DNA of 64,000 nt, from positions 5,852 through 69,851 of the forward strand of contig JAVEYY010000021.1 of the NCBI GenBank assembly GCA_034003245.1. Reading direction: 5' to 3'. How positions within the stretch are numbered: position 1 is the first letter of the stretch; every line of letters starts with the position of its first letter. Positions 1 through 64,000 of this stretch are shown here, piece after piece. The position numbers and the translations under genes are program-made. This DNA is from Tenuifilaceae bacterium. GTDB taxonomy: Bacteria; Bacteroidota; Bacteroidia; Bacteroidales; Tenuifilaceae. The notes under the pieces are model-generated. The model was not told where the DNA came from. It saw nothing but the letters and a program-made list of their open reading frames with translations, and made no database searches.

Positions 1-362
1 TCGACATGGGAAAACCCGTAAGAATATACGATCTGGCCTGTAAAATGATTAAACTTTCGGGACTCGAAATTGGTAAGGACATAGTGATAAAGGAAATTGG
101 ACTACGGCCAGGCGAAAAACTTTACGAGGAACTCCTCAACAATGAGGAGAACACACTTCCAACCTATCACCCAAAGATTCTAAGAGCCAAGGTTCGAGAG
201 TACGACAAGGAGTTTATCCAGAAGAATTTCGATGATTTAACCCACCTGATTATAGAGGCCAACGTATTTGAACTGGTTGCCAAAATGAAGGAGATTGTCC
301 CAGAGTACATCAGCAATAACTCCATTTACGACGTGCTCGACAAGCAGAAGGTTAGCGGTTAG
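1..362 (+). CDS. 3' fragment of a CapD/PglF/WbpM-type polysaccharide biosynthesis protein (NDP-sugar dehydratase/epimerase); 5' end is outside the window
   Basis: The frame is open from the window edge to TAG at 360-362. The tail GKPVRIYDLACKMIKLSGLE...GLRPGEKLYEELL matches the conserved C-terminal block of this family. Confidence 0.7.
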   Translation, partial: DMGKPVRIYDLACKMIKLSGLEIGKDIVIKEIGLRPGEKLYEELLNNEENTLPTYHPKILRAKVREYDKEFIQKNFDDLTHLIIEANVFELVAKMKEIVPEYISNNSIYDVLDKQKVSG

Positions 363-390
363 TCTTAAAAATATTATTTTTTTACAACCA

Positions 391-412
391 AAGGGGCATT
401 AGCCCCTTTTTT
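391..412 (+). terminator. Rho-independent terminator after the CapD-like gene
   Basis: AAGGGGC-ATTA-GCCCCTT hairpin running into a T-run, about 29 nt after the stop. Confidence 0.75.
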
Positions 413-756
413 CATTCTTTAGAATACAATCTAAGGTATTCAAAAACTGTATCCAGAAAATAAATTATTTCAAAACCTCAAAGTGAAAGAAAACGACAAT
501 CAAAATAAATATTTTGAGAATACTTGAAATATCTCTGAGGTATTACCATAAAAAAACAGCATACGCTTTGCCAATTAGATAAGTATTTATATTTTTAGCA
601 AGTTAAAGTGGGCAATACCACCAAAAAGATAAGCACCATAAAATATGAAGTAACTATTCTGTTTCTTGGGTAACTAGTTACAGAGGTATTCGTATTAGTA
701 GCATATCCTATTTCGGTAGATATCGGTTTACAAAATGGTTTCGTAAAGTTTTATTT

Positions 757-1596
757 ATGGTTATTACTGATCAAGACCTTCAATACTTCGTAACCACGCT
801 AAAAAATTCGTCGAAGTACGATTTTAGCGAGTATTCCGATAAATCGTTGAAACGCCGATTGCAGAAAGTACTCACCGACTTTAACCTCGACATGCAGGGG
901 CTGATCCTAGCCCTAAAAAACAAGCCCGATTTTACCGAGAAGATTGTTAGGGAGATTACCGTTAACACCACCGAACTTTTCCGCGACCCACCTGTTTGGC
1001 ATACACTCCGCTCCCGCATTTTGCCCCGATTTAAAAACAACAAAACAATAAATATTTGGCACGCCGGATGCTCAACAGGACAGGAGGTGTACTCCATGTT
1101 GATTCTTCTCAACGAGATGGAGATGCTGGAAAAAACCAAGATATTTGCTTCCGACCTTAACACAGATGTTCTGGATGCCGCAAAAAAGGGGGAGTACAAG
1201 TATCGGTTCAACATTGCTTACCTCGACAACTTCGACAAGGTAATTAAGCAGAACCCATTGAACTACGAGGAGTTTAACGATGTCCCTTACGAGAAGTACT
1301 TCGATATCGACAAGGCTAGGGACACAATTACCATGAAGAAGCATCTCACTGAAAGGCCAATATTTAGGAAACACGATCTGGTGAAGGACGGAAACCTGTT
1401 CTTTGCAAAGTTCGATCTTATTCTTTGCCGCAATGTGATTATATACTTCAACTATTCGCTGCAGAACAAGGTTTTCGATTTGTTCCATTCAAATCTCTAC
1501 AACAAGGGAATCCTTTTGCTGGGTATGCACGAAACGATTCTGGGGCCTTGGGCAAACAAGTTCGAGAAGATGGGACAGGCTTATATAAAAAAATGA
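757..1596 (+). CDS. cheR: CheR-type protein-glutamate O-methyltransferase (stand-alone)
   Basis: 279 aa. CheR N-terminal helical region, TELFRDPPVW, SAM-binding IWHAGCSTGQEVYS and the DLILCRNVIIYF motif are all present. Confidence 0.85.
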   Translation: MVITDQDLQYFVTTLKNSSKYDFSEYSDKSLKRRLQKVLTDFNLDMQGLILALKNKPDFTEKIVREITVNTTELFRDPPVWHTLRSRILPRFKNNKTINIWHAGCSTGQEVYSMLILLNEMEMLEKTKIFASDLNTDVLDAAKKGEYKYRFNIAYLDNFDKVIKQNPLNYEEFNDVPYEKYFDIDKARDTITMKKHLTERPIFRKHDLVKDGNLFFAKFDLILCRNVIIYFNYSLQNKVFDLFHSNLYNKGILLLGMHETILGPWANKFEKMGQAYIKK

Positions 1597-1622
1597 GATA
1601 TTTATATCTAGAATATTAAAAT

Positions 1623-4001
1623 ATGAGAGTTCTAAATAAGTTAAGCATTAATCATAGAATCCAACTAGCTGTTGGGCTGATATTGCTTTTCCTATATGCC
1701 GTATCGGGTTACGTAGTATACTCATTCTCGGCAAGTAGAATGGAGAAACAGATCCATCGTCAGATGGAGGTTTACCTCGGCAACCTCTCTGGATTAATCA
1801 ACGAGGTGGAGAAACAGGGTGCCCCTGGATTTGACCCCAGAGACCACCAAACACTTAAGCCATACTTCAGCAAGCCTGCCTTTTTTAGCACCGATTACCC
1901 ATTTATGGCCGATGCTGCTGGACACTATACTATCCATCTTTACAAAGAAGGGCAACGAATCCCAAGGTATCTGCTGAACCAACTCTTTGCGCAATCGGAA
2001 AAGAGAGGATTCATCGAGTTTACCGAGAAATCAAACAATCAGGGTCAAAAGATCAAACTATTCTACCAAAAAGTTGATATTTACAACTCCTTTATTGGCA
2101 TACCTGTTAACCTAAATGAGGCAGCAAAAGATCTGAACAGCAATCGGTTTGTTCTTATCCTTCTTGTGATTGTCGGCTCACTCTTTTTTATTTTTGTAAT
2201 TAACCTCACCCTTAAACCAACCCTTAAAACCATCGCGCTAATTGACGATGTGGTTAGCCAAATGGCCAAGGGCGAAGTCTCCTCAACCATCACATACCAA
2301 TCGAGCGATGAGGTTGGAAAAATCGTAAAATCGCTTAACGTTCTTATCGAAGGGCTGTCGAAAACAGCCGCCTTTGCTACCGAAATTGGTCACAATAACC
2401 TCGACACTGAATTTTCGACCCTTGGGCCAAACGACAAGTTGGGCAACGCCCTTCTCGACTTACGCAAAAACTTTAAACAATCGAAAGAGGAAGAGGACAA
2501 ACGGCAGGAGGAGGACAAGCAGCGCAACTGGACCAATTCGGGCCTAGCAACATTTGCCGATATTCTACGCCAGAATAACAATAATCTTCAACGTTTATCC
2601 GATACAGTAATACAAAATCTACTGAATTACCTCAACGCTAACCAGGGTGGGTTATTTATGCTGAACGAGGATGATGATACCAACCCTCAGCTTGAGTTGA
2701 TTTCTGCTTTTGCATACAACAGGAAAAAATTTATGCAGAAAACCATTCTCCTTGGCGAGGGATTGGTTGGAAACTGCGTAATTGAAAAGCAAACAATCTA
2801 CCTAAAAGAAATTCCAGATAATTACTTGCAGATAACCTCGGGACTTGGCGACGCCACACCAAGAGCACTGCTTATTACCCCGCTTAAACTTGAAGATAAA
2901 GTTTTTGGAGTAATCGAGATAGCCTCGTTTAATGAGTTTAAGCCTTTTGAGATTGATTTTATCGAAAAAATCGGTGAGAGCATTGCTTCAACACTATCGG
3001 CAGTAAAAAATAGCATTCGAACCTCACAACTCCTTGAACAATCGCAACAACAACGCGAGGAGATGGCCGCACAGGAAGAGGAGATGCGTCAGAACATGGA
3101 GGAGATGCAGGCAACTCAGGAGGAGATGGCTCGCAAAACCATTGAAATGGAGGGCATGTCGTCGGCTATTAACGAGGCCATGCTTTTTGCTGAACTTACT
3201 GAGAATGGCCACTTCCTAAATATCAACGCCAATATGCTCAACACCTTGGGCTATACCCGAGGGGAATTGGAGGATAAAACAATCCACAATTTCATCTACC
3301 CAACCGATGTGACGAGTTTTAACGACCTATGGCGATTGGTTAAAGGAGGCGAAACCCACAACGGAACAATCAAATGGATTAACCGAAACAACGAAGAGCT
3401 ATACTTGCTTAGCAGTATATCGCCAGCTTTTGATGAGGTTGGAGATATCTTCAAGATTTTCTTCCTTGGACAGGATATTACAGCATCGAAACAGATTGAA
3501 ATAAAAGCACAGGAGCAAGCCGAGGAGATTGAGCAAAACCTAATGGAGCTACAAGCAGAGCAAGAACTGGCGCAACAGCGTGACGAGGAGATTGCTGCCC
3601 TGCTAAAAGCGCTTGACGGAACGTGCCTAGTAACAGAGTTCGATCCTAGCGGAAAAATTTTGTATATCAACGCCAAAAACGAAGAGGTTCTGGGCAGTAA
3701 AAGAAATGAAATTGAGGGGAAAGTTCTCCACGAAATTGATTTTTCGGCAAAGAATAATCCACAAGCATTCAACGCCATGTGGTCTTCGCTTCTCGAAGGA
3801 GTATCACAACAGCGAGAGTTCTCACTAAAAGTAAAGAATCGCGAAGTTTGGATTTCGGAGCATTTTACTCCAATATTTGGCAAGGATGGTGAGGTTGTAA
3901 AAATCATCAACATTGGCATAGATATAAGCAGCGGCAAGGAAACTGAGATAAGGCTTCAGAAGCAAGTAGAGGAGTTAACCAAGCTGCTAAGGCAAAAATA
4001 G
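1623..4001 (+). CDS. Membrane sensor protein: 2 TM + extracytoplasmic domain + HAMP + GAF + Glu-rich coiled coil + 2 PAS; no recognisable output domain
   Basis: 792 aa. Hydrophobic segments LAVGLILLFLYAVSGYVVYSF and FVLILLVIVGSLFFIFVINL. HAMP-like KPTLKTIALIDDVVSQMAKGE...SDEVGKIVKSLN. GAF signature IPDNYLQITSGLGDATPRALLITPL...GVIEIASF. PAS-like blocks after residues ~520 and ~650. No HATPase, GGDEF, REC or MCP signalling domain seen. Confidence 0.75.
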   Translation: MRVLNKLSINHRIQLAVGLILLFLYAVSGYVVYSFSASRMEKQIHRQMEVYLGNLSGLINEVEKQGAPGFDPRDHQTLKPYFSKPAFFSTDYPFMADAAGHYTIHLYKEGQRIPRYLLNQLFAQSEKRGFIEFTEKSNNQGQKIKLFYQKVDIYNSFIGIPVNLNEAAKDLNSNRFVLILLVIVGSLFFIFVINLTLKPTLKTIALIDDVVSQMAKGEVSSTITYQSSDEVGKIVKSLNVLIEGLSKTAAFATEIGHNNLDTEFSTLGPNDKLGNALLDLRKNFKQSKEEEDKRQEEDKQRNWTNSGLATFADILRQNNNNLQRLSDTVIQNLLNYLNANQGGLFMLNEDDDTNPQLELISAFAYNRKKFMQKTILLGEGLVGNCVIEKQTIYLKEIPDNYLQITSGLGDATPRALLITPLKLEDKVFGVIEIASFNEFKPFEIDFIEKIGESIASTLSAVKNSIRTSQLLEQSQQQREEMAAQEEEMRQNMEEMQATQEEMARKTIEMEGMSSAINEAMLFAELTENGHFLNINANMLNTLGYTRGELEDKTIHNFIYPTDVTSFNDLWRLVKGGETHNGTIKWINRNNEELYLLSSISPAFDEVGDIFKIFFLGQDITASKQIEIKAQEQAEEIEQNLMELQAEQELAQQRDEEIAALLKALDGTCLVTEFDPSGKILYINAKNEEVLGSKRNEIEGKVLHEIDFSAKNNPQAFNAMWSSLLEGVSQQREFSLKVKNREVWISEHFTPIFGKDGEVVKIINIGIDISSGKETEIRLQKQVEELTKLLRQK

Positions 4002-4022
4002 TAGGCAAAACAATTATTACTG

Positions 4023-4859
4023 ATGATTCGATACGAAATTGGCATAGTTGAAACCCGGAACGTTATTAAAGCGTTACTCGATACCTATGGTCTCGATTTC
4101 AGGGATTTTGCGCTAACCTCGTTTAAGCGTAGGCTCGAGGAGGTTATTGCCAAGAATGGGTTAAAAGATGCCGATGGACTTACTAATAGACTAACCAGCA
4201 ACAAAGCTTTTCTTGAATATTTCCTTGGCGATATTATTCCCGAAACCACCGAGATGTTCCGCGATCCCTCGCTTTGGAGAGCACTTCGAGAGGAAGTAAT
4301 CCCCGATATTGTTAAAAACTCATCCAAGTTGAAGATATGGGTTGCGGCTTTCGATTCTGGCGAAGAACTTTACTCTCTTTGCATTTTACTTAAAGAGATG
4401 AATTTGCTGGATCAGTTTCAAATTTTCGCATCAACCATAAGCGAGGAGACCACCAAGAAAATCCTTTCCGGAAAACTCGATGCCAAGCAGCTGGAGGTTA
4501 ATGAGGCAAACTACGAACGGCTCAATGGGCATAACCGCTACGCCGATTACCACTCTATTGCTAGCTCATCGGGAAGTATACTAATCGACACCAGCCTGAT
4601 TTCAGGAGTAACATTTGTTAAGCAGGATACACTGCTCAACAATGCCCCATCGGGCATAAAGCTGGTGCTCTTCAGAAATCAGCTTATCTACTTTAACCAG
4701 ATACTACAGGATAAGTGCCTTAATGCCATTCACAACAGCCTTATTCCCGGAGGGTATTTGGCTCTGGGGGCGAAAGAAACCTTGGAAAATACAAATTCAA
4801 ACAATAAATTTACCGTAGTTAACGACGCGGAGAAAATTTACAAAAAGAAAGCAGGATAA
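4023..4859 (+). CDS. Divergent CheR-like methyltransferase paralog (glycine-rich SAM motif degenerate)
   Basis: 278 aa, collinear with the CheR at 757-1596 (TEMFRDPSLW, KLVLFRNQLIYF). The GCSTGQE motif is replaced by AFDSGEE. Confidence 0.7.
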   Translation: MIRYEIGIVETRNVIKALLDTYGLDFRDFALTSFKRRLEEVIAKNGLKDADGLTNRLTSNKAFLEYFLGDIIPETTEMFRDPSLWRALREEVIPDIVKNSSKLKIWVAAFDSGEELYSLCILLKEMNLLDQFQIFASTISEETTKKILSGKLDAKQLEVNEANYERLNGHNRYADYHSIASSSGSILIDTSLISGVTFVKQDTLLNNAPSGIKLVLFRNQLIYFNQILQDKCLNAIHNSLIPGGYLALGAKETLENTNSNNKFTVVNDAEKIYKKKAG

Positions 4860-4862
4860 AAA

Positions 4863-5423
4863 TTGATGTATAAAGCAGTAATCATAGGCGGTTCAGCAGG
4901 TAGTTTCCAGGTAATTACTCGAATTTTGAGTTCTCTCCCGGCAAACTTCCCCCTACCCGTTCTGCTAAGCCTTCACAGGCTTAAGCATGTTCGGAGCGGG
5001 TTTGTTGAGGCGCTATCAATAAAATCGGCAATTCCCGTTATAGAACCATTCGATAAGGACCAAATCAAGCCAGGAAAAGCATATCTTGCTCCAGCCAACT
5101 ATCACATGTTCATCGAACTAGGTAATAAAATTGCGCTGTCAACCGAGCCCCCGGTAAACCACTCGCGCCCCTCAATCGATCTCTCGTTTGTGACTGCCGC
5201 ACAGGTTTACAGGGAGAAATTGGTTGGCATTATCCTGTCGGGAGCAAATAAGGATGGAGCCTTTGGTTTAAAAAAGATTAAGGACTATGGTGGTGTTGCC
5301 ATTGTTCAGGATCCCGAGGAGTGTCAGGTTAAAACTATGACTGAGTCCTCGCTCAAGCTTACAAAGGTTGATCATATATATAAAACCGAACAGATAATAC
5401 GTTTTTTACAAAACCTAAAATAA
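4863..5423 (+). CDS. cheB: CheB-type protein-glutamate methylesterase, catalytic domain only (no receiver domain)
   Basis: 186 aa. IIGGSAGS (nucleophile Ser), SLHRLKH (His) and LSGANKDGAFGLKKIKDYGG (Asp) blocks. Starts 3 nt after the preceding gene; TTG at 4863 or ATG at 4866. Confidence 0.8.
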   Translation: MMYKAVIIGGSAGSFQVITRILSSLPANFPLPVLLSLHRLKHVRSGFVEALSIKSAIPVIEPFDKDQIKPGKAYLAPANYHMFIELGNKIALSTEPPVNHSRPSIDLSFVTAAQVYREKLVGIILSGANKDGAFGLKKIKDYGGVAIVQDPEECQVKTMTESSLKLTKVDHIYKTEQIIRFLQNLK

Positions 5424-5435
5424 CTTTGATGCCTC

Positions 5436-6233
5436 ATGAAAATCTTCACATCCAACTCTAGATTTAGCTACGGCATCCTCTTGATAGTGCTAATAATTAG
5501 CGCATCGGGATCATTAATTGCACTTCACAATCGGATTACCCAGGCGCAGACGAAAACGCCCCTGCTCGCTGTTGTCCTTATGCTGGTCGTTATTATTATC
5601 GCCATTCTGCTTTTCCAGCAGCTATCATCATACTATCGGAGCCTAAACAAAGTATCTGATGAACTTGAACAGCTAAAAAAAACCATTCGCGAAAGCAGAA
5701 AACAAGAAGAGGAAGAGGAAGCAAAAGCCAAGGTAACCGAAAAGGTAATTAATATTGACTACCAGACCGAGGCACAAAATTTAATTCCCACTGCTAAGTT
5801 TGAGTCGCAGAGTAAATTTTTGGAGAAGCTGCTCTCAAACATAGCAAGTAAACATGAGATTGTACAGGCCATAGCTTTTGTCAAGGCATCGAATACCTTC
5901 GAAATGGTTGCCTCATACGCTTACTTTTCCGAAAGCGAACCACCGAGTTTTATCGAAGGTGAAACCCTTCCAGGACAAGTGGCAAAAAACAAGGTTGTGC
6001 TCAACCTTAGCGAGGTTCCCGATGATTATATTACAGTTTTATCGGGATTAGGTAAAGGCACACCCAGCAACCTTCTAATAATTCCAGTTGTTAATAAGGA
6101 AGGTGAATCGGTTGCCGTTATTGAGTTGGCTTCTTTTTCGTCCTTTAGCGAGGAAAAAGTTAAGATATTCGAGAGCCTGGCCAATACGCTTAGCAAACAT
6201 ATTACATCTATAGGCATTAGCACGGAGGAATAG
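5436..6233 (+). CDS. Membrane-anchored GAF-domain protein
   Basis: 265 aa. Two N-terminal hydrophobic helices, a charged coiled coil, and a GAF block VPDDYITVLSGLGKGTPSNLLIIPV...AVIELASF that is paralogous to the GAFs of the 792-aa and 870-aa neighbours. Confidence 0.65.
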   Translation: MKIFTSNSRFSYGILLIVLIISASGSLIALHNRITQAQTKTPLLAVVLMLVVIIIAILLFQQLSSYYRSLNKVSDELEQLKKTIRESRKQEEEEEAKAKVTEKVINIDYQTEAQNLIPTAKFESQSKFLEKLLSNIASKHEIVQAIAFVKASNTFEMVASYAYFSESEPPSFIEGETLPGQVAKNKVVLNLSEVPDDYITVLSGLGKGTPSNLLIIPVVNKEGESVAVIELASFSSFSEEKVKIFESLANTLSKHITSIGISTEE

Positions 6234-6234
6234 T

Positions 6235-8847
6235 ATGACAACCCATAACCCCCCTTCTTCGGAGAGCATCAGCAGAGCTATAGCCCAAAAGGTTATAGTA
6301 GCAGGAACATTGGGACTAACTGCTCTTGTAACAGTTTGGATTCTGGAGTTTACTACACATGAAATTGCTTTCTCGCTAAAGGGGATTGCACAAATACATA
6401 AGGCAAATCCATCGCTTTGGATTATTGATCTGCTTCCATTTCTGCTAGTATACGTTACTTATGTAGTTGTGAAACGACATCGCGAAAAAGTCTCTTTCCT
6501 AGAAGAGGAACTTAAGCAGAAAGATCAGGATATCAACAAGAACGCCCTGTTTGCCAAAACCATTGGCGAGGGTAACTACAATGCACCATTTCAAATTGGC
6601 GACGACGATGACATTCTAGGAAAATCACTTCTGGTGATGCGCGACAACCTGCTGGACAACAACAAGAGAGAAGCCGAGCAAAGCTGGATTGCCAAGGGAA
6701 AGGATGAGGTTTCCTACATTCTTCGCCTTCACAATAACCTGGGTGAGCTATCGTACGAGGTGCTCGTGAAGCTGATTAAGTACATCAACATAATCCAAGG
6801 AGCCCTTTATATTTTTGATGACGATAAGAAAGCGCTTATCAACCTTGCAACATATGCCTATAACCGAAAAAAATTCATTAACCAAGAGTTTAGAATTGGG
6901 CAAGGGCTAATAGGACAATGCGCCTACGAGCAAGACATAATTTACCGAACTGAGATACCCGATGACTATGCAACCATAACCTCCGGTATTTTGGGCGATA
7001 AGAAACCCAAAAGTCTCATAATTGTTCCTCTGGTAACCGACGAAAAACTTCAGGGAGTTATTGAATTTGCCTCCATCGAGGATCATATCCCCGAGTTAAC
7101 CATCCGTTTTCTGAAAGAGATGGGCGAAATAATTGCCCGCACAATCTTTAACCTGCGTATTAACCAGAAAACTGAAAAGCTGCTCCTTGAGGCTCAACAG
7201 ATGACCCAGGAACTGAAGGAGAACGAGGAGGAACTTCGTCAGAATGCTGAGGAAATGAGGGCTACCCATGAGGAACTCGAAAAATCAAACCTTCAGCTGG
7301 AGTTAAAAATACAGGAGGTAGAAAACGCCCAAAAGCGTCTTCACTCACTGTTGGAAAACGCCTCTGAGATTATCTCAATCTATAGCAGCAGTCAAAAGTT
7401 AACCTACATCAGCCCATCGGTTACCAAAATTTTAGGATATACTCCGCAGGAGATGATGTCGGGCAAGGACATGGATCGCCTTACACGCAAGGGTGAGCAA
7501 GATATCAACGAAATGTTTCATAAGCTACTCGAGTCGCCCAGAGTACCAATCACCATCCAGTACACCTTTATGAAAAAGGATGGAACCAAGCTGTTCCTCG
7601 AGGTTACCGGGCGAAACCTACTCGATGATACGGCCATCAACGGGATTATTCTTAACTCACAGGATATAACCGAACGTAAGCGGGCAGAAAAAGAGGAGCG
7701 CATGCGGAGTAAAATGCAGGCCCTTTCGGAGAATTCGCCCGATATGATTATGCGACTTAACACCAGCGGACAATTCTTCTACGCAAACCCAATGGTGGAG
7801 GAATATCTCGGTATTCCAGTAAAAGATCTTATTAACCAAACCCTCAACTCCGTTGAGTTCAACGAATCGCTTGCCACTTTCCTTAAGGATACTATAAAAT
7901 CCATAAAAACCAGTAAAACCAAAGTGGAAAGCGACTTAACGTTCAACTCTAAACTCGGTGAAACGATAATGCACATTTCGGCGATTCCCGAATTTAACGA
8001 GAATGAGCTTGAAACTATACTTTTTGTTAGCCACGATATTACTGAGGCAAAACGAATAGAGCTGGAGATCCAGGACAAGAACCGTAAGATAACCGAGAGC
8101 ATAAACTACGCCCAGCGCATTCAAACATCAATTTTGCCCAATAACCGTATTATCAGGCAGTATCTACCCAAATCGTTTATCTACTACAAACCTCGCGATG
8201 TGGTAAGTGGCGATTTCCCTTGGTTTTTTGTTAAGGAAGACAGTATTTACATTGCAGCAGTTGACTGTACGGGCCACGGCGTTCCGGGTGCGCTACTCTC
8301 TTTTATTGGTTACTTTATTCTAAATAACGTAGTGGATCACGATGTTTCCTATTCAGCAAGTAAAGTTCTGGATTTGCTCCACTATGGGGTTCGTAAAACG
8401 CTAAAACAGGATAGACCCGATGCCGACGCTCGCGACGGTATGGACATAGCTCTTTGTAAAATCAACTTAAAACGCAAAGAGCTACACTACTCGGGTGCAC
8501 ACAGACCGCTTTATCTGCTTAGAAACAATGAGCTGCAGGAGTTAAAGGGCGATCGAAAAGCAATTGGCGGTATTCCACACCCAAAAAAGGAGGAAAAGGA
8601 GTTCACCAACTACTTAATCGAGATTAAACCCGACGACAAGATATTCTTCTTCTCCGATGGAATGCCCGATCAGGTAGGTGGTGATGAGAACAAAAAATAC
8701 AGCCCCGCCCGCATCAGGGAGCTTATCATGGAGAACCAATCTATGACAATGCCCCAATTTAACGACCTTTTTTCGAAAGATTTTGAGGAATATAAGGGTG
8801 ACCACAAGCAAATTGACGACGTTCTTCTAATAGGAATTCAATTCTAA
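6235..8847 (+). CDS. SiaA-like sensor phosphatase: TM + GAF + coiled coil + 2 PAS + PP2C/SpoIIE phosphatase domain
   Basis: 870 aa. GAF block IPDDYATITSGILGDKKPKSLIIVPL...GVIEFASI. PAS-like regions follow. C-terminal SpoIIE/PP2C motifs VSGDFPWFF, DCTGHGVPGALLS, DGMDIALC, FSDGMPDQ and DDVLLIG. Starts 1 nt after the preceding stop. Confidence 0.8.
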   Translation: MTTHNPPSSESISRAIAQKVIVAGTLGLTALVTVWILEFTTHEIAFSLKGIAQIHKANPSLWIIDLLPFLLVYVTYVVVKRHREKVSFLEEELKQKDQDINKNALFAKTIGEGNYNAPFQIGDDDDILGKSLLVMRDNLLDNNKREAEQSWIAKGKDEVSYILRLHNNLGELSYEVLVKLIKYINIIQGALYIFDDDKKALINLATYAYNRKKFINQEFRIGQGLIGQCAYEQDIIYRTEIPDDYATITSGILGDKKPKSLIIVPLVTDEKLQGVIEFASIEDHIPELTIRFLKEMGEIIARTIFNLRINQKTEKLLLEAQQMTQELKENEEELRQNAEEMRATHEELEKSNLQLELKIQEVENAQKRLHSLLENASEIISIYSSSQKLTYISPSVTKILGYTPQEMMSGKDMDRLTRKGEQDINEMFHKLLESPRVPITIQYTFMKKDGTKLFLEVTGRNLLDDTAINGIILNSQDITERKRAEKEERMRSKMQALSENSPDMIMRLNTSGQFFYANPMVEEYLGIPVKDLINQTLNSVEFNESLATFLKDTIKSIKTSKTKVESDLTFNSKLGETIMHISAIPEFNENELETILFVSHDITEAKRIELEIQDKNRKITESINYAQRIQTSILPNNRIIRQYLPKSFIYYKPRDVVSGDFPWFFVKEDSIYIAAVDCTGHGVPGALLSFIGYFILNNVVDHDVSYSASKVLDLLHYGVRKTLKQDRPDADARDGMDIALCKINLKRKELHYSGAHRPLYLLRNNELQELKGDRKAIGGIPHPKKEEKEFTNYLIEIKPDDKIFFFSDGMPDQVGGDENKKYSPARIRELIMENQSMTMPQFNDLFSKDFEEYKGDHKQIDDVLLIGIQF

Positions 8848-8885
8848 ATTGTTTATTATCGGTAAATTATTTAATTTTACGGGCT

Positions 8886-9461
8886 ATGGATAAAAGAAAT
8901 GTTAAAGGTTTTCTGGAGTTTGTCTACGACTTCTACAAGTCGATGAAAGCTCATGAAATTACCCTCGTCTACGAGGGTGAAATAACCCACCAGATCACCA
9001 AGGCGTTTACCTCACTCACCGAGTCCAACATGGCAAAGGAGGAGGAGTCGAACTCGGTGCAGAAAAAGGTATTCCACGTAATGGTTGAGTGCCTGCAAAA
9101 CATTAGTAAGCACGCCGACAGCTTTGGCTCCGACGACTTCCTATTTGCAGGTAGGGGAATATTTATGGTTAGTAAGGGTGAGATTGAGTACCATGTTACC
9201 ACGGGTAACGTGATTGAAAACTCAAAAATCGTTGAGCTTTCAAAAATCCTCGATCACATCAACACCCTCGACAGGGATGGCCTAAAGGAACTCTACAAAA
9301 CGCAAATGCGCGAAGGTAGGCTTTCCGAAAAAGGTGGTGCTGGACTAGGGTTTATCGACATTGCGCGAAAAACTGGTCGCAAGCTCGATTACCACTTCCT
9401 CCCCATCGACGAGGAGACACACTTTTTTATTCTAACCTCAACCATTTCCCGAAACGAGTAA
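8886..9461 (+). CDS. SiaB-like small protein kinase (HATPase/anti-sigma-kinase-like fold)
   Basis: 191 aa. ECLQNISKHA and GGAGLGFIDIARKTGRKL blocks are typical of SiaB-family kinases. It sits between a PP2C phosphatase and a DUF1987 gene. Confidence 0.65.
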   Translation: MDKRNVKGFLEFVYDFYKSMKAHEITLVYEGEITHQITKAFTSLTESNMAKEEESNSVQKKVFHVMVECLQNISKHADSFGSDDFLFAGRGIFMVSKGEIEYHVTTGNVIENSKIVELSKILDHINTLDRDGLKELYKTQMREGRLSEKGGAGLGFIDIARKTGRKLDYHFLPIDEETHFFILTSTISRNE

Positions 9462-9472
9462 ATAATTGAGCT

Positions 9473-9856
9473 ATGGAAACCATAAAGATTCTGGGTACCG
9501 ACGATACCCCCACTGTAATTCTTGATGCTGATAACGACATCTTTGAGATTTCCGGCCGCTCGCTGCCCGAGGATGTTACCGCATTCTACGATCCAATTCT
9601 GAATTGGCTCGACGAGTACGCTGCTGGCCCAAATGCAAAAACCATTTTCACTTTCAAGCTGGTGTACTTCAACACCGCCAGCTCCAAGTTGCTTCTTGAT
9701 ATACTGATGAAGCTGGAGGAGATGCACGAGGATGGCAAAGAGATTCTGGTGAAATGGTACTACCCCGAGGACGACGAGGATATGCAGGAAGCCGGAGAGG
9801 AGTATGCCGATATCGTAGATGTTCCTTTCGAACAGGTTAGCTACACTCTCAACTAA
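9473..9856 (+). CDS. SiaC-like DUF1987 regulatory phosphoprotein
   Basis: 127 aa. GTDDTPTVILD...ISGRSLPEDVTAFYDPILNWLDEY...FKLVYFNTASSKLLLDILMKLEE is the DUF1987/SiaC pattern, including the conserved Thr (Thr68). Confidence 0.75.
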   Translation: METIKILGTDDTPTVILDADNDIFEISGRSLPEDVTAFYDPILNWLDEYAAGPNAKTIFTFKLVYFNTASSKLLLDILMKLEEMHEDGKEILVKWYYPEDDEDMQEAGEEYADIVDVPFEQVSYTLN

Positions 9857-9907
9857 ATTGCTAGGCCGATTTCTTAACCTGAACTAACCAAAAAAAAATC
9901 TCAGCCC

Positions 9908-12900
9908 ATGAGTGAGGAAATTCTCAAGGCTTTAATGCAACTCTTTGCTATTATTGCAAAGCAGGACGAGGGCGTTGAATCCAACGAGCGCGACTACGTT
10001 GTGAATTTCCTCATGCAGCAGGTTAACGACGAAGCCGTTGAGGAGTATATAAAATTATTCGATCAGCATGCCGGGCTCAACGACGACAAGGAGGAGGAAG
10101 AGGATGGGCAACCCAAAAAGGTTAAACTTACCTCGGTTAAAGACTCCGTAAAGATCCTGGGTATCTGTAAGAAAATCAATAAAACCCTTACCCAGAAGCA
10201 AAAGGTTGTTGTACTAGTCCGCCTATTCGAGTTGGTTAATGCCGACCGTAAGTTTACCGATCAGCGAATGGCCATTATCAACACGGTGGCCGATGTGTTT
10301 AAACTTTCGAAAGAAGAATTTACCGATATTGAGAACTTTGTGGTCAACAACGACCCCAAGGATCTCGACTTTTCAAGTGTTCTTACTATCCACGATAAGC
10401 CCGAGAAAGGAGAACATTGCAAACACATCCCCACCGAAGCGCTTAATGGCTACCTATACATTCTGCAGATAAAGAGTGAGGATCTCTACTTCCTAAGGTA
10501 CACGGGGAATGAGGATATTTACCTCAATGGTCTACCCATCAATAACAAGCGGATATACTTATTTGCCAGCGGTAGCTCCATAAAACTCCCCAAGGGTAAG
10601 CCTATCTATTATACCGACGTAGTTGCCCACTACCTGGCCGACTCCACAAGTATCAGAATAACCTATAATGTTGACGATGTAGGTTACCGGTTTAAATCGG
10701 GTGATATTGGCTTACGCAATATCTCTTTCAACGAAGAGCAGGGTAAGCTTATCGGCATAATGGGGGCAAGCGGTGCAGGCAAAACCACGCTGCTTAACGT
10801 ACTTGCCGGTATCGAAGCGCCCACATCGGGTCAGGTTCGAATAAACGGAATCGACCTTCACCACCAGAAGGATCAACTCGAAGGGGTTATTGGAGTTATC
10901 CCACAGGATGATCTACTGATAGAAGAGCTTACCGTATTCCAAAACCTTTACTACAACGCAAAACTTTGCTTTAAGGATAAATCGGAAGAGGAGCTAACAC
11001 AGCTAGTATACAAAACGCTGCAGAACTTAGGCCTCTTTGAGCGCAAAGACCTAAAAGTTGGATCGCCCCTTAATAAGATGATTTCCGGAGGACAGCGTAA
11101 AAGGCTCAACATAGCCCTTGAGCTTATTCGCGAACCGGCCATCCTGTTTGTTGATGAGCCAACCTCGGGATTATCGTCGCGCGATTCGGAGAACGTAATG
11201 GATCTGCTGAGGGAACTCACGCTTAAAGGGAAGCTAATATTCGTAGTAATCCACCAGCCATCGTCCGACATCTACAAGATGTTCGACAATATGATGATCC
11301 TTGACACGGGTGGGTACATGATATACTACGGAAATCCTGTAGAAGCCGTGATGTATTTCAAGCGGCTCGACATGCAGATTAACAGCGACCAGGGCGAGTG
11401 CCCAACCTGCGGTAACGTGAACCCTGAGTTGATCTTCAACATTATTGAAGCTAAGGTGGTCGATGAATTCGGCCGCTACACTCCTATCCGAAAAGTTTCA
11501 CCGCCAAAATGGGAGGAGTATTTTACCGAGAATATCAAGCTAAAATCGCTGAACGACGAAAGCGAGCCGCCGCCACAATCCCTAAATATTCCCTCGAGGA
11601 TTAAGCAGTTTTTCATCTACACCACGCGCGATTTTCTCTCAAAGATCAGCAATACTCAGTACATTGTACTTAACCTTCTGGAAACACCCATACTAGGGTT
11701 TATCCTAGCCTACGTAATCCGATATATTGCCGATCCGAACTCGAACGTATACGTGTTCTACGAGAACGAGAACATACCTATATATATCTTTATGGCCCTT
11801 ATTGTAGCCCTGTTCATTGGGCTTACCGTAAGCGCCGAGGAGATATTCCGCGATCGAAAACTGCTTAAGCGCGAAGCGTTCTTGAACCTAAGCCGTACTT
11901 CGTACCTTTTTAGTAAGATATCGATATTAGTAGTCCTTTCGGCGATCCAATCAATAACATTTGTGCTCATTGCCAATGGAATTCTACAGCTCCATGGAAT
12001 GAACTTTGAGTACTGGCTTGTACTATTCTCCACGGCAGTTTTCGCCAACCTGCTTGGATTAAACATATCGGCCACATTCAACTCGGCTGTCACCATATAC
12101 ATTGTTATTCCATTGCTGATGATCCCCATGATGGTGCTTTCGGGAGCCATGTTTAGCTTCGATAAGCTTAACCGTGCAGTGGGCAGCTTTGGTCGAGTTC
12201 CACTAATAGCCGAGTTCATGGTTACCAAGTGGGGGTACGAGGGGCTAGTGGTTCGCCAGTTTAAGGATAACGATTTCCACAAAACCTTTTACGACATTGA
12301 GAAGGTTGAGCGAAACGCTGATTACAAAACTGTTTACTACATCCCTGAACTGGAGAAACTTCTAAGCGAGAACATCGACCTTTTAGATAGAGGCATTGAG
12401 GACACCAAGGTTAAAGCCAAATTCAACACGAACATCTTGGTGCTTAGAAACTCTCTTTTCAAGGAGATTAACTTCCTAGCCCCATCAATTCAATTCAACT
12501 ACTTCGACAAGTTAACCCCCGATCTGTTCGACTTCGAAACGGCTTTTGCCACCGTCGATTATCTTGATGAGTTGAAGACTCACTACAGCAAGATATTCCA
12601 GCTGGCTAATCAGAAACGCGACCGGATAATTTCACATCTGGTATCAACAAATCCACGATTATACGAGGCTAAGCGAAGGGCATATCACAACGAGAGCATT
12701 GCCGATTTGGCCACCAAAAAATTTGAAAAAAACAAGATTTTACAGTACAAAGGGGAACTTGTACAGCAGTACGATCCCATATACCGCGATCCAATTCCAA
12801 ATCATAGATTCGACTTCCGTTCGCATTTCTTTGCCCCACAAAAGCACTTGCTGGGAAAATACTACGATACTTTTTGGTTCAATATTTGCTTTATCTGGTT

Positions 12901-12997
12901 AATGACAGCAATTTTATACATTACGCTATATTTTGAAACACTTAAAAAGCTGATCGATTTTTTCGGGAAAATTAAAATCCCCAAACTTAAAAAATAA
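9908..12997 (+). CDS. ABC-G/ABC-2 type transporter, fused ATPase-permease with a long N-terminal regulatory extension and a C-terminal extension
   Basis: 1029 aa. Walker A GASGAGKTTLLNVLAG, signature ISGGQRKRLNIALEL, Walker B ILFVDEPTSGLS. Multiple TM helices at residues ~590-790 plus a terminal TM. The N-terminal ~270 aa look TerB-like and then FHA-like (inference). Confidence 0.85.
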   Translation: MSEEILKALMQLFAIIAKQDEGVESNERDYVVNFLMQQVNDEAVEEYIKLFDQHAGLNDDKEEEEDGQPKKVKLTSVKDSVKILGICKKINKTLTQKQKVVVLVRLFELVNADRKFTDQRMAIINTVADVFKLSKEEFTDIENFVVNNDPKDLDFSSVLTIHDKPEKGEHCKHIPTEALNGYLYILQIKSEDLYFLRYTGNEDIYLNGLPINNKRIYLFASGSSIKLPKGKPIYYTDVVAHYLADSTSIRITYNVDDVGYRFKSGDIGLRNISFNEEQGKLIGIMGASGAGKTTLLNVLAGIEAPTSGQVRINGIDLHHQKDQLEGVIGVIPQDDLLIEELTVFQNLYYNAKLCFKDKSEEELTQLVYKTLQNLGLFERKDLKVGSPLNKMISGGQRKRLNIALELIREPAILFVDEPTSGLSSRDSENVMDLLRELTLKGKLIFVVIHQPSSDIYKMFDNMMILDTGGYMIYYGNPVEAVMYFKRLDMQINSDQGECPTCGNVNPELIFNIIEAKVVDEFGRYTPIRKVSPPKWEEYFTENIKLKSLNDESEPPPQSLNIPSRIKQFFIYTTRDFLSKISNTQYIVLNLLETPILGFILAYVIRYIADPNSNVYVFYENENIPIYIFMALIVALFIGLTVSAEEIFRDRKLLKREAFLNLSRTSYLFSKISILVVLSAIQSITFVLIANGILQLHGMNFEYWLVLFSTAVFANLLGLNISATFNSAVTIYIVIPLLMIPMMVLSGAMFSFDKLNRAVGSFGRVPLIAEFMVTKWGYEGLVVRQFKDNDFHKTFYDIEKVERNADYKTVYYIPELEKLLSENIDLLDRGIEDTKVKAKFNTNILVLRNSLFKEINFLAPSIQFNYFDKLTPDLFDFETAFATVDYLDELKTHYSKIFQLANQKRDRIISHLVSTNPRLYEAKRRAYHNESIADLATKKFEKNKILQYKGELVQQYDPIYRDPIPNHRFDFRSHFFAPQKHLLGKYYDTFWFNICFIWLMTAILYITLYFETLKKLIDFFGKIKIPKLKK

Positions 12998-13050
12998 TAT
13001 TTTTTCATACCTTTACTTGAGTATTTTAGAGCTGCAAATTCATCAAACAA

Positions 13051-13974
13051 TTGCCACAAGTTATGTATAAAAAAATCATTCTCATATTGACCATAGCTCT
13101 ACTCGTAACCTCCTGTCGTTTCTTCGATTCGGAGCGAAATATAAGCCGTGATGAGTTTGACATTCCACCCGAATTGCTTGATGACAAGCCCCTCGAGATT
13201 GCCTCGGAGGTTATTGACGATATGATTTCTAACGTATCCTCACCAGTAGAAACTGCCGCGCTTATCAAGGGTCTAAAAATTCCATTCAACCGCGACTATG
13301 TGGCCAAAACACAGCTCGAGAAGAATCTTAACACTAGTTTTCAAAAGGCAATTGGATTGGGCATTTTTGGTGCCGACCTGGGTTACATTAACATGTATGA
13401 GCGCACCTCAATGGTGATCAATTACATTACCACAATTAAATCACTGGCCGACGGAATTCAGGTAGGGCAATTCTTCGACTTTGCCACACTTAATCGCATT
13501 GCCACCAACAAGGAGAATCTGGATTCCTTAATGCTTATCTCACAACAAAGCTTCAATAGAATCGACAACTACCTTCGTGAGACCAACAGGCCTCATCTTA
13601 GCGTTCTAATTATTGCTGGTGTGTGGATTGAGGGGCTCTACCTATCGACCCGTGTGGCCGAAGACTCTAAACACCCAAGAATCAACGAAACTATTGGCGA
13701 GCAGAAAACGATAATGAGCCACTTAATGCTCCTGTTAAACAACTACCGCAGTGAACCAAATATCGCCAAGCTGATTGAGGATTTCGAGGAAATTCAGGCC
13801 CTTTACCGCGATGTGCGTATAGTATACGAGTATGGCGATCCCGTTACCGTGGAAAAGGATGGTGTTCTCACCATTATTCAAAACGATACACAAACAATTA
13901 TCATGTCCGATGAAACCTTAAGTAAAATCATAAAAAAGGTTCAGGACACAAGAAACAGATTACTTGAAAGCTAA
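13051..13974 (+). CDS. Hypothetical lipoprotein
   Basis: 307 aa. Signal peptide with lipobox LLVTSC. No family recognised. The start may be the ATG at 13063. Confidence 0.5.
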   Translation: MPQVMYKKIILILTIALLVTSCRFFDSERNISRDEFDIPPELLDDKPLEIASEVIDDMISNVSSPVETAALIKGLKIPFNRDYVAKTQLEKNLNTSFQKAIGLGIFGADLGYINMYERTSMVINYITTIKSLADGIQVGQFFDFATLNRIATNKENLDSLMLISQQSFNRIDNYLRETNRPHLSVLIIAGVWIEGLYLSTRVAEDSKHPRINETIGEQKTIMSHLMLLLNNYRSEPNIAKLIEDFEEIQALYRDVRIVYEYGDPVTVEKDGVLTIIQNDTQTIIMSDETLSKIIKKVQDTRNRLLES

Positions 13975-13992
13975 CACAGAAATTCCTGAATT

Positions 13993-14433
13993 ATGAAAAA
14001 TATAAGCCTTACGATTTTAATCTTTACGTTTTTCCTTCTCGGATTCAATAACGAGAGTAAAGCTCAATCAGAGGACGATCTCATTGAGATTTGCGGGATG
14101 ATTGCCGGAGATGCCACCTTTTTGAAGGATTTCAGAATCCGTCTCGATGCAGGTGATCCTCCTCCAACTCAGCGTTTCTCCGTAATTCTGCGTAAGGGTA
14201 TTAAATATCGCTTCTCCGTTTGCAACTCTAAGGATTTTGAGGGAAAGGTCGTTCTTCAGCTACTCGACAACAACCGGCTTTTGGCCACAACCTATATTGT
14301 AGCCACGGGTACCGATCACCCATCTATTGAATATGTATGCAATAGAACCGGGGCTTATCACCTTTTCTTTAACTTTAGGGATGGTAAACCGGGGCTGGCT
14401 GTTGGGTTGCTCTCGCTGGTTGAGGCAATGTAA
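13993..14433 (+). CDS. Hypothetical secreted protein
   Basis: 146 aa with an N-terminal signal peptide (...NNESKAQS). Lies 18 nt after the preceding gene and is followed by a terminator. Confidence 0.45.
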   Translation: MKNISLTILIFTFFLLGFNNESKAQSEDDLIEICGMIAGDATFLKDFRIRLDAGDPPPTQRFSVILRKGIKYRFSVCNSKDFEGKVVLQLLDNNRLLATTYIVATGTDHPSIEYVCNRTGAYHLFFNFRDGKPGLAVGLLSLVEAM

Positions 14434-14460
14434 GGTTTTGAATCCCTTTATAATACTTTT

Positions 14461-14486
14461 AAAGCAGCCCATGGCTGCTTTTTTTA
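14461..14486 (+). terminator. Rho-independent terminator
   Basis: AAGCAGCC-CAT-GGCTGCTT perfect 8-bp stem followed by a T-run. Confidence 0.8.
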
Positions 14487-14521
14487 TTTGCTAAAGCCGT
14501 AAGCTGTAAGATTAAACAAAA

Positions 14522-14545
14522 AAGCCTGCAAAAAATATGCAGGCT
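14522..14545 (-). terminator. Hairpin immediately 3' of tRNA-Asn
   Basis: AAGCCTGCA-N-TGCAGGCTT 9-bp inverted repeat directly downstream of the tRNA on the minus strand. Confidence 0.5.
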
Positions 14546-14622
14546 TGGCTCCTCATCTAGGACTTGAACCTAGGACCCCCTGATTAACAGTCAGGTGCTC
14601 TAACCAACTGAGCTAATGAGGA
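14546..14622 (-). tRNA. tRNA-Asn (anticodon GTT), CCA encoded
   Basis: The reverse complement reads TCCTCAT-TA-GCTCAGTTGGTTAGAGC-A-CCTGA-CTGTTAA-TCAGG-GGGTC-CTAGGTTCAAGTCCTAG-ATGAGGA-GCCA. The cloverleaf is complete, with GTT centred in the 7-nt anticodon loop. Confidence 0.95.
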
Positions 14623-14796
14623 ATGTTGATTTTTAAAAAACGGCATCCCGTTTTTGCGAGTGCAAATATATAGCCTTTATATATTCCCACCAAATTTTTT
14701 TTAATGATTTTAAAAAAAATGCCAATTCAAACAAAAATACAGAAATCTGGTATTTCGGTTTATTATCCCTAATTTTGTGGCAAACATAAAACAGCT

Positions 14797-15789
14797 ATGG
14801 CAAAAGTATTTGGAATAGGTAATGCGCTAGTGGATATTATGACTAGCCTTAAGAGCGACGAATTACTTGAAACGCTTAATCTTCCCAAGGGGAGCATGCA
14901 ACTAGTTAACGAGACCACCATCAACAGCGCTATGGAGAAAACAAAGGGTTTGCCACAAACCCTAGCTTCGGGTGGAAGTGCAGCCAATACCATAAATGGA
15001 CTTGCAAACCTTGGCATAAAAACAGCCTTTGTGGGTAAGGTTGGCAACGATGAGTTGGGAAAATTTTTCCACGACGATATGGTCAAGGCGGGTATCAGCC
15101 CCAAATTACTCTCCAGTAAATCGGCAACAGGAAGAGCACTCGCACTTGTTTCGCCCGATTCGGAAAGAACTTTTGCGGTTAACCTTGGCGCAGCCATTGA
15201 ATTGGTGCCCGAGGATATCAACCGCGATTTCTTTGATGGCTACGATTACTTACACATCGAAGGATATCTGGTTCAAAATCATGCGCTAATTGAAAAAGCC
15301 ATTAAAACAGCAAAATCGGCAGGGTTAAAAATCTCACTCGACATGGCCAGCTACAACGTGGTGGAGTCGAACCTCGAATTTTTAACAAGGATTGTTGACG
15401 AGTACGTTGATATAGTGTTTGCCAACGAGGAAGAGTCGAAAGCCTTTACCCACAAATCACCCGAGGAATCGCTGGATATAATTGCCAAGAAGGTAGAAAT
15501 TGCCATAGTAAAACTTGGGTCTAAAGGATCGTTGATTAAAAAGGCAGACGATGTCTATCAGGTTGGCGTGATTAAGGTTAATTCTATTGACACCACTGGT
15601 GCTGGCGACCTTTACGCTTCTGGCTTTCTATATGGGCTTTCGCGGGGGCTTTCGTTGGAGAAGTGCGGCCAAATAGGCGCAATCCTTTCGGGCAGGGTAA
15701 TTGAGGTTATCGGGCCAAAAATGGATGCGCAAACCTGGACCGAAATTAAAGAACAAGTGCGTAAAATTGAGCAGAGCCAGACTATTTAA
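14797..15789 (+). CDS. PfkB-family kinase (adenosine kinase-like)
   Basis: 330 aa. N-terminal GIGNALVDI and the C-terminal DTTGAGDLYASGFLYG PfkB signature. Confidence 0.85.
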   Translation: MAKVFGIGNALVDIMTSLKSDELLETLNLPKGSMQLVNETTINSAMEKTKGLPQTLASGGSAANTINGLANLGIKTAFVGKVGNDELGKFFHDDMVKAGISPKLLSSKSATGRALALVSPDSERTFAVNLGAAIELVPEDINRDFFDGYDYLHIEGYLVQNHALIEKAIKTAKSAGLKISLDMASYNVVESNLEFLTRIVDEYVDIVFANEEESKAFTHKSPEESLDIIAKKVEIAIVKLGSKGSLIKKADDVYQVGVIKVNSIDTTGAGDLYASGFLYGLSRGLSLEKCGQIGAILSGRVIEVIGPKMDAQTWTEIKEQVRKIEQSQTI

Positions 15790-16366
15790 GGACATTATCA
15801 ACTTTAGCTATCCAAAACCGCCAAGGCATATTGGCCCAATACAACCCCGCATAGTTTACCCCTATGCGGGGTCCTGTTTTAATATTAGGAACTGATTCCC
15901 CTGACTCAAACCATATTTGATTTGAGCCAGTAATGTCCACTCCGTTAAAACTCTTGTCAATTTCTAGAAGTCGCCCAACACGACCAGGGCCTTCGCAACC
16001 TAAAACACCTCTGATTAGAACTGCCTGCGGAAAATCCTTGGGACCAGTAACCACATTTAGCATCCAATGCATTCCATAAATCAAGTACACATAGGTTACA
16101 CCACCCTGCATGTACATTACCGAAGTGCGTTGGGTTTTTCCCTTGCAAGCATGGCAAGCCAAATCATCCTCACCTCTATAGGCTTCCACTTCCGACACGG
16201 TAAAACGCTCAATGTGCCCATTAGGGAATGCCCTTACCAGCTGCACGCCTACCAAATCGGGAGCAACATCAAGCACATCGCGCGTAAAGAAATCTAACCC
16301 TAACCGCATTCCTCTACTATTATTTACTGATTTTAAAAACCATAATCTTTCGAAACCCCATCCCAA
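15782..16366 (-). CDS. DNA-3-methyladenine glycosylase (MPG/AAG family)
   Basis: FFTRDVLDVAPDLVG, EVEAYRGEDDLACHA and YVYLIYGMHWMLNVV blocks. The true start is probably the internal Met at about 16309. Confidence 0.85.
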   Translation of the reverse strand: MGWGFERLWFLKSVNNSRGMRLGLDFFTRDVLDVAPDLVGVQLVRAFPNGHIERFTVSEVEAYRGEDDLACHACKGKTQRTSVMYMQGGVTYVYLIYGMHWMLNVVTGPKDFPQAVLIRGVLGCEGPGRVGRLLEIDKSFNGVDITGSNQIWFESGESVPNIKTGPRIGVNYAGLYWANMPWRFWIAKVDNVLK

Positions 16367-16573
16367 AATTTTTTCATATTTCTCAACATGTGGGATGCAC
16401 TAAAAATACAAAAAGATTCGAGCATAAAACTGAGGGTGAAACTGAATATCCAAAAATAATTAATGGTTGATATTGTAGATTAAATAATTAGCTGTATTTT
16501 TGCATCCCGCTTATTATAACCGTTTGGATCACGGAAAATTAACAGGTATTAACTAAAACAGAGGAGTTTAAAC

Positions 16574-17029
16574 GTGGACACACTTAGTTACAAAACCGTA
16601 TCGACCAACGATGCCACTGCAAAAAAAGAGTGGATTGTGGTTGATGCCACCAACGAAGTGTTAGGGCGTTTGGCCAGCAAAGTTGCGAAACTGTTGCGCG
16701 GCAAGTACAAGCCCAGCTTCACCCCCAACGTTGATTGTGGGGACAATGTAATCATCATCAATGCCGAGAAGGTTCGCCTAACCGGTAATAAGATGACTGA
16801 GAAAACTTACTACCATTACACTGGCTACCCAGGAGGTAAGCGCAGCGCTACGCCAAAGGATTGGTTACAACGTAAACCCACAGCCATTATTGAGCATGCG
16901 GTAAAGGGAATGCTTCCCAAGAACCGTCTAGGCTCTAAGGTTTATGGAAACCTTTACGTATTCGCCGGCAACGAGCACAAGCATGAGGCTCAGAAACCCA
17001 TGGAAATTAAGTTAAACTCAATTAAGTAA
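16574..17029 (+). CDS. rplM: 50S ribosomal protein L13
   Basis: 151 aa with a GTG start. KEWIVVDATNEVLGRLASKVAKLLRGKYKPSFTP is canonical L13. Confidence 0.95.
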   Translation: MDTLSYKTVSTNDATAKKEWIVVDATNEVLGRLASKVAKLLRGKYKPSFTPNVDCGDNVIIINAEKVRLTGNKMTEKTYYHYTGYPGGKRSATPKDWLQRKPTAIIEHAVKGMLPKNRLGSKVYGNLYVFAGNEHKHEAQKPMEIKLNSIK

Positions 17030-17034
17030 CAGCT

Positions 17035-17421
17035 ATGCAGGTAATTAATGCAACGGGTCGAAGAAAGAGCGCTGTAGCACGTGTTTATCTTCAGGAAGGC
17101 AAAGGTAGCATCACCATTAACGGAAAAGACATCAAGGATTACTTCCCCTCCGTGCTTATGCAGTACGTGGTGAAACAACCCTTTGAGGTGCTAAACCTAC
17201 TTGGCACTTACGATGTTAAGGCCAACCTTGATGGTGGCGGAGTAAAAGGACAAGCCGAAGCCATGCGCCTAGGTATTGCTCGCGCCCTGGTTGAACTAAA
17301 TGCTGAGAACAAGCCCGCTCTTAAAGCTAACGGCTTTATGACCCGCGACCCACGTGAGGTGGAGCGCAAGAAGCCTGGTCAACCCAAGGCAAGGAAGAAA
17401 TTCCAGTTCAGCAAGCGTTAA
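17035..17421 (+). CDS. rpsI: 30S ribosomal protein S9
   Basis: 128 aa. GRRKSAVARVYL...GGGVKGQAEAMRLGIARAL...RDPREVERKKPGQPKARKKFQFSKR. Confidence 0.95.
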   Translation: MQVINATGRRKSAVARVYLQEGKGSITINGKDIKDYFPSVLMQYVVKQPFEVLNLLGTYDVKANLDGGGVKGQAEAMRLGIARALVELNAENKPALKANGFMTRDPREVERKKPGQPKARKKFQFSKR

Positions 17422-17535
17422 TCGCTTACAATTTATGTTTTGGCAAACAGCGCACGCTGTAAATTGCTCGGACTTTCACACACTTGAAACTACCAAGCAA
17501 TTGCCAACTTTAACTAATTTTTTAATCAAATTAAA

Positions 17536-18393
17536 ATGCCAAAGACAGATTTTAAAGAGTTACTCGACGCAGGCGTTCACTTTGGACACCTAAAGCGCAA
17601 GTGGAACCCCAAAATGGCTCCTTACATCTTTATGGAGCGCAACGGTATCCACATTATCGACCTTCAAAAAACAGCCGTAAAACTCGACGAGGCTGCTGCA
17701 GCCATGAAGCAAATCGCAAAATCGGGACGTAAAGTTCTTTTTGTTGCCACAAAAAAGCAAGCCAAAGAGATTGTTGCCGAAAAGCTTAAGCCAGTAAACA
17801 TGCCATATGTTACTGAGCGCTGGCCTGGTGGAATGCTCACCAACTTCCCCACTATCCGCAAGGCGGTTAAGAAGATGACCTCTATCGACAAAATGTTGAC
17901 CGAAGGAACCTTCACCAACCTCTCGAAGCGTGAGAAGCTGCAAATTACCCGTCAACGTGCTAAACTGGAGAAAAACCTTGGCTCAATTGCCGATCTAAAT
18001 AGACTACCCGCAGCACTTTTTGTGATTGACGTTCAGAAAGAGTATATCGCCGTTAACGAGGCAAAAAAATTGAATATCCCGGTATTCGCAATGGTTGATA
18101 CCTGTTGTGATCCTACTCCAATTGACTTTGTAATACCGGCCAACGACGATGCATCCAAGTCAATCTCTCTTATTGTTGACGTGATGGTGAAGTCTATCCA
18201 GGAAGGTTTAGACGAGCGCAAAAACGAAAAGGATAAAGAAGGGCCTGGCGCTGACGATGACAACGCTGACGAAAAACCAAGCCGCACTAGAGCTAGAAAG
18301 AGCGCTAGGGCTCCCAAAGCCAAAGTTCAGGATGAGAACATCGACCAGAACGATGACTCTGAAAACGACAGCGACGAATCGTCCGAAGAATAA
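17536..18393 (+). CDS. rpsB: 30S ribosomal protein S2 with a charged C-terminal tail
   Basis: 285 aa. LLDAGVHFGHLKRKWNPKMAPYIF...RWPGGMLTNF. The last ~60 aa are low-complexity acidic/basic sequence. Confidence 0.95.
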   Translation: MPKTDFKELLDAGVHFGHLKRKWNPKMAPYIFMERNGIHIIDLQKTAVKLDEAAAAMKQIAKSGRKVLFVATKKQAKEIVAEKLKPVNMPYVTERWPGGMLTNFPTIRKAVKKMTSIDKMLTEGTFTNLSKREKLQITRQRAKLEKNLGSIADLNRLPAALFVIDVQKEYIAVNEAKKLNIPVFAMVDTCCDPTPIDFVIPANDDASKSISLIVDVMVKSIQEGLDERKNEKDKEGPGADDDNADEKPSRTRARKSARAPKAKVQDENIDQNDDSENDSDESSEE

Positions 18394-18425
18394 ACACACA
18401 GTAGTAACTACAAAAAAATATCACA

Positions 18426-19256
18426 ATGTCTGAGATAAAAACTGCAGATATAGCCAAACTCCGCAAGCTTACAGGCGCAGGGATGATGGACTGCAAAAAA
18501 GCCCTTGAAGAGTCGAACGGCGATATCGAAAAAGCGATTGAGCTAATCCGCGAGAGAGGAAAAGCCATTGCTAATAAGCGTGCCGACCGCGAGGCTGGTG
18601 AAGGCGCAGCCCTTGCCGCCATAACTGCCGATGGCAAAAAAGGTGCAATTGTTGTACTAAACTGCGAAACCGATTTTGTGGCTAAGAACCAAGATTTTGT
18701 AGGCCTTACAACAAACATTCTGAACGCTGCTCTAGCAAATCAGCCTGCCGATATAGAGTCGCTTAAGGCGATTAAAATTGATGGTCGTCCCATCGGTGAT
18801 CTAGTAATGGATCAGTCGGGGATTACTGGCGAGAAATTCGAACTCTCCTACTACGAGAAACTCGAAGGCGAAAAAGTGGTTGCTTACATCCATCCCGGAA
18901 ACAAGCTCGCCACCATCGTTGCATTCAACAAGGGTGGTTTCGACGATCAAGTTGGTAAAGACGTTGCCATGCAGGTTGCTGCAATGAGCCCTGTAGCGGT
19001 AGATGTTGACGATGTTCCTGAGAAAATTCGCCAGCAAGAATTTGAAATTGGTCGCGAGCAAGCACGTCTCGAAGGAAAACCCGAGAATATGCTTGATAAG
19101 ATTGCCCAAGGCAAACTTCAGAAATTTTACAAGGAGAGCACCCTAATGAACCAAGATTTCATTAAGGACGGCAAGATGAGCGTAAAGGATTACCTCAAGT
19201 CCATTGCCTCAGACTTAAAGGTTATCGGATTTAAGCGCGTTTCGCTTAACGCTTAA
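18426..19256 (+). CDS. tsf: Translation elongation factor Ts
   Basis: 276 aa. IAKLRKLTGAGMMDCKKALEESNGDIEKAIELIRERG... and NCETDFVAKN. Confidence 0.95.
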   Translation: MSEIKTADIAKLRKLTGAGMMDCKKALEESNGDIEKAIELIRERGKAIANKRADREAGEGAALAAITADGKKGAIVVLNCETDFVAKNQDFVGLTTNILNAALANQPADIESLKAIKIDGRPIGDLVMDQSGITGEKFELSYYEKLEGEKVVAYIHPGNKLATIVAFNKGGFDDQVGKDVAMQVAAMSPVAVDVDDVPEKIRQQEFEIGREQARLEGKPENMLDKIAQGKLQKFYKESTLMNQDFIKDGKMSVKDYLKSIASDLKVIGFKRVSLNA

Positions 19257-19272
19257 TATCAGTATATTACTA

Positions 19273-19304
19273 AAAAAGCTACCATAACTGGTAGCTTTTT
19301 TTTT
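19273..19304 (+). terminator. Rho-independent terminator after tsf
   Basis: AGCTACCA-TAAC-TGGTAGCT hairpin followed by T9. Confidence 0.85.
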
Positions 19305-19358
19305 GCTTGTTCTGCCTATATATTATATTTTGCCGCTCATTCACCTAAAACAAATGAG

Positions 19359-22202
19359 ATGATCCTCAAAAGAATAGCTTTTACCATTGCACTGTCCCTT
19401 ATAGTTGCATCAAGTTTACACTCACAAAGCAAACCCGATGTTGTATTTGGCGAATACCGCGAAGCCCCAGCCGATACTGTATGGTATGTTCCCTACCGTT
19501 TGGTGAACCTGCAGCAGTACCAAAAGGCTTATGAAGAGTTCAAATCTATTCAAACAAGATACCTAGAGCAATCGAACTTTAAGGACTATCTTTTTGTGGC
19601 CAATCAGTACTCCTACTGGATATACACCCATCGGCAAAGGGATAAGGCGAGGGAGATTTTGCTCAATGCCCTAGATGTGGCCAAGGAACATCTGGGTGCT
19701 AATCACATCGAAATGCTAATTGGCTACTATAACCTTGCTATACTTGAGCCCAATGTGACTGATAAGATACCTTGGTACGAGGCTTTTCTCAATAACCACT
19801 CAAAAGATGACTACCCACGGTTTGGTTTTATTATCAATCGCGATATTGGGTCGAGGTACTATTCCTTAGGCCAGTACAAAAAGGCGTGGGAACACTGGGA
19901 TGCCTGTATCAATGATTTTGACATGCCCACTTCTTCCATTTCGGATCTTTACGCTGCCATTGGGGGCAATATTGCTGCCCACGATATTGAGATGGCCATT
20001 GAATATCTAACCAAATCGATAGAACTACTCGACAAGTCAAAAGACGATGTGGGTATGGAGATTATCCTTAGCGATAACATTGGCCGGTTCTACCTTCAGA
20101 ATGCCGATTACAACAATGCAATTAAGTTCTGCACTAGGGCTAACGAACTGTTAAAAAGCAACAGGGATCTCAGCGATTTTAATATGCTAAATCGTCACAA
20201 CCGATACACCACAATAATTGAATCGTACATTAGGCTTGGGGATTATGATAATGCCCAAAAATACCTTAAAGAGCTGCATGAAGAACTTTCTGGCTTTGCA
20301 AATCCTAAGATTAGCGAGGGGTTAGCAGTTTATTCCGAGAGCATGCTGTACCGAATGAGCTGCCAATACGATATGGCTAGCAAAAAGCTTGATGAGTTTT
20401 ATAAAATCTATATCGATATTTACAAAAGCCCCTTATCGCCTACCCTTGTGAACTACTATCTGGATAAGGCCGATATTTATCACAAAACTCAAAACTACAC
20501 AAAGGCAATTGCATACTACGAAAATACTTTAAAGTCCATAGGATTTAACCATTACCAAAGCATTGAAGACAACTTTAAGCTATTACCGCCCGTAAACTTT
20601 CACAACCTTTACATTCCTTACGTTCGCGATATACTTCTTAGCATGCTGGAATCCTATAGGTTAAAGCTGAACGAGGGGGCTAACGAAGCTGAGCTTCAGC
20701 ATATGTTGAAGCTTGTTGCGTATACAAATCTGATAATAAAGTACCACTATAGCGGTATTGCCGACGAACGACTGGCGATGGAGGCCAGTTCAAACCTAAA
20801 AAAATCATCATTCTATGGAATCTTTGCTTCTTGGAAACTAGCACAAACCAACAGTTCGTATATTGATACCGCTTTCGTTTTGTCCGATAGCCCCAGGGCT
20901 TTTAACCTCAATTTCCAGCGCAACATTGCACAACGCTATGCCTCGGATAGCGCTCAGCTTGAACTTAGGCGAATCTCGGAGCTAACCAATCAGATTGCCA
21001 ACCTTCAGGCCTCGGGTGACGAAAATGACATTCTATTCGATCTGAAAAAGGAACTGTACAGAGTAAAGGTAAATCTGTCGGAGAGGTACAGCGCAACCCT
21101 CGAATTTATGGACAATACGGCAAATGCTCTTGGCACGAAGACATCAATTGAGAAGACAGCAGCAGCAATTCAGTATTTCACCAAAGGTGATTCGATTTTC
21201 ATTGTGGGGGTAAACCCAAAAAAATCGGACATTCATCTTGTTACAATTAATGAGTTTAGTAGCCAAGTACAAGGGTTTACTAGAGATATTAAAACAGGCA
21301 TCAGCCAAAGCCCGTATCAAAGAGAGTTCTACGAGTTGCTCATAAAGCCCATGGAGCCAATTATTAGGGGAAAGCAAAAATTACACATTTTTGCCGATGA
21401 GAGCTTGATGGAAATTCCCTTTGAACTCTTCACTAGCCCCGATGGTGAACTTCTTATAAAAAAACATAGCATTGAGTATCTGTACACATCAAAAGGGTTC
21501 TCAAATACTGCAAGTCGAAGTAATTGGAGTTTACTGGCAATTGCCCCAACCTTTGGGGAAACAGAGTTTATTTCCCCCACCATGCTAAGCCATGCAAACA
21601 TCAACGACAAAGAGGTTTTTAGAAGCTATAACAACAGGACTATGCTTGTGCCCCTGCCCTACTCGCAGTCGGAGGTTGATGAGATTACAAAACTTTTCGG
21701 TTCGAAGAAGATACCCTACGAGCTCGTTGTTGGGACAGATGCTACCAAGTGTAAGTTTATTGAAAAAATGTCACAACACACCATTTTACACATAGCTAGT
21801 CATGGAGTCAGCGGCGACAGACACAACAGTGGTTTATTCTTTCAGGCCTCTGACAACTTGGAAAAGGATAGCCACTTCTTGAGGATGGCCGAACTGTTTA
21901 ACATTAAAACTAAAGCTAACTTGGTTGTGCTATCGGCATGCAAAACAGGCATTGGCGAAGTTTTAGAAGGCGAAGGCATGATGGCTCTTCCACGAGGTTT
22001 TATTTACGCAGGTTCTCAGAACGTAATTGCATCGCTCTGGAAGGTGCACGACCAAAAAACTAAAGAGTTTATGATACTATTCTATAACTACCTGTTGAAG
22101 GGAAACGATTACACCGAAGCCCTTAGGCTGGCTAAGTTAGAGTGCATGGCCAAAGGTTTCTTGCCCATTGATTGGGCGGGATTTATTTTAATCAAAGGGT
22201 AG
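19359..22202 (+). CDS. Secreted TPR-repeat / CHAT-domain (caspase-like) protein
   Basis: 947 aa. Signal peptide MILKRIAFTIALSLIVASSLHSQ and a long TPR-like helical region. The C-terminal CHAT block has the His (HIASHGV) and Cys (LVVLSACKTG) dyad and ends with the IDWAGFILIKG tail typical of CHAT proteins. Confidence 0.8.
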   Translation: MILKRIAFTIALSLIVASSLHSQSKPDVVFGEYREAPADTVWYVPYRLVNLQQYQKAYEEFKSIQTRYLEQSNFKDYLFVANQYSYWIYTHRQRDKAREILLNALDVAKEHLGANHIEMLIGYYNLAILEPNVTDKIPWYEAFLNNHSKDDYPRFGFIINRDIGSRYYSLGQYKKAWEHWDACINDFDMPTSSISDLYAAIGGNIAAHDIEMAIEYLTKSIELLDKSKDDVGMEIILSDNIGRFYLQNADYNNAIKFCTRANELLKSNRDLSDFNMLNRHNRYTTIIESYIRLGDYDNAQKYLKELHEELSGFANPKISEGLAVYSESMLYRMSCQYDMASKKLDEFYKIYIDIYKSPLSPTLVNYYLDKADIYHKTQNYTKAIAYYENTLKSIGFNHYQSIEDNFKLLPPVNFHNLYIPYVRDILLSMLESYRLKLNEGANEAELQHMLKLVAYTNLIIKYHYSGIADERLAMEASSNLKKSSFYGIFASWKLAQTNSSYIDTAFVLSDSPRAFNLNFQRNIAQRYASDSAQLELRRISELTNQIANLQASGDENDILFDLKKELYRVKVNLSERYSATLEFMDNTANALGTKTSIEKTAAAIQYFTKGDSIFIVGVNPKKSDIHLVTINEFSSQVQGFTRDIKTGISQSPYQREFYELLIKPMEPIIRGKQKLHIFADESLMEIPFELFTSPDGELLIKKHSIEYLYTSKGFSNTASRSNWSLLAIAPTFGETEFISPTMLSHANINDKEVFRSYNNRTMLVPLPYSQSEVDEITKLFGSKKIPYELVVGTDATKCKFIEKMSQHTILHIASHGVSGDRHNSGLFFQASDNLEKDSHFLRMAELFNIKTKANLVVLSACKTGIGEVLEGEGMMALPRGFIYAGSQNVIASLWKVHDQKTKEFMILFYNYLLKGNDYTEALRLAKLECMAKGFLPIDWAGFILIKG

Positions 22203-22256
22203 ATTGAGAATTACAAACAAGTTTTTTCATTATTTTTACACCACAAAACACTTAAG

Positions 22257-22967
22257 ATGAATAAATACAAACGGGTTCTACTCAAGCTTAGCGGCGAAGC
22301 CCTTATGGGTAACGATAGTTACGGCATTAATACAGACATTCTGAACTCATATGCACTGCAGGTTAAAGAAATTGTTGACCTAGGCGTTGAAGTTGGAATT
22401 GTGATTGGTGGCGGCAATATATTTAGGGGATTAAGCGGGGTTTCGAAAGGATTCGATAGGGTTAAGGGCGATCAAATGGGTATGCTGGCCACTGTAATCA
22501 ACAGCCTTGCGCTACAAAGCGCCATTGAAGGCAATGGTGGAAAAGCGAAGGTATTTACGGCCACAAAGATGGAACCTGTGGGCGAACTTTACACTAAAGC
22601 CAAAACCCTTGATGCATTCCAGAACGGCTATGCTGTGATTATTGCTGGAGGAACTGGCAATCCTTTCTTCACCACCGATACCGCATCGGCCTTAAGAGGG
22701 GTTGAAATACAAGCCGAAGCGCTACTTAAGGGAACCCGCGTTGATGGTGTTTACACTTCCGACCCCGAAAAAGATCCTAACGCCACAAAATATCAAACCT
22801 TAACATTCGACGAAGCCTACTCCAAAAAGCTCAAAATAATGGATCTTACAGCATTTACCATGTGCAGTGAAAACAATCTCCCCATTATTGTATTCGATAT
22901 GAATACTCCAGGAAATCTAAAAAAAGTAGTTTTTGGCGAAAATATTGGTACTTTGGTAAAAAAATAA
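22257..22967 (+). CDS. pyrH: UMP kinase
   Basis: 236 aa. YKRVLLKLSGEAL, VIGGGNIFRG, AGGTGNPFFTTDTASALRG. Confidence 0.95.
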   Translation: MNKYKRVLLKLSGEALMGNDSYGINTDILNSYALQVKEIVDLGVEVGIVIGGGNIFRGLSGVSKGFDRVKGDQMGMLATVINSLALQSAIEGNGGKAKVFTATKMEPVGELYTKAKTLDAFQNGYAVIIAGGTGNPFFTTDTASALRGVEIQAEALLKGTRVDGVYTSDPEKDPNATKYQTLTFDEAYSKKLKIMDLTAFTMCSENNLPIIVFDMNTPGNLKKVVFGENIGTLVKK

Positions 22968-22997
22968 ATATTTTTATATCCTAAAAAATACAGAACC

Positions 22998-23561
22998 ATG
23001 ACTGAAGAAGTTGAATTCTGCATAGAAGAGGCTAAGGAGCGAATGGAAAAAGCCATAGCTCATTTAGATAACGAACTCCGTGTGATAAGGGCAGGTAAGG
23101 CAAATCCTGCAATGCTATCGGGCTTAATGGTTGATTACTACGGTACATTAACTCCGCTACAACAAGTTTCGAACGTTGGAACACTTGATGCTCGAACTAT
23201 AACCATTCAGCCTTGGGAAAAATCGATGATTAACCCTATCGAAAAGGCAATACTTGCCGCCAACCTGGGCTTTAATCCTCAGAATAACGGGGAGATAATC
23301 CGAATTGCGGTTCCACCGCTTACCGAGGAGCGCCGCAAGTTACTGGTTAAACAGGTAAAAAACGAGGGCGAGAATGCACGTGTTAGCATTCGAAATGCTA
23401 GGCGTGATGCAAACGAGAATCTTAAAAAACTCCAGAAAGATGGTTTGGCCGAAGATTTAGCCAAAAACGCCGAAGCAGAAGTTCAGAAAATGACCGATGC
23501 TTATAACAAAAAGGTTGAAGAACAGCTCGAGAAAAAGGAGCAAGAGATACTAACAGTTTAA
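22998..23561 (+). CDS. frr: Ribosome recycling factor
   Basis: 187 aa. RAGKANPAMLSGLMVDYYG...PPLTEERRKLLVKQVK...VSIRNARRDAN. Confidence 0.95.
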   Translation: MTEEVEFCIEEAKERMEKAIAHLDNELRVIRAGKANPAMLSGLMVDYYGTLTPLQQVSNVGTLDARTITIQPWEKSMINPIEKAILAANLGFNPQNNGEIIRIAVPPLTEERRKLLVKQVKNEGENARVSIRNARRDANENLKKLQKDGLAEDLAKNAEAEVQKMTDAYNKKVEEQLEKKEQEILTV

Positions 23562-23564
23562 AAA

Positions 23565-23587
23565 AAAGCCGCAGATGCGGCTTTTTT
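23565..23587. terminator. Bidirectional terminator between the convergent frr and the 388-aa ORF
   Basis: AAAAGCCGCA-GAT-GCGGCTTTTTT, flanked by an A-run and a T-run. Confidence 0.8.
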
Positions 23588-24752
23588 AAACTCTTTCCAA
23601 TTTGAGAAGTCGTGCTGCAAGGTCTAATCCCATCTGGAAATTTCCCGGGATTATAAGATGATGATTACCTAAAGGATTATTCATAAAGTAATCGCAAACT
23701 TTATCAGAAACTTCAACAGCCAGCTGAGTTCTACAAGCCATCTTTTGATATGGAACCTCAACCGCTCGACCAACACCAATAAAAATTCGGGTTAGTGTAT
23801 GATCTAACCTTAAAATGGTTACCTCCTGCGCCTTTAACACACCCTTAATGGCCAATCCCTTACCTGTTTCGTAATGAGTATCAATCTCAAACTTTTTAAG
23901 CAAGTTTGCGGGTATTGTGCAATGCGAGAATAAAATTTGACCGCCATTCACGCTGGTTGTGTTGGCAATCCAAGGAACAACGCCAAAGAGTTCTTTTGTG
24001 AGCATCATGCCGAGCATGCTACACGTGTCGCCTTCGCAACCAGCAGGAATTCCGTCCATTGAGAGTTTGGATAGAGCCAGACATGCAGTTGTTTTTCGGG
24101 ATGTAACGAGCGAGAAACACTCTACCGTAAGAGCTTTCAGCTCGTAATCCTTAATCTGTTTCGAGAGAGCCTCATAAACTTGACCGGAAGCTAGCAGCTC
24201 CTGTAGGTGGGCATTACGAAAAAAAGCTGTAAACTCAGGCGCTACATCTTTAAAGGCATTAATATCAATTTTGCTCCACGGAATATCTATTTGATCGATG
24301 CCCATTTTAGTTTTTATTACAAAGGGGTCGATGTTAGAGTTAACCAGCCAGTCGGAGGGCTCTCCGATTAATCCAAAACGTTGTCCCTTGAGCCTTTGCA
24401 GTCCCCTTTTTACAGCATATAGGCTGCTTATGTACTCTATGGATTTGGGATCAGAAAAATCGACTAAAATGCTTGAGATGTTATTCTGATTCATCCAAGC
24501 CTTAACCTCCGTTGCTGCCGCCCACGAGTTGTCGGCTCCAGTAGCAAGCAGCAGATAAAAGCCATACTCCCGAACCGATTGTAATGCTACACGTTCTGAA
24601 CCTCCGGTAAGAAAAACAAGGATATCTGGATCCTTATCCACGTATTCCACCCGCTCGTGATGAAACAACTTTTGGAGTTTCTTCTTTCCTCTGGAGTAAA
24701 TATTTAACTCAGCGGCTGGGAAGGCCAGCAATTTTGCCCTCAGCTTATCCAT
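23586..24752 (-). CDS. Hypothetical protein, possibly L-fucose/L-arabinose isomerase-like
   Basis: 388-aa uninterrupted ORF. IPAGCEGD and LGNHHLIIPGN blocks recall the FucI/AraA-like superfamily. The assignment is tentative. Confidence 0.4.
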   Translation of the reverse strand: MDKLRAKLLAFPAAELNIYSRGKKKLQKLFHHERVEYVDKDPDILVFLTGGSERVALQSVREYGFYLLLATGADNSWAAATEVKAWMNQNNISSILVDFSDPKSIEYISSLYAVKRGLQRLKGQRFGLIGEPSDWLVNSNIDPFVIKTKMGIDQIDIPWSKIDINAFKDVAPEFTAFFRNAHLQELLASGQVYEALSKQIKDYELKALTVECFSLVTSRKTTACLALSKLSMDGIPAGCEGDTCSMLGMMLTKELFGVVPWIANTTSVNGGQILFSHCTIPANLLKKFEIDTHYETGKGLAIKGVLKAQEVTILRLDHTLTRIFIGVGRAVEVPYQKMACRTQLAVEVSDKVCDYFMNNPLGNHHLIIPGNFQMGLDLAARLLKLERV

Positions 24753-24779
24753 GGTAAAAAATGTATGATGATGTAAAAC

Positions 24780-25943
24780 CTACTGCAAGGAATTCGAAAT
24801 ATCCATTGCAATGTCGAGATAATCGAAAATATCGGTTGGCTGGCCGCCAATGCGCACTTCGCTTCGCAGGTGGCCGAGGCGAACTGCAACGATATCCAAA
24901 TCGGGAATAATAAAAATGTACTGACCCAATATCCCGCGTGCAAAAATCACCCTGTGATCACGATGTGTTGTAAACCACCACTGATGACCATAGCGCTCAG
25001 TTGGAATCCCATTGAGCTCCTTGTCGGCCAGGTAAAGGGTGGGATGTAATGTTTCGTCGAGATACTTGGTGGAAATCAGCTGCTCGCCATTCCACTGTCC
25101 ATGGTTAAGGATAAGTCGGCCAATCCGTGCAAAATCGCGCGCGTTGGAGTTAAAGCAGCAGTATGCTTTTTCAATCCCGCCTTTCTTGTCGAGGCTCCAA
25201 AGGGCATCGTGCTCGGCACCAATCTTACTCCAAATCTTTTCCGACATGTATTCGCTTACTGTTTTGCCAGTGGCTTGAGCAACAATGAGCGAAAGAATCT
25301 GAGTATCACCGCTAAGGTAATTGAACTGCCTGCCAGGTTCATTTATAACGGTTTGGTCGAGCACAAGCTCCCGCAGGAATTTGCCATAATAAGCTTGGGT
25401 GGTAGTTGAGAAAAGACTGGCGTATGCCTCGTCCCAGCTAAGACCCGAACTCATGGTTAGCAAATGTCGGATAGTGATTAATGCTTTATTCCCCTCGTTA
25501 AATTCGGGGATAAAAGCACTAACTGGTTGATCGAGACTCTCAATAAATCCATCGTCGATGGCGCAACCAACCAACAGGCCAACAATACTCTTGGCCATTG
25601 AAAATGAGTTGGAGTACGAATCGATTCCATATCCATCCCAGTAAGCCTCAAAAATTAAAGCGGAATCCTTTGCCACAAGGAAGGCAACCGAACGGGTTTT
25701 GGCCAGGTTCTCAACCTGCGCGGGGGTTAGCTGGTACTTATTATACTCATCGGAGATAGCCCAGGGTTGTGCTGACCCCGTTTCAACTACCCTATTCTCG
25801 AAAATCTGGTAGTGATGAATTTTGGGCTTTTGGTACCGAAGCGCTTTTACTATGTAGTGATTATGGGGAATAGATAGAAATACACCCAAAGAAATCAGTA
25901 CCAAAGCTACAATTGCTAATGTAATTTTCCTTTTCATAACCAT
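24780..25943 (-). CDS. Serine hydrolase, beta-lactamase/PBP4*-like family
   Basis: 387 aa with an N-terminal membrane anchor. S-x-x-K motif (SMAKS) in the expected context FSMAKSIVGLLVG. Confidence 0.8.
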   Translation of the reverse strand: MVMKRKITLAIVALVLISLGVFLSIPHNHYIVKALRYQKPKIHHYQIFENRVVETGSAQPWAISDEYNKYQLTPAQVENLAKTRSVAFLVAKDSALIFEAYWDGYGIDSYSNSFSMAKSIVGLLVGCAIDDGFIESLDQPVSAFIPEFNEGNKALITIRHLLTMSSGLSWDEAYASLFSTTTQAYYGKFLRELVLDQTVINEPGRQFNYLSGDTQILSLIVAQATGKTVSEYMSEKIWSKIGAEHDALWSLDKKGGIEKAYCCFNSNARDFARIGRLILNHGQWNGEQLISTKYLDETLHPTLYLADKELNGIPTERYGHQWWFTTHRDHRVIFARGILGQYIFIIPDLDIVAVRLGHLRSEVRIGGQPTDIFDYLDIAMDISNSLQ

Positions 25944-25980
25944 TGGGTTTATTAACTAGCCTGTAAATGATTGATTTTTG

Positions 25981-27012
25981 CTAATTGTTCTCAAGAAGTT
26001 CAAGAAGCTCGTCGAGTTTTGGAGTAAGAATGATTTCAGTTCTGCGATTTCGCTGCCGCGCCTCTGCTGATCGGTTCATATCAACTGGATGGTACTGGCT
26101 CCTCCCCGACGCCGAAACTCTGGCCGGATCGATCTTGGAGTCCTGTAAAAGGATACGAACAATAGATGTTGCGCGTTTTACGCTAAGATCCCAGTTGTCG
26201 AGGAGTTCGCCACGGGGAGGGAATGGCAGCTCATCGGTATGCCCTTCGACTACAATATTTATATCGGGCGATTTTTCAAGAACTGGCACTAGTTGTCGTA
26301 AAGCCCTAGCGCCATTGGCATCAACAGTATGGCTTCCCGACTTAAACATTAGCTGCTCCTCGAGCGACACATATACCTTTCCATTTTTAAGCTTTACGCT
26401 AAGCCCTTTACCCTCGAAACCAAACAGGGCATCGGCAACGGCTCTGCGGAGAACCATAACTGCAGAGTCCTTGCGAGAGAGTATTTGCTCCATCTCAACT
26501 ATTTTCGCATTTCGCTCTTCCAAATCGTTTTTAACCTGATTAAGATAAGTCTGCATCTCCTCAAGGTTTCGTCGGCGTAAATTCAGCTGACGTTCCAACT
26601 CCTTAAGAGCATCCTGCTTTACCTGCAACTCCTCCTGGGTTGCTTGGAGCTGAGCAAGAACACGGCGTGTTTCCTGCTGGCTTCCAGCCATAAAACTTTT
26701 CTGGAGCTCCTGCAACTCTTCGTAACGGTTAGTTAGACGTTGGTTCTGATCTCTAAGCCTATTCATTTCAATTGAACGCGAGAGGCTATCGGCAGCCAGC
26801 TGTTGCACCTCAGCTTTTAAAACCTCGTACTTGGAGTTTAACTCCTTGTTATTAACCTCTAACGATTCATTCTCAATTGCCAGTTTCTCGCGCTCCTCCT
26901 CACATTTTATATTTTTATCCTGCAACGCCTGAAATTCCTTTGCAGGCACACATGCGCTTGCAAAAATGATAATAAGCCCAAGTGTTACAACAAGAATTCT
27001 ATTCGATTTCAT
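25981..27012 (-). CDS. OmpA/MotB-family lipoprotein with a long coiled coil
   Basis: 343 aa. Lipobox IFASAC, ~200 aa of heptad-rich sequence, then a C-terminal OmpA-like peptidoglycan-binding domain (VEGHTDELP...NWDLSVKRA...NRRTEIIL). Confidence 0.8.
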   Translation of the reverse strand: MKSNRILVVTLGLIIIFASACVPAKEFQALQDKNIKCEEEREKLAIENESLEVNNKELNSKYEVLKAEVQQLAADSLSRSIEMNRLRDQNQRLTNRYEELQELQKSFMAGSQQETRRVLAQLQATQEELQVKQDALKELERQLNLRRRNLEEMQTYLNQVKNDLEERNAKIVEMEQILSRKDSAVMVLRRAVADALFGFEGKGLSVKLKNGKVYVSLEEQLMFKSGSHTVDANGARALRQLVPVLEKSPDINIVVEGHTDELPFPPRGELLDNWDLSVKRATSIVRILLQDSKIDPARVSASGRSQYHPVDMNRSAEARQRNRRTEIILTPKLDELLELLENN

Positions 27013-27229
27013 ATTTGGATGTTTTGATTGTACTTGTCGGAATAATCAATTACAAATATAGCAATAATGAGTATTAATACTTTTTTATTAGTGTAGGGTA
27101 TTGTATTTTTATCAACAGGCAATTGGCCTTTAATTTATGCGTTCATTTTGCATCAAGGATACTGCCAGCAGGCGCTAACAACCTTTTGTATCTAATTTTG
27201 TTATACCTTTGTCAAAAAAAAGAATTTAA

Positions 27230-29143
27230 ATGGTTATGCCAACAAATTTTCTGCAAAGCATTAACTCACCCGACGATCTTAAGAGGTTACGGGTTGAGGA
27301 TCTTGAGAATGTTAGCAGGGAGTTAAGGCAGTTTATTATTGATGTTGTTTCGAATAACCCCGGGCACTTTGGAGCAAGTTTGGGTGTAGTGGAGCTCACT
27401 GTAGCACTGCATTACATTTTCAACACGCCAAACGACCGAATAATCTGGGATGTTGGACACCAGGCCTATGGGCATAAAATTTTAACTGGTCGCCGCGAAA
27501 TCTTTCACACCAACCGTAAGTACAAGGGGATTAGTGGTTTTCCCAAACGAAGCGAGAGCGAATACGATTCCTTCGGAACCGGTCATAGCGCCACTTCAAT
27601 CTCGGCTGGGCTAGGCATGGCAGTTGCATCGAGCCTAAAGGGCGAAAACAGGCATACCGTTGCTATAATTGGTGATGGCTCTATGACTGGTGGTTTGGCC
27701 TTTGAGGGGTTGAACCATGGAGGTACCCAGAAATCGAATCTGCTGGTTATCCTTAACGATAATAACATGGCCATTGACCCCAACGTGGGCGCGCTAAAGG
27801 AGTACTTGCTCGACATAACCACCTCGCAAACATACAATAAGCTAAAAAGTGACATTTGGAATCTTCTTGGGAAGATGAATCGCCTGGGAACTCGCTCAAT
27901 GGTTCAAAAACTCGAGAATGCATTAAAATCGGCACTACTCAAACAGAGTAATCTATTCGAATCGCTTGGTTTTAGATATTTTGGCCCGGTTGATGGTCAT
28001 GATGTTGTTTACCTTACCCAAATTCTTAACGACCTAAAAAATATACCCGGCCCCAAGTTGCTACATTGTGTCACAGTAAAAGGTAAAGGTTTTACTCCTG
28101 CCGAGGAGAACCAAACAGCATGGCATGCTCCTGGAATTTTCGACAAGGATACGGGTGAACGAATTGTGCTAAAATCTGATAAGCCATCACCGCCTCGCTT
28201 TCAAGATGTTTTTGGCCACACCATGGTGGAGTTGGCAAAACAAAACGAAAAAATTGTTGGTATAACACCCGCAATGCCCAGCGGATGCTCCATGAACATA
28301 ATGATGGAGACAATGCCCGACAGAACCTTTGACGTTGGAATTGCCGAGCAGCACGCCGTAACCTTTGCCGCAGGATTAGCCGCCGAAGGCCTAGTTCCAT
28401 TCTGCAATATATACTCGTCGTTTATGCAGCGAGCCTACGATCAGGTTATTCACGATGTTGTTCTGCAAAACCTAAACGTTGTTTTCTGCCTCGACAGAGG
28501 TGGACTAGTTGGTGAGGATGGAGCCACACATCATGGGGTTTTCGACATTGCATATATGCGAACAATACCAAATGTAACTATTTGCTCTCCCTTAAACGAA
28601 GAGGAACTGAGAAACTTGATGTATACTGCTCAACTACCCAACATGGGTCCATGGAGTATTCGCTACCCAAGGGGAAACGGCTCGATGGTTGATTGGCAAA
28701 CGCCCATGAAACAAGTTGAGGTTGGAACGGGGAGAATTCTCAGCGAGGGAACAGATATCGCCATTTTGTCGTTTGGTCCATTGGGAATAATAGCATCTCA
28801 AGCCGTGGAGAAGTTAAAAACTAAAGGGATAAGTGCGGCACATTACGATATGCGTTTTGTGAAACCCATCGACACAAATATCCTAACACAGGTTGGCAAA
28901 CGTTTTAACACGATTATCACAATTGAAGATGGCGCAATCCAAGGTGGATTCGGTTCGGCAGTATTGGAATGGTTAAACGATAACGGATACCAAACCCGAG
29001 TGATTAGGATGGGAATACCCGATCGCTTTATAGAGCATGGAACACCTCAGGAACTTTACCGCGAATGCAGTATTGATGCCGAAAGTATATACAAAACCGC
29101 CCGCAGTATTGTTGCGCCAAAGATGATTGGCAAGGTTGTGTAA
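27230..29143 (+). CDS. dxs: 1-deoxy-D-xylulose-5-phosphate synthase
   Basis: 637 aa. [69 protein letters not shown]. Confidence 0.95.
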
Positions 29144-29241
29144 ACCAAACAAATCTTTTTTTATAAACTTTGATGCTGGGCACTCTTGCCCAAACCAAAA
29201 AAACCAGTTATATTCGCACTCCCAAAGAAACACTACCATTT

Positions 29242-29325
29242 GCCCGGATGGCGGAATTGGTAGACGCGCTGGTCTCAAACACCAGTGATAGCAATATCGT
29301 GCCGGTTCGACCCCGGCTCCGGGTA
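29242..29325 (+). tRNA. tRNA-Leu (anticodon CAA), long variable arm
   Basis: GCCCGGA acceptor stem, anticodon stem CTGGT/ACCAG with loop CTCAAAC, variable arm TGATAGCAATATCGT, T-arm GCCGG-TTCGACC-CCGGC. Confidence 0.95.
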
Positions 29326-29332
29326 CACCAAC

Positions 29333-29368
29333 AAGCCTTTAGCCATTAACTGGTTAAAGGCTTTTTTT
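29333..29368 (+). terminator. Rho-independent terminator after tRNA-Leu
   Basis: AAGCCTTTA...TAAAGGCTT stem followed by T7. Confidence 0.8.
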
Positions 29369-29419
29369 ACATATCGATTTCTTATCTTTACTGCGCATAT
29401 CTTTTAAATATTCCGTTCC

Positions 29420-29863
29420 ATGTCAAAAGAAAACATATTAAAGCCTTACGGCGAAAAACAACCCAACTTCGATAGGCGTTACCTTGAAATGGCCCATGTG
29501 TGGGCCAAGAACTCCTACTGCATTCGCCGACAGGTTGGGGCTCTCATTGTTAAAGATAAGATGATTATATCCGACGGCTACAACGGAACACCTAGCGGCT
29601 TCGAGAATATCTGCGAGGATGAATCGGGCAAAACAAAACCATACGTGCTCCATGCCGAGGCAAACGCCATTACCAAAGTTGCAAAATCGAACAATAGTAG
29701 TGAGGGAGCCACGCTATACGTAACATCAGCCCCATGCATGGAATGCTCAAAGCTTATCATTCAGGCGGGCATTAAACGAGTTGTTTACAGCGACGACTAC
29801 CGAGCAACCGAAGGCATTGAACTGCTTAGCAGAGCAGGGATTGAGATTCTTAAACTGGAATAA
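29420..29863 (+). CDS. dCMP (deoxycytidylate) deaminase
   Basis: 147 aa with zinc motifs HAEANAI and PCMECSKLI. Confidence 0.9.
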   Translation: MSKENILKPYGEKQPNFDRRYLEMAHVWAKNSYCIRRQVGALIVKDKMIISDGYNGTPSGFENICEDESGKTKPYVLHAEANAITKVAKSNNSSEGATLYVTSAPCMECSKLIIQAGIKRVVYSDDYRATEGIELLSRAGIEILKLE

Positions 29864-29972
29864 ATAGTATCAAACTATTATTTTATATTAAATAAACAGC
29901 CCATCCCGAGTCATAACGCATTATCACTCCGAAAAAATCTATCTTTGCAAATTCATCATACTGGTCACTCCT

Positions 29973-31688
29973 ATGCAGTACAACAATAATAAAAAGGATA
30001 TTCTATACCCATTAGGCCTTGCGGCTGTTCTTGCAGTGGGCGTTCTTGTGGGTGTATCGCTAAAGCAGGCTCCCGATCGTACTAGCTTAACCGTTTACCC
30101 ACGAACCGATAAGCTGTCGAGCATCCTTAACTACATAGAAAATCAGTATGTGGATACCGTTTCAATGGGTTCGCTGGTGGAGTCCACAATCCCCACCATG
30201 CTAAAATATCTCGATCCTCACTCGGTTTATATCCCAGCCTCTGAACTGCAAAAGGTAAACGAACCGCTCGATGGCGGATTCGATGGCATAGGTATCACAT
30301 TTAACATGCCCAACGACACCGTAGTGGTAATGTCTACAATACCTGGTGGCCCATCAGAAAGGGTTGGGATTGAGGCTGGAGACAGGATTATTACCATTAA
30401 CGACTCGCTGGTAGCTGGAAAAAATATCAACCAAAATGATATTGTGACAATGCTTAAGGGCCCTACAGGAACAAAGGTTTCGGTAGGCATTCAGCGTATT
30501 GGTCTTGGTGAACTTCTCAACTTTGAAATTACACGCGATAAGATTCCTATTTACAGTATCGACGTTAGCTTTATGCTTAACGATGAGGTAGGATTCATCA
30601 AAATTTCGCGTTTTGCACGCACTACTTACACTGAGTTTATTGCTGCTGTCGACAAGCTGCAAAGTCAAGGCATGAAAAAGATCATAATTGATCTCAGAGG
30701 AAACACAGGTGGGTACTTAGATGCCGCTACGAATATTGCCAACGAGTTTCTCCCCGAAGGGAAACTAATAGTTTACACCCAGGGAAAGGCTCGCCCCCGA
30801 CAAAATGTGTACTCAACAGCAAAAGGACGATGCCTAAATACTCCTGTAGCGGTTATTATTGATGAATTTTCTGCATCTGCCAGTGAAATTCTAGCAGGAG
30901 CACTTCAGGATAATGACAGGGGTGTTGTAACCGGTCGCCGTTCCTTTGGAAAAGGATTGGTTCAGGAACAGGTTCTATTCTCCGATGGATCAGCCCTAAG
31001 GCTAACCATAGCCCGATATTACACGCCTACCGGACGAAGCATTCAAAAACCCTACGAGCCTGGCAACGAGGACTATTTCTACGATATTAGCAACCGCTAT
31101 CTACATGGAGAATTTCAAGAGCAAGATAGCATACAGCTACAGGATTCGCTTAAGTTTACAACTCCAGGGGGGAGAATCGTGTATGGTGGTGGTGGAATTA
31201 TGCCCGATTTCTTTATCCCGATTGACACGCTTGGCGTAACCCCATACTTCAATCAGGTAGCCAGGCGAAACCTTATTTACCGATTTGCATACAACTTCAC
31301 CGATAAGCACCGGCGGTCGATGAACTCGATGAAGGATTACAAATCCATAGAACAGTACCTCGACAATCTCAATATTATGAATCAATTTATCGATTTTGCT
31401 CAGGTAAGAGGAGTTAAGCCAAACCACGCAGATCTGGCTAAGTCGAGATTTATTATTGAAACCCAGATAAAAGCTTACGTGGCTCGGGGAATTATTGATG
31501 ATCTTGGGTTTTACCCCATCATCACCCGAATTGATAATACGCTGCTTCGAACAATAGAAATTCTCCAACAAGATAACGTGCTCGGTATAAACTCGGACAA
31601 AGCAGTTAGCAACTTATCTATTAACGGATTAAAACTTGCTGCAGCCAAAAAGCATTTTATTAAGGATGTTATGGCTATCAATGCTTAA
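29973..31688 (+). CDS. ctp: S41-family carboxy-terminal processing peptidase
   Basis: 571 aa. N-terminal TM, PDZ region, DLRGNTGGYL and SASASEILAGALQDNDRGVVTGRRSFGKG catalytic blocks. Confidence 0.9.
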   Translation: MQYNNNKKDILYPLGLAAVLAVGVLVGVSLKQAPDRTSLTVYPRTDKLSSILNYIENQYVDTVSMGSLVESTIPTMLKYLDPHSVYIPASELQKVNEPLDGGFDGIGITFNMPNDTVVVMSTIPGGPSERVGIEAGDRIITINDSLVAGKNINQNDIVTMLKGPTGTKVSVGIQRIGLGELLNFEITRDKIPIYSIDVSFMLNDEVGFIKISRFARTTYTEFIAAVDKLQSQGMKKIIIDLRGNTGGYLDAATNIANEFLPEGKLIVYTQGKARPRQNVYSTAKGRCLNTPVAVIIDEFSASASEILAGALQDNDRGVVTGRRSFGKGLVQEQVLFSDGSALRLTIARYYTPTGRSIQKPYEPGNEDYFYDISNRYLHGEFQEQDSIQLQDSLKFTTPGGRIVYGGGGIMPDFFIPIDTLGVTPYFNQVARRNLIYRFAYNFTDKHRRSMNSMKDYKSIEQYLDNLNIMNQFIDFAQVRGVKPNHADLAKSRFIIETQIKAYVARGIIDDLGFYPIITRIDNTLLRTIEILQQDNVLGINSDKAVSNLSINGLKLAAAKKHFIKDVMAINA

Positions 31689-31722
31689 GCATACTCCATT
31701 TGGATAATAACAGGGGTTTAAG

Positions 31723-31756
31723 TTAAATACTTAAACCCTTTTTTTATAACCCTTAA
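31723..31756 (+). terminator. Rho-independent terminator after ctp
   Basis: GGGTTTAAG...CTTAAACCC stem followed by T7. Confidence 0.75.
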
Positions 31757-31835
31757 CCCTTAAAGATTAAACAGACTGTGAATGATTAACATATCATTAC
31801 CAAAAGGTTGAATTGTAATCCTAGTTTTTGTATAT

Positions 31836-32570
31836 TTGATCAAAACCCAAACTACAAAAACTATGGAAATCCAGAATACTATTGAACGCTATGGTGGCGT
31901 TATCAAGGAAGAGCCCTTGTCGTGTATTGAGAACGATCTAATCCTCAAGAATACATGCGTAATTGAAGCTGTATCGCCATACTTTGGCTACTACAGCGAA
32001 GTAAAAAGTAACACCAAACCTCACATGGTTTACTTTGTGCTCGACACTTATTTCTCGCTCGAAACATTGTTTAGAGCCACAATTGCTGTCCAAAAAAAGC
32101 TGAACTTTCCCATTAATGCTGTAACGGGTTCCATAACCATGTTTAACCAGACTTGTTATGTTATTAGGCTCCTAAACCTTAATAACTATAGCCATATAGC
32201 CATGGTTCAGCAGCAGTACATGGAAGAGGGAATTGAGCTGAAGAAGCGAAGTAGAAGTTTTCAAAACCAGATGGGCATGATTAAGCTTCGACGCTTTTTC
32301 ACTTTGTCGCAACTAGGCGATGGCCTTTACCTTGAGCAAAATCAGCCCAACATGGGCTACTTTAAAATTCCCAAATACATCAACTGGGAAGATTTTAAAA
32401 AGTTGACCATAGAAGTGAAGTACGATACGGATTTACTTTACTTTGATGCAGCCAGAGCATATATCTTCGAGAGTTGCGATATTGTTGATCTGGTTAGGGT
32501 TTACCGCGAAAACCTTACCGAGGACCGGCTAAAGGCTATTCGCGATAGGTACTTAAAGTTACTTGAGTAA
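31836..32570 (+). CDS. Hypothetical protein
   Basis: 244-aa ORF (the track start is TTG; the ATG at 31863 is more likely). No family recognised, no signal peptide. Confidence 0.4.
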   Translation: MIKTQTTKTMEIQNTIERYGGVIKEEPLSCIENDLILKNTCVIEAVSPYFGYYSEVKSNTKPHMVYFVLDTYFSLETLFRATIAVQKKLNFPINAVTGSITMFNQTCYVIRLLNLNNYSHIAMVQQQYMEEGIELKKRSRSFQNQMGMIKLRRFFTLSQLGDGLYLEQNQPNMGYFKIPKYINWEDFKKLTIEVKYDTDLLYFDAARAYIFESCDIVDLVRVYRENLTEDRLKAIRDRYLKLLE

Positions 32571-32731
32571 ATCGTTTACCAGCCAACAGAACGTTTGACC
32601 TGCAGTAGTATCGAGCATCTGCTACAGGTCATCATTCTTATGCTGAACAACATAATATTTCAACTCCACTAAGAGGGTATATAAATACACAAATAGTATA
32701 ACTTGACTCCCAAAACCAAAAAACGTATTCT

Positions 32732-33403
32732 ATGACTGGAATCTTGTACTCATCGGTTGGTAAAAAGTTAATAATGAGTATTTCGGGGCTTTTCCTCATG
32801 CTCTTCCTTTTGGTGCATCTAGGAACAAACCTGTTACTCCTTATTGGCGACGGGGAACTCTACAACAAAGCTGCCCATACCCTAGTGTCGACACCCGCAC
32901 TTAAAGTGGTTGAATACTTGCTTGCATTTGGCTTCGTGTTTCACATAATATATGCCTCAACGCTTACCCTAAAAAATAGGAAAGCCAGACCTATTCAGTA
33001 TGCCAAGAGCGGATCAAACGATCTTACCACGTGGTCATCGAAAAACATGTATATCCTGGGAGGGACAATATTTGTGTTTCTGGTTATTCACCTAATCAAC
33101 TTCTTCCTTAAGCTACGTTTTGGTGAGGTACCTTACATCACCTACGATGGAATAGAAATGCACAACTCTTACCAACTCGTTTCGGAGTTCTTTATCGACT
33201 ACTGGTGGTATAACGTAATTTATATTGTATCGGCGTTGCTGCTTGGCCTTCACCTTAGCCACGGGTTTTGGAGCGCATTCCAAACCATTGGTATAAACAA
33301 TCAAAAGTGGATTAAGCGCCTCGAGATAATCTCATGTGTCTACGCAGTGATAATTGCAACTGGATTCACCATCATTCCCATCTATTTCTGGTTCTTTCAC
33401 TAG
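32732..33403 (+). CDS. sdhC: Succinate dehydrogenase/fumarate reductase cytochrome b subunit (Bacteroidota type)
   Basis: 223 aa, five hydrophobic helices with conserved His residues. Lies immediately upstream of the flavoprotein and Fe-S subunits. Confidence 0.8.
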   Translation: MTGILYSSVGKKLIMSISGLFLMLFLLVHLGTNLLLLIGDGELYNKAAHTLVSTPALKVVEYLLAFGFVFHIIYASTLTLKNRKARPIQYAKSGSNDLTTWSSKNMYILGGTIFVFLVIHLINFFLKLRFGEVPYITYDGIEMHNSYQLVSEFFIDYWWYNVIYIVSALLLGLHLSHGFWSAFQTIGINNQKWIKRLEIISCVYAVIIATGFTIIPIYFWFFH

Positions 33404-33435
33404 CAAAGGTTTCAAAATATAGTTTGAATCTATAA

Positions 33436-35382
33436 ATGATCATCTTCAAACAAAAAACTGCCATGAATAAACTTAACTCCAAAATACCCGATGGCCCACT
33501 AGCCGAAAAATGGACCAAGCACAAGAACTCTCTGCGATTAGTAAATCCAGCCAACAAGAAGAAACTCGACATAATAGTTGTTGGTACAGGCCTTGCTGGG
33601 TCGGGAGCCGCGTCCACGCTGGGTGAGCTGGGTTACAACGTTAAGGTTTTTTGCTATCAGGATACTCCTCGCCGAGCCCATTCCGTTGCGGCCCAGGGAG
33701 GTATTAATGCTGCCAAAAACTACAAGAATGATGGTGACAGTGTTTACCGCCTCTTCTACGATATGATAAAAGGCGGTGATTACCGTGCCCGCGAGGCCAA
33801 CGTATACCGGGCTGCTGAGGTGAGCAATCTGGTAATCGATCACTATACCGCCATGGGCGTACCTTTCGCCCGCGATTACGGGGGATTGCTCGACAACCGG
33901 TCTTTTGGGGGCGTTCAGGTAAGCCGAACTTTTTATGCAAAAGGCCAAACAGGACAACAGTGTTTACTAGGTGGATATTCCGCGCTGGTTAGGCAACTGC
34001 AAACCGGAAAGGTAACCATGTTTCCCCGTCGCGAAATGCTCGACCTGGTGGTTGTTGATGGCAAAGCACGCGGAATCATTGTTCGAAATCTGATAACCGG
34101 CGAAATTGAGCGCCACTCCGCACATGCAGTTGTTTTGGCCACTGGCGGATATGGCACTATCTATTACCTTTCAACCCTTGCCGTTAACTCCAATGGATCG
34201 GCAGCGTGGAAGGCTCACAAGCGCGGGGCGCTATTTGCAAACCCCAGCTTTATTCAGATACACCCAACGTCAATCCCCGTTCTAAATGATTTTCAGAGTA
34301 AGTTAACCCTAATGAGCGAATCGCTCAGGAACGATGGACGGGTTTGGGTTCCTAAGACCAAGGGCGATAAGCGAAAGGCAAATGAGATTCCTGAGGATGA
34401 GCGCGACTACTACCTTGAGCGTCGATATCCCGCCTTTGGCAATCTAGTACCCCGCGATGTTGCCTCGCGTGCTGCCAAGGAGCGCTGCGATGCAGGCTAT
34501 GGAGTAGGTGACTCGGGTCTATCGGTTTACCTCGATTTTAGGGATGCCATTCAGAAACAGGGGAAAAAATCGATTGAAGATAAGTACGGGAACCTCTTCG
34601 AGATGTACGAGAAGATTACAGGCGAATCGCCTTACGAAACGCCAATGCGAATTTATCCTGCCGGTCACTACACCATGGGTGGTCTGTGGGTCGACTATAA
34701 TTTGATGACCACAGTACCGGGGCTGTTCGCAATAGGCGAGTCAAACTTTAGCGACCACGGAGCAAACCGACTGGGCGCCAGCTCGCTGATGCAGTGTGCC
34801 GGCGATGGCTACTTTATCCTTCCCTACACCATTACCGATTACCTTGCCGATGAGATTAGAACACCTAAGGTCAGCATCGATCTACCTGAGTTCTTGCAAA
34901 CCGAAAAGGAGGCCAAAGATCGAATCGAAAAGTTACTAGCGGTAAAGGGCAAACAAACCGTAACCTCGTTCCACAAACGATTGGGTAAGATTATGTGGGA
35001 CTACTGCGGCATGTACCGCAACGAAGAGGGACTTAAAAAAGCCCTAGTTCTAATTGATGAGTTGGAAAAAGAGTTCTGGAATGATGTAAGAATTCCTGGC
35101 GAAGCCGCTGATCTAAATCAGGAAATCGAGAAAGCGGGCAGGGTAGCCGACTACTTTGAACTGGCCAAACTCCTTTGTTACGATGCGCTAAACCGCAAGG
35201 AGAGCTGCGGCGCTCACTTCCGCGAGGAGAGCCAAACCGAAACCGGTGAGGCCAAGCGCGACGATGCCAACTACTCATATGTTGCAGCATGGGAATTCGC
35301 CGGGGCACAAAGCGAACCCATACTACATAAGGAGGAGCTAAAGTACGAGTTTGTAAAACTGCAGGAGCGCAGCTACAAGTAA
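33436..35382 (+). CDS. sdhA: Succinate dehydrogenase/fumarate reductase flavoprotein subunit
   Basis: FAD motif [41 protein letters not shown]. The likely true start is [12 protein letters not shown] at 33463. Confidence 0.95.
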
Positions 35383-35568
35383 ATCGACAAAAATCTCAAC
35401 AAACATCAAATATGAAACACCCTTGTAAAGCAGCTTGCACAACCGAGCTTGCGAGCTCACCGAAGGTAAACACCGATGAACAAACCATGGGTGTTCCATC
35501 CTCTCGATAAATATTGCTAAAGAAAAATACTAACGTATTAGTTATTAATAATATAAATTTCTGTACGG

Positions 35569-36312
35569 ATGAAAGTTAAGCTAAAAATATGGCGGCAGAA
35601 GGACGCTAAATCCAAAGGAAAATTCGAAACCTATCCTCTCGATAACGTTTCACCCGAGATGTCGTTCCTCGAAATGCTCGACTATCTGAATAGCCAACTT
35701 ATTACAGATGGTAAAGAGCCCGTAGCCTTTGAGCACGATTGCCGCGAGGGCATTTGCGGTTGCTGCGGGCTATACATCAACGGCCGCCCTCATGGAGTGA
35801 TGAGCAAAACCACAACCTGCGAGCTGCATATGCGCGAGTTTAAGGTTGGAGAAACCATTACCATCGAGCCCTGGCGTGCTGCCTCTTTCCCTGTGATAAA
35901 GGATCTGATTATTGAGCGGAACGCTTTCGATAAGATTATGCAGGCCGGTGGATTTGTATCGGTAAATGCGGGACAAGCCCAGGACGCAAACGCCATTCTT
36001 GTGCCAAAACCCAATGCCGACGAAGCTTTCGATGCCGCATCGTGCATAGGATGTGGGGCTTGTGTAGCTGCATGCAAAAACTCGTCGGCCATGCTGTTTA
36101 TTGCGGCCAAGGTTTCGCAGCTTGTCCTTTACCCACAGGGCAAGGTTGAGGCCAAGGAGAGGGTTCAAAAGATGGTGGCCAAAATGGACGAGTTGGGCTT
36201 TGGCAGCTGCAGCAATACCCGTGCCTGCGAAGCCGAGTGCCCTAAGGGAATATCAATCTCGCACATCGCCCGTTTGAATCGAGAATATATTTGCTCCTCC
36301 ATTCGAGAGTAA
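35569..36312 (+). CDS. sdhB: Succinate dehydrogenase/fumarate reductase iron-sulfur subunit
   Basis: 247 aa with Cys clusters [21 protein letters not shown] and [12 protein letters not shown]. Confidence 0.9.
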
Positions 36313-36334
36313 CCTCATTACCTTTTAAAGCCAA

Positions 36335-36366
36335 AAGGCTACTCCTGGCGAGTAGCCTTTTTTTGT
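36335..36366 (+). terminator. Rho-independent terminator after sdhB
   Basis: AAAAGGCTACTC-CTGGC-GAGTAGCCTTTT followed by a T-run. Confidence 0.85.
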
Positions 36367-36436
36367 TTTTTAATCATAATTACTATTGATAGATAAAATT
36401 ATATAACTTTGTGCATAGAACTAATTTTAATCGTTT

Positions 36437-37678
36437 ATGAAAAAGGTAGTTGTAGCAATCTTCGTTTTATTAGTAATTGCAGCCATTGCATTTGTTTCCT
36501 TAAAGCCTTTCTTTGCCAACAAGTCGTTCGAGAAAGGCAACATGCTTGCCGATTCGGCACAGTATGATTTGGCCATCGACAAGTTTACCCGCGCCATCTG
36601 GTTCAAGAGCAAAATTGCCCCTTACTACTTTGCCCGCGGTAAAGCTTACGCTGCGCTTAACAACGACCCAGTTGCAATCGAGGATTTCTCCCAGGCTATC
36701 GGTTTAAATCCAGGTGAATCGGACTACTACCTTTTCAGGGGGATTTCGCAGCGGAAGCTTAGAGCTCTCGATCAAGCCATGGAGGATTTAAACAAGGCCA
36801 TTGAGCTAAACGATTCCAGTGCGAAGGCATTTTATCACCGAGGACTCCTTTACGCTTCGCTCAACCAGTACGATCAGGCGGTTAAGGACTACAACAGAAG
36901 CATTGAACTAGATGGTTCAAACATTGAAGCATTTTACAGCCGGGGCGAAACTCGAGGAAATCTTGAAGATTTTATGGGCGCCATTGCCGACTACGATAAG
37001 ATGATTGAGGGTGCCGATGCGCCAATTGATGCCTACAAGCAGCGAGGAATCTTTAAGCTGAAAATTCAGGATTTTGAGGGCGCCGAAAGTGATTTATCGC
37101 GAGCTGCGGAGCTGGAAACCAACGACAAAGAGATCTTTTACCAGCTTGGCCAGGCCAAACACAACCTCAACAAGGTGGATGAATCCATTGAGCTGTTCAA
37201 CAAAGCCCTAAAGCTCGACGCCAAGTACGACTTAGTTTATGGTGCCAGGGGTGGCGCTTATCTCAAGAAAGGAAATTACAAACTTTCCATCGCCGATTTT
37301 ACCAAAGCTGTCGAGCTAAACCCAGATTACAAAAGAGCATACTACGGTCGTGGGATTGCCAAAGCGCTCTCGCAGGATTATGCTGGCTCAATTAAAGACT
37401 TTACCAAGGTTATTGAAATTGATAAGGATTTTGCCCAGGCTTACTACAACAGAGCAGTATCGAAAGCAATCTTAGGACGACATAAGGAGGCTCTTCCCGA
37501 CTATGACATTATTATTCAGCGCGACTCAAGAAATGCCGAAGCCTACTACAATAGGGGTATCTCGCGGATGAACGTTCAGGATACCAAGGGTGCCTGCGAG
37601 GATTTCAAAAAAGCAGTGGACTTGAAATACCAACCCGCAGAGCCTATGCTAAAGATGTACTGCGGATCGCAGGGGTAA
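36437..37678 (+). CDS. Membrane-anchored TPR-repeat protein
   Basis: 413 aa. N-terminal hydrophobic anchor followed by about 10 tandem 34-residue TPR units (recurrent A..Y..RG......A..D...AIELNP pattern). Confidence 0.8.
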   Translation: MKKVVVAIFVLLVIAAIAFVSLKPFFANKSFEKGNMLADSAQYDLAIDKFTRAIWFKSKIAPYYFARGKAYAALNNDPVAIEDFSQAIGLNPGESDYYLFRGISQRKLRALDQAMEDLNKAIELNDSSAKAFYHRGLLYASLNQYDQAVKDYNRSIELDGSNIEAFYSRGETRGNLEDFMGAIADYDKMIEGADAPIDAYKQRGIFKLKIQDFEGAESDLSRAAELETNDKEIFYQLGQAKHNLNKVDESIELFNKALKLDAKYDLVYGARGGAYLKKGNYKLSIADFTKAVELNPDYKRAYYGRGIAKALSQDYAGSIKDFTKVIEIDKDFAQAYYNRAVSKAILGRHKEALPDYDIIIQRDSRNAEAYYNRGISRMNVQDTKGACEDFKKAVDLKYQPAEPMLKMYCGSQG

Positions 37679-37701
37679 GGTTTACCGTAACTTACTTATT
37701 A

Positions 37702-37728
37702 AGCGTGGCCAGTTGCCACGCTTTTTTT
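37702..37728. terminator. Terminator hairpin between the convergent TPR gene and TonB-dependent receptor 1
   Basis: AGCGTGGC-CAGTT-GCCACGCT followed by T7. Confidence 0.8.
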
Positions 37729-37759
37729 ACACCCAGAGAAGCAGTAGTAATAATGAACT

Positions 37760-40156
37760 TTAGTGAAAAAATAGCCTTTTATACCAAGGTCTCTGTACTG
37801 TGTGTTCTTGCTTTTGGCGTTCTTTTTTATCGAAAAATATTTTATAGGAAAACGAGGGGATAATTGGAAAGTAACTTTTTTGATAAAGCCCTAACTCTTG
37901 GCTTTCGCTATCTGACATGGCAGACTTTTCGAGGTAAAAATAAAAGTAAGGGTTTTGGCGGTTATAGGCGTTGTATACAGAGAAAGTCCACTGAGAATTG
38001 TAGCCATTACGCGTATGAGTATTATACTGCAAACCAAGATCGAGACGATGATAATTACGCATACGCGCACTGTTACGTTCTCCGTAAAGTAAAACTTCAT
38101 ATCCATCAAGGTCATTGGGAGTGGAACTTCTTATATAAGGGGCTTTGTGCCTACCTATAACTGGGGTAAAAGGTAGTCCTGTTTGGAAAACCCAGCTGGC
38201 TGTAAGCTGCATTTTTTTAGTAAGTTTACGAATTAAGCTAACTGTTGCCGAGTGAGGCCTATCGTATTCAAAAAGATACTCAATACCATTATTTATCTCG
38301 CTAAACTGGCGAGTTGTGTGCGACCATGTATAGCCAATAAAGCCCAACCAGTTGCCGTAGTTTTTCCTAACCAGCACCTCTAACCCTATGGCTTTACCCT
38401 TTCCTCCGGTTACCACTTTGTTACGCCAAAACCCATCGCCCATAAGGTTGGTGTATCCCTCGCGATAGTTAGCAAGGTTGCTAAGGTTTTTGCTGTAAAT
38501 GCTTGTTTCAGCATCAAACATTCCGTTAGCAAAGTTCCCTTTCCACCCCACTGCTAGCTGAGAGGTACTAGCATTTGGAATATCGGCACCCGCTGGCACC
38601 CACACCTCGTTGCTATTCACTTCGCCCGATGTAAAGAGTAGATGCGAGTGCTGGGAAGCCTGCATATAACTACAATTGAACTTGTTGTTTGAGTTAAGTT
38701 TAACGTCGAGGCTAAGCCGGGGCTCAAGCCCAATATGCGAGAAGCCATTGTTAGCAAAAACCACACTTCGCACCCCCGCCTGTAGTTCAAAAACACTTAG
38801 AAACTTAATATGATTCTTAAGATATAAAGCCGATTCGGTTGAGGTTATTGTAGGCTCACCAAAAATTTCGGTTTGCGTTGAGCTAACCATAGTGTTTGGG
38901 CTATGTAAAAGCAGTGTTGCTTGCATACCAGCATGTAAAGTCCAATTGGGTAGCAACTCGAATCGCCAACCCGATTTGAACGACATATCCTGTACCGATG
39001 AGCGAAACCTCATACTCTGAGAAATAGTATCGTTAAGAGATAAAATTGAGAATTGATTATTCTGACCTAGCCTATAACGAACGTAGGAAAGACTTTGGTT
39101 TGAGTATAGCTTTGGGGAATGCACCCTGTTCCAATGAGCCGACACCATCCAGTTACCCCAAATATTCCTCATATTAGAAAACTGCTGATTCTGGGAACTG
39201 GTGTAAGTGTTCTTAACACTCAAATAATCGTCGCCATGATAAACGTTTAAACTAAAAGAGTTCATGCCATTTGGCCGCCAAGTAAACTTACCATTTATAT
39301 CATGAAAGCCATAGTAAAATTTATATTCACCATTATCAACAAGGCTAGTTGCCAAAAGCATAAGCGGATCGGTAAGGGTTTTTCGGCCCGTAACAATAAA
39401 TGTTGAATTGGCAATTGGAGTAGGCCCCTCAATACTGGCCGATATATCGGTAAGCCCTAGGCTAAGGGTGCCCTTGGTATAGGCTGGATTTCCTTCACGC
39501 TGCGATATATCCATTATGGCAGAGAGTTTGCCACCGTACTTAGCCGGAAAACCACCTTTGTACACATCTATACTATTAATCATATCGGGATTAAAAACCG
39601 ACATGAACCCGCCAAAGTGGTTTACGTATATTAGGGCAACGTTATCGAGCAGGTAAAGGTTCTCGCCGGGGTTTCCGCCCCTAACCAACACCAAACTCGA
39701 CCCCTCGCTTTGTGTCTGTATTCCGGGCAGCAGCTGAATGGCTTTCATCACATCAGGTTTTGCCCCAAGAGATGGAACCGACTGAAACTCGAGCTGGCTA
39801 AGAGTAGCCACATTAAAAGGTGGACGCCGAGTATGGTTTATCACCACTTCATCAATCTGATTACCGGGGCATAACAAAACCTCAACAAGCGTATCGTTCT
39901 TAAAATCAACCTTAAGCTTTTTAGTCGTATAACCAACGTATGACATCGTAATAGCGCCCCTACCCATTGGGATGATGCTAAAGTAGCCTTTGGCATTGGC
40001 AATGGCGGCTCGGCTAGTACCATCCTCAACTACATGTGCGCCAACTAGCACCTCTCGCGATATACTATCGCGGATAAATCCGGATATTCGCACCTGAGAA
40101 TACAAACTACCGCTAGATATCAGTAGCGCAACAAGCAGAAGTTTAATGTAACGCAT
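37760..40156 (-). CDS. TonB-dependent receptor 1 (CarboxypepD_reg-like N-domain + plug + barrel)
   Basis: 798 aa. Signal peptide, ISGFIRDSISREVLVGAHVV...GYFSI regulatory domain, plug block PSLGAKPDVMKAIQLLPGIQ...VRGGNPGENLYLLDN, and a long beta-rich barrel whose terminal strand is PSFSYKIFF. That strand is followed by a 23-aa basic tail. Confidence 0.85.
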   Translation of the reverse strand: MRYIKLLLVALLISSGSLYSQVRISGFIRDSISREVLVGAHVVEDGTSRAAIANAKGYFSIIPMGRGAITMSYVGYTTKKLKVDFKNDTLVEVLLCPGNQIDEVVINHTRRPPFNVATLSQLEFQSVPSLGAKPDVMKAIQLLPGIQTQSEGSSLVLVRGGNPGENLYLLDNVALIYVNHFGGFMSVFNPDMINSIDVYKGGFPAKYGGKLSAIMDISQREGNPAYTKGTLSLGLTDISASIEGPTPIANSTFIVTGRKTLTDPLMLLATSLVDNGEYKFYYGFHDINGKFTWRPNGMNSFSLNVYHGDDYLSVKNTYTSSQNQQFSNMRNIWGNWMVSAHWNRVHSPKLYSNQSLSYVRYRLGQNNQFSILSLNDTISQSMRFRSSVQDMSFKSGWRFELLPNWTLHAGMQATLLLHSPNTMVSSTQTEIFGEPTITSTESALYLKNHIKFLSVFELQAGVRSVVFANNGFSHIGLEPRLSLDVKLNSNNKFNCSYMQASQHSHLLFTSGEVNSNEVWVPAGADIPNASTSQLAVGWKGNFANGMFDAETSIYSKNLSNLANYREGYTNLMGDGFWRNKVVTGGKGKAIGLEVLVRKNYGNWLGFIGYTWSHTTRQFSEINNGIEYLFEYDRPHSATVSLIRKLTKKMQLTASWVFQTGLPFTPVIGRHKAPYIRSSTPNDLDGYEVLLYGERNSARMRNYHRLDLGLQYNTHTRNGYNSQWTFSVYNAYNRQNPYFYFYLEKSAMSDSESQELGLYQKSYFPIIPSFSYKIFFDKKERQKQEHTVQRPWYKRLFFH

Positions 40157-40202
40157 TCTTTATACAATAAGCAATTAATTACAATACGGTTTTGGCTGCA
40201 TT

Positions 40203-41063
40203 CTATTGTGGAGAAATGGTATCGGAAACCGCCTTGGAGTATCCGACAAAAATGCCGCAACCTCCCTTTACGTTTGAATAAAGCGGGATTGCAGGTAAAG
40301 CACCCGTAAAAAAATCGGGGTATAGCGCATCGGTATAAAGCGAGAGCTGCTTTTTATAGCTATAGTAATGCTTGCATACCGAGCGTAGCTCAACAACAAT
40401 TGGAGTATCGTCCTCAATTTGGAGGTTAATATGCATAGTGTAGGTATCTGTAGGCACAAACTCTGTACTAAAAAGGATCAAATCAAGCCCCTCGCTAAGG
40501 AGCACAGGGTCATTAATATTAGCGGGATTAATGCGCCTTTCACTATCGCTCCATACAACAACCTCAAGATATCTTGTATCGTGCTTACTAAAAGTAACCT
40601 CAACTGCATTTTGTAAATCGCCCCAGTAGTTAAACCAAGCGTTCTTAATAAACTTAACGTTCTCTATGGGTGCAGCCAAGGGAACAACGGTTGTCGCCGT
40701 AACCAGATCGTAGCCTGGGACGTTTACCTCGCATTTATACTCGTTTCCCTCCTGCGCTTCGGTAGACGAGTTGTATAAACCTTTGCTTGTATGCTCAAGG
40801 GTTTCGAGCAGATGACCATTTTCATACAAATGCACTTGGGCATTGGTTACATCGGTTAGCTGAGCCGAGTCGATACTACCCGACAACGAAATATGCACCC
40901 ACACCGGTTTTCCTGCTTCAACTATTCCACTGATAGTTGGTTTGGGGGGATGACTGGGAAATTCCCAATCTACCTCTTTCTCGCATGAGGGCATGGTAAC
41001 AACCAATACAAAATAGACAAATATACAGGCAAGTAAGTAATATAAAGGCTTAGTGCTATTCAT
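40203..41063 (-). CDS. DUF4249-like lipoprotein (partner of TonB-dependent receptor 1)
   Basis: 286 aa. Lipobox TMPSC and the C-terminal SNVKGGCGIFVGYS motif characteristic of DUF4249. Sits directly upstream of a CarboxypepD_reg-type receptor. Confidence 0.65.
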   Translation of the reverse strand: MNSTKPLYYLLACIFVYFVLVVTMPSCEKEVDWEFPSHPPKPTISGIVEAGKPVWVHISLSGSIDSAQLTDVTNAQVHLYENGHLLETLEHTSKGLYNSSTEAQEGNEYKCEVNVPGYDLVTATTVVPLAAPIENVKFIKNAWFNYWGDLQNAVEVTFSKHDTRYLEVVVWSDSERRINPANINDPVLLSEGLDLILFSTEFVPTDTYTMHINLQIEDDTPIVVELRSVCKHYYSYKKQLSLYTDALYPDFFTGALPAIPLYSNVKGGCGIFVGYSKAVSDTISPQ

Positions 41064-41072
41064 ATATGAATA

Positions 41073-41657
41073 TTAAAACTTAACCGTTAAACCGTACCTT
41101 AGGCAAGACTCTATGTTATACTCTTCAGGCCGATTATTAAATCCATACTCAACAAAAGCGCCCCAGTATGGGGTAATGTAATAACTAAGCCCTCCGTAAA
41201 GTCCGTAATCGGCCCCATGCCCTTTGTAAACGCTACCCTCAGGTGCTGCCAGGCTAAGACCTCCAAATTTTGCTGATAAATACACATCAAATCGAGGTTC
41301 GGCACTATTGGCAATAAGAGGTAAAAGGTGAAAATTGGCAGTAATACCATAAGTGAATGCATTGGAGTATATAAAAGTGCCCGGGGATATTTGATTATTT
41401 GAAGATTCAGTCTCCTCGGTATTTAAAAAATTAACAAATCTACTATACCCCAGGTAGCCTCCAAACTCAAAAAAATTTGTACCGCCATAAGTCGCTTCTA
41501 ACCTAAAATTGCCCAGCGAAAGATTATAGTCTGATTGCAAATACTTTGGCGTGATACTGTGGCCAAATTTTAAGTTATTGCGCTTGCAAAGGTAATTCTC
41601 CTGTGCTTGAGTTAGGTTTACAGTCAAGATTATCAAAACAAATGTGAAAAACTTCAT
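41073..41657 (-). CDS. Small outer-membrane beta-barrel protein (paralog family of three)
   Basis: 194 aa. Signal peptide ...LTQAQ, alternating beta pattern, NFHLLPL motif and a C-terminal ...YGLTVKF beta-signal. Confidence 0.6.
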   Translation of the reverse strand: MKFFTFVLIILTVNLTQAQENYLCKRNNLKFGHSITPKYLQSDYNLSLGNFRLEATYGGTNFFEFGGYLGYSRFVNFLNTEETESSNNQISPGTFIYSNAFTYGITANFHLLPLIANSAEPRFDVYLSAKFGGLSLAAPEGSVYKGHGADYGLYGGLSYYITPYWGAFVEYGFNNRPEEYNIESCLRYGLTVKF

Positions 41658-42114
41658 ATTATATTTTACTTAGTTAATTTGTTACGTTAAAGATAAGAAG
41701 TAAAGAGGCATTTCTAATTCAATTAAATAATAAGCACTTAAACAATGCCTCTTTAAACTATTAATTATTCAAGTAGATGGGGATTAAAAGTTCTCTCCGC
41801 AACTACCTGTCCTCTATGGTTTTTACCCCACATATCATAAGCCAGAATTGTCTGATTGGGTTGGCCTCACCTCCCTGAGTGATTTAGCAGTTGTTCTATG
41901 GGGGTGGGGCATTTTTGGGGCCAGTTTTTATAAGGGTTCATTTGACCTCCCTCCTTTATTTGCTTTAGGGCTAAGGTTATCCCTGTATCAAGTAGTTTAC
42001 CCTATAATTCCGGGGCGGTATCAACCCCGTCATTTGGTCAATTGCCTTGCAACAACCTATGATTAAGCGTTATAATATTTTTTCCTTGCAAGTAAATATA
42101 TATTAGGTGTATTT

Positions 42115-42190
42115 TTACACGTGTAAATGTAGACAAACATAATATTTACAAGTGACATTACCCCCCCCCTATAGATTATGTTATATAACA
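42115..42190 (-). promoter_or_regulatory. Candidate promoter of cassette 1: palindrome, G9 tract, 19 nt, TAnnTTTG, TTACACGTGTAA palindrome
   Basis: Read on the minus strand: TGTTATATAACA (42179-42190), G9 (42161-42169), a 19-nt spacer, TATGTTTG (42134-42141), then TTACACGTGTAA (42115-42126). Confidence 0.55.
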
Positions 42191-42197
42191 CATCTCA

Positions 42198-42225
42198 CTT
42201 TCAGAGGGAGAGTCTCCCCTCAAAG
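42198..42225 (-). terminator. Imperfect GC hairpin just downstream of EamA copy A
   Basis: CTTTGAGGGGAGACTCTCCCTCTGAAAG on the minus strand. No U-run follows. Confidence 0.35.
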
Positions 42226-42270
42226 CACATAAACGATCTAGAAAGGATTAGTAATTAGATGGCTTAGGGT

Positions 42271-43107
42271 CTATAGCCCTCGCCTACGAATATTCCAGTT
42301 TAGGATTGCCAGCGATAGTCCCACCAAAACCATGCCCAGTATGGCAATTAGCGTGGGGTGCTCGTTGGATAAAATTAGCCAACTAAGCACGGCACCTAGC
42401 ACAGGAATTATAAATTTCCACATGTTAAGGGTTGATAACTTTACACCCGGACGCTTTAATAATGTGTACCATATTGATATAGCTGCAGCCGAAAGAAAAC
42501 TTAGCCAGCCCAACGAGAGCCAGTACTCGAGCGGGAATGGCCCTGAATGAAAATTTTCGGTTATCAACCCTAATACAAAAAGCATGGCTCCGCCAAATAT
42601 CATGGAGAACGAGCTTAGCACCAGCGGTGGAATATGACGCTTATCCTTAGCAACCAACATATTCCCAAATCCCGACAGCAGGTTATTGGCAATTAGGATA
42701 AGAATCCCCACGCTCACCATGGTTCCAGCTGCACCCATCTGCTTGCGGCCAAGGCTAATTATTACAATGCCCAGCAAGCCCACCAGAATACTTGCCACCT
42801 TGCGGCTATTTAGCGTATCGCCAGGCATAAAGAAATGGGCAACAATGGCAATGAAAAGTGGCCCGGAACCAATAATCATAGCGCCCAGCGCTCCGGGAAC
42901 CATATCAACGCCTTTGTAAAACAGGGCGTACTGCAGAAAGGTTTGCACAAAACCCACAAGCAATATCTTGGGAATGTTTAGTTTGGCAACGATAAGTTTT
43001 GCCCGTAAGTCGGGAATAAAGGGAATAATAAGTAGTCCCGACAGGAAAAAGCGAATCCCTGCAAACTGAAAGGGTGTCGTATATTTTAGGCCAATCTTAA
43101 TGCCCAC
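42271..43107 (-). CDS. EamA/DMT-family permease, copy A (5' end disrupted relative to copy B)
   Basis: 278 aa from a GTG start, near-identical to residues 26-303 of copy B. A 5-nt deletion and a TTG-to-TTA change remove the copy-B start, and no ATG/GTG/TTG lies upstream in frame. Confidence 0.6.
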   Translation of the reverse strand: MGIKIGLKYTTPFQFAGIRFFLSGLLIIPFIPDLRAKLIVAKLNIPKILLVGFVQTFLQYALFYKGVDMVPGALGAMIIGSGPLFIAIVAHFFMPGDTLNSRKVASILVGLLGIVIISLGRKQMGAAGTMVSVGILILIANNLLSGFGNMLVAKDKRHIPPLVLSSFSMIFGGAMLFVLGLITENFHSGPFPLEYWLSLGWLSFLSAAAISIWYTLLKRPGVKLSTLNMWKFIIPVLGAVLSWLILSNEHPTLIAILGMVLVGLSLAILNWNIRRRGL

Positions 43108-43236
43108 AAAAGCTGTTGACCACAGTATGCAAGCAACAATGGCGAGGAAAATGGTTGAGAAATGTTTTAATTTTAAAGATGTGGTACCATTAAGTTTGAA
43201 ACCACGTTTTTTGGGGTGGTTATTATAATATTCACA

Positions 43237-43267
43237 GGGTTACTATCCGCTAAGCAGATAGCAACCC
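43237..43267 (-). terminator. Hairpin downstream of TonB-dependent receptor 2
   Basis: GGGTTGCTATC...GATAGTAACCC on the minus strand (one G-U pair). Weak U-tail. Confidence 0.4.
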
Positions 43268-43308
43268 CATAAGTAAAGAGAAGAATTATTCAATATTAAA
43301 CTTCAGCA

Positions 43309-45789
43309 TTACTCATCAAAATACATCCAGTTTCTCCCTCTCCCTTGCTCCTTCCTTTGTTCTTTTCGCTCCTGCTTTCTTTTTGATTTTATCTGGCGGA
43401 AGGCCTTAATATCATCAAAAAAGACCTTGTACGAAATGGTGGGGAGAATAGGGAAAAAACTCAACTGGTAAAGAGAGTAAGGTTCTGCGTCATTAAAACC
43501 TAATTGTGGAATACGAGTATTGTACTGTTCAGTATCGTGCGTAAACATATAGCTGTAAGGATTTTGCCTGTTGTAGGCATTGTACACGGCAAATGTCCAC
43601 TGCGCCTTGTTCCCATACTTGGTTTGGGTTGTGTAATTTAGCGCTAAATCGAGGCGATGGTAAAATCGCATACGCTCGCTATTCCTCTCTCCATAAATAA
43701 ATGCCTCGTAGTAGTAGGTATCATCGCCCCGACTTGTTAGGCTTGGTACATAAGCCCTACCATAAACGGGCGTAAAGGGTAAACCCGACTGGAGCACCCA
43801 CGAAGCACTGAGTGACATCTTATCGCTAATTTTGTGATTAAGGGTAAGCGAAAGGTTATGCGGCCGATCGTAATCGAACAAATACTGCTTTCCATCATTT
43901 ATATTGGGATATTTACGAGTTGACTGCGACCAGCTATACCCCATGAAACCAGTCCAATTGCCCCGTGTTTTACGCACAAACAGCTCCACGCCATAGGCCT
44001 CGCCCTCGCCCCCTGCCTCTACCTTGTTGCGCCAATTGCCATCGCCCATTAGCGATGTGTACCCCTCGCGATAGGTGGCAATATTACGCAATGTTTTGTG
44101 ATATGCGCTCACCTCAACATCCCACATCCCCTTGCCAAAAAAGCCACGCCAGCCTGCTGCAACCTGCTGGGTTGATGCAGGGCTAATTCCATTCCCTGCC
44201 GGCACCCACACCTCGTTGCTCATTATTTCGCCCTGGGTAAATAGCAGGTGCGAGAATTGATTGGCCTTCATGTAGCTAGCGTTAAGGGTATGGTTAGCCC
44301 CTACATGGATGTTGAGGTTTGCCCTGGGCTCAATTTTAAATTTGCTGTACTGCTCCGATACGTATCCCGCAGCACGTGCCCCTATGCGCAATGAAAGTAT
44401 TTTGGGGAACTCTAGCTTGGCCTCGGAATATGCCGATGGTTCAAGCGTATTTATGGTAGGCTGACTAGTTGCTGCCGGATTGTTCGATATGTATATATTA
44501 TTGGGATTGTACCTAAGGTATGCAGTGTGAAGGCCAAAATCGACACCCAAATTTTCGTGAAATTCAGCTGTTAAATCCCACTTATAGGAGATGTCCTGTA
44601 CTATGGATTTAAAGTTTCGCTTAAACTCAAACTTTGAATCGGGGTCGGTGTTAGTATAATTCTGGTTATTTTTTAACCTATAGCGCACAAACGAAAGGCT
44701 TTGCGTAGAGTATAAACTAGGGCTGTGCACTCGGCTCCAACGGGCGGATAGCAACCAGTTTCCCCACACATTTGAGAGCCGTGCCCTTTCGCTACCCGAA
44801 TTACTGCGGTTATAGTACCACCAGTTTATGTAGTCATCGCCCTGATAAAGATTTACGCTTAGGGTGTTTTTTGTATCGGGTCGCCAAGTAAATTTCCCAT
44901 TAACATCATGAAAACCGTACGACAGTATATAATCGCCTCCACCCGAAATCTTACTGGCTAATGCAAGTAATGGGTCAACCAGCGTTTTTCGACCAGCAAC
45001 AATAAAGGTTGAATTTTTTATTGGGGTGGGTCCTTCAAGCAGAAAAGAGGCATCGGTTATGCCAATGCTGTATGCTCCCTTTAGTTTGTTAACATTACCC
45101 TGACGTTGGGCAATATCCATAATTGACGACAGCTTGCCTCCGTAACAGGATGGAAATCCGCCCTTATACACCTTAATGTTATTAATAATATCGGAATTAA
45201 AAACCGAGGTAAATCCGCCCAAATGGTTTACATAAATTAGCGCAATATTATCGAACAGGTAAAGGTTCTCGCCCGGATTGCCACCACGCACCAGAATGGT
45301 GCTTGAGCCCTCGTTCTGCGACTGTATGCCGGGGAGCAGCTGAATGGCCTTCATCACATCGGGCTTTGCCCCCAGCGAGGGCAGCTGCTGCAGCTCCAGG
45401 TTGCTAAGCGATGCCACGCTATGTGTATGTCGCTTGGTATGGGTTACCACCACCTCGTCGATACTATTCTGTGGGTGCAAGAGTATAGTTACGAGCGAAT
45501 CGGTTGGCGTATTAAGGTTTATTGCCACTGGCTTATAGCCAACAAATGATACTGTTAGCTTGCTGTTAGCCTGCACATTGATGCTGAAATAGCCAGTGTT
45601 ATCGGTGGGGACTACCCGCATACGGGTGCTATCAACTATATGTGCTCCCACCAGCACCTCGCGCGTGAGGCTATCGCGGACAAATCCGGCAATACGCTGC
45701 TGAGCAACCACAGAAAAGTTTACGCTACAAAGTAATGCTGATGCTATGAGGTATTTAAAAATCTTCACAATGCTTACCATTTGGGTCAA
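43309..45789 (-). CDS. TonB-dependent receptor 2 (close paralog of receptor 1)
   Basis: 826 aa. Shares long identical runs with receptor 1 (PSLGAKPDVMKAIQLLPGIQ, VRGGNPGENLYL). The terminal strand PTISYKVFF is followed by a 35-aa Lys/Arg/Glu-rich tail. Confidence 0.85.
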   Translation of the reverse strand: MTQMVSIVKIFKYLIASALLCSVNFSVVAQQRIAGFVRDSLTREVLVGAHIVDSTRMRVVPTDNTGYFSINVQANSKLTVSFVGYKPVAINLNTPTDSLVTILLHPQNSIDEVVVTHTKRHTHSVASLSNLELQQLPSLGAKPDVMKAIQLLPGIQSQNEGSSTILVRGGNPGENLYLFDNIALIYVNHLGGFTSVFNSDIINNIKVYKGGFPSCYGGKLSSIMDIAQRQGNVNKLKGAYSIGITDASFLLEGPTPIKNSTFIVAGRKTLVDPLLALASKISGGGDYILSYGFHDVNGKFTWRPDTKNTLSVNLYQGDDYINWWYYNRSNSGSERARLSNVWGNWLLSARWSRVHSPSLYSTQSLSFVRYRLKNNQNYTNTDPDSKFEFKRNFKSIVQDISYKWDLTAEFHENLGVDFGLHTAYLRYNPNNIYISNNPAATSQPTINTLEPSAYSEAKLEFPKILSLRIGARAAGYVSEQYSKFKIEPRANLNIHVGANHTLNASYMKANQFSHLLFTQGEIMSNEVWVPAGNGISPASTQQVAAGWRGFFGKGMWDVEVSAYHKTLRNIATYREGYTSLMGDGNWRNKVEAGGEGEAYGVELFVRKTRGNWTGFMGYSWSQSTRKYPNINDGKQYLFDYDRPHNLSLTLNHKISDKMSLSASWVLQSGLPFTPVYGRAYVPSLTSRGDDTYYYEAFIYGERNSERMRFYHRLDLALNYTTQTKYGNKAQWTFAVYNAYNRQNPYSYMFTHDTEQYNTRIPQLGFNDAEPYSLYQLSFFPILPTISYKVFFDDIKAFRQIKSKRKQERKEQRKEQGRGRNWMYFDE

Positions 45790-46693
45790 TAATTTCCGAT
45801 TTTACCGATGAGTACCCTGTCAGTATCCCGTAGCCATTCTGCACGTTGCTATAGAGATTATAACTACCCGTTACTCCAACCGATAGTAGTGGCTCGCTGG
45901 TTGCCACCTCGTACAGGTACTGCTGCTTTATAAACTTGTAGTAGCTATGGCAAATGGTACGCAGCTCAACCTGTACTGGGAAAAGATTGGTTACCCAACC
46001 AGCATTATTATGGTTTGAGGCGCTGCCCGTTGAGTAATTAATGGTCATGGTGTAGGTGCTACCCTCAATTAGCTCGTTGCTAAACACGGCCATGGGCAAG
46101 CCCTCGTTAAGCAGAACAGGGTCAACAATGTAGAATGGATCAGCACTACCTTTATAATTTTCGCCATTAAAAAGCCTAATAACCACCTCGTAGTAAACGG
46201 TTGTATCGGGTAAATTATCGAAAGTTACCTTAACGGCAGGATAGGTTAACCCCTCCTCATCGACCCCAGCCATATTAATATGTTCAAATTCTACTATGTT
46301 CTGATGCTTGGGAATAACCGTAGAGCATGTGGCTGTTGGGTAGCCGGGTATAGTAACCTCGCAGCGGTACTCGCTATCCTCCTGCGCAACGAGCTCCGAT
46401 TGGTAAAGCCCATCGCCAATGTATTCAAGCGTTTCGGCATACTCGTTGTTAACGTATAGCAGCACTTCAGCGTTATCTACAGCGGGGGTGGGCTCGGCAG
46501 TAAATTTTACTGCAGTTGAAACCATTATGGAAACATGGCTTCCACTCTTAATAACGCCATTAACAACGGGCTTTTGCTCAAATTCGGGTGGGTTCCAGTC
46601 GAGCTTTTTGTGGCAGCTATTGAAAAGAAACACAAAAACCAAGGAAAACCCTACAACACCTCGTATTCCCTTGTTATCAAAACTTATAAGCAT
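45755..46693 (-). CDS. DUF4249-like lipoprotein (partner of receptor 2)
   Basis: 312 aa. Lipobox LFNSC and C-terminal SNVQNGYGILTGYS. Overlaps the receptor start by ~35 nt. Confidence 0.65.
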   Translation of the reverse strand: MLISFDNKGIRGVVGFSLVFVFLFNSCHKKLDWNPPEFEQKPVVNGVIKSGSHVSIMVSTAVKFTAEPTPAVDNAEVLLYVNNEYAETLEYIGDGLYQSELVAQEDSEYRCEVTIPGYPTATCSTVIPKHQNIVEFEHINMAGVDEEGLTYPAVKVTFDNLPDTTVYYEVVIRLFNGENYKGSADPFYIVDPVLLNEGLPMAVFSNELIEGSTYTMTINYSTGSASNHNNAGWVTNLFPVQVELRTICHSYYKFIKQQYLYEVATSEPLLSVGVTGSYNLYSNVQNGYGILTGYSSVKSEIIDPNGKHCEDF

Positions 46694-46703
46694 ACGTTAT
46701 ATT

Positions 46704-47246
46704 TTAAAACTTAAATGATAAACCGTACCTGAGATTTGTATAGCTACCATATCCAAACTCACCATAAACACCAAAATGACGAGTAAAGTAATATGCCGCT
46801 CCTGCGTAAACCCCGTAATCGGAGAAGTACTTATGAGGCAGGGGTGAAAAGTTTTTTCTTTCGGGATTAATACCCCCAAGTTTCCCCGAAACATAAAGGT
46901 CAAACCGTACTTTTTTCTCCTTAACAATTAGTGGCAGAATATGAAAATTAGCATTCAGCCCATAGTTAGTAGCTGCGTAACCTGATATTGTCATACCTGT
47001 GGTTGTCCCAATATTTTCTCTTTTTATATCTTGATAGAAACCAAACCCTGCGTAAACACCAACCTCAATAAAAGGAACTATTTTATAGTTAACCTCACCC
47101 CTAAAGTTTGGGAGGTTATTGTGTGTGTCCTCTGGGTTACTAAGGGAAAAACCCAACTTAGCGTTAATCCTTTTGGGCACGGTATTAACCTGAGCAAAGG
47201 TGTTAATTGATATTAGCAACGAGGCTAAAAGCAAAAGTCTTTTCAT
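46704..47246 (-). CDS. Small outer-membrane beta-barrel protein
   Basis: 180 aa. Signal peptide ...NTFAQ, NFHILPL motif, C-terminal YGLSFKF. Confidence 0.6.
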   Translation of the reverse strand: MKRLLLLASLLISINTFAQVNTVPKRINAKLGFSLSNPEDTHNNLPNFRGEVNYKIVPFIEVGVYAGFGFYQDIKRENIGTTTGMTISGYAATNYGLNANFHILPLIVKEKKVRFDLYVSGKLGGINPERKNFSPLPHKYFSDYGVYAGAAYYFTRHFGVYGEFGYGSYTNLRYGLSFKF

Positions 47247-47263
47247 TTGTTTAATTTTATTTT

Positions 47264-47845
47264 TTAAAACTTTACAACAAACCCATACCTTAAGTTGGGT
47301 TCACTATCGGAAAAATTCACCTTTTTACTTACTCCATACTCAACGTAAACGCCCCAATTCTTGGCAATAAAATAGTTAACACCACCAAGCAAGCCATAGT
47401 CGAACACAGTCCCTTTGTAAAGGCTATTGGCTGGAGCTATCATAGAAATCATTCCCAACTTAGCGCCAACATATAAGTCGATGCGCACTCTTCCTTCTCT
47501 TATTACAAATGGAAGGATATGAAAATTGGTGTTTAACCCATAAAACAAAGCATTGGATTTGTAGGGCGAGCTAAATGTGGTGGGTGTGCTTGGACTTAAA
47601 GGGCCTTCAATATTTTTAAAATTACTATACCCTAAATACAGACCTGGTTCAATAAAATTAAAAAGTACGTAGTTCGCTTCAAACCTTACATTTCCAAATG
47701 CAATATTGTCGCTAAAATCCCAAAACTTTGGGGTGTTTGAGTGACCTAGTTTAAGCGACAACCTCTCGTTAAGAGAGGTGTTTTGGGAAAAACCTATCGC
47801 TGTAAACGTTAGGAAAAACGTTACCAATAAATTAATCTTACTCAT
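47264..47845 (-). CDS. Small outer-membrane beta-barrel protein
   Basis: 193 aa. Signal peptide ...IGFSQ, NFHILPF motif, C-terminal YGFVVKF. Confidence 0.6.
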   Translation of the reverse strand: MSKINLLVTFFLTFTAIGFSQNTSLNERLSLKLGHSNTPKFWDFSDNIAFGNVRFEANYVLFNFIEPGLYLGYSNFKNIEGPLSPSTPTTFSSPYKSNALFYGLNTNFHILPFVIREGRVRIDLYVGAKLGMISMIAPANSLYKGTVFDYGLLGGVNYFIAKNWGVYVEYGVSKKVNFSDSEPNLRYGFVVKF

Positions 47846-48070
47846 AATCTATTTTTAGTTTTACTATTGATATTGAAAAAACCAATGCCGTACAATTAAC
47901 TTCATATGTCATTTGCCTTTAGAAAATAAGCCATTCTACGTATTTGGCTACCACGCATAAGGACACATCAGCCTGCTGGCAAAGACAGGTGAGTAGTTAT
48001 ATAATGAATTCAATAAATGCTTTTGATTGTTTTAGATATTATTTTGTGATTAGCAATGTATTCTTGTAAA

Positions 48071-48127
48071 CAAAACTAGCACTTTATACCAATTTTACCC
48101 CCCCCGTATTTATGTGTTATAAAACAC
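48071..48127 (-). promoter_or_regulatory. Candidate promoter of cassette 2: inverted repeat, G8 tract, 19 nt, TAnnTTTG
   Basis: Read on the minus strand: GTGTTTTATAACAC (48114-48127), G8 (48098-48105), a 19-nt spacer, TAGTTTTG (48071-48078). Confidence 0.55.
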
Positions 48128-48215
48128 ACCAAATACCACAAAAAGAATGAACACGCAACAGAAAAACACCTCACTATGGCAAAGGATTACAGCTGATGGT
48201 TTGCAGCGGGTTGAT

Positions 48216-48256
48216 GAGAGAAAAATCCTGACAGGTTTTAGAAACCTGTCAGGATT
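48216..48256 (-). terminator. Strong rho-independent terminator (minus strand)
   Basis: Perfect 14-15 bp stem AATCCTGACAGGTTT / AAACCTGTCAGGATT with a 3-nt loop, followed on the minus strand by UUUUUCUCUC. Confidence 0.85.
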
Positions 48257-48557
48257 GGCATGCTGCAGCCTCCGGTTAGTAACACTTGCTAATGATAGAC
48301 CAGTTCTGGTGCAACCTACCTTTGACAGGTAAACCTGAGCCGAACGTGGAGTAGCAAGAACTTTACCGAGCAGATGAATATCAGGGCTAAAGCCCATTTT
48401 ACTACAGGTTTTTCCCCTGCCCTAAAGGACAGGGTTATTGGCAGCCACTGCCTATTTACAATTTCAGATTCCTAGTTGGGTTAAGGGCTGTACCTCTGCA
48501 GAACGAAACAGTCCGTGTGCGACTTTAAGTTGCGCCCGGACTTATGCTCAAACCAAC
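48257..48557 (-). ncRNA. Candidate structured RNA or structured 3' UTR downstream of receptor 3 (family unknown)
   Basis: GC-rich for an intergenic region. It has several local hairpins (48510-48542, 48440-48452, 48414-48434, 48384-48395) and ends at the terminator above. The 48414-48434 stem is perfect only as minus-strand RNA (G-U versus C-A). Confidence 0.35.
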
Positions 48558-50912
48558 CTAAAACTTAAAAGTATAGCTAATTGAGGGCATAATTGGGAAA
48601 AGGCTAAAACGATATAACTTGGGTGTATCGTTGTGATATCGTGTAAAATAAAAATAGGGGTTCTTCCTATTGTAAATATTAATGATGCTAAAATCCCAGA
48701 CGCCAACCCAACCCTTATGGTATTTGGTATGTGATATTCCTATATCGGCTCGATGGTATGAACGATCGCGATAGTTGTTAACGCCATCGTAAATAAAAAC
48801 AAAGTTACCCTCGTTATCTTTATACTGCTCAGACGGCAAGCTGTAGGGCAAACCCGTACCAAAAACCCAGGTAAAGGTAAGGCTTAATCTCTCGTTAAGC
48901 TGCTGGTTGTATAGCAACGACAAATTTACCAACCTATCGTACCTAAATGGGAATTCATTGCCGCTGTTAATATCTTTAAACTGTCTACCGGCTTTGGAAA
49001 CCCCAATGCTTACCCAACCCGTTGATGAGCCTTTTAGCTTTTGCAACATCAGCTCAACACCCATTGCACTCCCCTTACCATTGGTGGCTAGTACTTTGGC
49101 AAGGTCGTTCCCCAAAACGTACGACACCCCCTCCTTTAGGTCGGCTAAATTGGAGAGTTTTTTATGGTAAGCCTCTAGGGTTACTTCGTAAAACCCATCG
49201 TAAGCCACATGGTTAAGTCCTAACGACCAAATTTTGCTTGCAGAGGGTGGTGCAAATGCTCCAGCAGGTATCCGATAATCTGTTGGCATACCTGCGCTAT
49301 TGTTTGAGACCAAATGGAAGTGCTGATGCATAACGGAGTACGACCCCTTTAAAGAGGTGTTGCTAGTAATTTTTCTGGACACAAGTATCCGAGGCTCAAT
49401 AAAATTGAATACCTCATCGGTATAGATAAGCTTTTGCGCACGCACCCCAATATTTAAACCAAATCCGTAGTAGTTGCTAAGTATAAACTCACCGTACGCA
49501 CTTGGGCTTAAGGCGCTACCAGAGGTGTAGCCTGTAGCAGCTGGCGCAACCTCACTAGCACCATCGGCCACCTGCTTTATGGTAGTTTGCCCAGGGTTAT
49601 ACCGATGCGAAACAAGGGCGCAACCCAAAAGTATGGTAACCTTATTGCTGACTCTGTAATTGTAATTTATGTTCAAAAAATCATCCCTAACGTTCGATTT
49701 AAAAGATGATTCTACTTCATAGTTCCCAAGGGTTTTAACATCGATATTAGACAGCTCTGAGTACGTGTACGCGGTTGTGCCAACCGTAATGTTCAAGTAG
49801 TTTCGGCTGTTAACAATACGATTAAACCTTAACGCTGCTCCCAAATTACCCCACTGGTTGGTAAGCGATGAGCTTACCGATTCATCGTCCTTGGTTTTCA
49901 CACCCAGCTTATCGTTGCCATTATAAAAGCTAAAGTATAGGCGGCTCTTTTCGGAAATGTGAGTATTTAGTTTTACGTTCATATCGTACATGCTATAGTT
50001 CTCATCAACCTTAAAAATCCAACGTAAAAAGGGAATGGTATTTTTCCGAAGCGATACCAAATAGCCTGCCCTGCCTTTAACAATTGGGCCATGAGCTAAA
50101 ACTTTAGATGTAAGCATTCCCAAGGTAATGCTTTGCCTGTGCTCAGCCATATCGCCATCGAGAGTATGCACATCAACAACTGCCGATAGCCGCCCTCCGT
50201 AGCGAGCGGGGAAAGCACCAACGTAAAATGTTGCATCCTTTACAATATCGGAATTAAAGGTAGAGGTAAAACCACCAAGGTGCGTTACGTGGTACAGGGG
50301 CAACTCATCTAAAAGGAATAGGTTTTGGTCATGGCTGCCTCCCCTAACGTACAAATTACTGTTGCCATCGCCTGCAAGTTGCGTTGCAGGTGCAAGCTGA
50401 TAGTATAGCAGCATATCCTTTTCACCGGCAAAAGATGGCAACCCTGCTAGCTGCCTTGGATTAAGCCTAAATACAGACATCTCTGGCTTTAGCGCGCTCT
50501 TTTTGGAGAAAACCTTAACCTCTCCTATTGAATGGGCCGATGAGGTTAGCTGAATATTGGCAACCTGCTCTTTATGCGGTAAGGTAACTTGCAAAGGAGA
50601 ATACCCTATGTGCGAGAAATAAACATCAACAGAATCCATTCCTTGGGAAAGCCATAACGTGAAATGGCCATAGGCATTAGTTGTTGTGCCTTGCCCCGTT
50701 TTGATGTTTACCACTGAGGCTCCTACAAGCACCTCTTTACTATGAGCATCAATTACGGTACCCGATACAGAAACATTTCTGCTCTGGCTTAAGCCCGTAA
50801 TTGGTTTTACAACTGCCGATAAAAGAACAATCACAACAATTAACCCTGATATTATTGAAGCATTGATGCTAAGTAGTTTCATAAGATTACTAATCGATAG
50901 TTCTAGAGGCAA
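48558..50912 (-). CDS. TonB-dependent receptor 3 (divergent paralog)
   Basis: 784 aa. CarboxypepD_reg-like VSGTVIDAHSKEVLVGASVV, plug block YVRGGSHDQNLFLLDE, and it ends exactly at the beta-signal PSISYTFKF. The start may be the Met at 50882. Confidence 0.85.
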   Translation of the reverse strand: MPLELSISNLMKLLSINASIISGLIVVIVLLSAVVKPITGLSQSRNVSVSGTVIDAHSKEVLVGASVVNIKTGQGTTTNAYGHFTLWLSQGMDSVDVYFSHIGYSPLQVTLPHKEQVANIQLTSSAHSIGEVKVFSKKSALKPEMSVFRLNPRQLAGLPSFAGEKDMLLYYQLAPATQLAGDGNSNLYVRGGSHDQNLFLLDELPLYHVTHLGGFTSTFNSDIVKDATFYVGAFPARYGGRLSAVVDVHTLDGDMAEHRQSITLGMLTSKVLAHGPIVKGRAGYLVSLRKNTIPFLRWIFKVDENYSMYDMNVKLNTHISEKSRLYFSFYNGNDKLGVKTKDDESVSSSLTNQWGNLGAALRFNRIVNSRNYLNITVGTTAYTYSELSNIDVKTLGNYEVESSFKSNVRDDFLNINYNYRVSNKVTILLGCALVSHRYNPGQTTIKQVADGASEVAPAATGYTSGSALSPSAYGEFILSNYYGFGLNIGVRAQKLIYTDEVFNFIEPRILVSRKITSNTSLKGSYSVMHQHFHLVSNNSAGMPTDYRIPAGAFAPPSASKIWSLGLNHVAYDGFYEVTLEAYHKKLSNLADLKEGVSYVLGNDLAKVLATNGKGSAMGVELMLQKLKGSSTGWVSIGVSKAGRQFKDINSGNEFPFRYDRLVNLSLLYNQQLNERLSLTFTWVFGTGLPYSLPSEQYKDNEGNFVFIYDGVNNYRDRSYHRADIGISHTKYHKGWVGVWDFSIINIYNRKNPYFYFTRYHNDTPKLYRFSLFPIMPSISYTFKF

Positions 50913-51858
50913 TATGCATTACAGTATCTACCTTTGCATAACCAGCAAAAATGCCATACCCGCCAACAATATTCGACATAACAGCAACCGGCGGAGCAAT
51001 GCCATACAAAAAATCGCCCTCAACGGCATACATCTGCGTGTATTTTGATGTTTTATAATGAAAATATGCCTTTGAAACGGCACGTAGCTCAACCCTCAGG
51101 TAATGCTCGGGGAACTGGTATCCAGTAAGGGGATTCCAGGAACTTGATGTTTCGTACATAAAATCGACTAGGGCTTCCTGCTGATTTTCGTCAAACCTAA
51201 AAAGTAAGGTTTCCGGATATCCGCTCCCTATAAGCATTAGGTCGGGGTAATAGGTTTCGCGGGTAATTAGCGGGTGGTTCGACTTTAAGGGCGTGGTTGA
51301 GCTGTAAAACTCCAAATCATCGTCATCATCCCAAATCTCGGCAAGATAAAGAGCCACTTCAAAGTATTGACTTTGTGTTACTTCATTTATCGATTTTATG
51401 GAAATACTTACCTGGTTATAAAAATCGTTACCAATAGGTTGCACCGAGGCATCTACTATTAAGGCTGGGTAAGGAATGGTATCGGTAGCAAATGCCTCAA
51501 CATCTCCAGTAGAATTGTACAGTTCTATCCTGTATATACCACCAGACTCATACTCTAATTCGTTTGTTGTAAAAGTGATGTAATCAAAATTATAATTTGG
51601 GGTAAGCGCATACTCATACCCGCTAGTCACATTGGTTATACTAGCGTTAAAATCATCAATTTTGCTAATTGAGGTGGAGTAGGCAGGCTGAGTATGCGTT
51701 ACGTAAACATATGGATTTTTATGCGATACAGTATATGAGCTAATTACAATACTGGGTTTATGCAATACAGATTCAACTTCAACAAGCTCTTCGCATCCCA
51801 CAAAAATTAGCAGCATACACAATAGTAGAATTCTCATTTTAATCGGACTACAACACAC
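50890..51858 (-). CDS. DUF4249-like lipoprotein (partner of receptor 3)
   Basis: 322 aa. Lipobox IFVGC (likely start at the Met at 51837) and C-terminal SNIVGGYGIFAGYA motif. Confidence 0.6.
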   Translation of the reverse strand: MCCSPIKMRILLLCMLLIFVGCEELVEVESVLHKPSIVISSYTVSHKNPYVYVTHTQPAYSTSISKIDDFNASITNVTSGYEYALTPNYNFDYITFTTNELEYESGGIYRIELYNSTGDVEAFATDTIPYPALIVDASVQPIGNDFYNQVSISIKSINEVTQSQYFEVALYLAEIWDDDDDLEFYSSTTPLKSNHPLITRETYYPDLMLIGSGYPETLLFRFDENQQEALVDFMYETSSSWNPLTGYQFPEHYLRVELRAVSKAYFHYKTSKYTQMYAVEGDFLYGIAPPVAVMSNIVGGYGIFAGYAKVDTVMHIASRTID

Positions 51859-51924
51859 CTAGGATTATACTTTTACTAACGATGAGGAAAGGTACTTTAG
51901 TGTACCCTTCCTCAACACTAAGGG

Positions 51925-52686
51925 TTACCAAACAATTGGATTATTGCTCTCCCTAATTTCAAAATTTGAATAGGTATTGGTGTATAACATAACTCCAAGT
52001 CTGTAATATCCAGCTGCACATAGAGGATGCTCCATCTCCCATTCAAAGTTAATGTGACCTTGTTGCCAATTCCACTTTTCATCACAGTGCCATCTGCACA
52101 ACCAACATTTTGTATAACCCCATTTAAAGATAAAACCTGATGGATCGTTGTCAACTGGAAAATATTTCAAGCCAAGGTATTTGCGTTTTATTTTTGCTTT
52201 GTATCCAATGAAATACTGGTCTGGTGGCCATGGGTCTAGACTTTTTGCTGTAATTTCAGCCTTAAATGAAACCACAAATTCTTCTGATTCGTATTCCTCA
52301 GGCATACTTAAAATTTCAATGAAAACTTGAGGCAAATTATCAGTTATATAAACATTTTCATTAAATTGATTATTGGCTGTTGGGATAGAAACAACAGATG
52401 AAAACTCACCTTTATCCTTTAATGGTGTTAAACTAAGCGAAAAAGCATTTGTAAACCCATATAGGGAGACAGAGTCGCTAGATGACAATAGAAAACTAAC
52501 CTTGTTCTTTTTATCATTTAATGAAACATCAACTGTATCGGTAAAGATAAAACATTCATCCTCGATATTGTTAGCAGAGGTAACATAACTGGGTTTGATA
52601 CCACTCTTTTGGCATGAAGATGAAATCAGCAGCAAAATAAGAATACATAATAAACTTACACTTGCACAACTTTTAATTTTAATCAT
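51925..52686 (-). CDS. Hypothetical lipoprotein with a Cys/Trp-rich C-terminus
   Basis: The track ORF extends to 52773, but that extension lies in the duplicated non-coding leader. MIKIKSCASVSLLCILILLLISSSC at 52686 is a proper lipoprotein signal. Confidence 0.55.
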   Translation of the reverse strand: MIKIKSCASVSLLCILILLLISSSCQKSGIKPSYVTSANNIEDECFIFTDTVDVSLNDKKNKVSFLLSSSDSVSLYGFTNAFSLSLTPLKDKGEFSSVVSIPTANNQFNENVYITDNLPQVFIEILSMPEEYESEEFVVSFKAEITAKSLDPWPPDQYFIGYKAKIKRKYLGLKYFPVDNDPSGFIFKWGYTKCWLCRWHCDEKWNWQQGHINFEWEMEHPLCAAGYYRLGVMLYTNTYSNFEIRESNNPIVW

Positions 52687-52975
52687 CGTAATAAGTTTTA
52701 ATTCGACTTTAATTAGTTGAGTTGGCCTCACCTCCCAGAGTGATTTAGCAGTTGTTCTATGGGGGTGGGGCATTTTTTTAGCCAGTTTTTATAAGGGTTC
52801 ATTTGACCTCCCTCCTTAATTTGTTACAGGACTAAGGTTATCCCTGTATCAAGTAGTTTACCCTATAATTTCGGGGCGGTATCAACTCCGTCATTTGGTC
52901 AATTGCCTTGCAACAACCTATGATTATGCATTATAATATTTTTTCCTTATATGTAAATATATATTAGGTGTATTT

Positions 52976-53048
52976 TTACACGTGTAAATGTAGACAAACA
53001 TAATATTTACAAGTGACATTACCCCCCCAGAGATTATGTTATATAACA
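52976..53048 (-). promoter_or_regulatory. Candidate promoter of cassette 3: palindrome, G7 tract, 19 nt, TAnnTTTG, TTACACGTGTAA palindrome
   Basis: Read on the minus strand: TGTTATATAACA (53037-53048), G7 (53022-53028), a 19-nt spacer, TATGTTTG (52995-53002), then TTACACGTGTAA (52976-52987). Confidence 0.55.
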
Positions 53049-53055
53049 CATCTCG

Positions 53056-53083
53056 CTTTCAGAGGGAGAGTCTCCCCTCAAAG
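53056..53083 (-). terminator. Imperfect GC hairpin just downstream of EamA copy B
   Basis: Same element as 42198-42225. Confidence 0.35.
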
Positions 53084-53128
53084 CACATAAACGATCTAGA
53101 AAGGATTGGTAATTAGATGGCTTAGGGT

Positions 53129-54040
53129 CTATAACCCCCGCTTACGAATATTCCAATTTAGGATTACTAGCGATAGTCCCACCAAAACCATGCCCAGTAT
53201 GGCAATTAGCGTGGGGTGCTCGTTGGGTAAAATTAGCCAGCTTAGCACGGCACCAAGCACGGGAATTATAAATTTCCACATGTTAAGGGTTGATAGTTTT
53301 ACACCTGGACGCTTTAATAATGTGTACCAAATTGATATGGCTGCAGCCGACAGGAAGCTAAGCCAGCCCAACGATAACCAGTATTCTAGAGGGAATGGCC
53401 CTGAATGAAAGTTTTCGGTTATCACACCTAAAACAAAAAGCATGGCTCCGCCAAAAATCATGGAGAACGAGCTGAGCACCAGCGGCGGAATATGGCGATT
53501 GTCGTTAGCAACCAGCATATTCCCAAAACCAGCCAATAAATTATTGGCAATCAGGATTAGAATACCTATGCTTACCATGGTTCCAACAGCGCCCATCTGC
53601 TTTCGTCCAAGGCTAATTATTGTAATACCCAGCAATCCCACAAGAATACTTGCAATCTTGCGGCGGTTAAGCATGTCGCCAGGCATAAAGAAATGGGCAA
53701 CAATGGCTATGAAAAGTGGCCCAGAACCAATAATCATAGCGCCCAGCGCACCGGGAACCATATCTACTCCTCTGTAAAAAAGAGCATACTGCAGAAAGGT
53801 TTGCACAAAACCCACAAGCAATATCTTAGAAATGTTTTGCTTGGCAACCATAAGTTTTGCACGTAAATCGGGAATAAAGGGAATAATAAGTAGTCCCGAC
53901 AGGAAAAAACGAATACCCGCAAACTGAAAGGGTGAGGTGTATTTTAGGCCAATCTTAATGCCCACAAATGCGGTTGACCAAAGTATGCAAGCAACAATGG
54001 CGAGGAAAATGGTTGAGCTAAGAAATGTTTTAATTTTCAA
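53129..54040 (-). CDS. EamA/DMT-family permease, copy B (full length)
   Basis: 303 aa (TTG start), about 10 TM helices, with two EamA-like halves. Confidence 0.85.
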   Translation of the reverse strand: MKIKTFLSSTIFLAIVACILWSTAFVGIKIGLKYTSPFQFAGIRFFLSGLLIIPFIPDLRAKLMVAKQNISKILLVGFVQTFLQYALFYRGVDMVPGALGAMIIGSGPLFIAIVAHFFMPGDMLNRRKIASILVGLLGITIISLGRKQMGAVGTMVSIGILILIANNLLAGFGNMLVANDNRHIPPLVLSSFSMIFGGAMLFVLGVITENFHSGPFPLEYWLSLGWLSFLSAAAISIWYTLLKRPGVKLSTLNMWKFIIPVLGAVLSWLILPNEHPTLIAILGMVLVGLSLVILNWNIRKRGL

Positions 54041-54115
54041 AACTTGGAAGTAATTTTGCTTGAAGTAATTTTTTAGAAAATTGACAAATCATACTTAAGA
54101 AAGATTACCCTCTGT

Positions 54116-55132
54116 CTAAGCCCAAGGTGAGGGATTAATGCTCTCGTCCTGGACAAATCCGGAATACTTCTCGGCAACCAGCGATAGCAAATCGTTCAGC
54201 TCATTTGGGCAATCGGTGGTAACGAGCTTAAGCCTTATCTCCTTAAAGTTGGGCAAACCCTTAAAGTAGCTGGTAAGGTGTCGGCGAAGCTCAAGAATTC
54301 CTCGTCGCTCCCCTTTAAACTCAATGGATTTTTGAAGATGCTCCTTTGCAATATCCACCTTCTCCTCAACAGAAAAAGGTTTCATTCGTTCGCCAGTTTG
54401 CATATAGTGTTTAATCTCCCTAAAAACCCAGGGTCGTCCGTAGGTTGCGCGACCAATCATAATGGCGTCAACGCCATATCGATTGAAGTAATCCACCGCC
54501 TTTTCAGGCCCATCGATATCGCCATTGCCAATAATTGGGATATGCATACGGGGATTTGCCTTTACCTCTCCAATAAGAGTCCAGTCGGCCTCGCCCTTAT
54601 ACAGTTGAGCACGGGTGCGGCCATGAATGGTAAGAGCCTTTATGCCTACATCCTGCAATCGCTCTGCAATCTCAACGATCTGCTTGGTGCTATCGTCCCA
54701 GCCCAAGCGTGTCTTAACGGTTACTGGCAGATGAGTTGCATTAACAATCTGGCGGGTCATCTCCACCATCTTGGGGATATCCTTCATCATTCCAGAACCC
54801 GCTCCGCGGTTGGCAATCTTTTTCACCGGGCAACCAAAGTTGATATCAACAACGTCGGGGTTGGCTTCGGCAGCCATCTTACAAGCCTCCACCATGCTCT
54901 CGATAATGTGGCCGTAAAGCTGAATCCCAATTGGTCGTTCGTGCTCAAAGATGTTTAACTTTGTCTGACAGCTGCTAGCATCTCTTATCAGTCCATCGGA
55001 GTTCACAAACTCGGTGAACATCATATCGGCACCAAACCGCTTGCAAAGATATCGGAACGACGGATCGGTAACATCTTCCATGGGCGCCAGGAAGAGAGGC
55101 TTATCACCTAGATCTAAATTATGTATTCTCAC
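54116..55132 (-). CDS. dusB: tRNA-dihydrouridine synthase
   Basis: 338 aa. LAPMEDVTDPSFRYLCKRFGADMMFTEF, DINFGCPVKK, LTIHGRTRAQ. Confidence 0.9.
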   Translation of the reverse strand: MRIHNLDLGDKPLFLAPMEDVTDPSFRYLCKRFGADMMFTEFVNSDGLIRDASSCQTKLNIFEHERPIGIQLYGHIIESMVEACKMAAEANPDVVDINFGCPVKKIANRGAGSGMMKDIPKMVEMTRQIVNATHLPVTVKTRLGWDDSTKQIVEIAERLQDVGIKALTIHGRTRAQLYKGEADWTLIGEVKANPRMHIPIIGNGDIDGPEKAVDYFNRYGVDAIMIGRATYGRPWVFREIKHYMQTGERMKPFSVEEKVDIAKEHLQKSIEFKGERRGILELRRHLTSYFKGLPNFKEIRLKLVTTDCPNELNDLLSLVAEKYSGFVQDESINPSPWA

Positions 55133-55241
55133 TGTGTATCAAAATTTTTGGGCTACAAAAATAGGCAGAGTTATTGAAATAAGCCCGTAAATGTTCAAAA
55201 AAGAGACCTTAAGCAAGATTGATTAGAATAATGGATTAATT

Positions 55242-55895
55242 TTGTTAAACAATTTTACAACCAGCAAAAGCATGAGACTAATTTTCCGATCGCTAACAAT
55301 TTTGGGTATTCTAACGCTCGTGTCGCTTTTCTATGGATGCCCAGGATGTGAGTTTGATTTCCCTATCAGCATAAATAAGATGGAGATTAAACTTTTGGAT
55401 AATTCAGGCGAAAAACCCCAAATCACCGAATCGGAATTTCAGTCCAGGACAGCCATTGCATTTACATGCCAGCTTTTCGACTCCATCTACTACTACCCCT
55501 ACGACTATGCTTACCAGAGTCACGCTGCATTTTCAATCTTTCAGTCGGCACAGGCTTGGTCCTGTGTGGAGAATTACACACTTGAAAACAAGGTAACTGA
55601 CATCAAGATTAAAACCATTCACGATATTTCCGCTAATGTTAAAGCCAACGACGATGTTACCCATCTTTTTGTGGCCGAACTTCCTGAGACCCATCAGGAG
55701 TACCTGTACTTCACAATAGATCAAATAATTGAACGAGTTAACAGCAATGCTACTTTTTGGAATCCTTGGGTATCGCTGTACCTTTTTTTTACCATTGAAC
55801 TTGAACACGATAGCGCTTGTTTCGATGTTCAAATCACACTCGATAGCGGGGAGATTCTGCACTCTGTGACACCCATTATTTTTGCTCAAAACTAG
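55242..55895 (+). CDS. Hypothetical lipoprotein
   Basis: The likely start is MRLIFRSLTILGILTLVSLFYGC at 55272 (lipobox). No family recognised. Confidence 0.45.
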   Translation: MLNNFTTSKSMRLIFRSLTILGILTLVSLFYGCPGCEFDFPISINKMEIKLLDNSGEKPQITESEFQSRTAIAFTCQLFDSIYYYPYDYAYQSHAAFSIFQSAQAWSCVENYTLENKVTDIKIKTIHDISANVKANDDVTHLFVAELPETHQEYLYFTIDQIIERVNSNATFWNPWVSLYLFFTIELEHDSACFDVQITLDSGEILHSVTPIIFAQN

Positions 55896-55903
55896 TATCG
55901 ATT

Positions 55904-56764
55904 ATGAAGTTCCAACTCTGCCTTATCATCACTGTTCTTTCAACACTATATTCACTTAAGTCATTTAGCCACAAAGGTTTTATAAGGATAGAACAGATTG
56001 CGTATGGATTTAACTTTAGTAGTAGCTGGTCGCAATCGCAACCATTGGGAGTAAATATCGATTTCACCAACTACATTCATAGCAGCAAAATTGATAATGG
56101 CGCTAGCCTTGGGTTCGGATCGACTTTTGGCATTGGAAATACTATTAAAGTAGATGCAAGAGCAAGCTACAGCCCCGACACAAGGCTAAACATGAAAGGC
56201 CAGATTGCCTTCTTTACTGGCAAATACTTTGGCTTGGTAGGTGGATACGCAACCTATAGTAACACAGTAAACAATTACAGAGATTTTTTCGAAAACCAGT
56301 CGGACGAATACATCCTTCTGGCAAATTCGTATCTATGCTTCGAGGGAATTCAGTTCTCGAACCGGGCAATTTACCTGGGGCCAACCATGCGATACAGCAT
56401 GGGAATAATAAGTATTGAGGGCAGCGTGGCTTTGGGTTACGCGCAGAATTCGAACTTCAGCACCACTATTGCACAGAAAAAAGTTGATTCCAACTACCGC
56501 AAAGAGATGGCATACGATATAGTTACATCATCTTATCTCGTGGTAATGCCCGAGGTAAAATTTAATGCAGATATTTTTAGCTTCGATATTACTACCTTTG
56601 GGTTTGAAGTTTCAGTTTTTGGGGAGTTTAGCAAGCGAAGCCTAAATTATAACCTAACCGAAAGTTCGTGGACCAACACTCAACCAACGAGCCAAAAAGT
56701 TGAAAACCCCAAGCGACTTACATCCCGATTAAATGTTGATGTATCGATAATTTGGAAATTCTAA
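55904..56764 (+). CDS. Hypothetical outer-membrane beta-barrel-like protein
   Basis: 286 aa with a signal peptide, alternating beta pattern and a C-terminal ...IIWKF. Confidence 0.45.
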   Translation: MKFQLCLIITVLSTLYSLKSFSHKGFIRIEQIAYGFNFSSSWSQSQPLGVNIDFTNYIHSSKIDNGASLGFGSTFGIGNTIKVDARASYSPDTRLNMKGQIAFFTGKYFGLVGGYATYSNTVNNYRDFFENQSDEYILLANSYLCFEGIQFSNRAIYLGPTMRYSMGIISIEGSVALGYAQNSNFSTTIAQKKVDSNYRKEMAYDIVTSSYLVVMPEVKFNADIFSFDITTFGFEVSVFGEFSKRSLNYNLTESSWTNTQPTSQKVENPKRLTSRLNVDVSIIWKF

Positions 56765-56776
56765 AGAATCTTCAAA

Positions 56777-57691
56777 ATGCAAAACCTGTTTATTCACAAA
56801 GAGCTATCGTCCCTAAAGGGTATTCTTATCTCCTTTCTTGTGGCACTTTTCGGTTTTTTATTCTTTTTTACAATTGGAGAACTAATCAAAGCAGTATTTT
56901 TCAGTGGAATCGAGGCCGATATCAGCACACAGCAGGGGTTAATGCTAATGCGCATATCTCAAATATTGCAGACCACAGGGCTTTTCCTGTTTCCAGCAAT
57001 ACTTATCCCCTTATTCACAAGCTCATCGGCAATCCGGTTTTTGGGGTTTAACTCCACCTCAACATCAATAATTTTCCTGTCAATTGCAATAATGGTTCTT
57101 GTTATTCCAGGGGTAAACCTAATTGCATCACTCAACGCCATGATTCCAATGCCCAGCTGGATGCTCGATATAGAGCAAGCCGCATCGAGAATAATGAAGG
57201 CTATGCTAATAACCGATAGTTTGTGGTTACTAATGGTAAATCTAGTGGTTGTCGCAGTTATTCCTGCAATTGCCGAGGAGCTATTTTTCAGGGGATTGGT
57301 TCAGAAATATATGATCGGATGGACTGGCAAGTCGTTTTGGGGTATTCTGATTACAGCAGCGATCTTCAGCGCAATCCACATGCAGTTTCAGGGATTTATC
57401 CCAAGGTTACTTCTCGGATTGCTGTTCGGATATTTATATGTATGGAGCGGATCGATATGGGCACCCATTGCGGCGCACTTTGCCAACAACAGCACTGCGG
57501 TTTTTGTGTACTACCTTATTGGTAAAGGCGATATTCCCTCTAAACTCGACACAGTTGGTAATGCTAGTGGAGCTTGGCAAGTGGGAATATTCAGCTTAGT
57601 TGTTTCTGGAATTCTTCTTTGGGTATTCTGGCGCGAGCGGGTTACACATCCAAGTCCACAAGACTCCGCTCTAACATCTGAAGGCCTTTGA
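56777..57691 (+). CDS. CPBP-family intramembrane glutamic endopeptidase (CAAX protease-like)
   Basis: 304 aa, polytopic. Motifs AEELFFRG, FSAIHM and HFANN. Confidence 0.8.
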   Translation: MQNLFIHKELSSLKGILISFLVALFGFLFFFTIGELIKAVFFSGIEADISTQQGLMLMRISQILQTTGLFLFPAILIPLFTSSSAIRFLGFNSTSTSIIFLSIAIMVLVIPGVNLIASLNAMIPMPSWMLDIEQAASRIMKAMLITDSLWLLMVNLVVVAVIPAIAEELFFRGLVQKYMIGWTGKSFWGILITAAIFSAIHMQFQGFIPRLLLGLLFGYLYVWSGSIWAPIAAHFANNSTAVFVYYLIGKGDIPSKLDTVGNASGAWQVGIFSLVVSGILLWVFWRERVTHPSPQDSALTSEGL

Positions 57692-58376
57692 TCTCGTTCT
57701 TGCGGTAAACATAAATCAAGCCATAGGCTTGGGCCTGCTCCCTGCGCTCGTGATCGGGCATATCCTTAAATTTTTCCTCCACCTCATTCCAGATATCGAG
57801 GATAATGGCATCGGCTTTCTTTCTAAGCTCATCGAGCTCGGTCTGGCAACGCTGAGTATTCTGCTGCAATATCCTCTGGTGGTTAAATCCCTCGGCAAAG
57901 TTCTCGTATCTAACCTTAACCACCGCTATGGTAGGGTTGGTTATGGGTGGCTGTCCCTTTGAGGTTCGCTCCGACTCCCCCTGAATAATCTTTTTTCCCC
58001 AATCCAACAAATCCTTATCAGTGGTTAGGTTTGGGAGTTTACGCTCATCTATGTCCATCCCGTAAAGTTCACGCACCTTCTCAGGCAACTCACCTCGCGA
58101 AATGGTCATATTAAGCACCTGAATAAAATGCGATAGGTAAAGTCGGGCCTTTTTGGCAACCGTCTGATACTCCTTATTCTTCTCAATCTGCTTATTGTAT
58201 GCCGCCTTGTAGTTGGCCATCGATTTCTCAAAACTATTGATAAACAGATCGGCCTTGGCAAATGTACTCTGGGTAAAAGCCATTTTAAATGGGGGCAGCT
58301 CTCGACCTTTTCTAATGGCTGCCTTTAGAGCCCTGAGCCTGGCACTGTCGGTGTTGGGTAAGCGTCGGTAAGGCAT
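57642..58376 (-). CDS. Hypothetical conserved protein
   Basis: 244-aa helical, charged ORF with no family recognised. Its 3' end overlaps the convergent CPBP gene by 50 nt. Confidence 0.45.
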   Translation of the reverse strand: MPYRRLPNTDSARLRALKAAIRKGRELPPFKMAFTQSTFAKADLFINSFEKSMANYKAAYNKQIEKNKEYQTVAKKARLYLSHFIQVLNMTISRGELPEKVRELYGMDIDERKLPNLTTDKDLLDWGKKIIQGESERTSKGQPPITNPTIAVVKVRYENFAEGFNHQRILQQNTQRCQTELDELRKKADAIILDIWNEVEEKFKDMPDHERREQAQAYGLIYVYRKNEIKGLQMLERSLVDLDV

Positions 58377-58632
58377 GGTAGCAAGGTGATTTAGGGTGAC
58401 TGTTCAAAAGGTGTTGATAAACTGCGAATATACATATTATTTTATACTAAACAACAGTATTCGCAAATTATTTAATTTTTTTGGTGATCTAGTAATGAGA
58501 ACATTGAGAGGCGAAGGGGTATTCAATAGCCCCATTCATCTGCAATTCGCCAATAATGCACTTTTAGAGCTTAATAAAAAAGATGTACTTTTGCTTATCC
58601 TATCTCATTATAAATAAAAAAATCAACCTAAT

Positions 58633-59820
58633 ATGTACGGCAAAATAAAAGAGGAATTACAAAAGCAGCTTCAGGGCATAAAGGACGATGGCCTTTACAA
58701 AGCTGAGCGCGTAATTGTCACGCCACAGGGTGTTGAGATTGAAACGGATGGCAAAAGGGTGCTTAACTTTTGCGCCAACAACTACCTTGGTCTTTCGAAT
58801 CATCCACGCCTGGTTCAAGCAGCAAAGGATGCCATGGACACACATGGCTTTGGTGTATCGTCGGTTCGCTTTATATGCGGAACGCAGGATATTCACAAGG
58901 AGTTGGAACAGCGAATATCGGAGTACTTTGGCACAGAAGATACAATCCTATACATTGCAGCTTTCGATGCCAATGGCGGCGTTTTTGAGCCCATCCTCGG
59001 CGAGGAGGATGCCATTATCTCCGATGCCCTTAACCACGCCTCAATTATTGACGGAGTTAGACTGTGTAAAGCACAACGCTACCGCTACAACAATGCCGAC
59101 ATGGAGGATCTTGAACAACAGCTAAAGTTAGCCCAAGCACAGAGGCACAGAATAATCGTTACCGATGGCGTTTTCTCTATGGACGGAAACGTAGCTCCGA
59201 TGGACAAGATTGTTGAGCTCGCCGAGAAATACAACGCCATGGTTATGATTGACGAGAGTCACTCGGCAGGTGTTGTTGGCAAAACTGGCCGCGGGGTAAC
59301 CGAGCAGTTCAACATTAGAGGCAAAGCCGATATAATAACAGGCACTTTAGGCAAAGCCTTTGGAGGTGGTTGCGGTGGATTTACTACCGGGCGCAAGGAG
59401 ATTATCGATATGCTTCGTCAACGTTCACGCCCATATCTGTTCTCAAACTCGATGCCCCCAGCTGTGGTTGGTGCGGGTATAGAAACATTTAAAATGCTCG
59501 AAACCAGCAATGAGTTGCACGATAAACTCGTTAGCAACACCCAATACTTTGTAAAAGGCATGCAAGCTGCTGGCTTTGATATTAAACCAACTCAAAGTGC
59601 CATTGTGGCGGTTATGCTATACGATGCCAAGCTATCGCAAACCATGGCTGCTGAACTACTCGAAGAAGGGATTTACGTAATTGGGTTCTACTTCCCCGTA
59701 GTTCCCAGGGAGCAGGCACGAATTCGAGTTCAGGTTTCGGCTGCTCACAGCAAAGAGCATCTCGATAAGTGTATAGCTGCTTTTACTAAAGTAGGCCAGA
59801 AACTTGGCGTTATTAAATAA
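58633..59820 (+). CDS. kbl: Glycine C-acetyltransferase (2-amino-3-ketobutyrate CoA ligase)
   Basis: 395 aa. NFCANNYLGLSNHP, SVRFICGTQDIHKELE, and a PLP-Lys region GTLGKAFGG. Confidence 0.9.
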   Translation: MYGKIKEELQKQLQGIKDDGLYKAERVIVTPQGVEIETDGKRVLNFCANNYLGLSNHPRLVQAAKDAMDTHGFGVSSVRFICGTQDIHKELEQRISEYFGTEDTILYIAAFDANGGVFEPILGEEDAIISDALNHASIIDGVRLCKAQRYRYNNADMEDLEQQLKLAQAQRHRIIVTDGVFSMDGNVAPMDKIVELAEKYNAMVMIDESHSAGVVGKTGRGVTEQFNIRGKADIITGTLGKAFGGGCGGFTTGRKEIIDMLRQRSRPYLFSNSMPPAVVGAGIETFKMLETSNELHDKLVSNTQYFVKGMQAAGFDIKPTQSAIVAVMLYDAKLSQTMAAELLEEGIYVIGFYFPVVPREQARIRVQVSAAHSKEHLDKCIAAFTKVGQKLGVIK

Positions 59821-59840
59821 ACTCACTTTGATAAATATAG

Positions 59841-59874
59841 AAAAGCCCTTATCGCATTTTGGATAAGGGCATTT
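59841..59874. terminator. Bidirectional terminator hairpin between the convergent kbl and wecB
   Basis: GCCCTTATC...GATAAGGGC stem flanked by an A-run and a T-rich tail. Confidence 0.65.
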
Positions 59875-59890
59875 CTATTGTAATAAACAT

Positions 59891-60970
59891 CTACTTTCCT
59901 AAGAAATCCTTAAGACATTTTACGATAATAGTAGCTGCATTTCCTGTGCCGTAAAGATTTTCAGTAAAATTTTTACTACGGTTAGATATTGTATTAAAAC
60001 CATCAATAATCCTACTATACTGCGAGCCAACCAAAAGGTTGTAACCCCCTTTAACTAGTTCAACCCATTCGGTTTCCTCTCGAAGCGTCAAACATTTTTT
60101 TTCAAAGAAAAATGCCTCTTTCTGCAGACCTCCGCTATCGGTTATCACCATTGCACAGTGCTTTAGCAATTCTATCATATCAAAATAACCAACTGGCGGA
60201 ATTATTGTAAAAGTCGCTTTTAACCCACTTGCGTCAATAATTTTCTTTGTTCGGGGGTGCAACGGAACAACCACCTGCCTTTGTCCATGAATAGTATTTA
60301 AGGCATCAATAATTCCCTTAAGGTTTTCGGGACTATCAGTATTCTCCTGTCGATGCATTGTGGCTAGCACAAAGCTGGGTTCAAGGTTTAATGCTCTAAT
60401 AATTTTCGATTTTTGTGCTGACCTTTCGCTGTAGTATAACGCAGCATCGAGCATCACATCGCCCACATTGTATATGTTACAGCCAAAACCATCAAAGCCT
60501 TCGGCTTTTAGGTTATTAATGGCCACCTGGGTTGGACAAAATAGATGGGTCGAAATTCTATCGGTGAGTATGCGGTTAGTTTCCTCGGGCATGGCCATAT
60601 TGAACGAACGGAGACCGGCCTCGACGTGCGCCACGGGAATGCCTAGCTTTTGAGCGGCCAATGCTCCAGCCAGAGTAGAGTTAGTATCGCCATATACAAG
60701 CACTACCTTGGGCTTTTCATCTACTAAAACCTTCTCGATAGCTTCGAGCATTCGCCCGGTCATTGCCCCATGCGAAAGGCTATGAATCTCTAAGTTGTAG
60801 TCGGGCTGGGGTATCTCCATTTCATCAAAAAACACCTGCGACATGTTATAGTCGAAATGCTGACCAGTATGAACAATAACCTCTTTAAGCCCAACACTTC
60901 GGAGCGCACGGCTTACTGTTCCGGCCTTAACAAACTGGGGACGAGCTCCAACAATAGTGATTATGCTCAT
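59891..60970 (-). CDS. wecB: UDP-N-acetylglucosamine 2-epimerase (non-hydrolysing)
   Basis: 359 aa. IVGARPQFVKAG, VHTGQHFDYNMSQVFF, VYGDTNSTLAGALAA, TDSGGLQKEA. Confidence 0.9.
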   Translation of the reverse strand: MSIITIVGARPQFVKAGTVSRALRSVGLKEVIVHTGQHFDYNMSQVFFDEMEIPQPDYNLEIHSLSHGAMTGRMLEAIEKVLVDEKPKVVLVYGDTNSTLAGALAAQKLGIPVAHVEAGLRSFNMAMPEETNRILTDRISTHLFCPTQVAINNLKAEGFDGFGCNIYNVGDVMLDAALYYSERSAQKSKIIRALNLEPSFVLATMHRQENTDSPENLKGIIDALNTIHGQRQVVVPLHPRTKKIIDASGLKATFTIIPPVGYFDMIELLKHCAMVITDSGGLQKEAFFFEKKCLTLREETEWVELVKGGYNLLVGSQYSRIIDGFNTISNRSKNFTENLYGTGNAATIIVKCLKDFLGK

Positions 60971-61013
60971 TATCTGAAGATTTTAGATCTTTCGAGTTTA
61001 TGTTTGCCTAAAA

Positions 61014-62309
61014 TTAGGAAAGCTTATCGAGGATTTCAACAAATTTCCCCGTTAGATTTCGGCGGCTGTAGGTTGTATTATCAATATTATGAAGAAATGG
61101 AAACCCCTGCTCATACTCAGCCCAAAGCCAGGTAAGTTTGGTGGTTATATCATCGATGCTTGAAATATTGGCGGTTACACCAGCCTTTGTTTCCTTAAGC
61201 AGATTATCGACATCGCCACCCAAAGGGCCAATGGCAAGTATGGGACGCTTGGCCGCAAGGTACTCGAAAATCTTGCCTGTTAGTATGCCCTTGGCATTTG
61301 GCGTATTGTTTACCAAGATAAGCAGCACTTGCGAACGCTGCATAAGCTTAACGCTTGTGATATGATTAACATATCCAAAAAAAGTACAGTAATCTGTTAA
61401 TCCATACTTTTCAATTTCATCGCGAACCGATTTGTCGATTGTACCCACCAGCTGTATTCTGAGTTTACTGGCAAAAGCCTTATCACTACTAATCAGACTA
61501 TTCATGGCTTGCCAAAGAAATTCGCAATTTCTACTGGGGGGGATTGTTCCTACGTGGGTAATTGTAAAGAACTGATCAGGCTCTATGGATTGAGTTGGGA
61601 AATCGGCCTCATCAAATCCATTGGTAATAACCTTAATTTTTCTGTTACTCAGCCGTTCATACTCATCCTGCATTTGTGAACCCACCACCACAACTTCATC
61701 GGCGCTTTTCAGCACATCATGCTCAAGTTTTCGATGTTTTTTTAGCGCACGAGCAGATAAAGGTAGATCGTTAAAATAATCAATATTGGTCCACGGATCG
61801 CGAAAATCGGCAACCCACTTAACGCCTAGTTTCTGCTTAAGCCCAAGTGCAATTAGGTGCATGCTGTGTGGTGGACCAGTTGATACTATAGCATCGACAG
61901 GATGTTCCTTTAAGTATTTGGCCAAAAACCTAATCGATGGACGAATCCAGAACATTCGGGCGTCGGGAACAAAAAGGTTTGCCCTTACCCAAAGGGCGAT
62001 ACGCCCAAGCACCCCTTTTGATTTGCCCTCTTCGGATGTAAAGCCTACGCCTATTTTACCCTTTTGGCGAGTAAATAAACGAAACACCTTGTATGGTTCA
62101 AAGATATTTCGTTTTAACACCTCAACTCCAATTGGGATTTCAGCGTGCATTGTCTCATCCAACAGAACCACCTCAGGATTTTGTGGAGTATAGATAACAG
62201 GTTCCCAACCAAACTGGCGCAAATATTTTGCAAACTTTAGCCAACGCTGCACCCCACTTCCACCTGCAGGAGGCCAGTAGTAGGTGATTATTAGTAGGCG
62301 TTTGGGCAT
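61014..62309 (-). CDS. Glycosyltransferase, GT4-like
   Basis: 431 aa. N-terminal LLIITYYWPPAGGSGVQRW and a C-terminal GT-B fold region with the E-x7-E-like block KIFEYLAAKRPIL. Confidence 0.75.
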   Translation of the reverse strand: MPKRLLIITYYWPPAGGSGVQRWLKFAKYLRQFGWEPVIYTPQNPEVVLLDETMHAEIPIGVEVLKRNIFEPYKVFRLFTRQKGKIGVGFTSEEGKSKGVLGRIALWVRANLFVPDARMFWIRPSIRFLAKYLKEHPVDAIVSTGPPHSMHLIALGLKQKLGVKWVADFRDPWTNIDYFNDLPLSARALKKHRKLEHDVLKSADEVVVVGSQMQDEYERLSNRKIKVITNGFDEADFPTQSIEPDQFFTITHVGTIPPSRNCEFLWQAMNSLISSDKAFASKLRIQLVGTIDKSVRDEIEKYGLTDYCTFFGYVNHITSVKLMQRSQVLLILVNNTPNAKGILTGKIFEYLAAKRPILAIGPLGGDVDNLLKETKAGVTANISSIDDITTKLTWLWAEYEQGFPFLHNIDNTTYSRRNLTGKFVEILDKLS

Positions 62310-62310
62310 T

Positions 62311-62474
62311 GGGTGGTTGGGTGATTGATTGAATGATTGAATGGTTGAGAGTTGAGAGTTTAGAGTTTAGAGTTTAGGGCTTAGCCTACCTCCATTTCAT
62401 TTCGATAGGTAATGGCTTAGGGTTTTCCTTAGACCTTAAACCCTGAACCTTAAACCTTGAACGCTAAACGCTAT
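62311..62474. repeat. Degenerate 7-8 nt tandem-repeat arrays with strand-asymmetric composition
   Basis: 62311-62386 is a C-free G/T-rich array that drifts from GGGTGGTT through GATTGAAT and GTTGAGA to GTTTAGA. 62416-62474 is a G-poor array (TTAGACC, TTAAACC, CTGAACC, TTAAACC, TTGAACG, CTAAACG). The two arrays are partly complementary. Confidence 0.8.
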
Positions 62475-64000
62475 ATTTTTCTTAAAAGATGTTTCATGCT
62501 TACCTTTTCCTCCATAATTTCGCGGAGGCGCGATGCATCAACACGTTCCTGCTCCATGGTGTCGCGGTAGCGAATTGTTACCGTGTTATCCTCGAGCGAC
62601 TGATGGTCGATGGTTATGCAGAACGGAGTTCCAATGGCATCGTGGCGGCGGTAACGCTTTCCAATGCTATCCTTCTCCTCGTACTGGCACTTAAAGTCGA
62701 TCTTAAGATCATCCATAATCTGACGTGCCTTTTCGGGCAAACCATCCTTTTTTACCAAAGGTAAAACGGCAAGTTTAACAGGAGCTAATGCGGGTGGAAT
62801 GCGAAGCACTACACGCTCATCAACTGTTCCATCTTCCTTGTTTATTTTTTCCTCGGTGTATGCCGATGAAAGGATTAACAGGAATGTTCTATCTAAGCCA
62901 ATGGACGTTTCAACAACGTAGGGAACATAGTTGGAGTTGGTCTCGGGATCGAAATACTGCAACTTTTTACCCGATAATTTCTGATGATTTCCTAAATCGA
63001 AATCGGTACGTGAGTGAATCCCTTCGACCTCCTTGAAGCCGAATGGAAAATTGAACTCGATATCGGTAGCCGCGTTTGCGTAGTGAGCCAGCTTGTCGTG
63101 ATCGTGGAAACGATACTTGTGATCGCCCAATCCTAATGCCTTATGCCAGCGCAAGCGCTTTTCTTTCCAAAACTCGAACCACTGCATCTCCTGGCCTGGG
63201 CGGACAAAGAACTGCATCTCCATCTGTTCAAACTCCTTCATACGGAAAATGAACTGGCGAGCCACAATCTCGTTACGGAAAGCCTTACCAATTTGGGCAA
63301 TACCAAAGGGCAACTTCATGCGTCCTGTCTTTTGCACGTTTAGGTAGTTTACAAAGATACCCTGCGCAGTTTCGGGACGAAGGTATATGGTGTTGGCGTC
63401 GTCGCTAACGGAGCCCATCTTAGTGTCGAACATGAGGTTAAACTGGCGCACATCGGTCCAGTTGCGCGAGCCCGAAATGGGGCAAACAATCTCGCAATCC
63501 TCAATAATCTTCTTAACCTCGGGCAAATCACTATCATCCAAAGCCTTAACCATTCTGGTGCGAACAGCATCAATCTTGGCCTGAATTTCTAACACCCTGA
63601 CGTTGGTTTTTACGAACATAGCCTCGTCGAAGCTATCGCCGAAACGCTTTTGCGCCTTGGTAACCTCCTTGGCAATCTTCTCCTCTTGCTTGGCCATCCA
63701 ATCCTCGATAAGCACATCGGCACGGTAGCGTTTCTTGCTATCCTTATTGTCGATAAGCGGATCGTTAAATGCGCCCACATGTCCCGATGCAACCCAAACG
63801 TCTGGATGCATAAAGATGGCAGAGTCAAGACCCACGATATTCTCATTTAAACGGGTCATGGCATCCCACCAGTACTGGCGGATATTATTCTTAAGCTCAA
63901 CACCGTTCTGTCCGTAGTCGTAAACTGCACTAAGGCCATCGTAAATCTCGCTGCTCTGGAAAACAAATCCGTACTCCTTGCAGTGCGCAATTAGCTTCTT
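62471..64000 (-). CDS. glyQS: Glycine--tRNA ligase (class II, GlyQS type); 5' end is outside the window
   Basis: The reading frame stays open past the track Met to the window edge (...KKLIAHCKEYGFVFQSSEIYDGLSAVYDYGQNGVELKNNIRQYWWDAMTRL...). Class II motifs FRNEI and GLDR are present. Confidence 0.95.
   Translation of the reverse strand, partial: KKLIAHCKEYGFVFQSSEIYDGLSAVYDYGQNGVELKNNIRQYWWDAMTRLNENIVGLDSAIFMHPDVWVASGHVGAFNDPLIDNKDSKKRYRADVLIEDWMAKQEEKIAKEVTKAQKRFGDSFDEAMFVKTNVRVLEIQAKIDAVRTRMVKALDDSDLPEVKKIIEDCEIVCPISGSRNWTDVRQFNLMFDTKMGSVSDDANTIYLRPETAQGIFVNYLNVQKTGRMKLPFGIAQIGKAFRNEIVARQFIFRMKEFEQMEMQFFVRPGQEMQWFEFWKEKRLRWHKALGLGDHKYRFHDHDKLAHYANAATDIEFNFPFGFKEVEGIHSRTDFDLGNHQKLSGKKLQYFDPETNSNYVPYVVETSIGLDRTFLLILSSAYTEEKINKEDGTVDERVVLRIPPALAPVKLAVLPLVKKDGLPEKARQIMDDLKIDFKCQYEEKDSIGKRYRRHDAIGTPFCITIDHQSLEDNTVTIRYRDTMEQERVDASRLREIMEEKVSMKHLLRKI

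Follow-up and report, generated by a model that had tools for sequence, protein, structure and literature searches.

BT2172/BT2173 of Bacteroides thetaiotaomicron is a pair composed of a TonB-dependent transporter (TBDT) of non-SusC type and a DUF4249 "lid", the lid assignment being supported by cofitness and AlphaFold-Multimer contacts (Price, Deutschbauer, Arkin; bioRxiv 10.1101/2023.03.17.533168; PLoS One 2024, PMC11003636). The three cassettes of the window, the whole 64,000-nucleotide stretch of Tenuifilaceae DNA analysed here, share with this pair an adjacent, same-strand DUF4249 and TBDT gene, N-terminal CarbopepD_reg and Plug domains on the TBDT, a position outside the SusC family and a restriction to Bacteroidota. 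The published account describes a two-gene pair and, in its treatment of that pair, makes no mention of a small barrel or of a first-gene lipoprotein (PMC11003636). Set against that description, the subfamily studied here is distinguished by a small barrel (separate or fused), an extra lipoprotein and a C-terminal tail on the TBDT.

Like SusC/SusD systems (RagA/RagB), the cassettes encode a TBDT whose N-terminal extension is carboxypeptidase-regulatory-like and whose TonB box is of DEVVV type, together with an adjacent surface lipoprotein and further accessory surface lipoproteins in the predicted operon. Unlike in SusC/SusD loci, the lid gene lies upstream rather than downstream of the TBDT, the transporter is ~200 residues shorter than SusC, a second barrel is present, and SusD (TPR-fold) proteins, glycoside hydrolases and regulators are absent. 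The earlier note had likewise set these pairs apart from SusC/SusD, in agreement with TIGR04056 scores of only 42-53 bits (cutoff 368), matches confined to the first 85-185 residues of the TBDTs, and no SusD gene in the cassettes.

In the TbpA/TbpB-Slam systems of Neisseria and other Proteobacteria, as here, the TBDT gene is grouped with genes for a surface lipoprotein and an extra barrel, and the loci vary between strains. Slam is a lipoprotein translocon composed of a 14-strand barrel and a periplasmic TPR domain. The barrel described here, in contrast, has the size of an ~8-strand barrel, lacks any further domain and occurs also as a fusion to the TBDT, and we know of no sequence relationship between the two.

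Predicted multi-barrel outer-membrane proteins include a "22-8" family found mostly in Rhizobiales, Proteobacteria, with a reported median linker of 22 (Solan et al., PNAS 2021, PMC8346858). The ~980-aa relatives of our transporters resemble it, carrying a TBDT-size barrel followed by an ~8-strand barrel on one chain, joined by a linker of ~20-35 residues that lies near the Solan median. The "22-8" work was not tied to DUF4249 lids, split versions or a docking tail (PMC8346858), and the window itself, unlike the single-chain "22-8" proteins, encodes the split form.

Architecture of the three cassettes

All three cassettes lie on the minus strand, each containing a DUF4249 lipoprotein and a CarbopepD_reg/Plug TBDT (Table 1). 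Cassette 1 adds one small barrel (BB1), cassette 2 two paralogous barrels (BB2a and BB2b), and cassette 3 begins with a Cys/Trp-rich lipoprotein. The gene positions and strand given in the earlier note were confirmed; its span held the cassette genes but neither the EamA duplicate nor the three promoter modules at the cassette borders. The cassette-3 lipoprotein is present as it stated, with a different start: translation begins at an internal ATG at 52689, and the upstream portion of the ORF, reaching 52773, is conserved leader DNA. Genes within a cassette are separated by 9-66 nt or overlap, and a strong terminator-like hairpin 3' of TBDR3 divides cassette 3 from cassette 2. We infer that each cassette forms a separate transcription unit.

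Table 1. Features of the cassette region, with supporting evidence and internal elements
Feature	Coordinates	Strand	Evidence or details
TBDR1, cassette 1 TBDT, 798 aa	37760..40156	-	Pfam CarbopepD_reg_2 + Plug
DUF1, cassette 1 DUF4249 lipoprotein, lipobox ...MPSC	40203..41063	-	PF14054, 92.5 bits
BB1, small outer-membrane barrel, 194 aa	41073..41657	-	BLASTP to BB2a, BB2b
First-gene lipoprotein remnant, cassette 1, X369 type	41768..41860	-	tblastn of L005 X369
Leader/promoter copy A, upstream of cassette 1	41856..42270	-	palindrome 42177-42192; G9 42161-42169; -7 box TATGTTTG 42134-42141
EamA_a, second EamA/DMT transporter copy	42271..43184	-	
TBDR2, cassette 2 TBDT	43309..45789	-	CarbopepD_reg_2 + Plug; tail analysis
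DUF2, cassette 2 DUF4249 lipoprotein	45755..46693	-	PF14054, 86.3 bits
BB2a, small barrel, 180 aa	46704..47246	-	PF13505 (OMP_b-brl), 44 bits
BB2b, small barrel, 193 aa	47264..47845	-	BLASTP to BB1, 44% identity, E 4e-45
Promoter module of cassette 2	47990..48130	-	palindrome 48113-48128; G8 48098-48105; -7 box TAGTTTTG 48071-48078
Intrinsic-terminator-like hairpin	48224..48256	-	15-bp stem, T run after
TBDR3, cassette 3 TBDT	48558..50912	-	CarbopepD_reg_2 + Plug; start probably 50882
DUF3, cassette 3 DUF4249 lipoprotein	50890..51858	-	PF14054, 64.0 bits; start probably 51837 (MRILLL...FVGC)
X3, cassette 3 first-gene lipoprotein, about 254 aa, lipobox ISSSC	51925..52689	-	homologues before DUF4249 + TBDT
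Leader/promoter copy B, upstream of cassette 3	52717..53128	-	palindrome 53035-53050; G7 53022-53028; -7 box 52995-53002
EamA_b, intact EamA/DMT transporter	53129..54040	-	Pfam EamA

In TBDR1 an N-terminal extension (NTE) and a TonB-box-like DEVVI precede the Plug domain and the barrel. Across the three receptors CarbopepD_reg_2 scores 46-51 bits and Plug is matched too; only the NTE and plug are matched, the large barrel giving no Pfam or PDB sequence match. TBDR1 and TBDR2 are 52% identical, with a longest shared run of 20 aa, and TBDR3 is 29-30% identical to either, with runs of 6-7 aa, bearing out the reported contrast between long identical stretches and a divergent third receptor. The motifs NFH[IL]LP, RYG..KF and SN[VI]..G.GI..GY were all found as well. 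A basic C-terminal tail follows the terminal strand in TBDR1 (23 aa, DKKERQKQEHTVQRPWYKRLFFH), and TBDR2 carries a basic tail of 35 aa ending in ...GRNWMYFDE, whereas TBDR3 stops at the terminal strand (...SISYTFKF). A quick neighbour-joining TBDT tree, built without support values, places TBDR3 in a deep clade lacking both barrel and tail.

The identification of the lipoproteins as DUF4249 holds under the HMM check, with all three scores above the PF14054 cutoff of 28.5 bits; DUF1 and DUF2 are 37% identical. Their pairing with the receptor recurs in 62 of 69 TBDTs < 880 aa from 78 species-representative loci, each with DUF4249 directly upstream. By analogy with BT2172/BT2173, where cofitness and AlphaFold-Multimer contacts point to a lid (Price et al. 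2023), DUF4249 would be exposed on the cell surface and cap the TBDT.

First-gene lipoproteins make up a fourth component in their own right and are not, as previously proposed, a substitute for a barrel: in relatives they co-occur with barrels. X3 has a conserved, Cys- and Trp-rich C-terminal domain of ~100 aa, and each of its homologues (42-98% identity) is followed by DUF4249 and then a TBDT. Cassettes related to 1 and 2 carry in this position the DUF4848-like X36 family, to which X3 shows no homology; structure predictions for both families have low pLDDT (34-43). Only cassette 3 retains an intact gene here. Cassette 1 keeps the last 31 codons, with residues 339-369 of the L005 X369 protein 100% identical and 93.6% nucleotide identity to L010, and leader alignment places the deletion from ~30 nt upstream of the ATG through codon 338. 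Cassettes 1 and 2 both lack the protein in this genome, so either they can work without it or their function is impaired.

Small barrels and the transporter tail

BB1, which has a signal peptide and ends in ...RYGLTVKF, is homologous to BB2a and BB2b by BLASTP (E 1e-25 to 4e-45, 36-44% identity). BB2a passes the OMP_b-brl cutoff of 28.7 bits and is 95% identical to L001 b213, BB2b falls below it at 20.8 bits, and BB1 has no Pfam match. The proposal that a small barrel recurs as a third component gains strong support from co-location and from fusions. In a comparison set of about 100 related loci, with co-location counted in species-representative genomes, a barrel gene adjoins 51 of 56 assessable short TBDTs (< 880 aa) of the subfamily, preceding DUF4249 in 29 cases and following the TBDT in 22; the other five, and the whole cassette-3 clade, are without one. 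In 23 long TBDTs of about 980 aa each, the barrel forms a fused C-terminal domain, recovered by an HMM built here (~1e-45) and by BLASTP with BB1 (E 6e-29) and BB2a (2e-24), BB1 aligning end to end with that domain of the L049 protein (E 6e-29).

Split TBDTs retain a basic tail at the C-terminus, and barrel presence tracks it. A barrel gene accompanies 52 TBDTs with an 8-35 aa tail and is missing from one, and tailless TBDTs divide into eight with a barrel gene and nine without; those eight, whose barrel gene lies upstream, indicate that the tail is not strictly required. An aromatic end motif occurs in 45/58 split tails vs 2/23 fusion linkers. Among the window's receptors, TBDR1 and TBDR2 combine a tail with a barrel, and TBDR3 has neither. 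A barrel-first search of 16 metagenome loci placed the barrel beside DUF4249 or a TBDT in 13, the remaining 3 being cut by contig ends, with no counterexample among the 16.

These data bear on the reading that the barrels are generic OmpA/OmpX-like proteins lying near transporters by chance and serving some unrelated purpose, for instance in envelope stability or adhesion. It would fit the general family matched by BB2a, the NCBI label of homologues as merely "outer membrane beta-barrel protein", and the barrel-less short TBDTs and cassette-3 clade. The adjacency in 51 of 56 cases, 23 independent in-frame fusions from 23 species, for which an assembly artefact is implausible, the tail association and the barrel-first result run against it; co-location and fusion largely refute this reading, which we regard as very improbable. 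Judged by genome context, the small barrel is a true, regular partner of this TBDT subfamily.

A Slam-like alternative, drawn by analogy, would make the barrel a biogenesis factor that exports or anchors the DUF4249 and first-gene lipoproteins rather than a transporter subunit. In each barrel-containing cassette type there are indeed one or two lipoproteins whose lipobox Cys is followed by acidic residues, barrel number varies with lipoprotein content, and fusion to the TBDT would put the barrel at the site of lid delivery. By what is established about 8-strand outer-membrane proteins, however, a barrel of ~170 residues falls below the size of known translocons. Cassette 3 and its clade moreover deliver DUF4249 and X3 without a barrel, and SusD-like lipoproteins, in the systems treated by Price et al. 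(2023), are exported in Bacteroidota without such barrels, making this role improbable.

Recombination and shared promoter modules

EamA_b and its leader form the upstream arm of a 1.33-kb direct repeat, and EamA_a is an open frame that lacks its native start codon, the first start being a GTG at codon 26. The two copies differ with pS 0.33 and pN 0.034 (dN/dS about 0.08-0.10), and this EamA-leader repeat is a mark of recombination. The "local triplication" put forward earlier does not stand, since each cassette has close orthologues (88-97%) in other Tenuifilaceae-like genomes: TBDR1 is 96.6% identical to its L010 orthologue, TBDR2 95.7% to that of Perlabentimonas gracilis L014, and TBDR3 87.6% to that of the second L010 cassette. 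Synonymous divergence from L010 is mosaic (dS 0.75 for Dus, 0.39 for EamA, 0.03 for DUF1 and 0.05 for TBDR1), and the set of cassettes found in the EamA-to-TPR slot differs in L005, L010 and L101. Together with the divergence of the EamA copies, these comparisons indicate that the cassettes represent three paralogous lineages of old origin, which recombination has united.

Every cassette has one promoter module, in which a 16-bp palindrome is followed by a poly-G tract (G7, G8 or G9) and a -7 box, TAnnTTTG. Across the 64 kb the palindrome is found at exactly three sites, one per cassette, against a chance expectation of 0. In all three modules 7 nt separate it from the G tract, and a further 19 nt lie between the tract and the -7 box. 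Leader copies A and B share a conserved core of ~220 nt; the cassette 2 module has neither this structured core nor a first-gene lipoprotein. The shared module suggests that the three cassettes are probably co-regulated.

The same features could belong to a phase- or antigen-variable system, in which poly-G slippage picks the expressed cassette among interchangeable surface machines, exchange diversifies epitopes or phage receptors, and nutrient specificity carries lesser weight. The tract varies from G7 to G9 at a fixed site in the three modules and from G7 to G11 in relatives' otherwise conserved orthologous promoters; cassettes have evidently been turned over and recently exchanged, barrel copy number ranges from 1 to 3, and the most variable regions are the predicted external loops and the C-terminal parts of the lipoproteins. 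Gene-wide positive selection was not found: dN/dS of 0.10-0.32 indicates purifying selection and counts against diversifying selection at sequence level. Most of the distant members, moreover, are single cassettes in unrelated contexts without the leader. Slipped-strand regulation is, to our knowledge, rarely reported in Bacteroidota. We consider this explanation unlikely, though less so than the two alternative roles for the barrel.

A proposed import machine

The reading we favour, and hold to be probable, is that each cassette encodes a self-contained, non-SusC outer-membrane import machine with partner barrels and its own promoter module, assembled at this locus by recombination. Its function is likely that of a TonB-powered import complex, in which the TBDT, with its carboxypeptidase-regulatory-like N-terminal extension, TonB box, plug and large barrel, would have the DUF4249 surface lipoprotein for its lid. 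The ~8-strand barrels, one in cassette 1 and two in cassette 2, would sit beside the transporter in the membrane, probably docking on the basic, aromatic-ended periplasmic C-terminal tail, the counterpart of the linker in natural TBDT-barrel fusions. The first-gene surface lipoprotein probably aids substrate capture; flanking genes in distant genomes are of mixed kinds and point to no substrate. Each cassette would be driven by its own copy of the palindrome/poly-G/Bacteroidota -7 box module, and homologous recombination at the shared EamA/leader sequence would have gathered the cassettes at a chromosomal hot spot flanked by EamA and the TPR/frd genes. For this importer family, the small second barrel would be a partner so far undescribed in that role.

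Cassette composition and transporter type

Three gene sets (cassettes 1–3), each containing a TonB-dependent transporter (TBDT; TBDR1, TBDR2 and TBDR3) and a DUF4249 lipoprotein (DUF1, DUF2 and DUF3), are present on the minus strand between a TPR/fumarate-reductase block and dusB. Cassette 1 also encodes one small barrel (BB1) and cassette 2 two (BB2a and BB2b); cassette 3 has no barrel and opens with a lipoprotein, X3.

The DUF4249 assignment proposed in the earlier note is borne out by Pfam, with the three lipoproteins scoring 92.5, 86.3 and 64.0 bits against PF14054 (gathering cutoff, 28.5) in near full-length alignments (model positions 2–7 to 266–267 of 269). A lipobox cysteine can be read by eye in each (...TMPSC, ...LFNSC and ...FVGC for DUF1, DUF2 and DUF3). 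Price et al. 2023 (PMC11003636) propose DUF4249 as the lid of non-SusC transporters on the basis of cofitness and AlphaFold-Multimer contacts of BT2172/BT2173, and gene pairing of this type is present in all three cassettes. The transporter/DUF4249 pair is already known.

Pfam places CarbopepD_reg_2 and Plug domains in the transporters. Plug (PF07715) scores are 39.6 bits for TBDR1 and 33.4 bits for TBDR2 against a cutoff of 23.9, with TBDR3 slightly below it at 23.1 bits (E 1e-4). The Pfam search gave no PF00593 match at E ≤ 0.01 in any of the three, and a PDB profile search matched only the N-terminal extension (NTE) and plug of SusC homologues, not the barrel. The stretch of ~570 aa after the plug, ending in a terminal aromatic strand, would be compatible with a TBDT barrel. 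TonB-box-like sequences, recognized by motif match only, follow the NTE: DEVVI (residue 102), DEVVV (111) and GEVKV (130). The proposed distinction from SusC/SusD pairs holds: TIGR04056 reaches 42–53 bits over the first 85–185 residues only, against a trusted cutoff of 368, and a Pfam search finds no SusD-like protein in any of the three cassettes.

The relationships among the paralogues are likewise as claimed. TBDR1 and TBDR2 share 52% identity and at most 20 consecutive identical residues, and TBDR3 shares only 29–30% with either; BLASTP shows BB1 and BB2b to be homologues of BB2a (36–44% identity), and every sequence motif quoted earlier was found in the window proteins.

Features of the cassette array and other annotated elements (window coordinates)
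Feature	Position	Strand	Remark
tRNA gene	14549-14622	-	Rfam match at gathering threshold
tRNA gene	29242-29325	+	Rfam match at gathering threshold
TPR/fumarate-reductase block	33436-37678	+	flanks cassette array
TBDR1	37760-40156	-	CarbopepD_reg_2 + Plug
X36-type gene remnant	41860-41768		final 31 codons, cassette 1
Direct repeat, inner copy	~41856-43184	-	1.33 kb, ~94% nt identity; EamA gene and ~415 nt of downstream non-coding leader
Leader core, inner copy	41856-42065	-	~220 nt, non-coding
Poly-G tract, G9	42161-42169		cassette promoter
TBDR2	43309-45789	-	CarbopepD_reg_2 + Plug
Poly-G tract, G8	48098-48105		cassette promoter
Conserved non-coding block	48131-48523	-	TBDR3 to cassette-2 promoter
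Terminator	48256-48224		15-bp stem, after TBDR3
Recurring 127-nt piece	~48377-48503		within conserved block
TBDR3	48558-50912	-	CarbopepD_reg_2 + Plug
ATG of leading ORF	52689		true start, cassette 3
Direct repeat, outer copy	52717-54040	-	as inner copy
Leader core, outer copy	52717-52925	-	as inner copy
Poly-G tract, G7	53022-53028		cassette promoter
dusB	54116-55132		other flank of cassette array

The small barrel and the transporter tail

BB1, BB2a and BB2b are mutually homologous, start with a signal peptide and end in ...KF. OMP_b-brl (PF13505, gathering cutoff 28.7) recognizes BB2a at 44 bits, gives 20.8 bits for BB2b and does not match BB1; a sequence search found no PDB relative.

Scanning species-representative genomes with a transporter alignment, followed by classification of ORFs with custom-built profiles, yielded 78 loci with short (<880 aa, n=69) and long (~980 aa) transporters. 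DUF4249 lies directly upstream of 62/69 short and 24/25 long TBDTs in other species. The earlier suggestion that the barrel is a recurring third component stands: at least one adjacent barrel gene accompanies 51 of the 56 assessable short TBDTs, positioned upstream of DUF4249 (n=29) or directly downstream of the transporter (n=22). Long TBDTs have no separate barrel gene beside them, since they carry the barrel as a C-terminal fusion, at ~residues 805–983 in 23 proteins (custom HMM, E near 1e-45). These fused C-termini match BB1 and BB2a in BLASTP with E values of 6e-29 and 2e-24, the BB1 alignment spanning the mature N-terminus through the last ...KF. The fused domain goes unrecognized by Pfam, and standard annotation therefore misses it.

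Co-conservation was also seen from the barrel side. Among 16 metagenome loci found with a barrel alignment, 13 place the barrel beside DUF4249 or a transporter, the other three being cut by contig ends, with no counterexample. Within 1.84 billion representatives the family is small, amounting to 541 clusters at 50% identity. A protein search for fused forms in named cultured organisms returned almost exclusively free barrels from MAGs. Earlier work (Solan et al. 2021, PMC8346858) predicted multi-barrel proteins, among them a 22-8 family from Proteobacteria; unlike these, the window encodes transporter and barrel as separate genes, and two barrels in one chain occur only in the 23 relatives. 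No report tying DUF4249-type transporters to a small barrel in either split or fused form was found in the searchable literature.

In transporters whose barrel is encoded by a gene of its own, a basic tail extends 22–35 aa past the terminal strand, with ~29% Lys/Arg and an aromatic end motif (e.g., WLYHE, RLFFH and WLYFD). A tail of 8–35 aa is found in 52 transporters with a barrel gene and one without, and its absence in eight with and nine without. The aromatic motif ends 45/58 split tails versus only 2/23 fusion linkers. Within the window, TBDR1 and TBDR2, both with barrels, possess tails of 23 and 35 aa, and TBDR3 terminates at ...SISYTFKF with neither tail nor barrel. In a neighbour-joining tree without support values, TBDR3 falls in a deep group lacking both, and at least five subclades include fused forms, in each case next to a split form with a downstream barrel, which suggests that fusion and fission of TBDT and barrel happened repeatedly. 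Assignment of BB2b to cassette 3 as its downstream barrel was considered and rejected on account of the strong terminator and full promoter module that intervene, and of the TBDR3 clade, which has no tail and no barrel.

Since the termini of outer-membrane barrels are periplasmic, the tail is presumably periplasmic as well, and the separate barrel would be docked by it. The most conserved barrel motif, NFH(I/L)LP...RFD, is predicted from strands counted by hand to form a periplasmic turn.

Origin of the array and its first-gene lipoproteins

The local triplication proposed earlier does not hold: close orthologues of all three cassettes exist in other genomes, and the paralogues are only 29–52% identical. 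Cassette 1 is 96.6% identical to its counterpart in a relative (L010), cassette 2 is 95.7% identical to that of Perlabentimonas gracilis (Bacteroidales, Tenuifilaceae), the closest cultured relative, and cassette 3 shares 87.6% identity with L010's second cassette and 60.7% with a stromatolite MAG. In L005 and L101, the slot between EamA, a DMT-type transporter gene, and the TPR gene is occupied solely by cassette 1 and cassette 2, respectively; in L010 it contains cassette 1, a 190-aa C-terminal TBDR2 remnant (15252–15824) and cassette 3. At synonymous sites, the window and L010 diverge in a mosaic pattern (Dus, 0.75; EamA, 0.39; BB1, 0.17; DUF1, 0.03; TBDR1, 0.05).

The EamA gene itself is duplicated together with its leader. 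The inner copy (EamA_a) retains an open frame but no native start codon. Between the two copies, pS is 0.33, as far as either is from orthologues elsewhere, and dN/dS is ~0.08–0.10; this equal divergence, with the purifying selection, rules out a recent in-situ duplication, and the second copy therefore came from another lineage. The array was assembled via homologous recombination between lineages, with EamA and the leader as the shared homology. Cassette genes evolve faster than flanking genes (dN/dS 0.10–0.32 versus 0.04–0.11) and are still under purifying selection.

Two further loci show irregular structures. One relative (L009, 11296–12770) contains an X-barrel-DUF4249 set without a transporter, directly followed by a barrel-DUF4249-TBDT set; this arrangement and the TBDR2 remnant of L010 are recombination scars. 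In P. gracilis (L014, 10001–12393), the cassette-1 transporter is broken into two ORFs (665 and 138 aa), a possible frameshift, pseudogene or sequencing error.

In relatives, the leader is followed by a ~360-aa lipoprotein (X36), one to three barrels, DUF4249 and the transporter. This first-gene lipoprotein is a fourth component, and the X36 family is widespread in that position, occurring in 24 of the short-transporter loci. Cassette 1 keeps only the end of an X36-type gene, and cassette 2 keeps the promoter without the leader core or a first-gene lipoprotein. The leading ORF of cassette 3 begins within leader DNA. Homologues of X3 are followed in every case by DUF4249 and a transporter. Against DUF4848 (PF16140, cutoff 22.8), X36 stays below threshold, the best member reaching 21.6 bits (E 1.8e-4) and the others 13–18; the X36 profile matches PDB 4LB8 over its N-terminal half (E 8e-4). 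A Pfam search found no DUF4848 match in X3. The view of X3 as a divergent X36 member, raised by an iterated-HMM signal, was rejected: the signal arose from contamination via the shared leader-encoded N-terminus, and the kinship disappears with a clean profile and signal peptides removed (hhalign probability, 0.2%). Structure models of X3 (pLDDT 42.6) and the X36 member X369 (pLDDT 33.8) were too poor for use.

Promoter modules, leader and the proposed import complex

Exactly three copies of the palindrome TGTGTTNTATAACAYA are present in the 64 kb, one ahead of each cassette, with none expected by chance. In all three, it is followed by a 7-nt spacer, a G tract, a 19-nt spacer and a Bacteroidota-type -7 box, TA(T/G)(G/T)TTTG, placing the tracts at the same position in each promoter, where they are candidate sites of slipped-strand phase variation. 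Orthologous promoters in relatives range from G7 to G11. Given one module per cassette and a terminator after TBDR3, each cassette is probably transcribed as a separate unit under a common regulatory module, with a transcription start predicted ~7 nt past each -7 box.

In several genomes the leader core precedes cassettes of different types. Its copies differ by 3–7% versus 23–33% at synonymous sites of the adjacent EamA, a 4–6-fold better conservation, and the leader is therefore under constraint. RNA structure is at most faintly indicated, with two covarying pairs, both in the first hairpin. A riboswitch upstream of the cassettes was rejected, with no Rfam match above chance level in the leader or the gap between cassettes 3 and 2, and is further disfavoured by unremarkable folding energy (z = -1.1) and covariation confined to one hairpin. 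Neither leader nor palindrome was found outside the Perlabentimonas-like clade. Apart from the two tRNA genes, no part of the window reaches the Rfam gathering threshold.

The conserved block ahead of the cassette-2 promoter is 84% identical to sequence upstream of the P. gracilis cassette-2 orthologue and holds several short GC hairpins in addition to the terminator. Its 127-nt piece recurs downstream of TBDR2-type genes in L101, L102 and L024. Candidate identities for the block are a 3' UTR, an sRNA and a repeat element.

The best-supported reading of the cassettes is a TonB-powered import complex in which the transporter is joined by its DUF4249 lid, a partner barrel and, optionally, a capture lipoprotein. 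Neighbouring genes provide no clue to the substrate, and gene contexts in distant genomes are heterogeneous. A more ambitious reading, which we regard as unlikely, combines two ideas: an entire Bacteroidota TBDT subfamily would operate obligately with two barrels, the 8-strand one being fused to the C-terminus of the transporter or else caught, as a separate product, by a conserved periplasmic docking tail; and several of these machines would, in the present lineage, be turned on and off independently through slipped-strand phase variation of the G7, G8 and G9 tracts in their identical promoters.

TonB-dependent transporters are usually viewed as single barrels, to which a lipoprotein lid is at times added. 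If true, a conserved second barrel, for which independent fusions, co-location and a matching transporter tail are the grounds, would constitute a new subunit class in the outer-membrane import machines of Bacteroidota and place the '22-8' multi-barrel proteins predicted by computation in a functional context. With both split and fused pairs known and P. gracilis in culture, the two-barrel idea is directly testable. Whole-cassette exchange at this hot spot shows that surface-transport repertoires are reshuffled among related strains.

Follow-up and report, generated by a model that had tools for sequence, protein, structure and literature searches.

Length-variable poly-G tracts in the predicted promoters of three surface transporter cassettes from a Tenuifilaceae bacterium: candidate contingency loci

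Our analysis of a 64,000-nucleotide (nt) stretch of DNA from a Tenuifilaceae bacterium (the window) revealed that three cassettes (c1, c2, and c3), each encoding a TonB-dependent transporter (TBDT), are preceded by a predicted promoter with an uninterrupted run of guanines, and that the length of such runs differs between near-identical contigs from different samples. Judging from these comparisons, the poly-G tract behaves as a hypermutable simple-sequence repeat (SSR). It brings together the features of an SSR contingency promoter, namely, repeat length (≥7), position in a promoter, polymorphism between strains, and a surface gene class downstream. A change in tract length without change in the surrounding DNA would be the signature of a slippage-driven expression switch, and we lean toward the view that tract length modulates expression, an effect on transcription that we infer.

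The three cassettes and their upstream features are listed in Table 1. The cassette TBDTs are ~780 to 830 amino acids (aa) long and carry CarboxypepD_reg and Plug domains. The first gene encodes a small beta-barrel OMP in c1 and c2 and a lipoprotein in c3; the first lipoprotein and a 203-aa protein gave no Pfam or NCBIfam match. An earlier note on this DNA had pointed to homopolymer tracts in promoters of surface-protein genes as a phase-variation mechanism of other phyla, and the proteins encoded here are of that class: they comprise TBDTs, DUF4249 lid lipoproteins, and small beta-barrel OMPs, that is, a surface (contingency) gene class with signal peptides. DUF4249 proteins have been proposed to form surface "lids" of non-SusC TBDTs (bioRxiv 10.1101/2023.03.17.533168).

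TABLE 1 Positions of the cassette genes, predicted promoter elements, and neighboring features in the window (c1 to c3, cassettes 1 to 3)
Feature	Position	Strand	Remark
c1 TBDT	37760-40156	-	domain match
c1 DUF4249 lipoprotein	40203-41063	-	domain match
c1 small beta-barrel OMP	41073-41657	-	cassette 1 spans 37760..41657
Segmental duplication, copy 1 (EamA', promoter module, leader)	41856..43177	-	91% identity to 52717-54040
Conserved leader core of c1, ~200 nt, candidate cis-regulatory RNA	41856..42052	-	no Rfam match
Second palindrome TTACACGTGTAA, near expected start site	42115..42126	-	c1/c3 only; L005 has TTTGCACGTGTAA
-7 box TATGTTTG of c1 promoter (predicted)	42134..42141	-	19 nt 3' of tract
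Poly-G tract of c1, G9, apparently hypermutable	42161..42169	-	positional orthologue in L005 is G7
16-bp palindrome TGTGTTATATAACATA of c1, CRP/FNR-like 5-6-5 geometry	42177..42192	-	upstream limit of conserved module
c2 TBDT	43309-45789	-	domain match
c2 DUF4249	45755-46693	-	domain match
c2 small beta-barrel OMPs, two	47264-47845, 46704-47246	-	cassette 2 spans 43309..47845
-7 box TAGTTTTG of c2 promoter (predicted)	48071..48078	-	TAnnTTTG match
Poly-G tract of c2, G8	48098..48105	-	likewise G8 in L001 and L002
Palindrome TGTGTTTTATAACACA of c2 module	48113..48128	-	motif scan
Intrinsic terminator between c3 and c2, 15-bp perfect stem and T run	48221..48253	-	
c3 TBDT	48558-50912	-	domain match
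c3 DUF4249	50890-51858	-	domain match
c3 lipoprotein	51925-52689, ORF open from 52773	-	cassette 3 spans 48558..52689
Segmental duplication, copy 2 (EamA, promoter module, leader)	52717..54040	-	91% identity to copy 1
Conserved leader core of c3	52717..52913	-	runs directly into lipoprotein gene
-7 box TATGTTTG of c3 promoter (predicted)	52995..53002	-	TAnnTTTG match
Poly-G tract of c3, G7	53022..53028	-	L003 G9, L004 G8; 4.3-kb flanks otherwise near-identical
Palindrome of c3 module	53035..53050	-	motif scan

The upstream regions of c1 and c3 lie within a 1.3-kb segmental duplication that contains an EamA/DMT transporter gene, the promoter, and ~280 nt of the leader, and c2 is a diverged copy (paralogue) of the module shared with c1 and c3; thus, the recurrence of the module in the window does not represent three independent events. 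Because the strong intrinsic terminator parts c3 from c2 and a hairpin stands 3' of each EamA gene, the three cassettes could switch independently, and it is plausible that each forms a separate transcription unit. In relatives without these cassettes, EamA is followed directly by a TPR gene (36437-37678 in the window). One such contig (L030) encodes an EamA protein identical to that of cassette-bearing contigs L031 to L033, so the whole cassette array is a variable island, in which the cassettes are diversified paralogues.

Within each promoter region, the elements follow one another in a set order on the minus strand. In c1, palindrome TGTTATATAACA (42190..42179), the core of the extended form given in Table 1, is followed by 9 nt and the G9 tract, with ATCTATA between the extended palindrome and the tract; 3' of the tract come 19 nt, the TAnnTTTG box, 7 nt (TCTACAT), and the second palindrome. 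The c2 palindrome is separated from its G8 tract by 7 nt (TAAATAC), and the box again follows after 19 nt. The c3 layout is that of c1, except for its G7 tract and an upstream spacer shorter by 1 nt. The coordinates, strings, and 19-nt spacings that the earlier note had reported for the three promoters are all correct, and its description of one architecture at all three cassettes holds for the palindrome, G run, and box but not for the second palindrome, which c2 lacks. Likewise, the constant 19-nt distance between tract and box applies in the window but not across the family, for it is 23 to 24 nt in L006, L009, and L011. The earlier note had also counted the three tracts as the only G/C runs ≥7 in the window; there is a fourth, G7 at 61536-61542 on the plus strand, which reads as C7 in the coding strand of an ORF for a GT4 glycosyltransferase. 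On the gene strand, TAnnTTTG has a single match in each of the three intergenic regions. Taken over the whole window, neither G7 (7 matches versus 6.7 expected from shuffles) nor TAnnTTTG (67 versus 64 expected) is in excess. As these counts are at chance level, the significance of the module rests on its conservation and polymorphism in other genomes.

Primary-sigma promoters of Bacteroidota carry a -7 element, TAnnTTTG, and TTTG near -33 (PMC7366714, PMC2483708). A tRNA promoter in the window conforms to this pattern, with TTTG placed 20 nt before its TATATTTG. In each of the three tracts, 19 nt separate the final G from the TAnnTTTG box downstream; placing the G tract at the -33 position of a predicted promoter, as had been suggested, thus agrees with both the tRNA promoter and the consensus (PMC7366714). 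A TTTG or TTG ~19 to 21 nt upstream of the -7 box was looked for at the window tracts and not found; GGGG stands there instead, and only its last G matches. From sequence, then, the G run would replace TTTG by GGGG at -33, so that the tract sits within or next to the core elements of the predicted promoter. The upstream palindrome is a 5-6-5 inverted repeat comparable to TGTGA-N6-TCACA, reading TGTGT-N6-ACACA in c2 and TGTGT-N6-ACATA in c1 and c3, and TGTGT-N6-ACAyA matches the window at the three promoters only. By its geometry, it is a candidate CRP/FNR-type operator to which a protein may bind. None of the 30 window ORFs scanned encodes a Crp/Fnr-type regulator, which could be encoded anywhere in the genome. 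The second palindrome (TTACACGTGTAA) was also considered as an operator, but we found no support for this: c2 and every other module type lack it, and it is broken in L005 (TTTGCACGTGTAA).

We found module copies in other genomes by BLAST of the c1 upstream region and then by a metagenome scan with the leader motif. An alignment search with the small OMP, covering one genome per species in a set that did not include the window's own, gave 12 loci, hosted by uncultured Bacteroidales, Tenuifilaceae MAGs, and the cultured Perlabentimonas gracilis. The module was present in L006 (two copies), L009, L011, L012 (two copies), L013, L018 to L025, and L031 to L033. Its family form consists of the palindrome TGTGTT-N4-AACAyA, an A/T spacer, the G run, a TAnnTTTG box, a leader of ~300 nt whose core of ~200 nt is strongly conserved, and a lipoprotein gene, and the same module heads homologous TBDT/DUF4249 cassettes in P. 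gracilis and several Bacteroidales MAGs. In P. gracilis M08_MB (L012), a cultured strain, the two tracts lie on NZ_JAANIG010000004.1 and are G8 (at ~62.19 kb) and G9 (at ~55.71 kb). Homology across species starts exactly at the palindrome, which is the best-conserved part of the module (mean pairwise identity, 89%), followed by the -7 box (82%), with the TAnnTTTG pattern retained in every homologous module; the 19-nt spacer averages 71% pairwise identity, with a minimum of 42%. Every type-A copy (at least 11 distinct module copies, from P. gracilis and several MAGs) carries an uninterrupted run of G7 to G11, and G8 is the modal length overall. Because the run is uninterrupted in all type-A copies while the 19-nt spacer is only 71% identical, the tract appears to be a selectively maintained repeat. 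In the 246 kb of DNA retrieved, 26 of the 27 G/C runs ≥7 sit in promoter modules.

Spacing within the module is less uniform. The six module types of the 19-nt class that we compared (counting c1 and c3 of the window as one) have 19 nt between tract and box. In the three contigs with the longer distance, a TTG stands 3' of the run, at 21 nt from the box. The distance from palindrome to box is 32 to 35 nt in most copies and 41 to 46 nt in L006, L009, and L011, and we saw no clear compensation between A/T spacer and tract length that would hold this distance (32 to 35 nt) constant. A further class, type B (L007 and L009), retains the palindrome and the -7 box, with G6 in L007 and an interrupted GGAGTAGG in L009. 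These short or interrupted G boxes indicate that a working promoter can do without a long run, and an ancestral role may belong to the G box itself. The internal promoter of L009 was tried as an orthologue of the c2 promoter; the alignment consisted of shared motifs only, with no clear homology, and we classed it separately as type B.

To compare tract lengths among close relatives, we used exact-protein look-ups to recover contigs from other samples that are near-identical to the window. The c3 tract is G7 in the window. In L003 it is G9, and the alignment of 4.3 kb has 4 mismatches; in L004 it is G8, with 9 mismatches over 4.2 kb. The tract is the sole indel in both. For c1, the window has G9 and L005 has G7, and the flank differs too (ATCTATA versus ATCTCT). 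The c2 tract is G8 in the window, L001, and L002, with 0 to 2 mismatches and zero indels. Groups from other species gave G7 in L018 versus G8 in L020 to L023 (99.6 to 99.7% identity over 7 kb), G8 in L006a versus G9 in L024 (98.9% identity in a 455-nt alignment), and A8G7 in L031 and L032 versus A10G9 in L033, where this is the sole indel in 3.9 kb; L013 and L025 are both G8 (~97% identity over part of the region). Thus, the tract is polymorphic in five of the seven orthologous groups of near-identical contigs, i.e., c3, c1, and three groups in other species. This comparison among close strains had been put forward in the earlier note as a check on its proposal, and it came out positive; between samples, tract lengths were not invariant, as judged from assembled contig consensus sequences, which register differences between samples, as distinct from switching within a population. 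At ≥98.8% identity over 2 to 7 kb, the alignments contain at most two indels besides that in the tract. More specifically, run length changed in 7 of 9 comparisons of G/C runs ≥6 and in 1 of 63 comparisons of A/T runs ≥6 (Fisher P = 2e-7), and the lone A/T change affects an A run abutting a G tract. The G8 length of c2 in three samples and the G8 mode suggest that length change may be slow. Because flank changes accompany the G9/G7 difference at c1, this difference between the window and L005 could reflect gene conversion from c3 instead of slippage. Exact-protein look-ups gave no record for the c1 OMP or for the c3 lipoprotein (282- and 254-aa versions), and contigs that encode a 99%-identical protein or distant homologues of the lipoprotein break off within the leader or short of it and so show no tract.

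Downstream of the predicted promoter, the core of the leader is more conserved than the coding sequence that follows, and its first hairpin has two compensatory pairs. A search of the 470-nt leader against Rfam for known RNA families returned nothing at gathering thresholds and only noise up to E 10. The leader core is a candidate for a new cis-regulatory RNA. The c2 unit shares with homologues in other genomes its promoter and the first ~70 nt of the leader; the rest of the leader is missing. In one sample, the c3 leader is apparently interrupted by an element with inverted-repeat ends. Separately, contigs of the L018 group carry an 11-nt repeat unit upstream of an OMP gene, in 2 to 4 copies, that varies between near-identical contigs.

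We propose the following mechanism. Each cassette is headed by a conserved module comprising (i) a 16-bp CRP-like palindrome; (ii) ~7 nt of A/T; (iii) the poly-G tract; (iv) 19 nt; and (v) the TAnnTTTG box. The poly-G tract would act as a simple-sequence contingency tract that gains or loses G:C pairs when strands slip and mispair during replication. At its 3' end the run stays anchored at the -33 position, where the replacement of TTTG probably leaves a weak, factor-dependent core promoter. Given this fixed end, a change in length alters neither the -33 sequence nor the -33/-7 distance; instead, each G gained or lost would move the palindrome and its bound regulator by 1 bp (~34 degrees) relative to RNA polymerase. 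How far the regulator on the palindrome stands from RNA polymerase, and on which face of the helix, would set activation or repression, such that output would differ by tract length, in an on/off or graded fashion, and the three transporter cassettes could vary independently in a clonal population. We put forward this specific phasing between a palindrome-bound regulator and RNA polymerase at a predicted promoter and start site only tentatively, with clearly less confidence than the general dependence of expression on tract length, and it is tempered by the unconstrained palindrome-to-box distance, the type-B promoters, the modal G8, the invariant c2 tract, and the lack of a Crp/Fnr gene among the window ORFs scanned.

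Several other explanations of these data need to be weighed. All comparisons use assembled metagenome contigs, and homopolymers are error-prone on some platforms, so the length differences could in principle be sequencing or assembly errors. We regard this as highly improbable because 2-nt differences occur (G7 versus G9), four independent pipelines are represented (Logan, MEGAHIT k141, JGI, and NCBI MAGs), and independent samples agree on a length (G8 in L020 to L023, and G8 in L001, L002, and the window); moreover, 62 of the 63 A/T runs ≥6 agree in the same alignments, which hold almost no other indels. Even harder to credit is a switch by DNA inversion with the G tract as an incidental feature. 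Inversion is the established Bacteroidales mechanism of phase variation for surface proteins, including SusC/D-type transporters (PMC11868660), but conserved flanking inverted repeats are absent from the three promoters (only weak matches of 80 to 86% occur, at nonequivalent positions), there is no recombinase gene beside the promoters, and every contig has the promoter in one orientation. We rejected this interpretation given that both the flanking conserved inverted repeats and a neighboring recombinase are absent.

The remaining alternatives accept the length differences and concern what they do. The G box could be a conserved promoter or regulator-binding element of which the exact length is irrelevant, with the differences being tolerated neutral slippage; this we consider unlikely. 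The modal G8 common to many copies, the unchanged c2 tract in three samples, and the type-B promoters, whose short or interrupted G box in the equivalent position points to a G-rich element of ancestral origin, are all compatible with it, and contingency loci are less expected in free-living anaerobes. However, a sequence-specific site needs no perfect homopolymer, and neutral drift should interrupt it, yet none of at least 11 type-A modules is interrupted despite flanks that are 29% divergent; all lengths fall in the slippage-prone range of 7 to 11, and in systems already characterized, a change of 1 to 2 bp beside a core promoter is seldom without effect (PMC7864442, PMC1891110). The other possibility, to which we likewise assign a low probability, is that the tract tunes transcription directly, without the palindrome, in that a G/C run at -33 alters sigma region 4 contact or local DNA geometry and so acts as a graded rheostat. 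The run itself does occupy the -33 position, the wide palindrome-to-box range among family members fits strict helical phasing poorly, and the tracts of Neisseria meningitidis opc and Treponema pallidum tprL overlap core elements with hexamer spacing unchanged (PMC7864442). Against it, -33 stays GGG(G) and the -33/-7 spacing is constant at any length, so that a structural argument is needed; furthermore, no part of the module is better conserved than the palindrome, which forms its upstream limit. Returning to an SSR contingency promoter as the preferred reading, we can envisage for the free-living Bacteroidales of the Tenuifilaceae group a contingency-locus system made up of an expandable TBDT-lid-OMP island with per-cassette poly-G switches at -33 that are read via a CRP-like regulator, most cassettes also being gated by the 200-nt leader RNA; this complete picture is possible, though we hold its chances to fall somewhat short of even.

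Homopolymer contingency loci are regarded as characteristic of host-adapted pathogens with small genomes (Neisseria, Haemophilus, Campylobacter, Helicobacter, Treponema, and Bordetella). In the literature searched, we came across no SSR-based switching of promoters in Bacteroidota, which is absence of evidence only, and phase variation in Bacteroidales was ascribed there to DNA invertases only. As read from sequence, an SSR contingency promoter in this phylum and the promoter architecture described here would thus be without earlier description in the literature searched. If our interpretation is true, this would be the phylum's first case of promoter phase variation driven by an SSR; Bacteroidota would gain a second way of varying their surface, one that needs no recombinase, and contingency loci would extend beyond host-adapted pathogens to environmental anaerobes. 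Expression of alternative surface transporters would then be combinatorial and heritable yet reversible, allowing, for example, escape from phages for which these transporters serve as receptors, and the tracts would provide a natural test of the tolerance of the unusual -33/-7 promoter to changes upstream. The presence of the module in cultured P. gracilis M08_MB makes the idea directly testable; homopolymer "polishing" by variant callers or in MAG pipelines would remove the tract-length signal.

The phase-variation mechanisms described for Bacteroides are invertase-based (PMC11868660). The invertible promoters of Bacteroides, which control capsules, SusC/D, and other surface proteins, share with the module an occurrence in Bacteroidales and the same class of target genes (PMC11868660), and independent stochastic expression of alternative surface systems is presumed here as well. 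Unlike those promoters, the variable element here is a homopolymer, without flanking inverted repeats or a recombinase. G:C homopolymers in OMP promoters are known from N. meningitidis, in which a poly-C tract spans the -35 of opc and a poly-G tract lies between the -35 and -10 of porA (PMC7864442). The opc tract replaces the upstream hexamer, -35 (PMC7864442), just as the G run replaces the -33 TTTG here; the porA tract changes hexamer spacing, whereas in our module the 3' end of the tract keeps its distance to the box. A further difference is that Neisseria, a proteobacterium, is host adapted and has numerous loci of this kind. The fim promoters of Bordetella combine a C-stretch with a fim box (PMC1891110). 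As in B. pertussis fim2, fim3, and fimX, paralogous surface-structure genes share a conserved promoter module with a homopolymeric G:C tract (PMC1891110), the tract is found within the core promoter or upstream of it, flanked by a regulator-dependent element on one side and a downstream promoter element on the other, and its length is polymorphic between strains. Tract length sets transcript level at the fim genes (PMC1891110), an effect deduced by inference for our module. The fim tracts are longer (C7 to C19), and their activator, BvgA, is known; they serve fimbrial subunits rather than transporter operons, and the conserved long leader occurs only here.

By analogy, the closest counterpart is the tpr promoter family of T. 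pallidum, in which promoters carry poly-G tracts of 7 to 11 and CRP sites, and in which tract length and a CRP homologue set transcription (PMC7864442). There, effects on transcription have been measured, whereas ours are predicted. T. pallidum belongs to another phylum and is a host-restricted pathogen with sigma-70 -35/-10 promoters, in contrast to the environmental organisms and Bacteroidota -33/-7 promoters considered here, and its tprL tract overlaps the -10 region rather than -33. A CRP-type site, recognized here by its geometry, lies upstream in both systems; in T. pallidum, the upstream motifs are bound by the CRP homologue Tp0262, which works in concert with tract length (PMC7864442). 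As with the tpr genes (tprE/G/J and tprL) and tp0126, paralogous OMP genes each have their own promoter poly-G tract of ~7 to 11 (PMC7864442). Tract length is variable among strains in both systems, with within-strain variation being a T. pallidum feature (PMC7864442), and, as in tprL, the tract leaves the spacing of the promoter hexamers unchanged (PMC7864442).

Downstream of the poly-G promoters lies a leader core of about 200 nucleotides (nt), which is 76 to 84% identical across Perlabentimonas gracilis and several Bacteroidales MAGs and is more strongly conserved than the genes that follow it. Two compensatory base-pair changes were found in one of its predicted hairpins, and a search of Rfam returned no match for the core. 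We regard this element as a candidate for an undescribed cis-regulatory RNA of the cassettes encoding the TonB-dependent transporter (TBDT) and its proposed lid, the DUF4249 lipoprotein. The conserved leader also contains an open reading frame (ORF) that begins at ATGCCCCACCCCC and, in all copies, is in the same frame as the lipoprotein gene downstream; this start has been adopted by gene callers for one or more records, giving a protein of 282 aa. The ORF may represent a true N-terminal extension of the lipoprotein, a leader peptide, or a coincidence. In cassette 1 (c1), a perfect inverted repeat is situated between the leader core and the start codon of the small outer-membrane protein (OMP) gene. 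This is possibly an attenuator or a remnant terminator, and the coupling of c1 to its G9 promoter may therefore be weak.

Features of the window and of the compared contigs and genomes (L numbers)
Feature	Location	Strand	Details
Leader core	41856-42052; 52717-52913; also L006, L009, L011, L012 (P. gracilis), L013, L018-L025	minus	
Leader ORF	52689-52773; also homologues	minus	MPHPHRTT.KSLWEVRPTQ...
Inverted repeat, c1	41701-41755	minus	12 bp, perfect, AATGCCTCTTTA/TAAAGAGGCATT; 31-nt loop, then T-rich stretch
Tandem repeat	L020 8355-8399; L018 4440-4462; L022 4654-4687; L023 2104-2137; L014 368-390		11 nt, GGCAAAGGCAG
Type B promoters	L007 1068-1120; L009 3719-3775		
Break in cassette 3 (c3) leader	L004 4205-4249; L034 1-30		both from sample SRR29667957
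Module copy with truncated leader core	L006 3330-3615		followed by C-terminal fragment (85 aa) of transposase-like ORF
Cassette island	37760-53128; compared with L026-L030		three cassettes and second EamA copy, inserted between EamA and TPR gene
Fourth G7 run of the window	61536-61542	plus	C7 on coding strand of GT4 glycosyltransferase ORF 61014-62309 (minus)

The poly-G tract is accompanied by a second variable repeat inside the cassette, namely, an 11-nt tandem repeat located ~100 nt 5' of the 180-aa OMP gene and adjoining a complementary CCTGCC-rich arm. Its copy number was 2, 3 or 4 among contigs that are otherwise 99.6 to 99.8% identical. The type B promoters combine the palindrome of the poly-G modules with a TACATTTG box, but 15 nt from this box carry a G box that is only G6 in L007 and interrupted (GGAGTAGG) in L009. 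They could be decayed or "locked" forms of the switch, or could retain an ancestral G box.

The module loci also bear probable traces of mobile elements. At the break in the c3 leader (...acaaatta|aggaggg), the end of one contig and the start of another form imperfect inverted-repeat ends (attaatgggagctaaaaatagttag / cactaactattttatgcacctattaat), suggesting that an IS or MITE insertion has parted the cassette from its promoter in the SRR29667957 population. The truncated leader core and transposase-like fragment in L006 indicate mobile-element activity at poly-G module loci. The TPR gene directly follows the EamA transporter gene in close relatives, and the EamA protein sequence of one of the compared relatives (L030) is the same as that of the cassette-bearing strains L031-L033; the cassette array has therefore been gained, lost or expanded by recombination.

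A further G7 run of the window falls within a glycosyltransferase gene that adjoins a UDP-GlcNAc 2-epimerase gene. A coding tract of this kind is a classic site for translational phase variation of surface polysaccharides.

Follow-up and report, generated by a model that had tools for sequence, protein, structure and literature searches.

Three predicted promoter elements, A, B, and C, are found in the 64-kb stretch of DNA analyzed here (the window), and each precedes a minus-strand operon as delineated by Pfam, NCBIfam, and paralogy. The three operons are paralogous cassettes comprising a TonB-dependent receptor, a DUF4249 lipoprotein, and small outer-membrane barrels (Table 1). DUF4249 proteins have been proposed to be lid lipoproteins of non-SusC TonB-dependent transporters in Bacteroides (bioRxiv 10.1101/2023.03.17.533168). 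A capsule locus (UpxY, Wza, and Wzc) was also considered and ruled out, as Pfam gave receptor cassettes. In cassette C, the ORF start assigned mechanically to the first gene (MPHPHRTT…), at 52773, falls inside the conserved leader described below, and the true start is probably the ATG at 52689 (MIKIKSCASVSLLCILILLLISSSC…), giving a lipoprotein signal peptide.

At the DNA level, the cassette genes (43303-47258 and 37745-41609) are 87-95% identical to Perlabentimonas gracilis or Tenuifilaceae-type contigs, the comparison being that of the window with L005, L008, L014, L019, and L024, whereas the EamA and TPR genes that flank the cassettes are just 74-83% identical to the same relatives. The cassettes seem to be either mobile between genera or much more constrained than their housekeeping flanks. 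Elsewhere in the window, positions 757-9856 encode two CheR-like methyltransferases, a CheB methylesterase domain protein, PAS/GAF proteins, a PAS-GAF-SpoIIE phosphatase, a DUF6272 protein, and a SiaC-like phosphoprotein, a cluster that looks like a chemosensory-like and partner-switch signaling module in a Bacteroidales genome.

Table 1. Features of the cassette 2 locus and of the sister promoters, in window coordinates
Feature	Position	Strand	Basis or remark
Cassette 2 (B) operon	43309..47845	-	Pfam, paralogy, NCBIfam
B1, small outer-membrane beta-barrel (OMP_b-brl)	47264-47845	-	Pfam
B2, small outer-membrane beta-barrel (OMP_b-brl)	46704-47246	-	Pfam
B3, DUF4249 lipoprotein	45755-46693	-	Pfam
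B4, TonB-dependent receptor	43309-45789	-	Pfam
Cassette C: lipoprotein, DUF4249 protein, receptor	52773..48558	-	Pfam
Intrinsic terminator, strong (15-bp perfect stem and T run)	48224..48256	-	closes cassette 3 (C), insulates promoter B
Conserved block adjoining the palindrome upstream (…GCTGCAAACCATCAGCTGTAATCCTTTGCC…TTTTCTGTTGCGTG…)	48130..48210	-	sequence conservation
Palindrome TGTGTTTTATAACACA (6-bp arms, 4-bp center)	48113..48128	-	putative operator of a dimeric regulator
G8 homopolymeric tract	48098..48105	-	ends exactly 19 nt before the -7 box; -33 TTG slot
19-nt spacer TAAAATTGGTATAAAGTGC	48079..48097	-	3′ part ATAAAGTGC kept among B-type promoters
-7 box TAGTTTTG	48071..48078	-	fits the Bacteroidota sigma-A consensus TAnnTTTG
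Predicted transcription start, ~48066, inside conserved TTTGTTTACA	48064..48067	-	from the box position, -12..-5
Conserved initial transcribed block of B-type promoters, ACAAGAATACATTGCTAATCACAAAATAATATCTAAAACAATCAAAAGCATTTATTGAATTCATT	48001..48063	-	similarity of relatives stops at 48001
Window-specific cassette 2 leader	47846..48000	-	stands in place of the conserved leader of relatives
Sister promoter A: TGTGTTATATAACATA, 7 nt, G9 (42161-42169), 19 nt, TATGTTTG (42134-42141)	42134..42192	-	
Sister promoter C: TGTGTTATATAACATA, 6 nt, G7 (53022-53028), 19 nt, TATGTTTG (52995-53002)	52995..53050	-	

Architecture of the predicted cassette 2 promoter and its sister copies

Promoter B reads, on the minus strand from 48128 to 48071, as the palindrome TGTGTTTTATAACACA, 7 nt (TAAATAC), G8, 19 nt, and TAGTTTTG. 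The palindrome has a 14-nt form, GTGTTTTATAACAC (window 48127..48114, minus strand), which is extendable to the 16-mer with 6-bp arms (48128..48113); when the shorter form is used, the stretch between palindrome and tract is ATAAATAC (8 nt). A first-pass annotation of this DNA had described the same motif plan, and re-reading of the sequence finds both plan and coordinates correct, with the orientation being that of the minus strand. The terminator of cassette C (48256..48224) lies ~100 nt upstream of promoter B, and the conserved block between the two possibly contains further regulatory sites.

In Bacteroidota, the -7 box of the primary sigma factor has the sequence TAnnTTTG (PMC9723704; PMC4747536), and in Flavobacterium it is positioned at -12..-5 (PMC9723704). 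In the window, TAGTTTTG is the only exact -7 box between the cassette 3 terminator and the start of B1, which it precedes by 226 nt, and since the box spans -12..-5, the transcription start is predicted near 48066. A canonical promoter upstream of rplM (16473-16502), TTG-N19-TATTTTTG, likewise has a 19-nt spacer, so the last G of the tract in promoter B occupies the position of the -33 G. Neither TTTG nor TTG is present in this slot, which holds the 3′ end of the tract (GGG), only the final G of which fits. Because the core promoter is without a proper -33 element, help from an upstream-bound factor is plausible. From its sequence, 48128..48071 (-) can be predicted with good confidence to be the promoter of the cassette 2 operon, of the Bacteroidota sigma-A type.

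Assembled contigs from RNA-labeled metagenome runs pass straight through promoter B, and contigs that span the promoter in this way reflect DNA or read-through. The sigma-70 promoter scanner is uninformative for Bacteroidota. A sigma-54 reading (GG…GC in the spacer) was rejected by inspection, the spacing being 8 nt and not 10, and Rfam covariance models run over 37000-55000 returned no family at E ≤ 1 except for a spurious miRNA match on the terminator hairpin.

Promoters A and C sit within a near-identical duplication that takes in a long leader as well as the 3′ end of the gene for an EamA transporter. The flanks of promoter B are unrelated to those of A and C, and the earlier statement that the cassette 2 copy lies outside the EamA/leader duplication is borne out, only A and C being duplicated. 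In an ungapped, binned comparison of A with B, identity is 9/10 at the palindrome and 7/10 and 6/10 at the -7 box and start region, and elsewhere it is ~29%, which equals the shuffle background. With at most one mismatch, TGTGTTWTAWAACA has six matches in the window (three sites on two strands) vs 0.12 expected from shuffles, and the composite GTT-N4-AAC, N8-14, G≥5 is found in the 64 kb at promoters A, B, and C only.

The exact spacing that had been attributed to the motif is seen in one of its intervals: from the end of the G tract to the box there are exactly 19 nt in all three cassette promoters of the window. It is not seen in the tract itself (G9, G8, and G7 in A, B, and C) or in the distance from the AACA end of the palindrome to the box (37, 36, and 34 nt in A, B, and C), which differs among the three promoters because the tracts differ. 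Relative to the predicted starts, the palindromes are centered at -55.5 in A, -54.5 in B, and -52.5 in C. Seven consecutive G:C pairs occur at just one further site in the window, 61536-61542, a possible frameshift-type switch inside a glycosyltransferase-like gene (61014-62309, minus strand) beside a UDP-GlcNAc 2-epimerase gene.

Promoters and leaders in related genomes

A scan of 185,579 species genomes for the palindrome, N6-12, G6, N17-24, and TAnnTTTG gave 14 matches, with ~8 chance matches estimated for uniform composition. Bacteroidales account for 12 of the 14, all with G7-G10, and the two matches in other phyla have exactly G6 and look like chance. Five clear homologues of promoter B are found, in UBA2295, Perlabentimonas gracilis (two), a Tenuifilaceae MAG, and one other MAG (L004, L005, L008, L010, and L014). 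All five precede the same cassette type, and their conservation runs ~65 nt beyond the start. The B-type promoter region is conserved at 83-88% vs 78-83% for the adjacent EamA gene. This recurrence of the B-type plan in front of the same cassette type in other genera supports the view, taken in the first-pass annotation, that the motif is retained for function rather than by hitch-hiking on a duplication. Because relatives carry it, the cassette 2 promoter is not an isolated retention but the common type of these cassettes.

In a scan of metagenomes with the flanks anchored, the tract left free, and the palindrome required, every true homologue has G7-G9. As the palindrome was required in both scans, its association with G tracts is partly by construction, and L001, L003, L006, L009, and L012 therefore support the mutability of the tract and not a shared regulator. 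If G-tract promoters were common, several palindrome co-occurrences could, by estimate, arise by chance.

An unbiased sample was drawn by searching with the DUF4249 protein B3 and inspecting eight homologue contigs. Six of the eight more distant cassette families have no G tract (L027/28, L029, L030/31, L032, L034, and L038). The L025 promoter (2976) has G11 located 24 nt before TACTTTTG, and the promoter of the second cassette of L036 (12705) has G15 located 14 nt before TATTTTTG, each with a degenerate palindrome; given these spacings, the placement of the tract in the -33 slot is not universal. The G tract is thus recurrent yet confined to certain lineages. In L030, which is without a G tract, the palindrome ATGTTATTTAACAT is located 42 nt upstream of the box, suggesting that palindrome and tract are separable parts. 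Across families, the palindrome-to-box distance ranges from 32 to 42 nt with no clear helical periodicity. The tract-to-box spacers in this cassette family (14, 19, and 24 nt) go in steps of 5 nt. In L029, a G8 run at 2103 lies in the 100-nt gap between cassette genes one and two, with no -7 box after it.

A leader of ~200-250 nt that hardly varies from genus to genus separates the promoter from the first gene in copy A (42061..41860) and copy C (52922..52721) of the window, both on the minus strand, as well as in L004, L005, L008, L010, L014, and L025. The leader begins with CATAKGYYRTTGCAAGGCAAT, includes GGCGGGGTTGATACCGCCCC and AAGGAGGGAGG, and ends with GCCCCACCCCC…GGGAGGTGAGGCCAAC. RNAalifold predicts five or six hairpins, and there is no Rfam match; a covariation test is uninformative (one compensatory pair in 52) because the leader is too invariant. 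The leader may be an undescribed cis-regulatory RNA of the receptor cassettes. Its last hairpin is also visible in distant cassettes whose DUF4249 proteins are only 53-62% identical (L030 at ~1456, and L036 at ~5162 and ~13001, one of the L036 copies lying downstream of the G15 promoter; the window copies are at 52770 and 41909). This hairpin is composed of a stem, GCCCCACCCC(C)/GGGGYGAGGC, with a constant C·A mismatch, and a loop with the words CUAAAUCA/GAAAUCA/AAAAUCA, of which AAAUCA is invariant in all variants.

Cassette B of the window is without the conserved leader, whereas the B-type promoters of relatives are followed by the A/C-type leader. Contigs in X3, X4, X6, and X25 switch to the conserved leader at 48001. 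Between the points corresponding to 48001 and 47252, the relatives (L005; X3, X4, X6, and X25) have ~1440 nt comprising the leader, a gene for a 362-aa lipoprotein, and a 203-aa gene, and the window has 748 nt of different sequence, consisting of its own leader and B1. Judged from this comparison, cassette B of the window is a recombinant that departs from its relatives between 48001 and ~47252 (minus strand). Cassette A retains the conserved leader and is without the lipoprotein gene, the leader being joined at ~41860 to other sequence. This segment (41860..41657) contains a possible attenuator, a hairpin with 12-bp arms (41701-41712 and 41744-41755) and a T-rich stretch after it, immediately ahead of the first gene.

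Upstream of promoter B, ~400 nt (48130-48523) are 84-89% conserved in P. gracilis and other relatives and have no Rfam match. The P. gracilis counterpart sits between EamA and the promoter. A 183-nt segment of this region, 48262-48444, is missing in contigs of X2, X25, X26, and X28, with a short CCAAT repeat at its bounds. Contig depth is raised several-fold at the terminator hairpin (48224-48256), as though the hairpin were a REP-like element present in multiple copies.

Tract length and the readings of the element

Because the data consist of assembled contigs only, tract length is seen to differ from one population, strain, or paralogue to another; minor variants are lost from Logan contigs, which present one length per population. 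Overall, lengths of G6-G11, and once G15, are observed, and in three unrelated promoter families sequences that are otherwise identical differ solely, or almost solely, in the length of the tract. Within one population series, L017 (G7) and L019-L022 (G8) are 99.6-99.7% identical over ~7 kb, with a total of 2-3 indels, all of them in simple repeats (the G tract, copies of an 11-nt repeat, and an A4/A5 run). In Paramuribaculum intestinale (L001), 551 nt are identical in eight mouse or rat gut metagenomes bar the tract, four having G10 and the other four G9, a split that largely tracks the study of origin. The Porphyromonadaceae promoter L012 has G9 in the reference, and two wastewater runs have G7 instead. 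Among related populations, promoters of the window type have G6 and G9 (X3), G9 (X25 and X26), and G8 (X1, X4, and X6), and a variant of the C-type promoter in run X2 has G10, three G's more. In the window, the otherwise near-identical paralogues A and C have G9 vs G7. Runs of at least seven G's number 27 in the 252 kb of compared DNA, and 21 of them are these promoters. On the strength of these alignments, the tract is very probably hypermutable.

The L001 promoter drives a DUF3575/DUF3868 operon, and the operons of L001 and L012 carry DUF3575, DUF3868, and Mfa2-like genes. Among the other indels of the L017 comparison, the 11-nt tandem repeat CCTGCCTTTGC (L017 ~4439-4462) differs in copy number from L019, L021, and L022, and the A4/A5 run sits inside the first cassette gene.

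The reading that we favor, as somewhat more probable than not, is a slippage switch or dimmer that alters the distance between an operator and a core promoter without a -33 box. Replication slippage would add G's to, or remove them from, the hypermutable homopolymer, and because the tract borders the core promoter on its upstream side, spacer and box would be left unchanged. Each step of one G would shift the palindrome, the presumed operator of a dimeric regulator, by one bp with respect to RNA polymerase, corresponding to a helical rotation of ~34 degrees, such that the tract would set both the distance and the helical phase of the operator. As distance and phase would change with the tract, expression would be switched or dimmed heritably, reversibly, and cassette by cassette, and the three promoters of the window would represent three settings, G9, G8, and G7. 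An effect of tract length on expression is somewhat more probable than none; operator spacing as the specific mechanism is proposed tentatively.

Three of the features by which an SSR promoter switch is recognized are found here, namely a tract of at least ~7 nt at the core promoter, length polymorphism, and envelope cargo. Surface and outer-membrane structures are the usual cargo of contingency loci. The first-pass annotation had envisaged a dispersed regulon with a candidate regulator; this part did not hold up, as neither the window nor the relatives have the motif anywhere but at these cassettes, and no regulator gene is nearby, a search of the window and the related loci having returned no DNA-binding protein near the cassettes.

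The main live rival, although a less probable one, is an ordinary regulated promoter whose tract has a constant structural or contact role, for instance as a rigid spacer, in place of the -33 element, or within a regulator site, and in which the length differences are near-neutral mutational noise without a switching role. Consistent with a fixed element, the tract is narrow in all B-type orthologues (G7-G9), assemblies contain one length per population, with the P. intestinale lengths largely following studies, and many homologous cassettes are without a tract and evidently functional. A homopolymer of 7-15 G's is, however, intrinsically prone to slippage, the length is the sole or near-sole difference in three unrelated promoter families, and three paralogous promoters of one genome have three lengths; G11 and G15 in relatives are also hard to square with a fixed contact. 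Since the tract length is itself polymorphic, the slippage switch is the more informative reading.

It is improbable that palindrome and tract form a recombination or module boundary at which promoters, leaders, and cassettes are shuffled. The loci are indeed mosaic, with relatives joining B-type promoters to the A/C-type leader at the sharp breakpoint at 48001; in some relatives similarity begins only at the palindrome, and the identity of the cassettes between genera (91-95%) is higher than that of the flanks (74-83%). The breakpoints, however, fall outside both tract and palindrome, ~70 nt downstream of the start, and conservation in L004, L005, and L010/L019/L021 extends ~80 nt upstream of the palindrome. 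Neither a recombinase gene in the window nor inversion or excision joints at the motif were found.

Slightly less probable still is that the shared motif is a functionless leftover of an old promoter-region duplication that has hitch-hiked to the present. The cassettes are paralogous, and their promoters could therefore share ancestry, but the similarity is restricted to discrete blocks at fixed positions, with the remainder at the 29% background, the same blocks are kept in other genera, and the B-type promoter region (83-88%) is better conserved than the neighboring EamA gene (78-83%).

An invertible promoter, the classical phase-variation device of Bacteroidales, is suggested by the invertases that control phase-variable outer-membrane receptor loci of Bacteroides (PMC11868660; bioRxiv 10.1101/521070), and was rejected as far as the data allow, with hardly any probability remaining to it: the three promoters have no convincing flanking inverted repeats of 15-30 bp (the best pair, 13 nt with one mismatch or 92%, has one arm inside B1 and is not kept in homologues), four to eight runs contain no strand-changing joints, and the neighboring genes encode no recombinase domain.

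If the slippage reading is true, single-base indels in promoters govern the expression of outer-membrane receptors and fimbria-like structures, which are candidate gates for phages, bacteriocins, and nutrients. The switched operons would include TonB-dependent receptor cassettes and fimbria-like operons, set individually by slippage, and inverton-based metagenome surveys would miss all of these loci; most metagenome pipelines filter out or ignore such indels. The presence of the element upstream of fimbria-like operons in gut genera adds to its interest. For Bacteroidales more widely, including gut genera such as Paramuribaculum and probably Prevotella, a poly-G tract between a palindromic operator and a -33-less sigma-A core may constitute a second, hitherto undescribed route to phase variation next to invertible promoters, a generalization to which we assign a little less than an even chance. 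Cultured carriers of the element, Perlabentimonas gracilis M08_MB and Paramuribaculum intestinale DSM 100749, make it directly testable.

Comparison with known systems

Homopolymer promoter switches are a well-known kind of element, and a full-text literature search found no earlier account of one from Bacteroidota. Among Bacteroidales, phase variation is at present ascribed to DNA inversion, and the systems named for Bacteroides in a 2025 review are all invertase systems (PMC11868660). Similar to the element described here, the invertible promoters and shufflons of Bacteroides are found in the same order, have surface lipoproteins, barrels, and TonB-dependent receptors as cargo (PMC11868660; PMC4747536), and occur as multiple paralogues per genome that are switched independently. 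The difference is that those loci are switched by recombinase inversion between inverted repeats, features of which none is found here.

The palindrome can be compared with CRP/FNR sites (TGTGA-N6-TCACA or TTGAT-N4-ATCAA), which in Escherichia coli are centered at -61.5 in class I and at -41.5 in class II promoters. As in TGTGA-N6-TCACA sites, a 16-bp palindrome with a TGTG-N8-CACA frame here lies ahead of a promoter whose upstream element is poor. Only this outer TGTG/CACA frame is common to the two, the inner bases being TT/AA here vs A/T, and the predicted centers of -52.5 to -55.5 match neither -61.5 nor -41.5. No CRP/FNR gene was identified among the genes of the window.

In Neisseria meningitidis, the porA, opc, and fetA promoters contain homopolymers between the -10 and -35 elements, and FetA is a TonB-dependent receptor. 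As in the reading proposed here, a repeat in the promoter alters the spacing of elements and leads to graded or on/off expression of an outer-membrane protein. In porA, opc, and fetA the tract is inside the core spacer, whereas here it adjoins the upstream end of a spacer that is constant at 19 nt. The nadA promoter of Neisseria meningitidis contains a TAAA tract between NadR operators (PMC2791445), and the arrangement observed here is nearer to those of nadA and fim than to those of porA, opc, and fetA.

The closest analogue is provided by the C-stretch promoters of the Bordetella fim genes. The fim2, fim3, and fimX promoters of Bordetella pertussis are composed of a "fim box" activator site, a poly-C "C-stretch", and a -10 element, and the length of the tract varies between strains and changes the transcription of genes for a surface structure (PMC1891110). 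In Bordetella, as here, a homopolymeric G:C tract is placed between an upstream regulator site and the core promoter, in the region of the upstream hexamer (PMC1891110), and several paralogous promoters of one genome have different lengths. The main differences are the phylum, the core elements (-35/-10 of sigma-70 there vs -33/-7 of Bacteroidota sigma-A here), the tract lengths (7-22 there vs 6-11, once 15, here), and the regulator, which is BvgA in Bordetella; length-dependent transcription was measured there and is inferred here. Because its logic is that of Bordetella fim and Neisseria nadA, the element upstream of cassette 2 is read as a putative switch or rheostat that would be set separately for each cassette.
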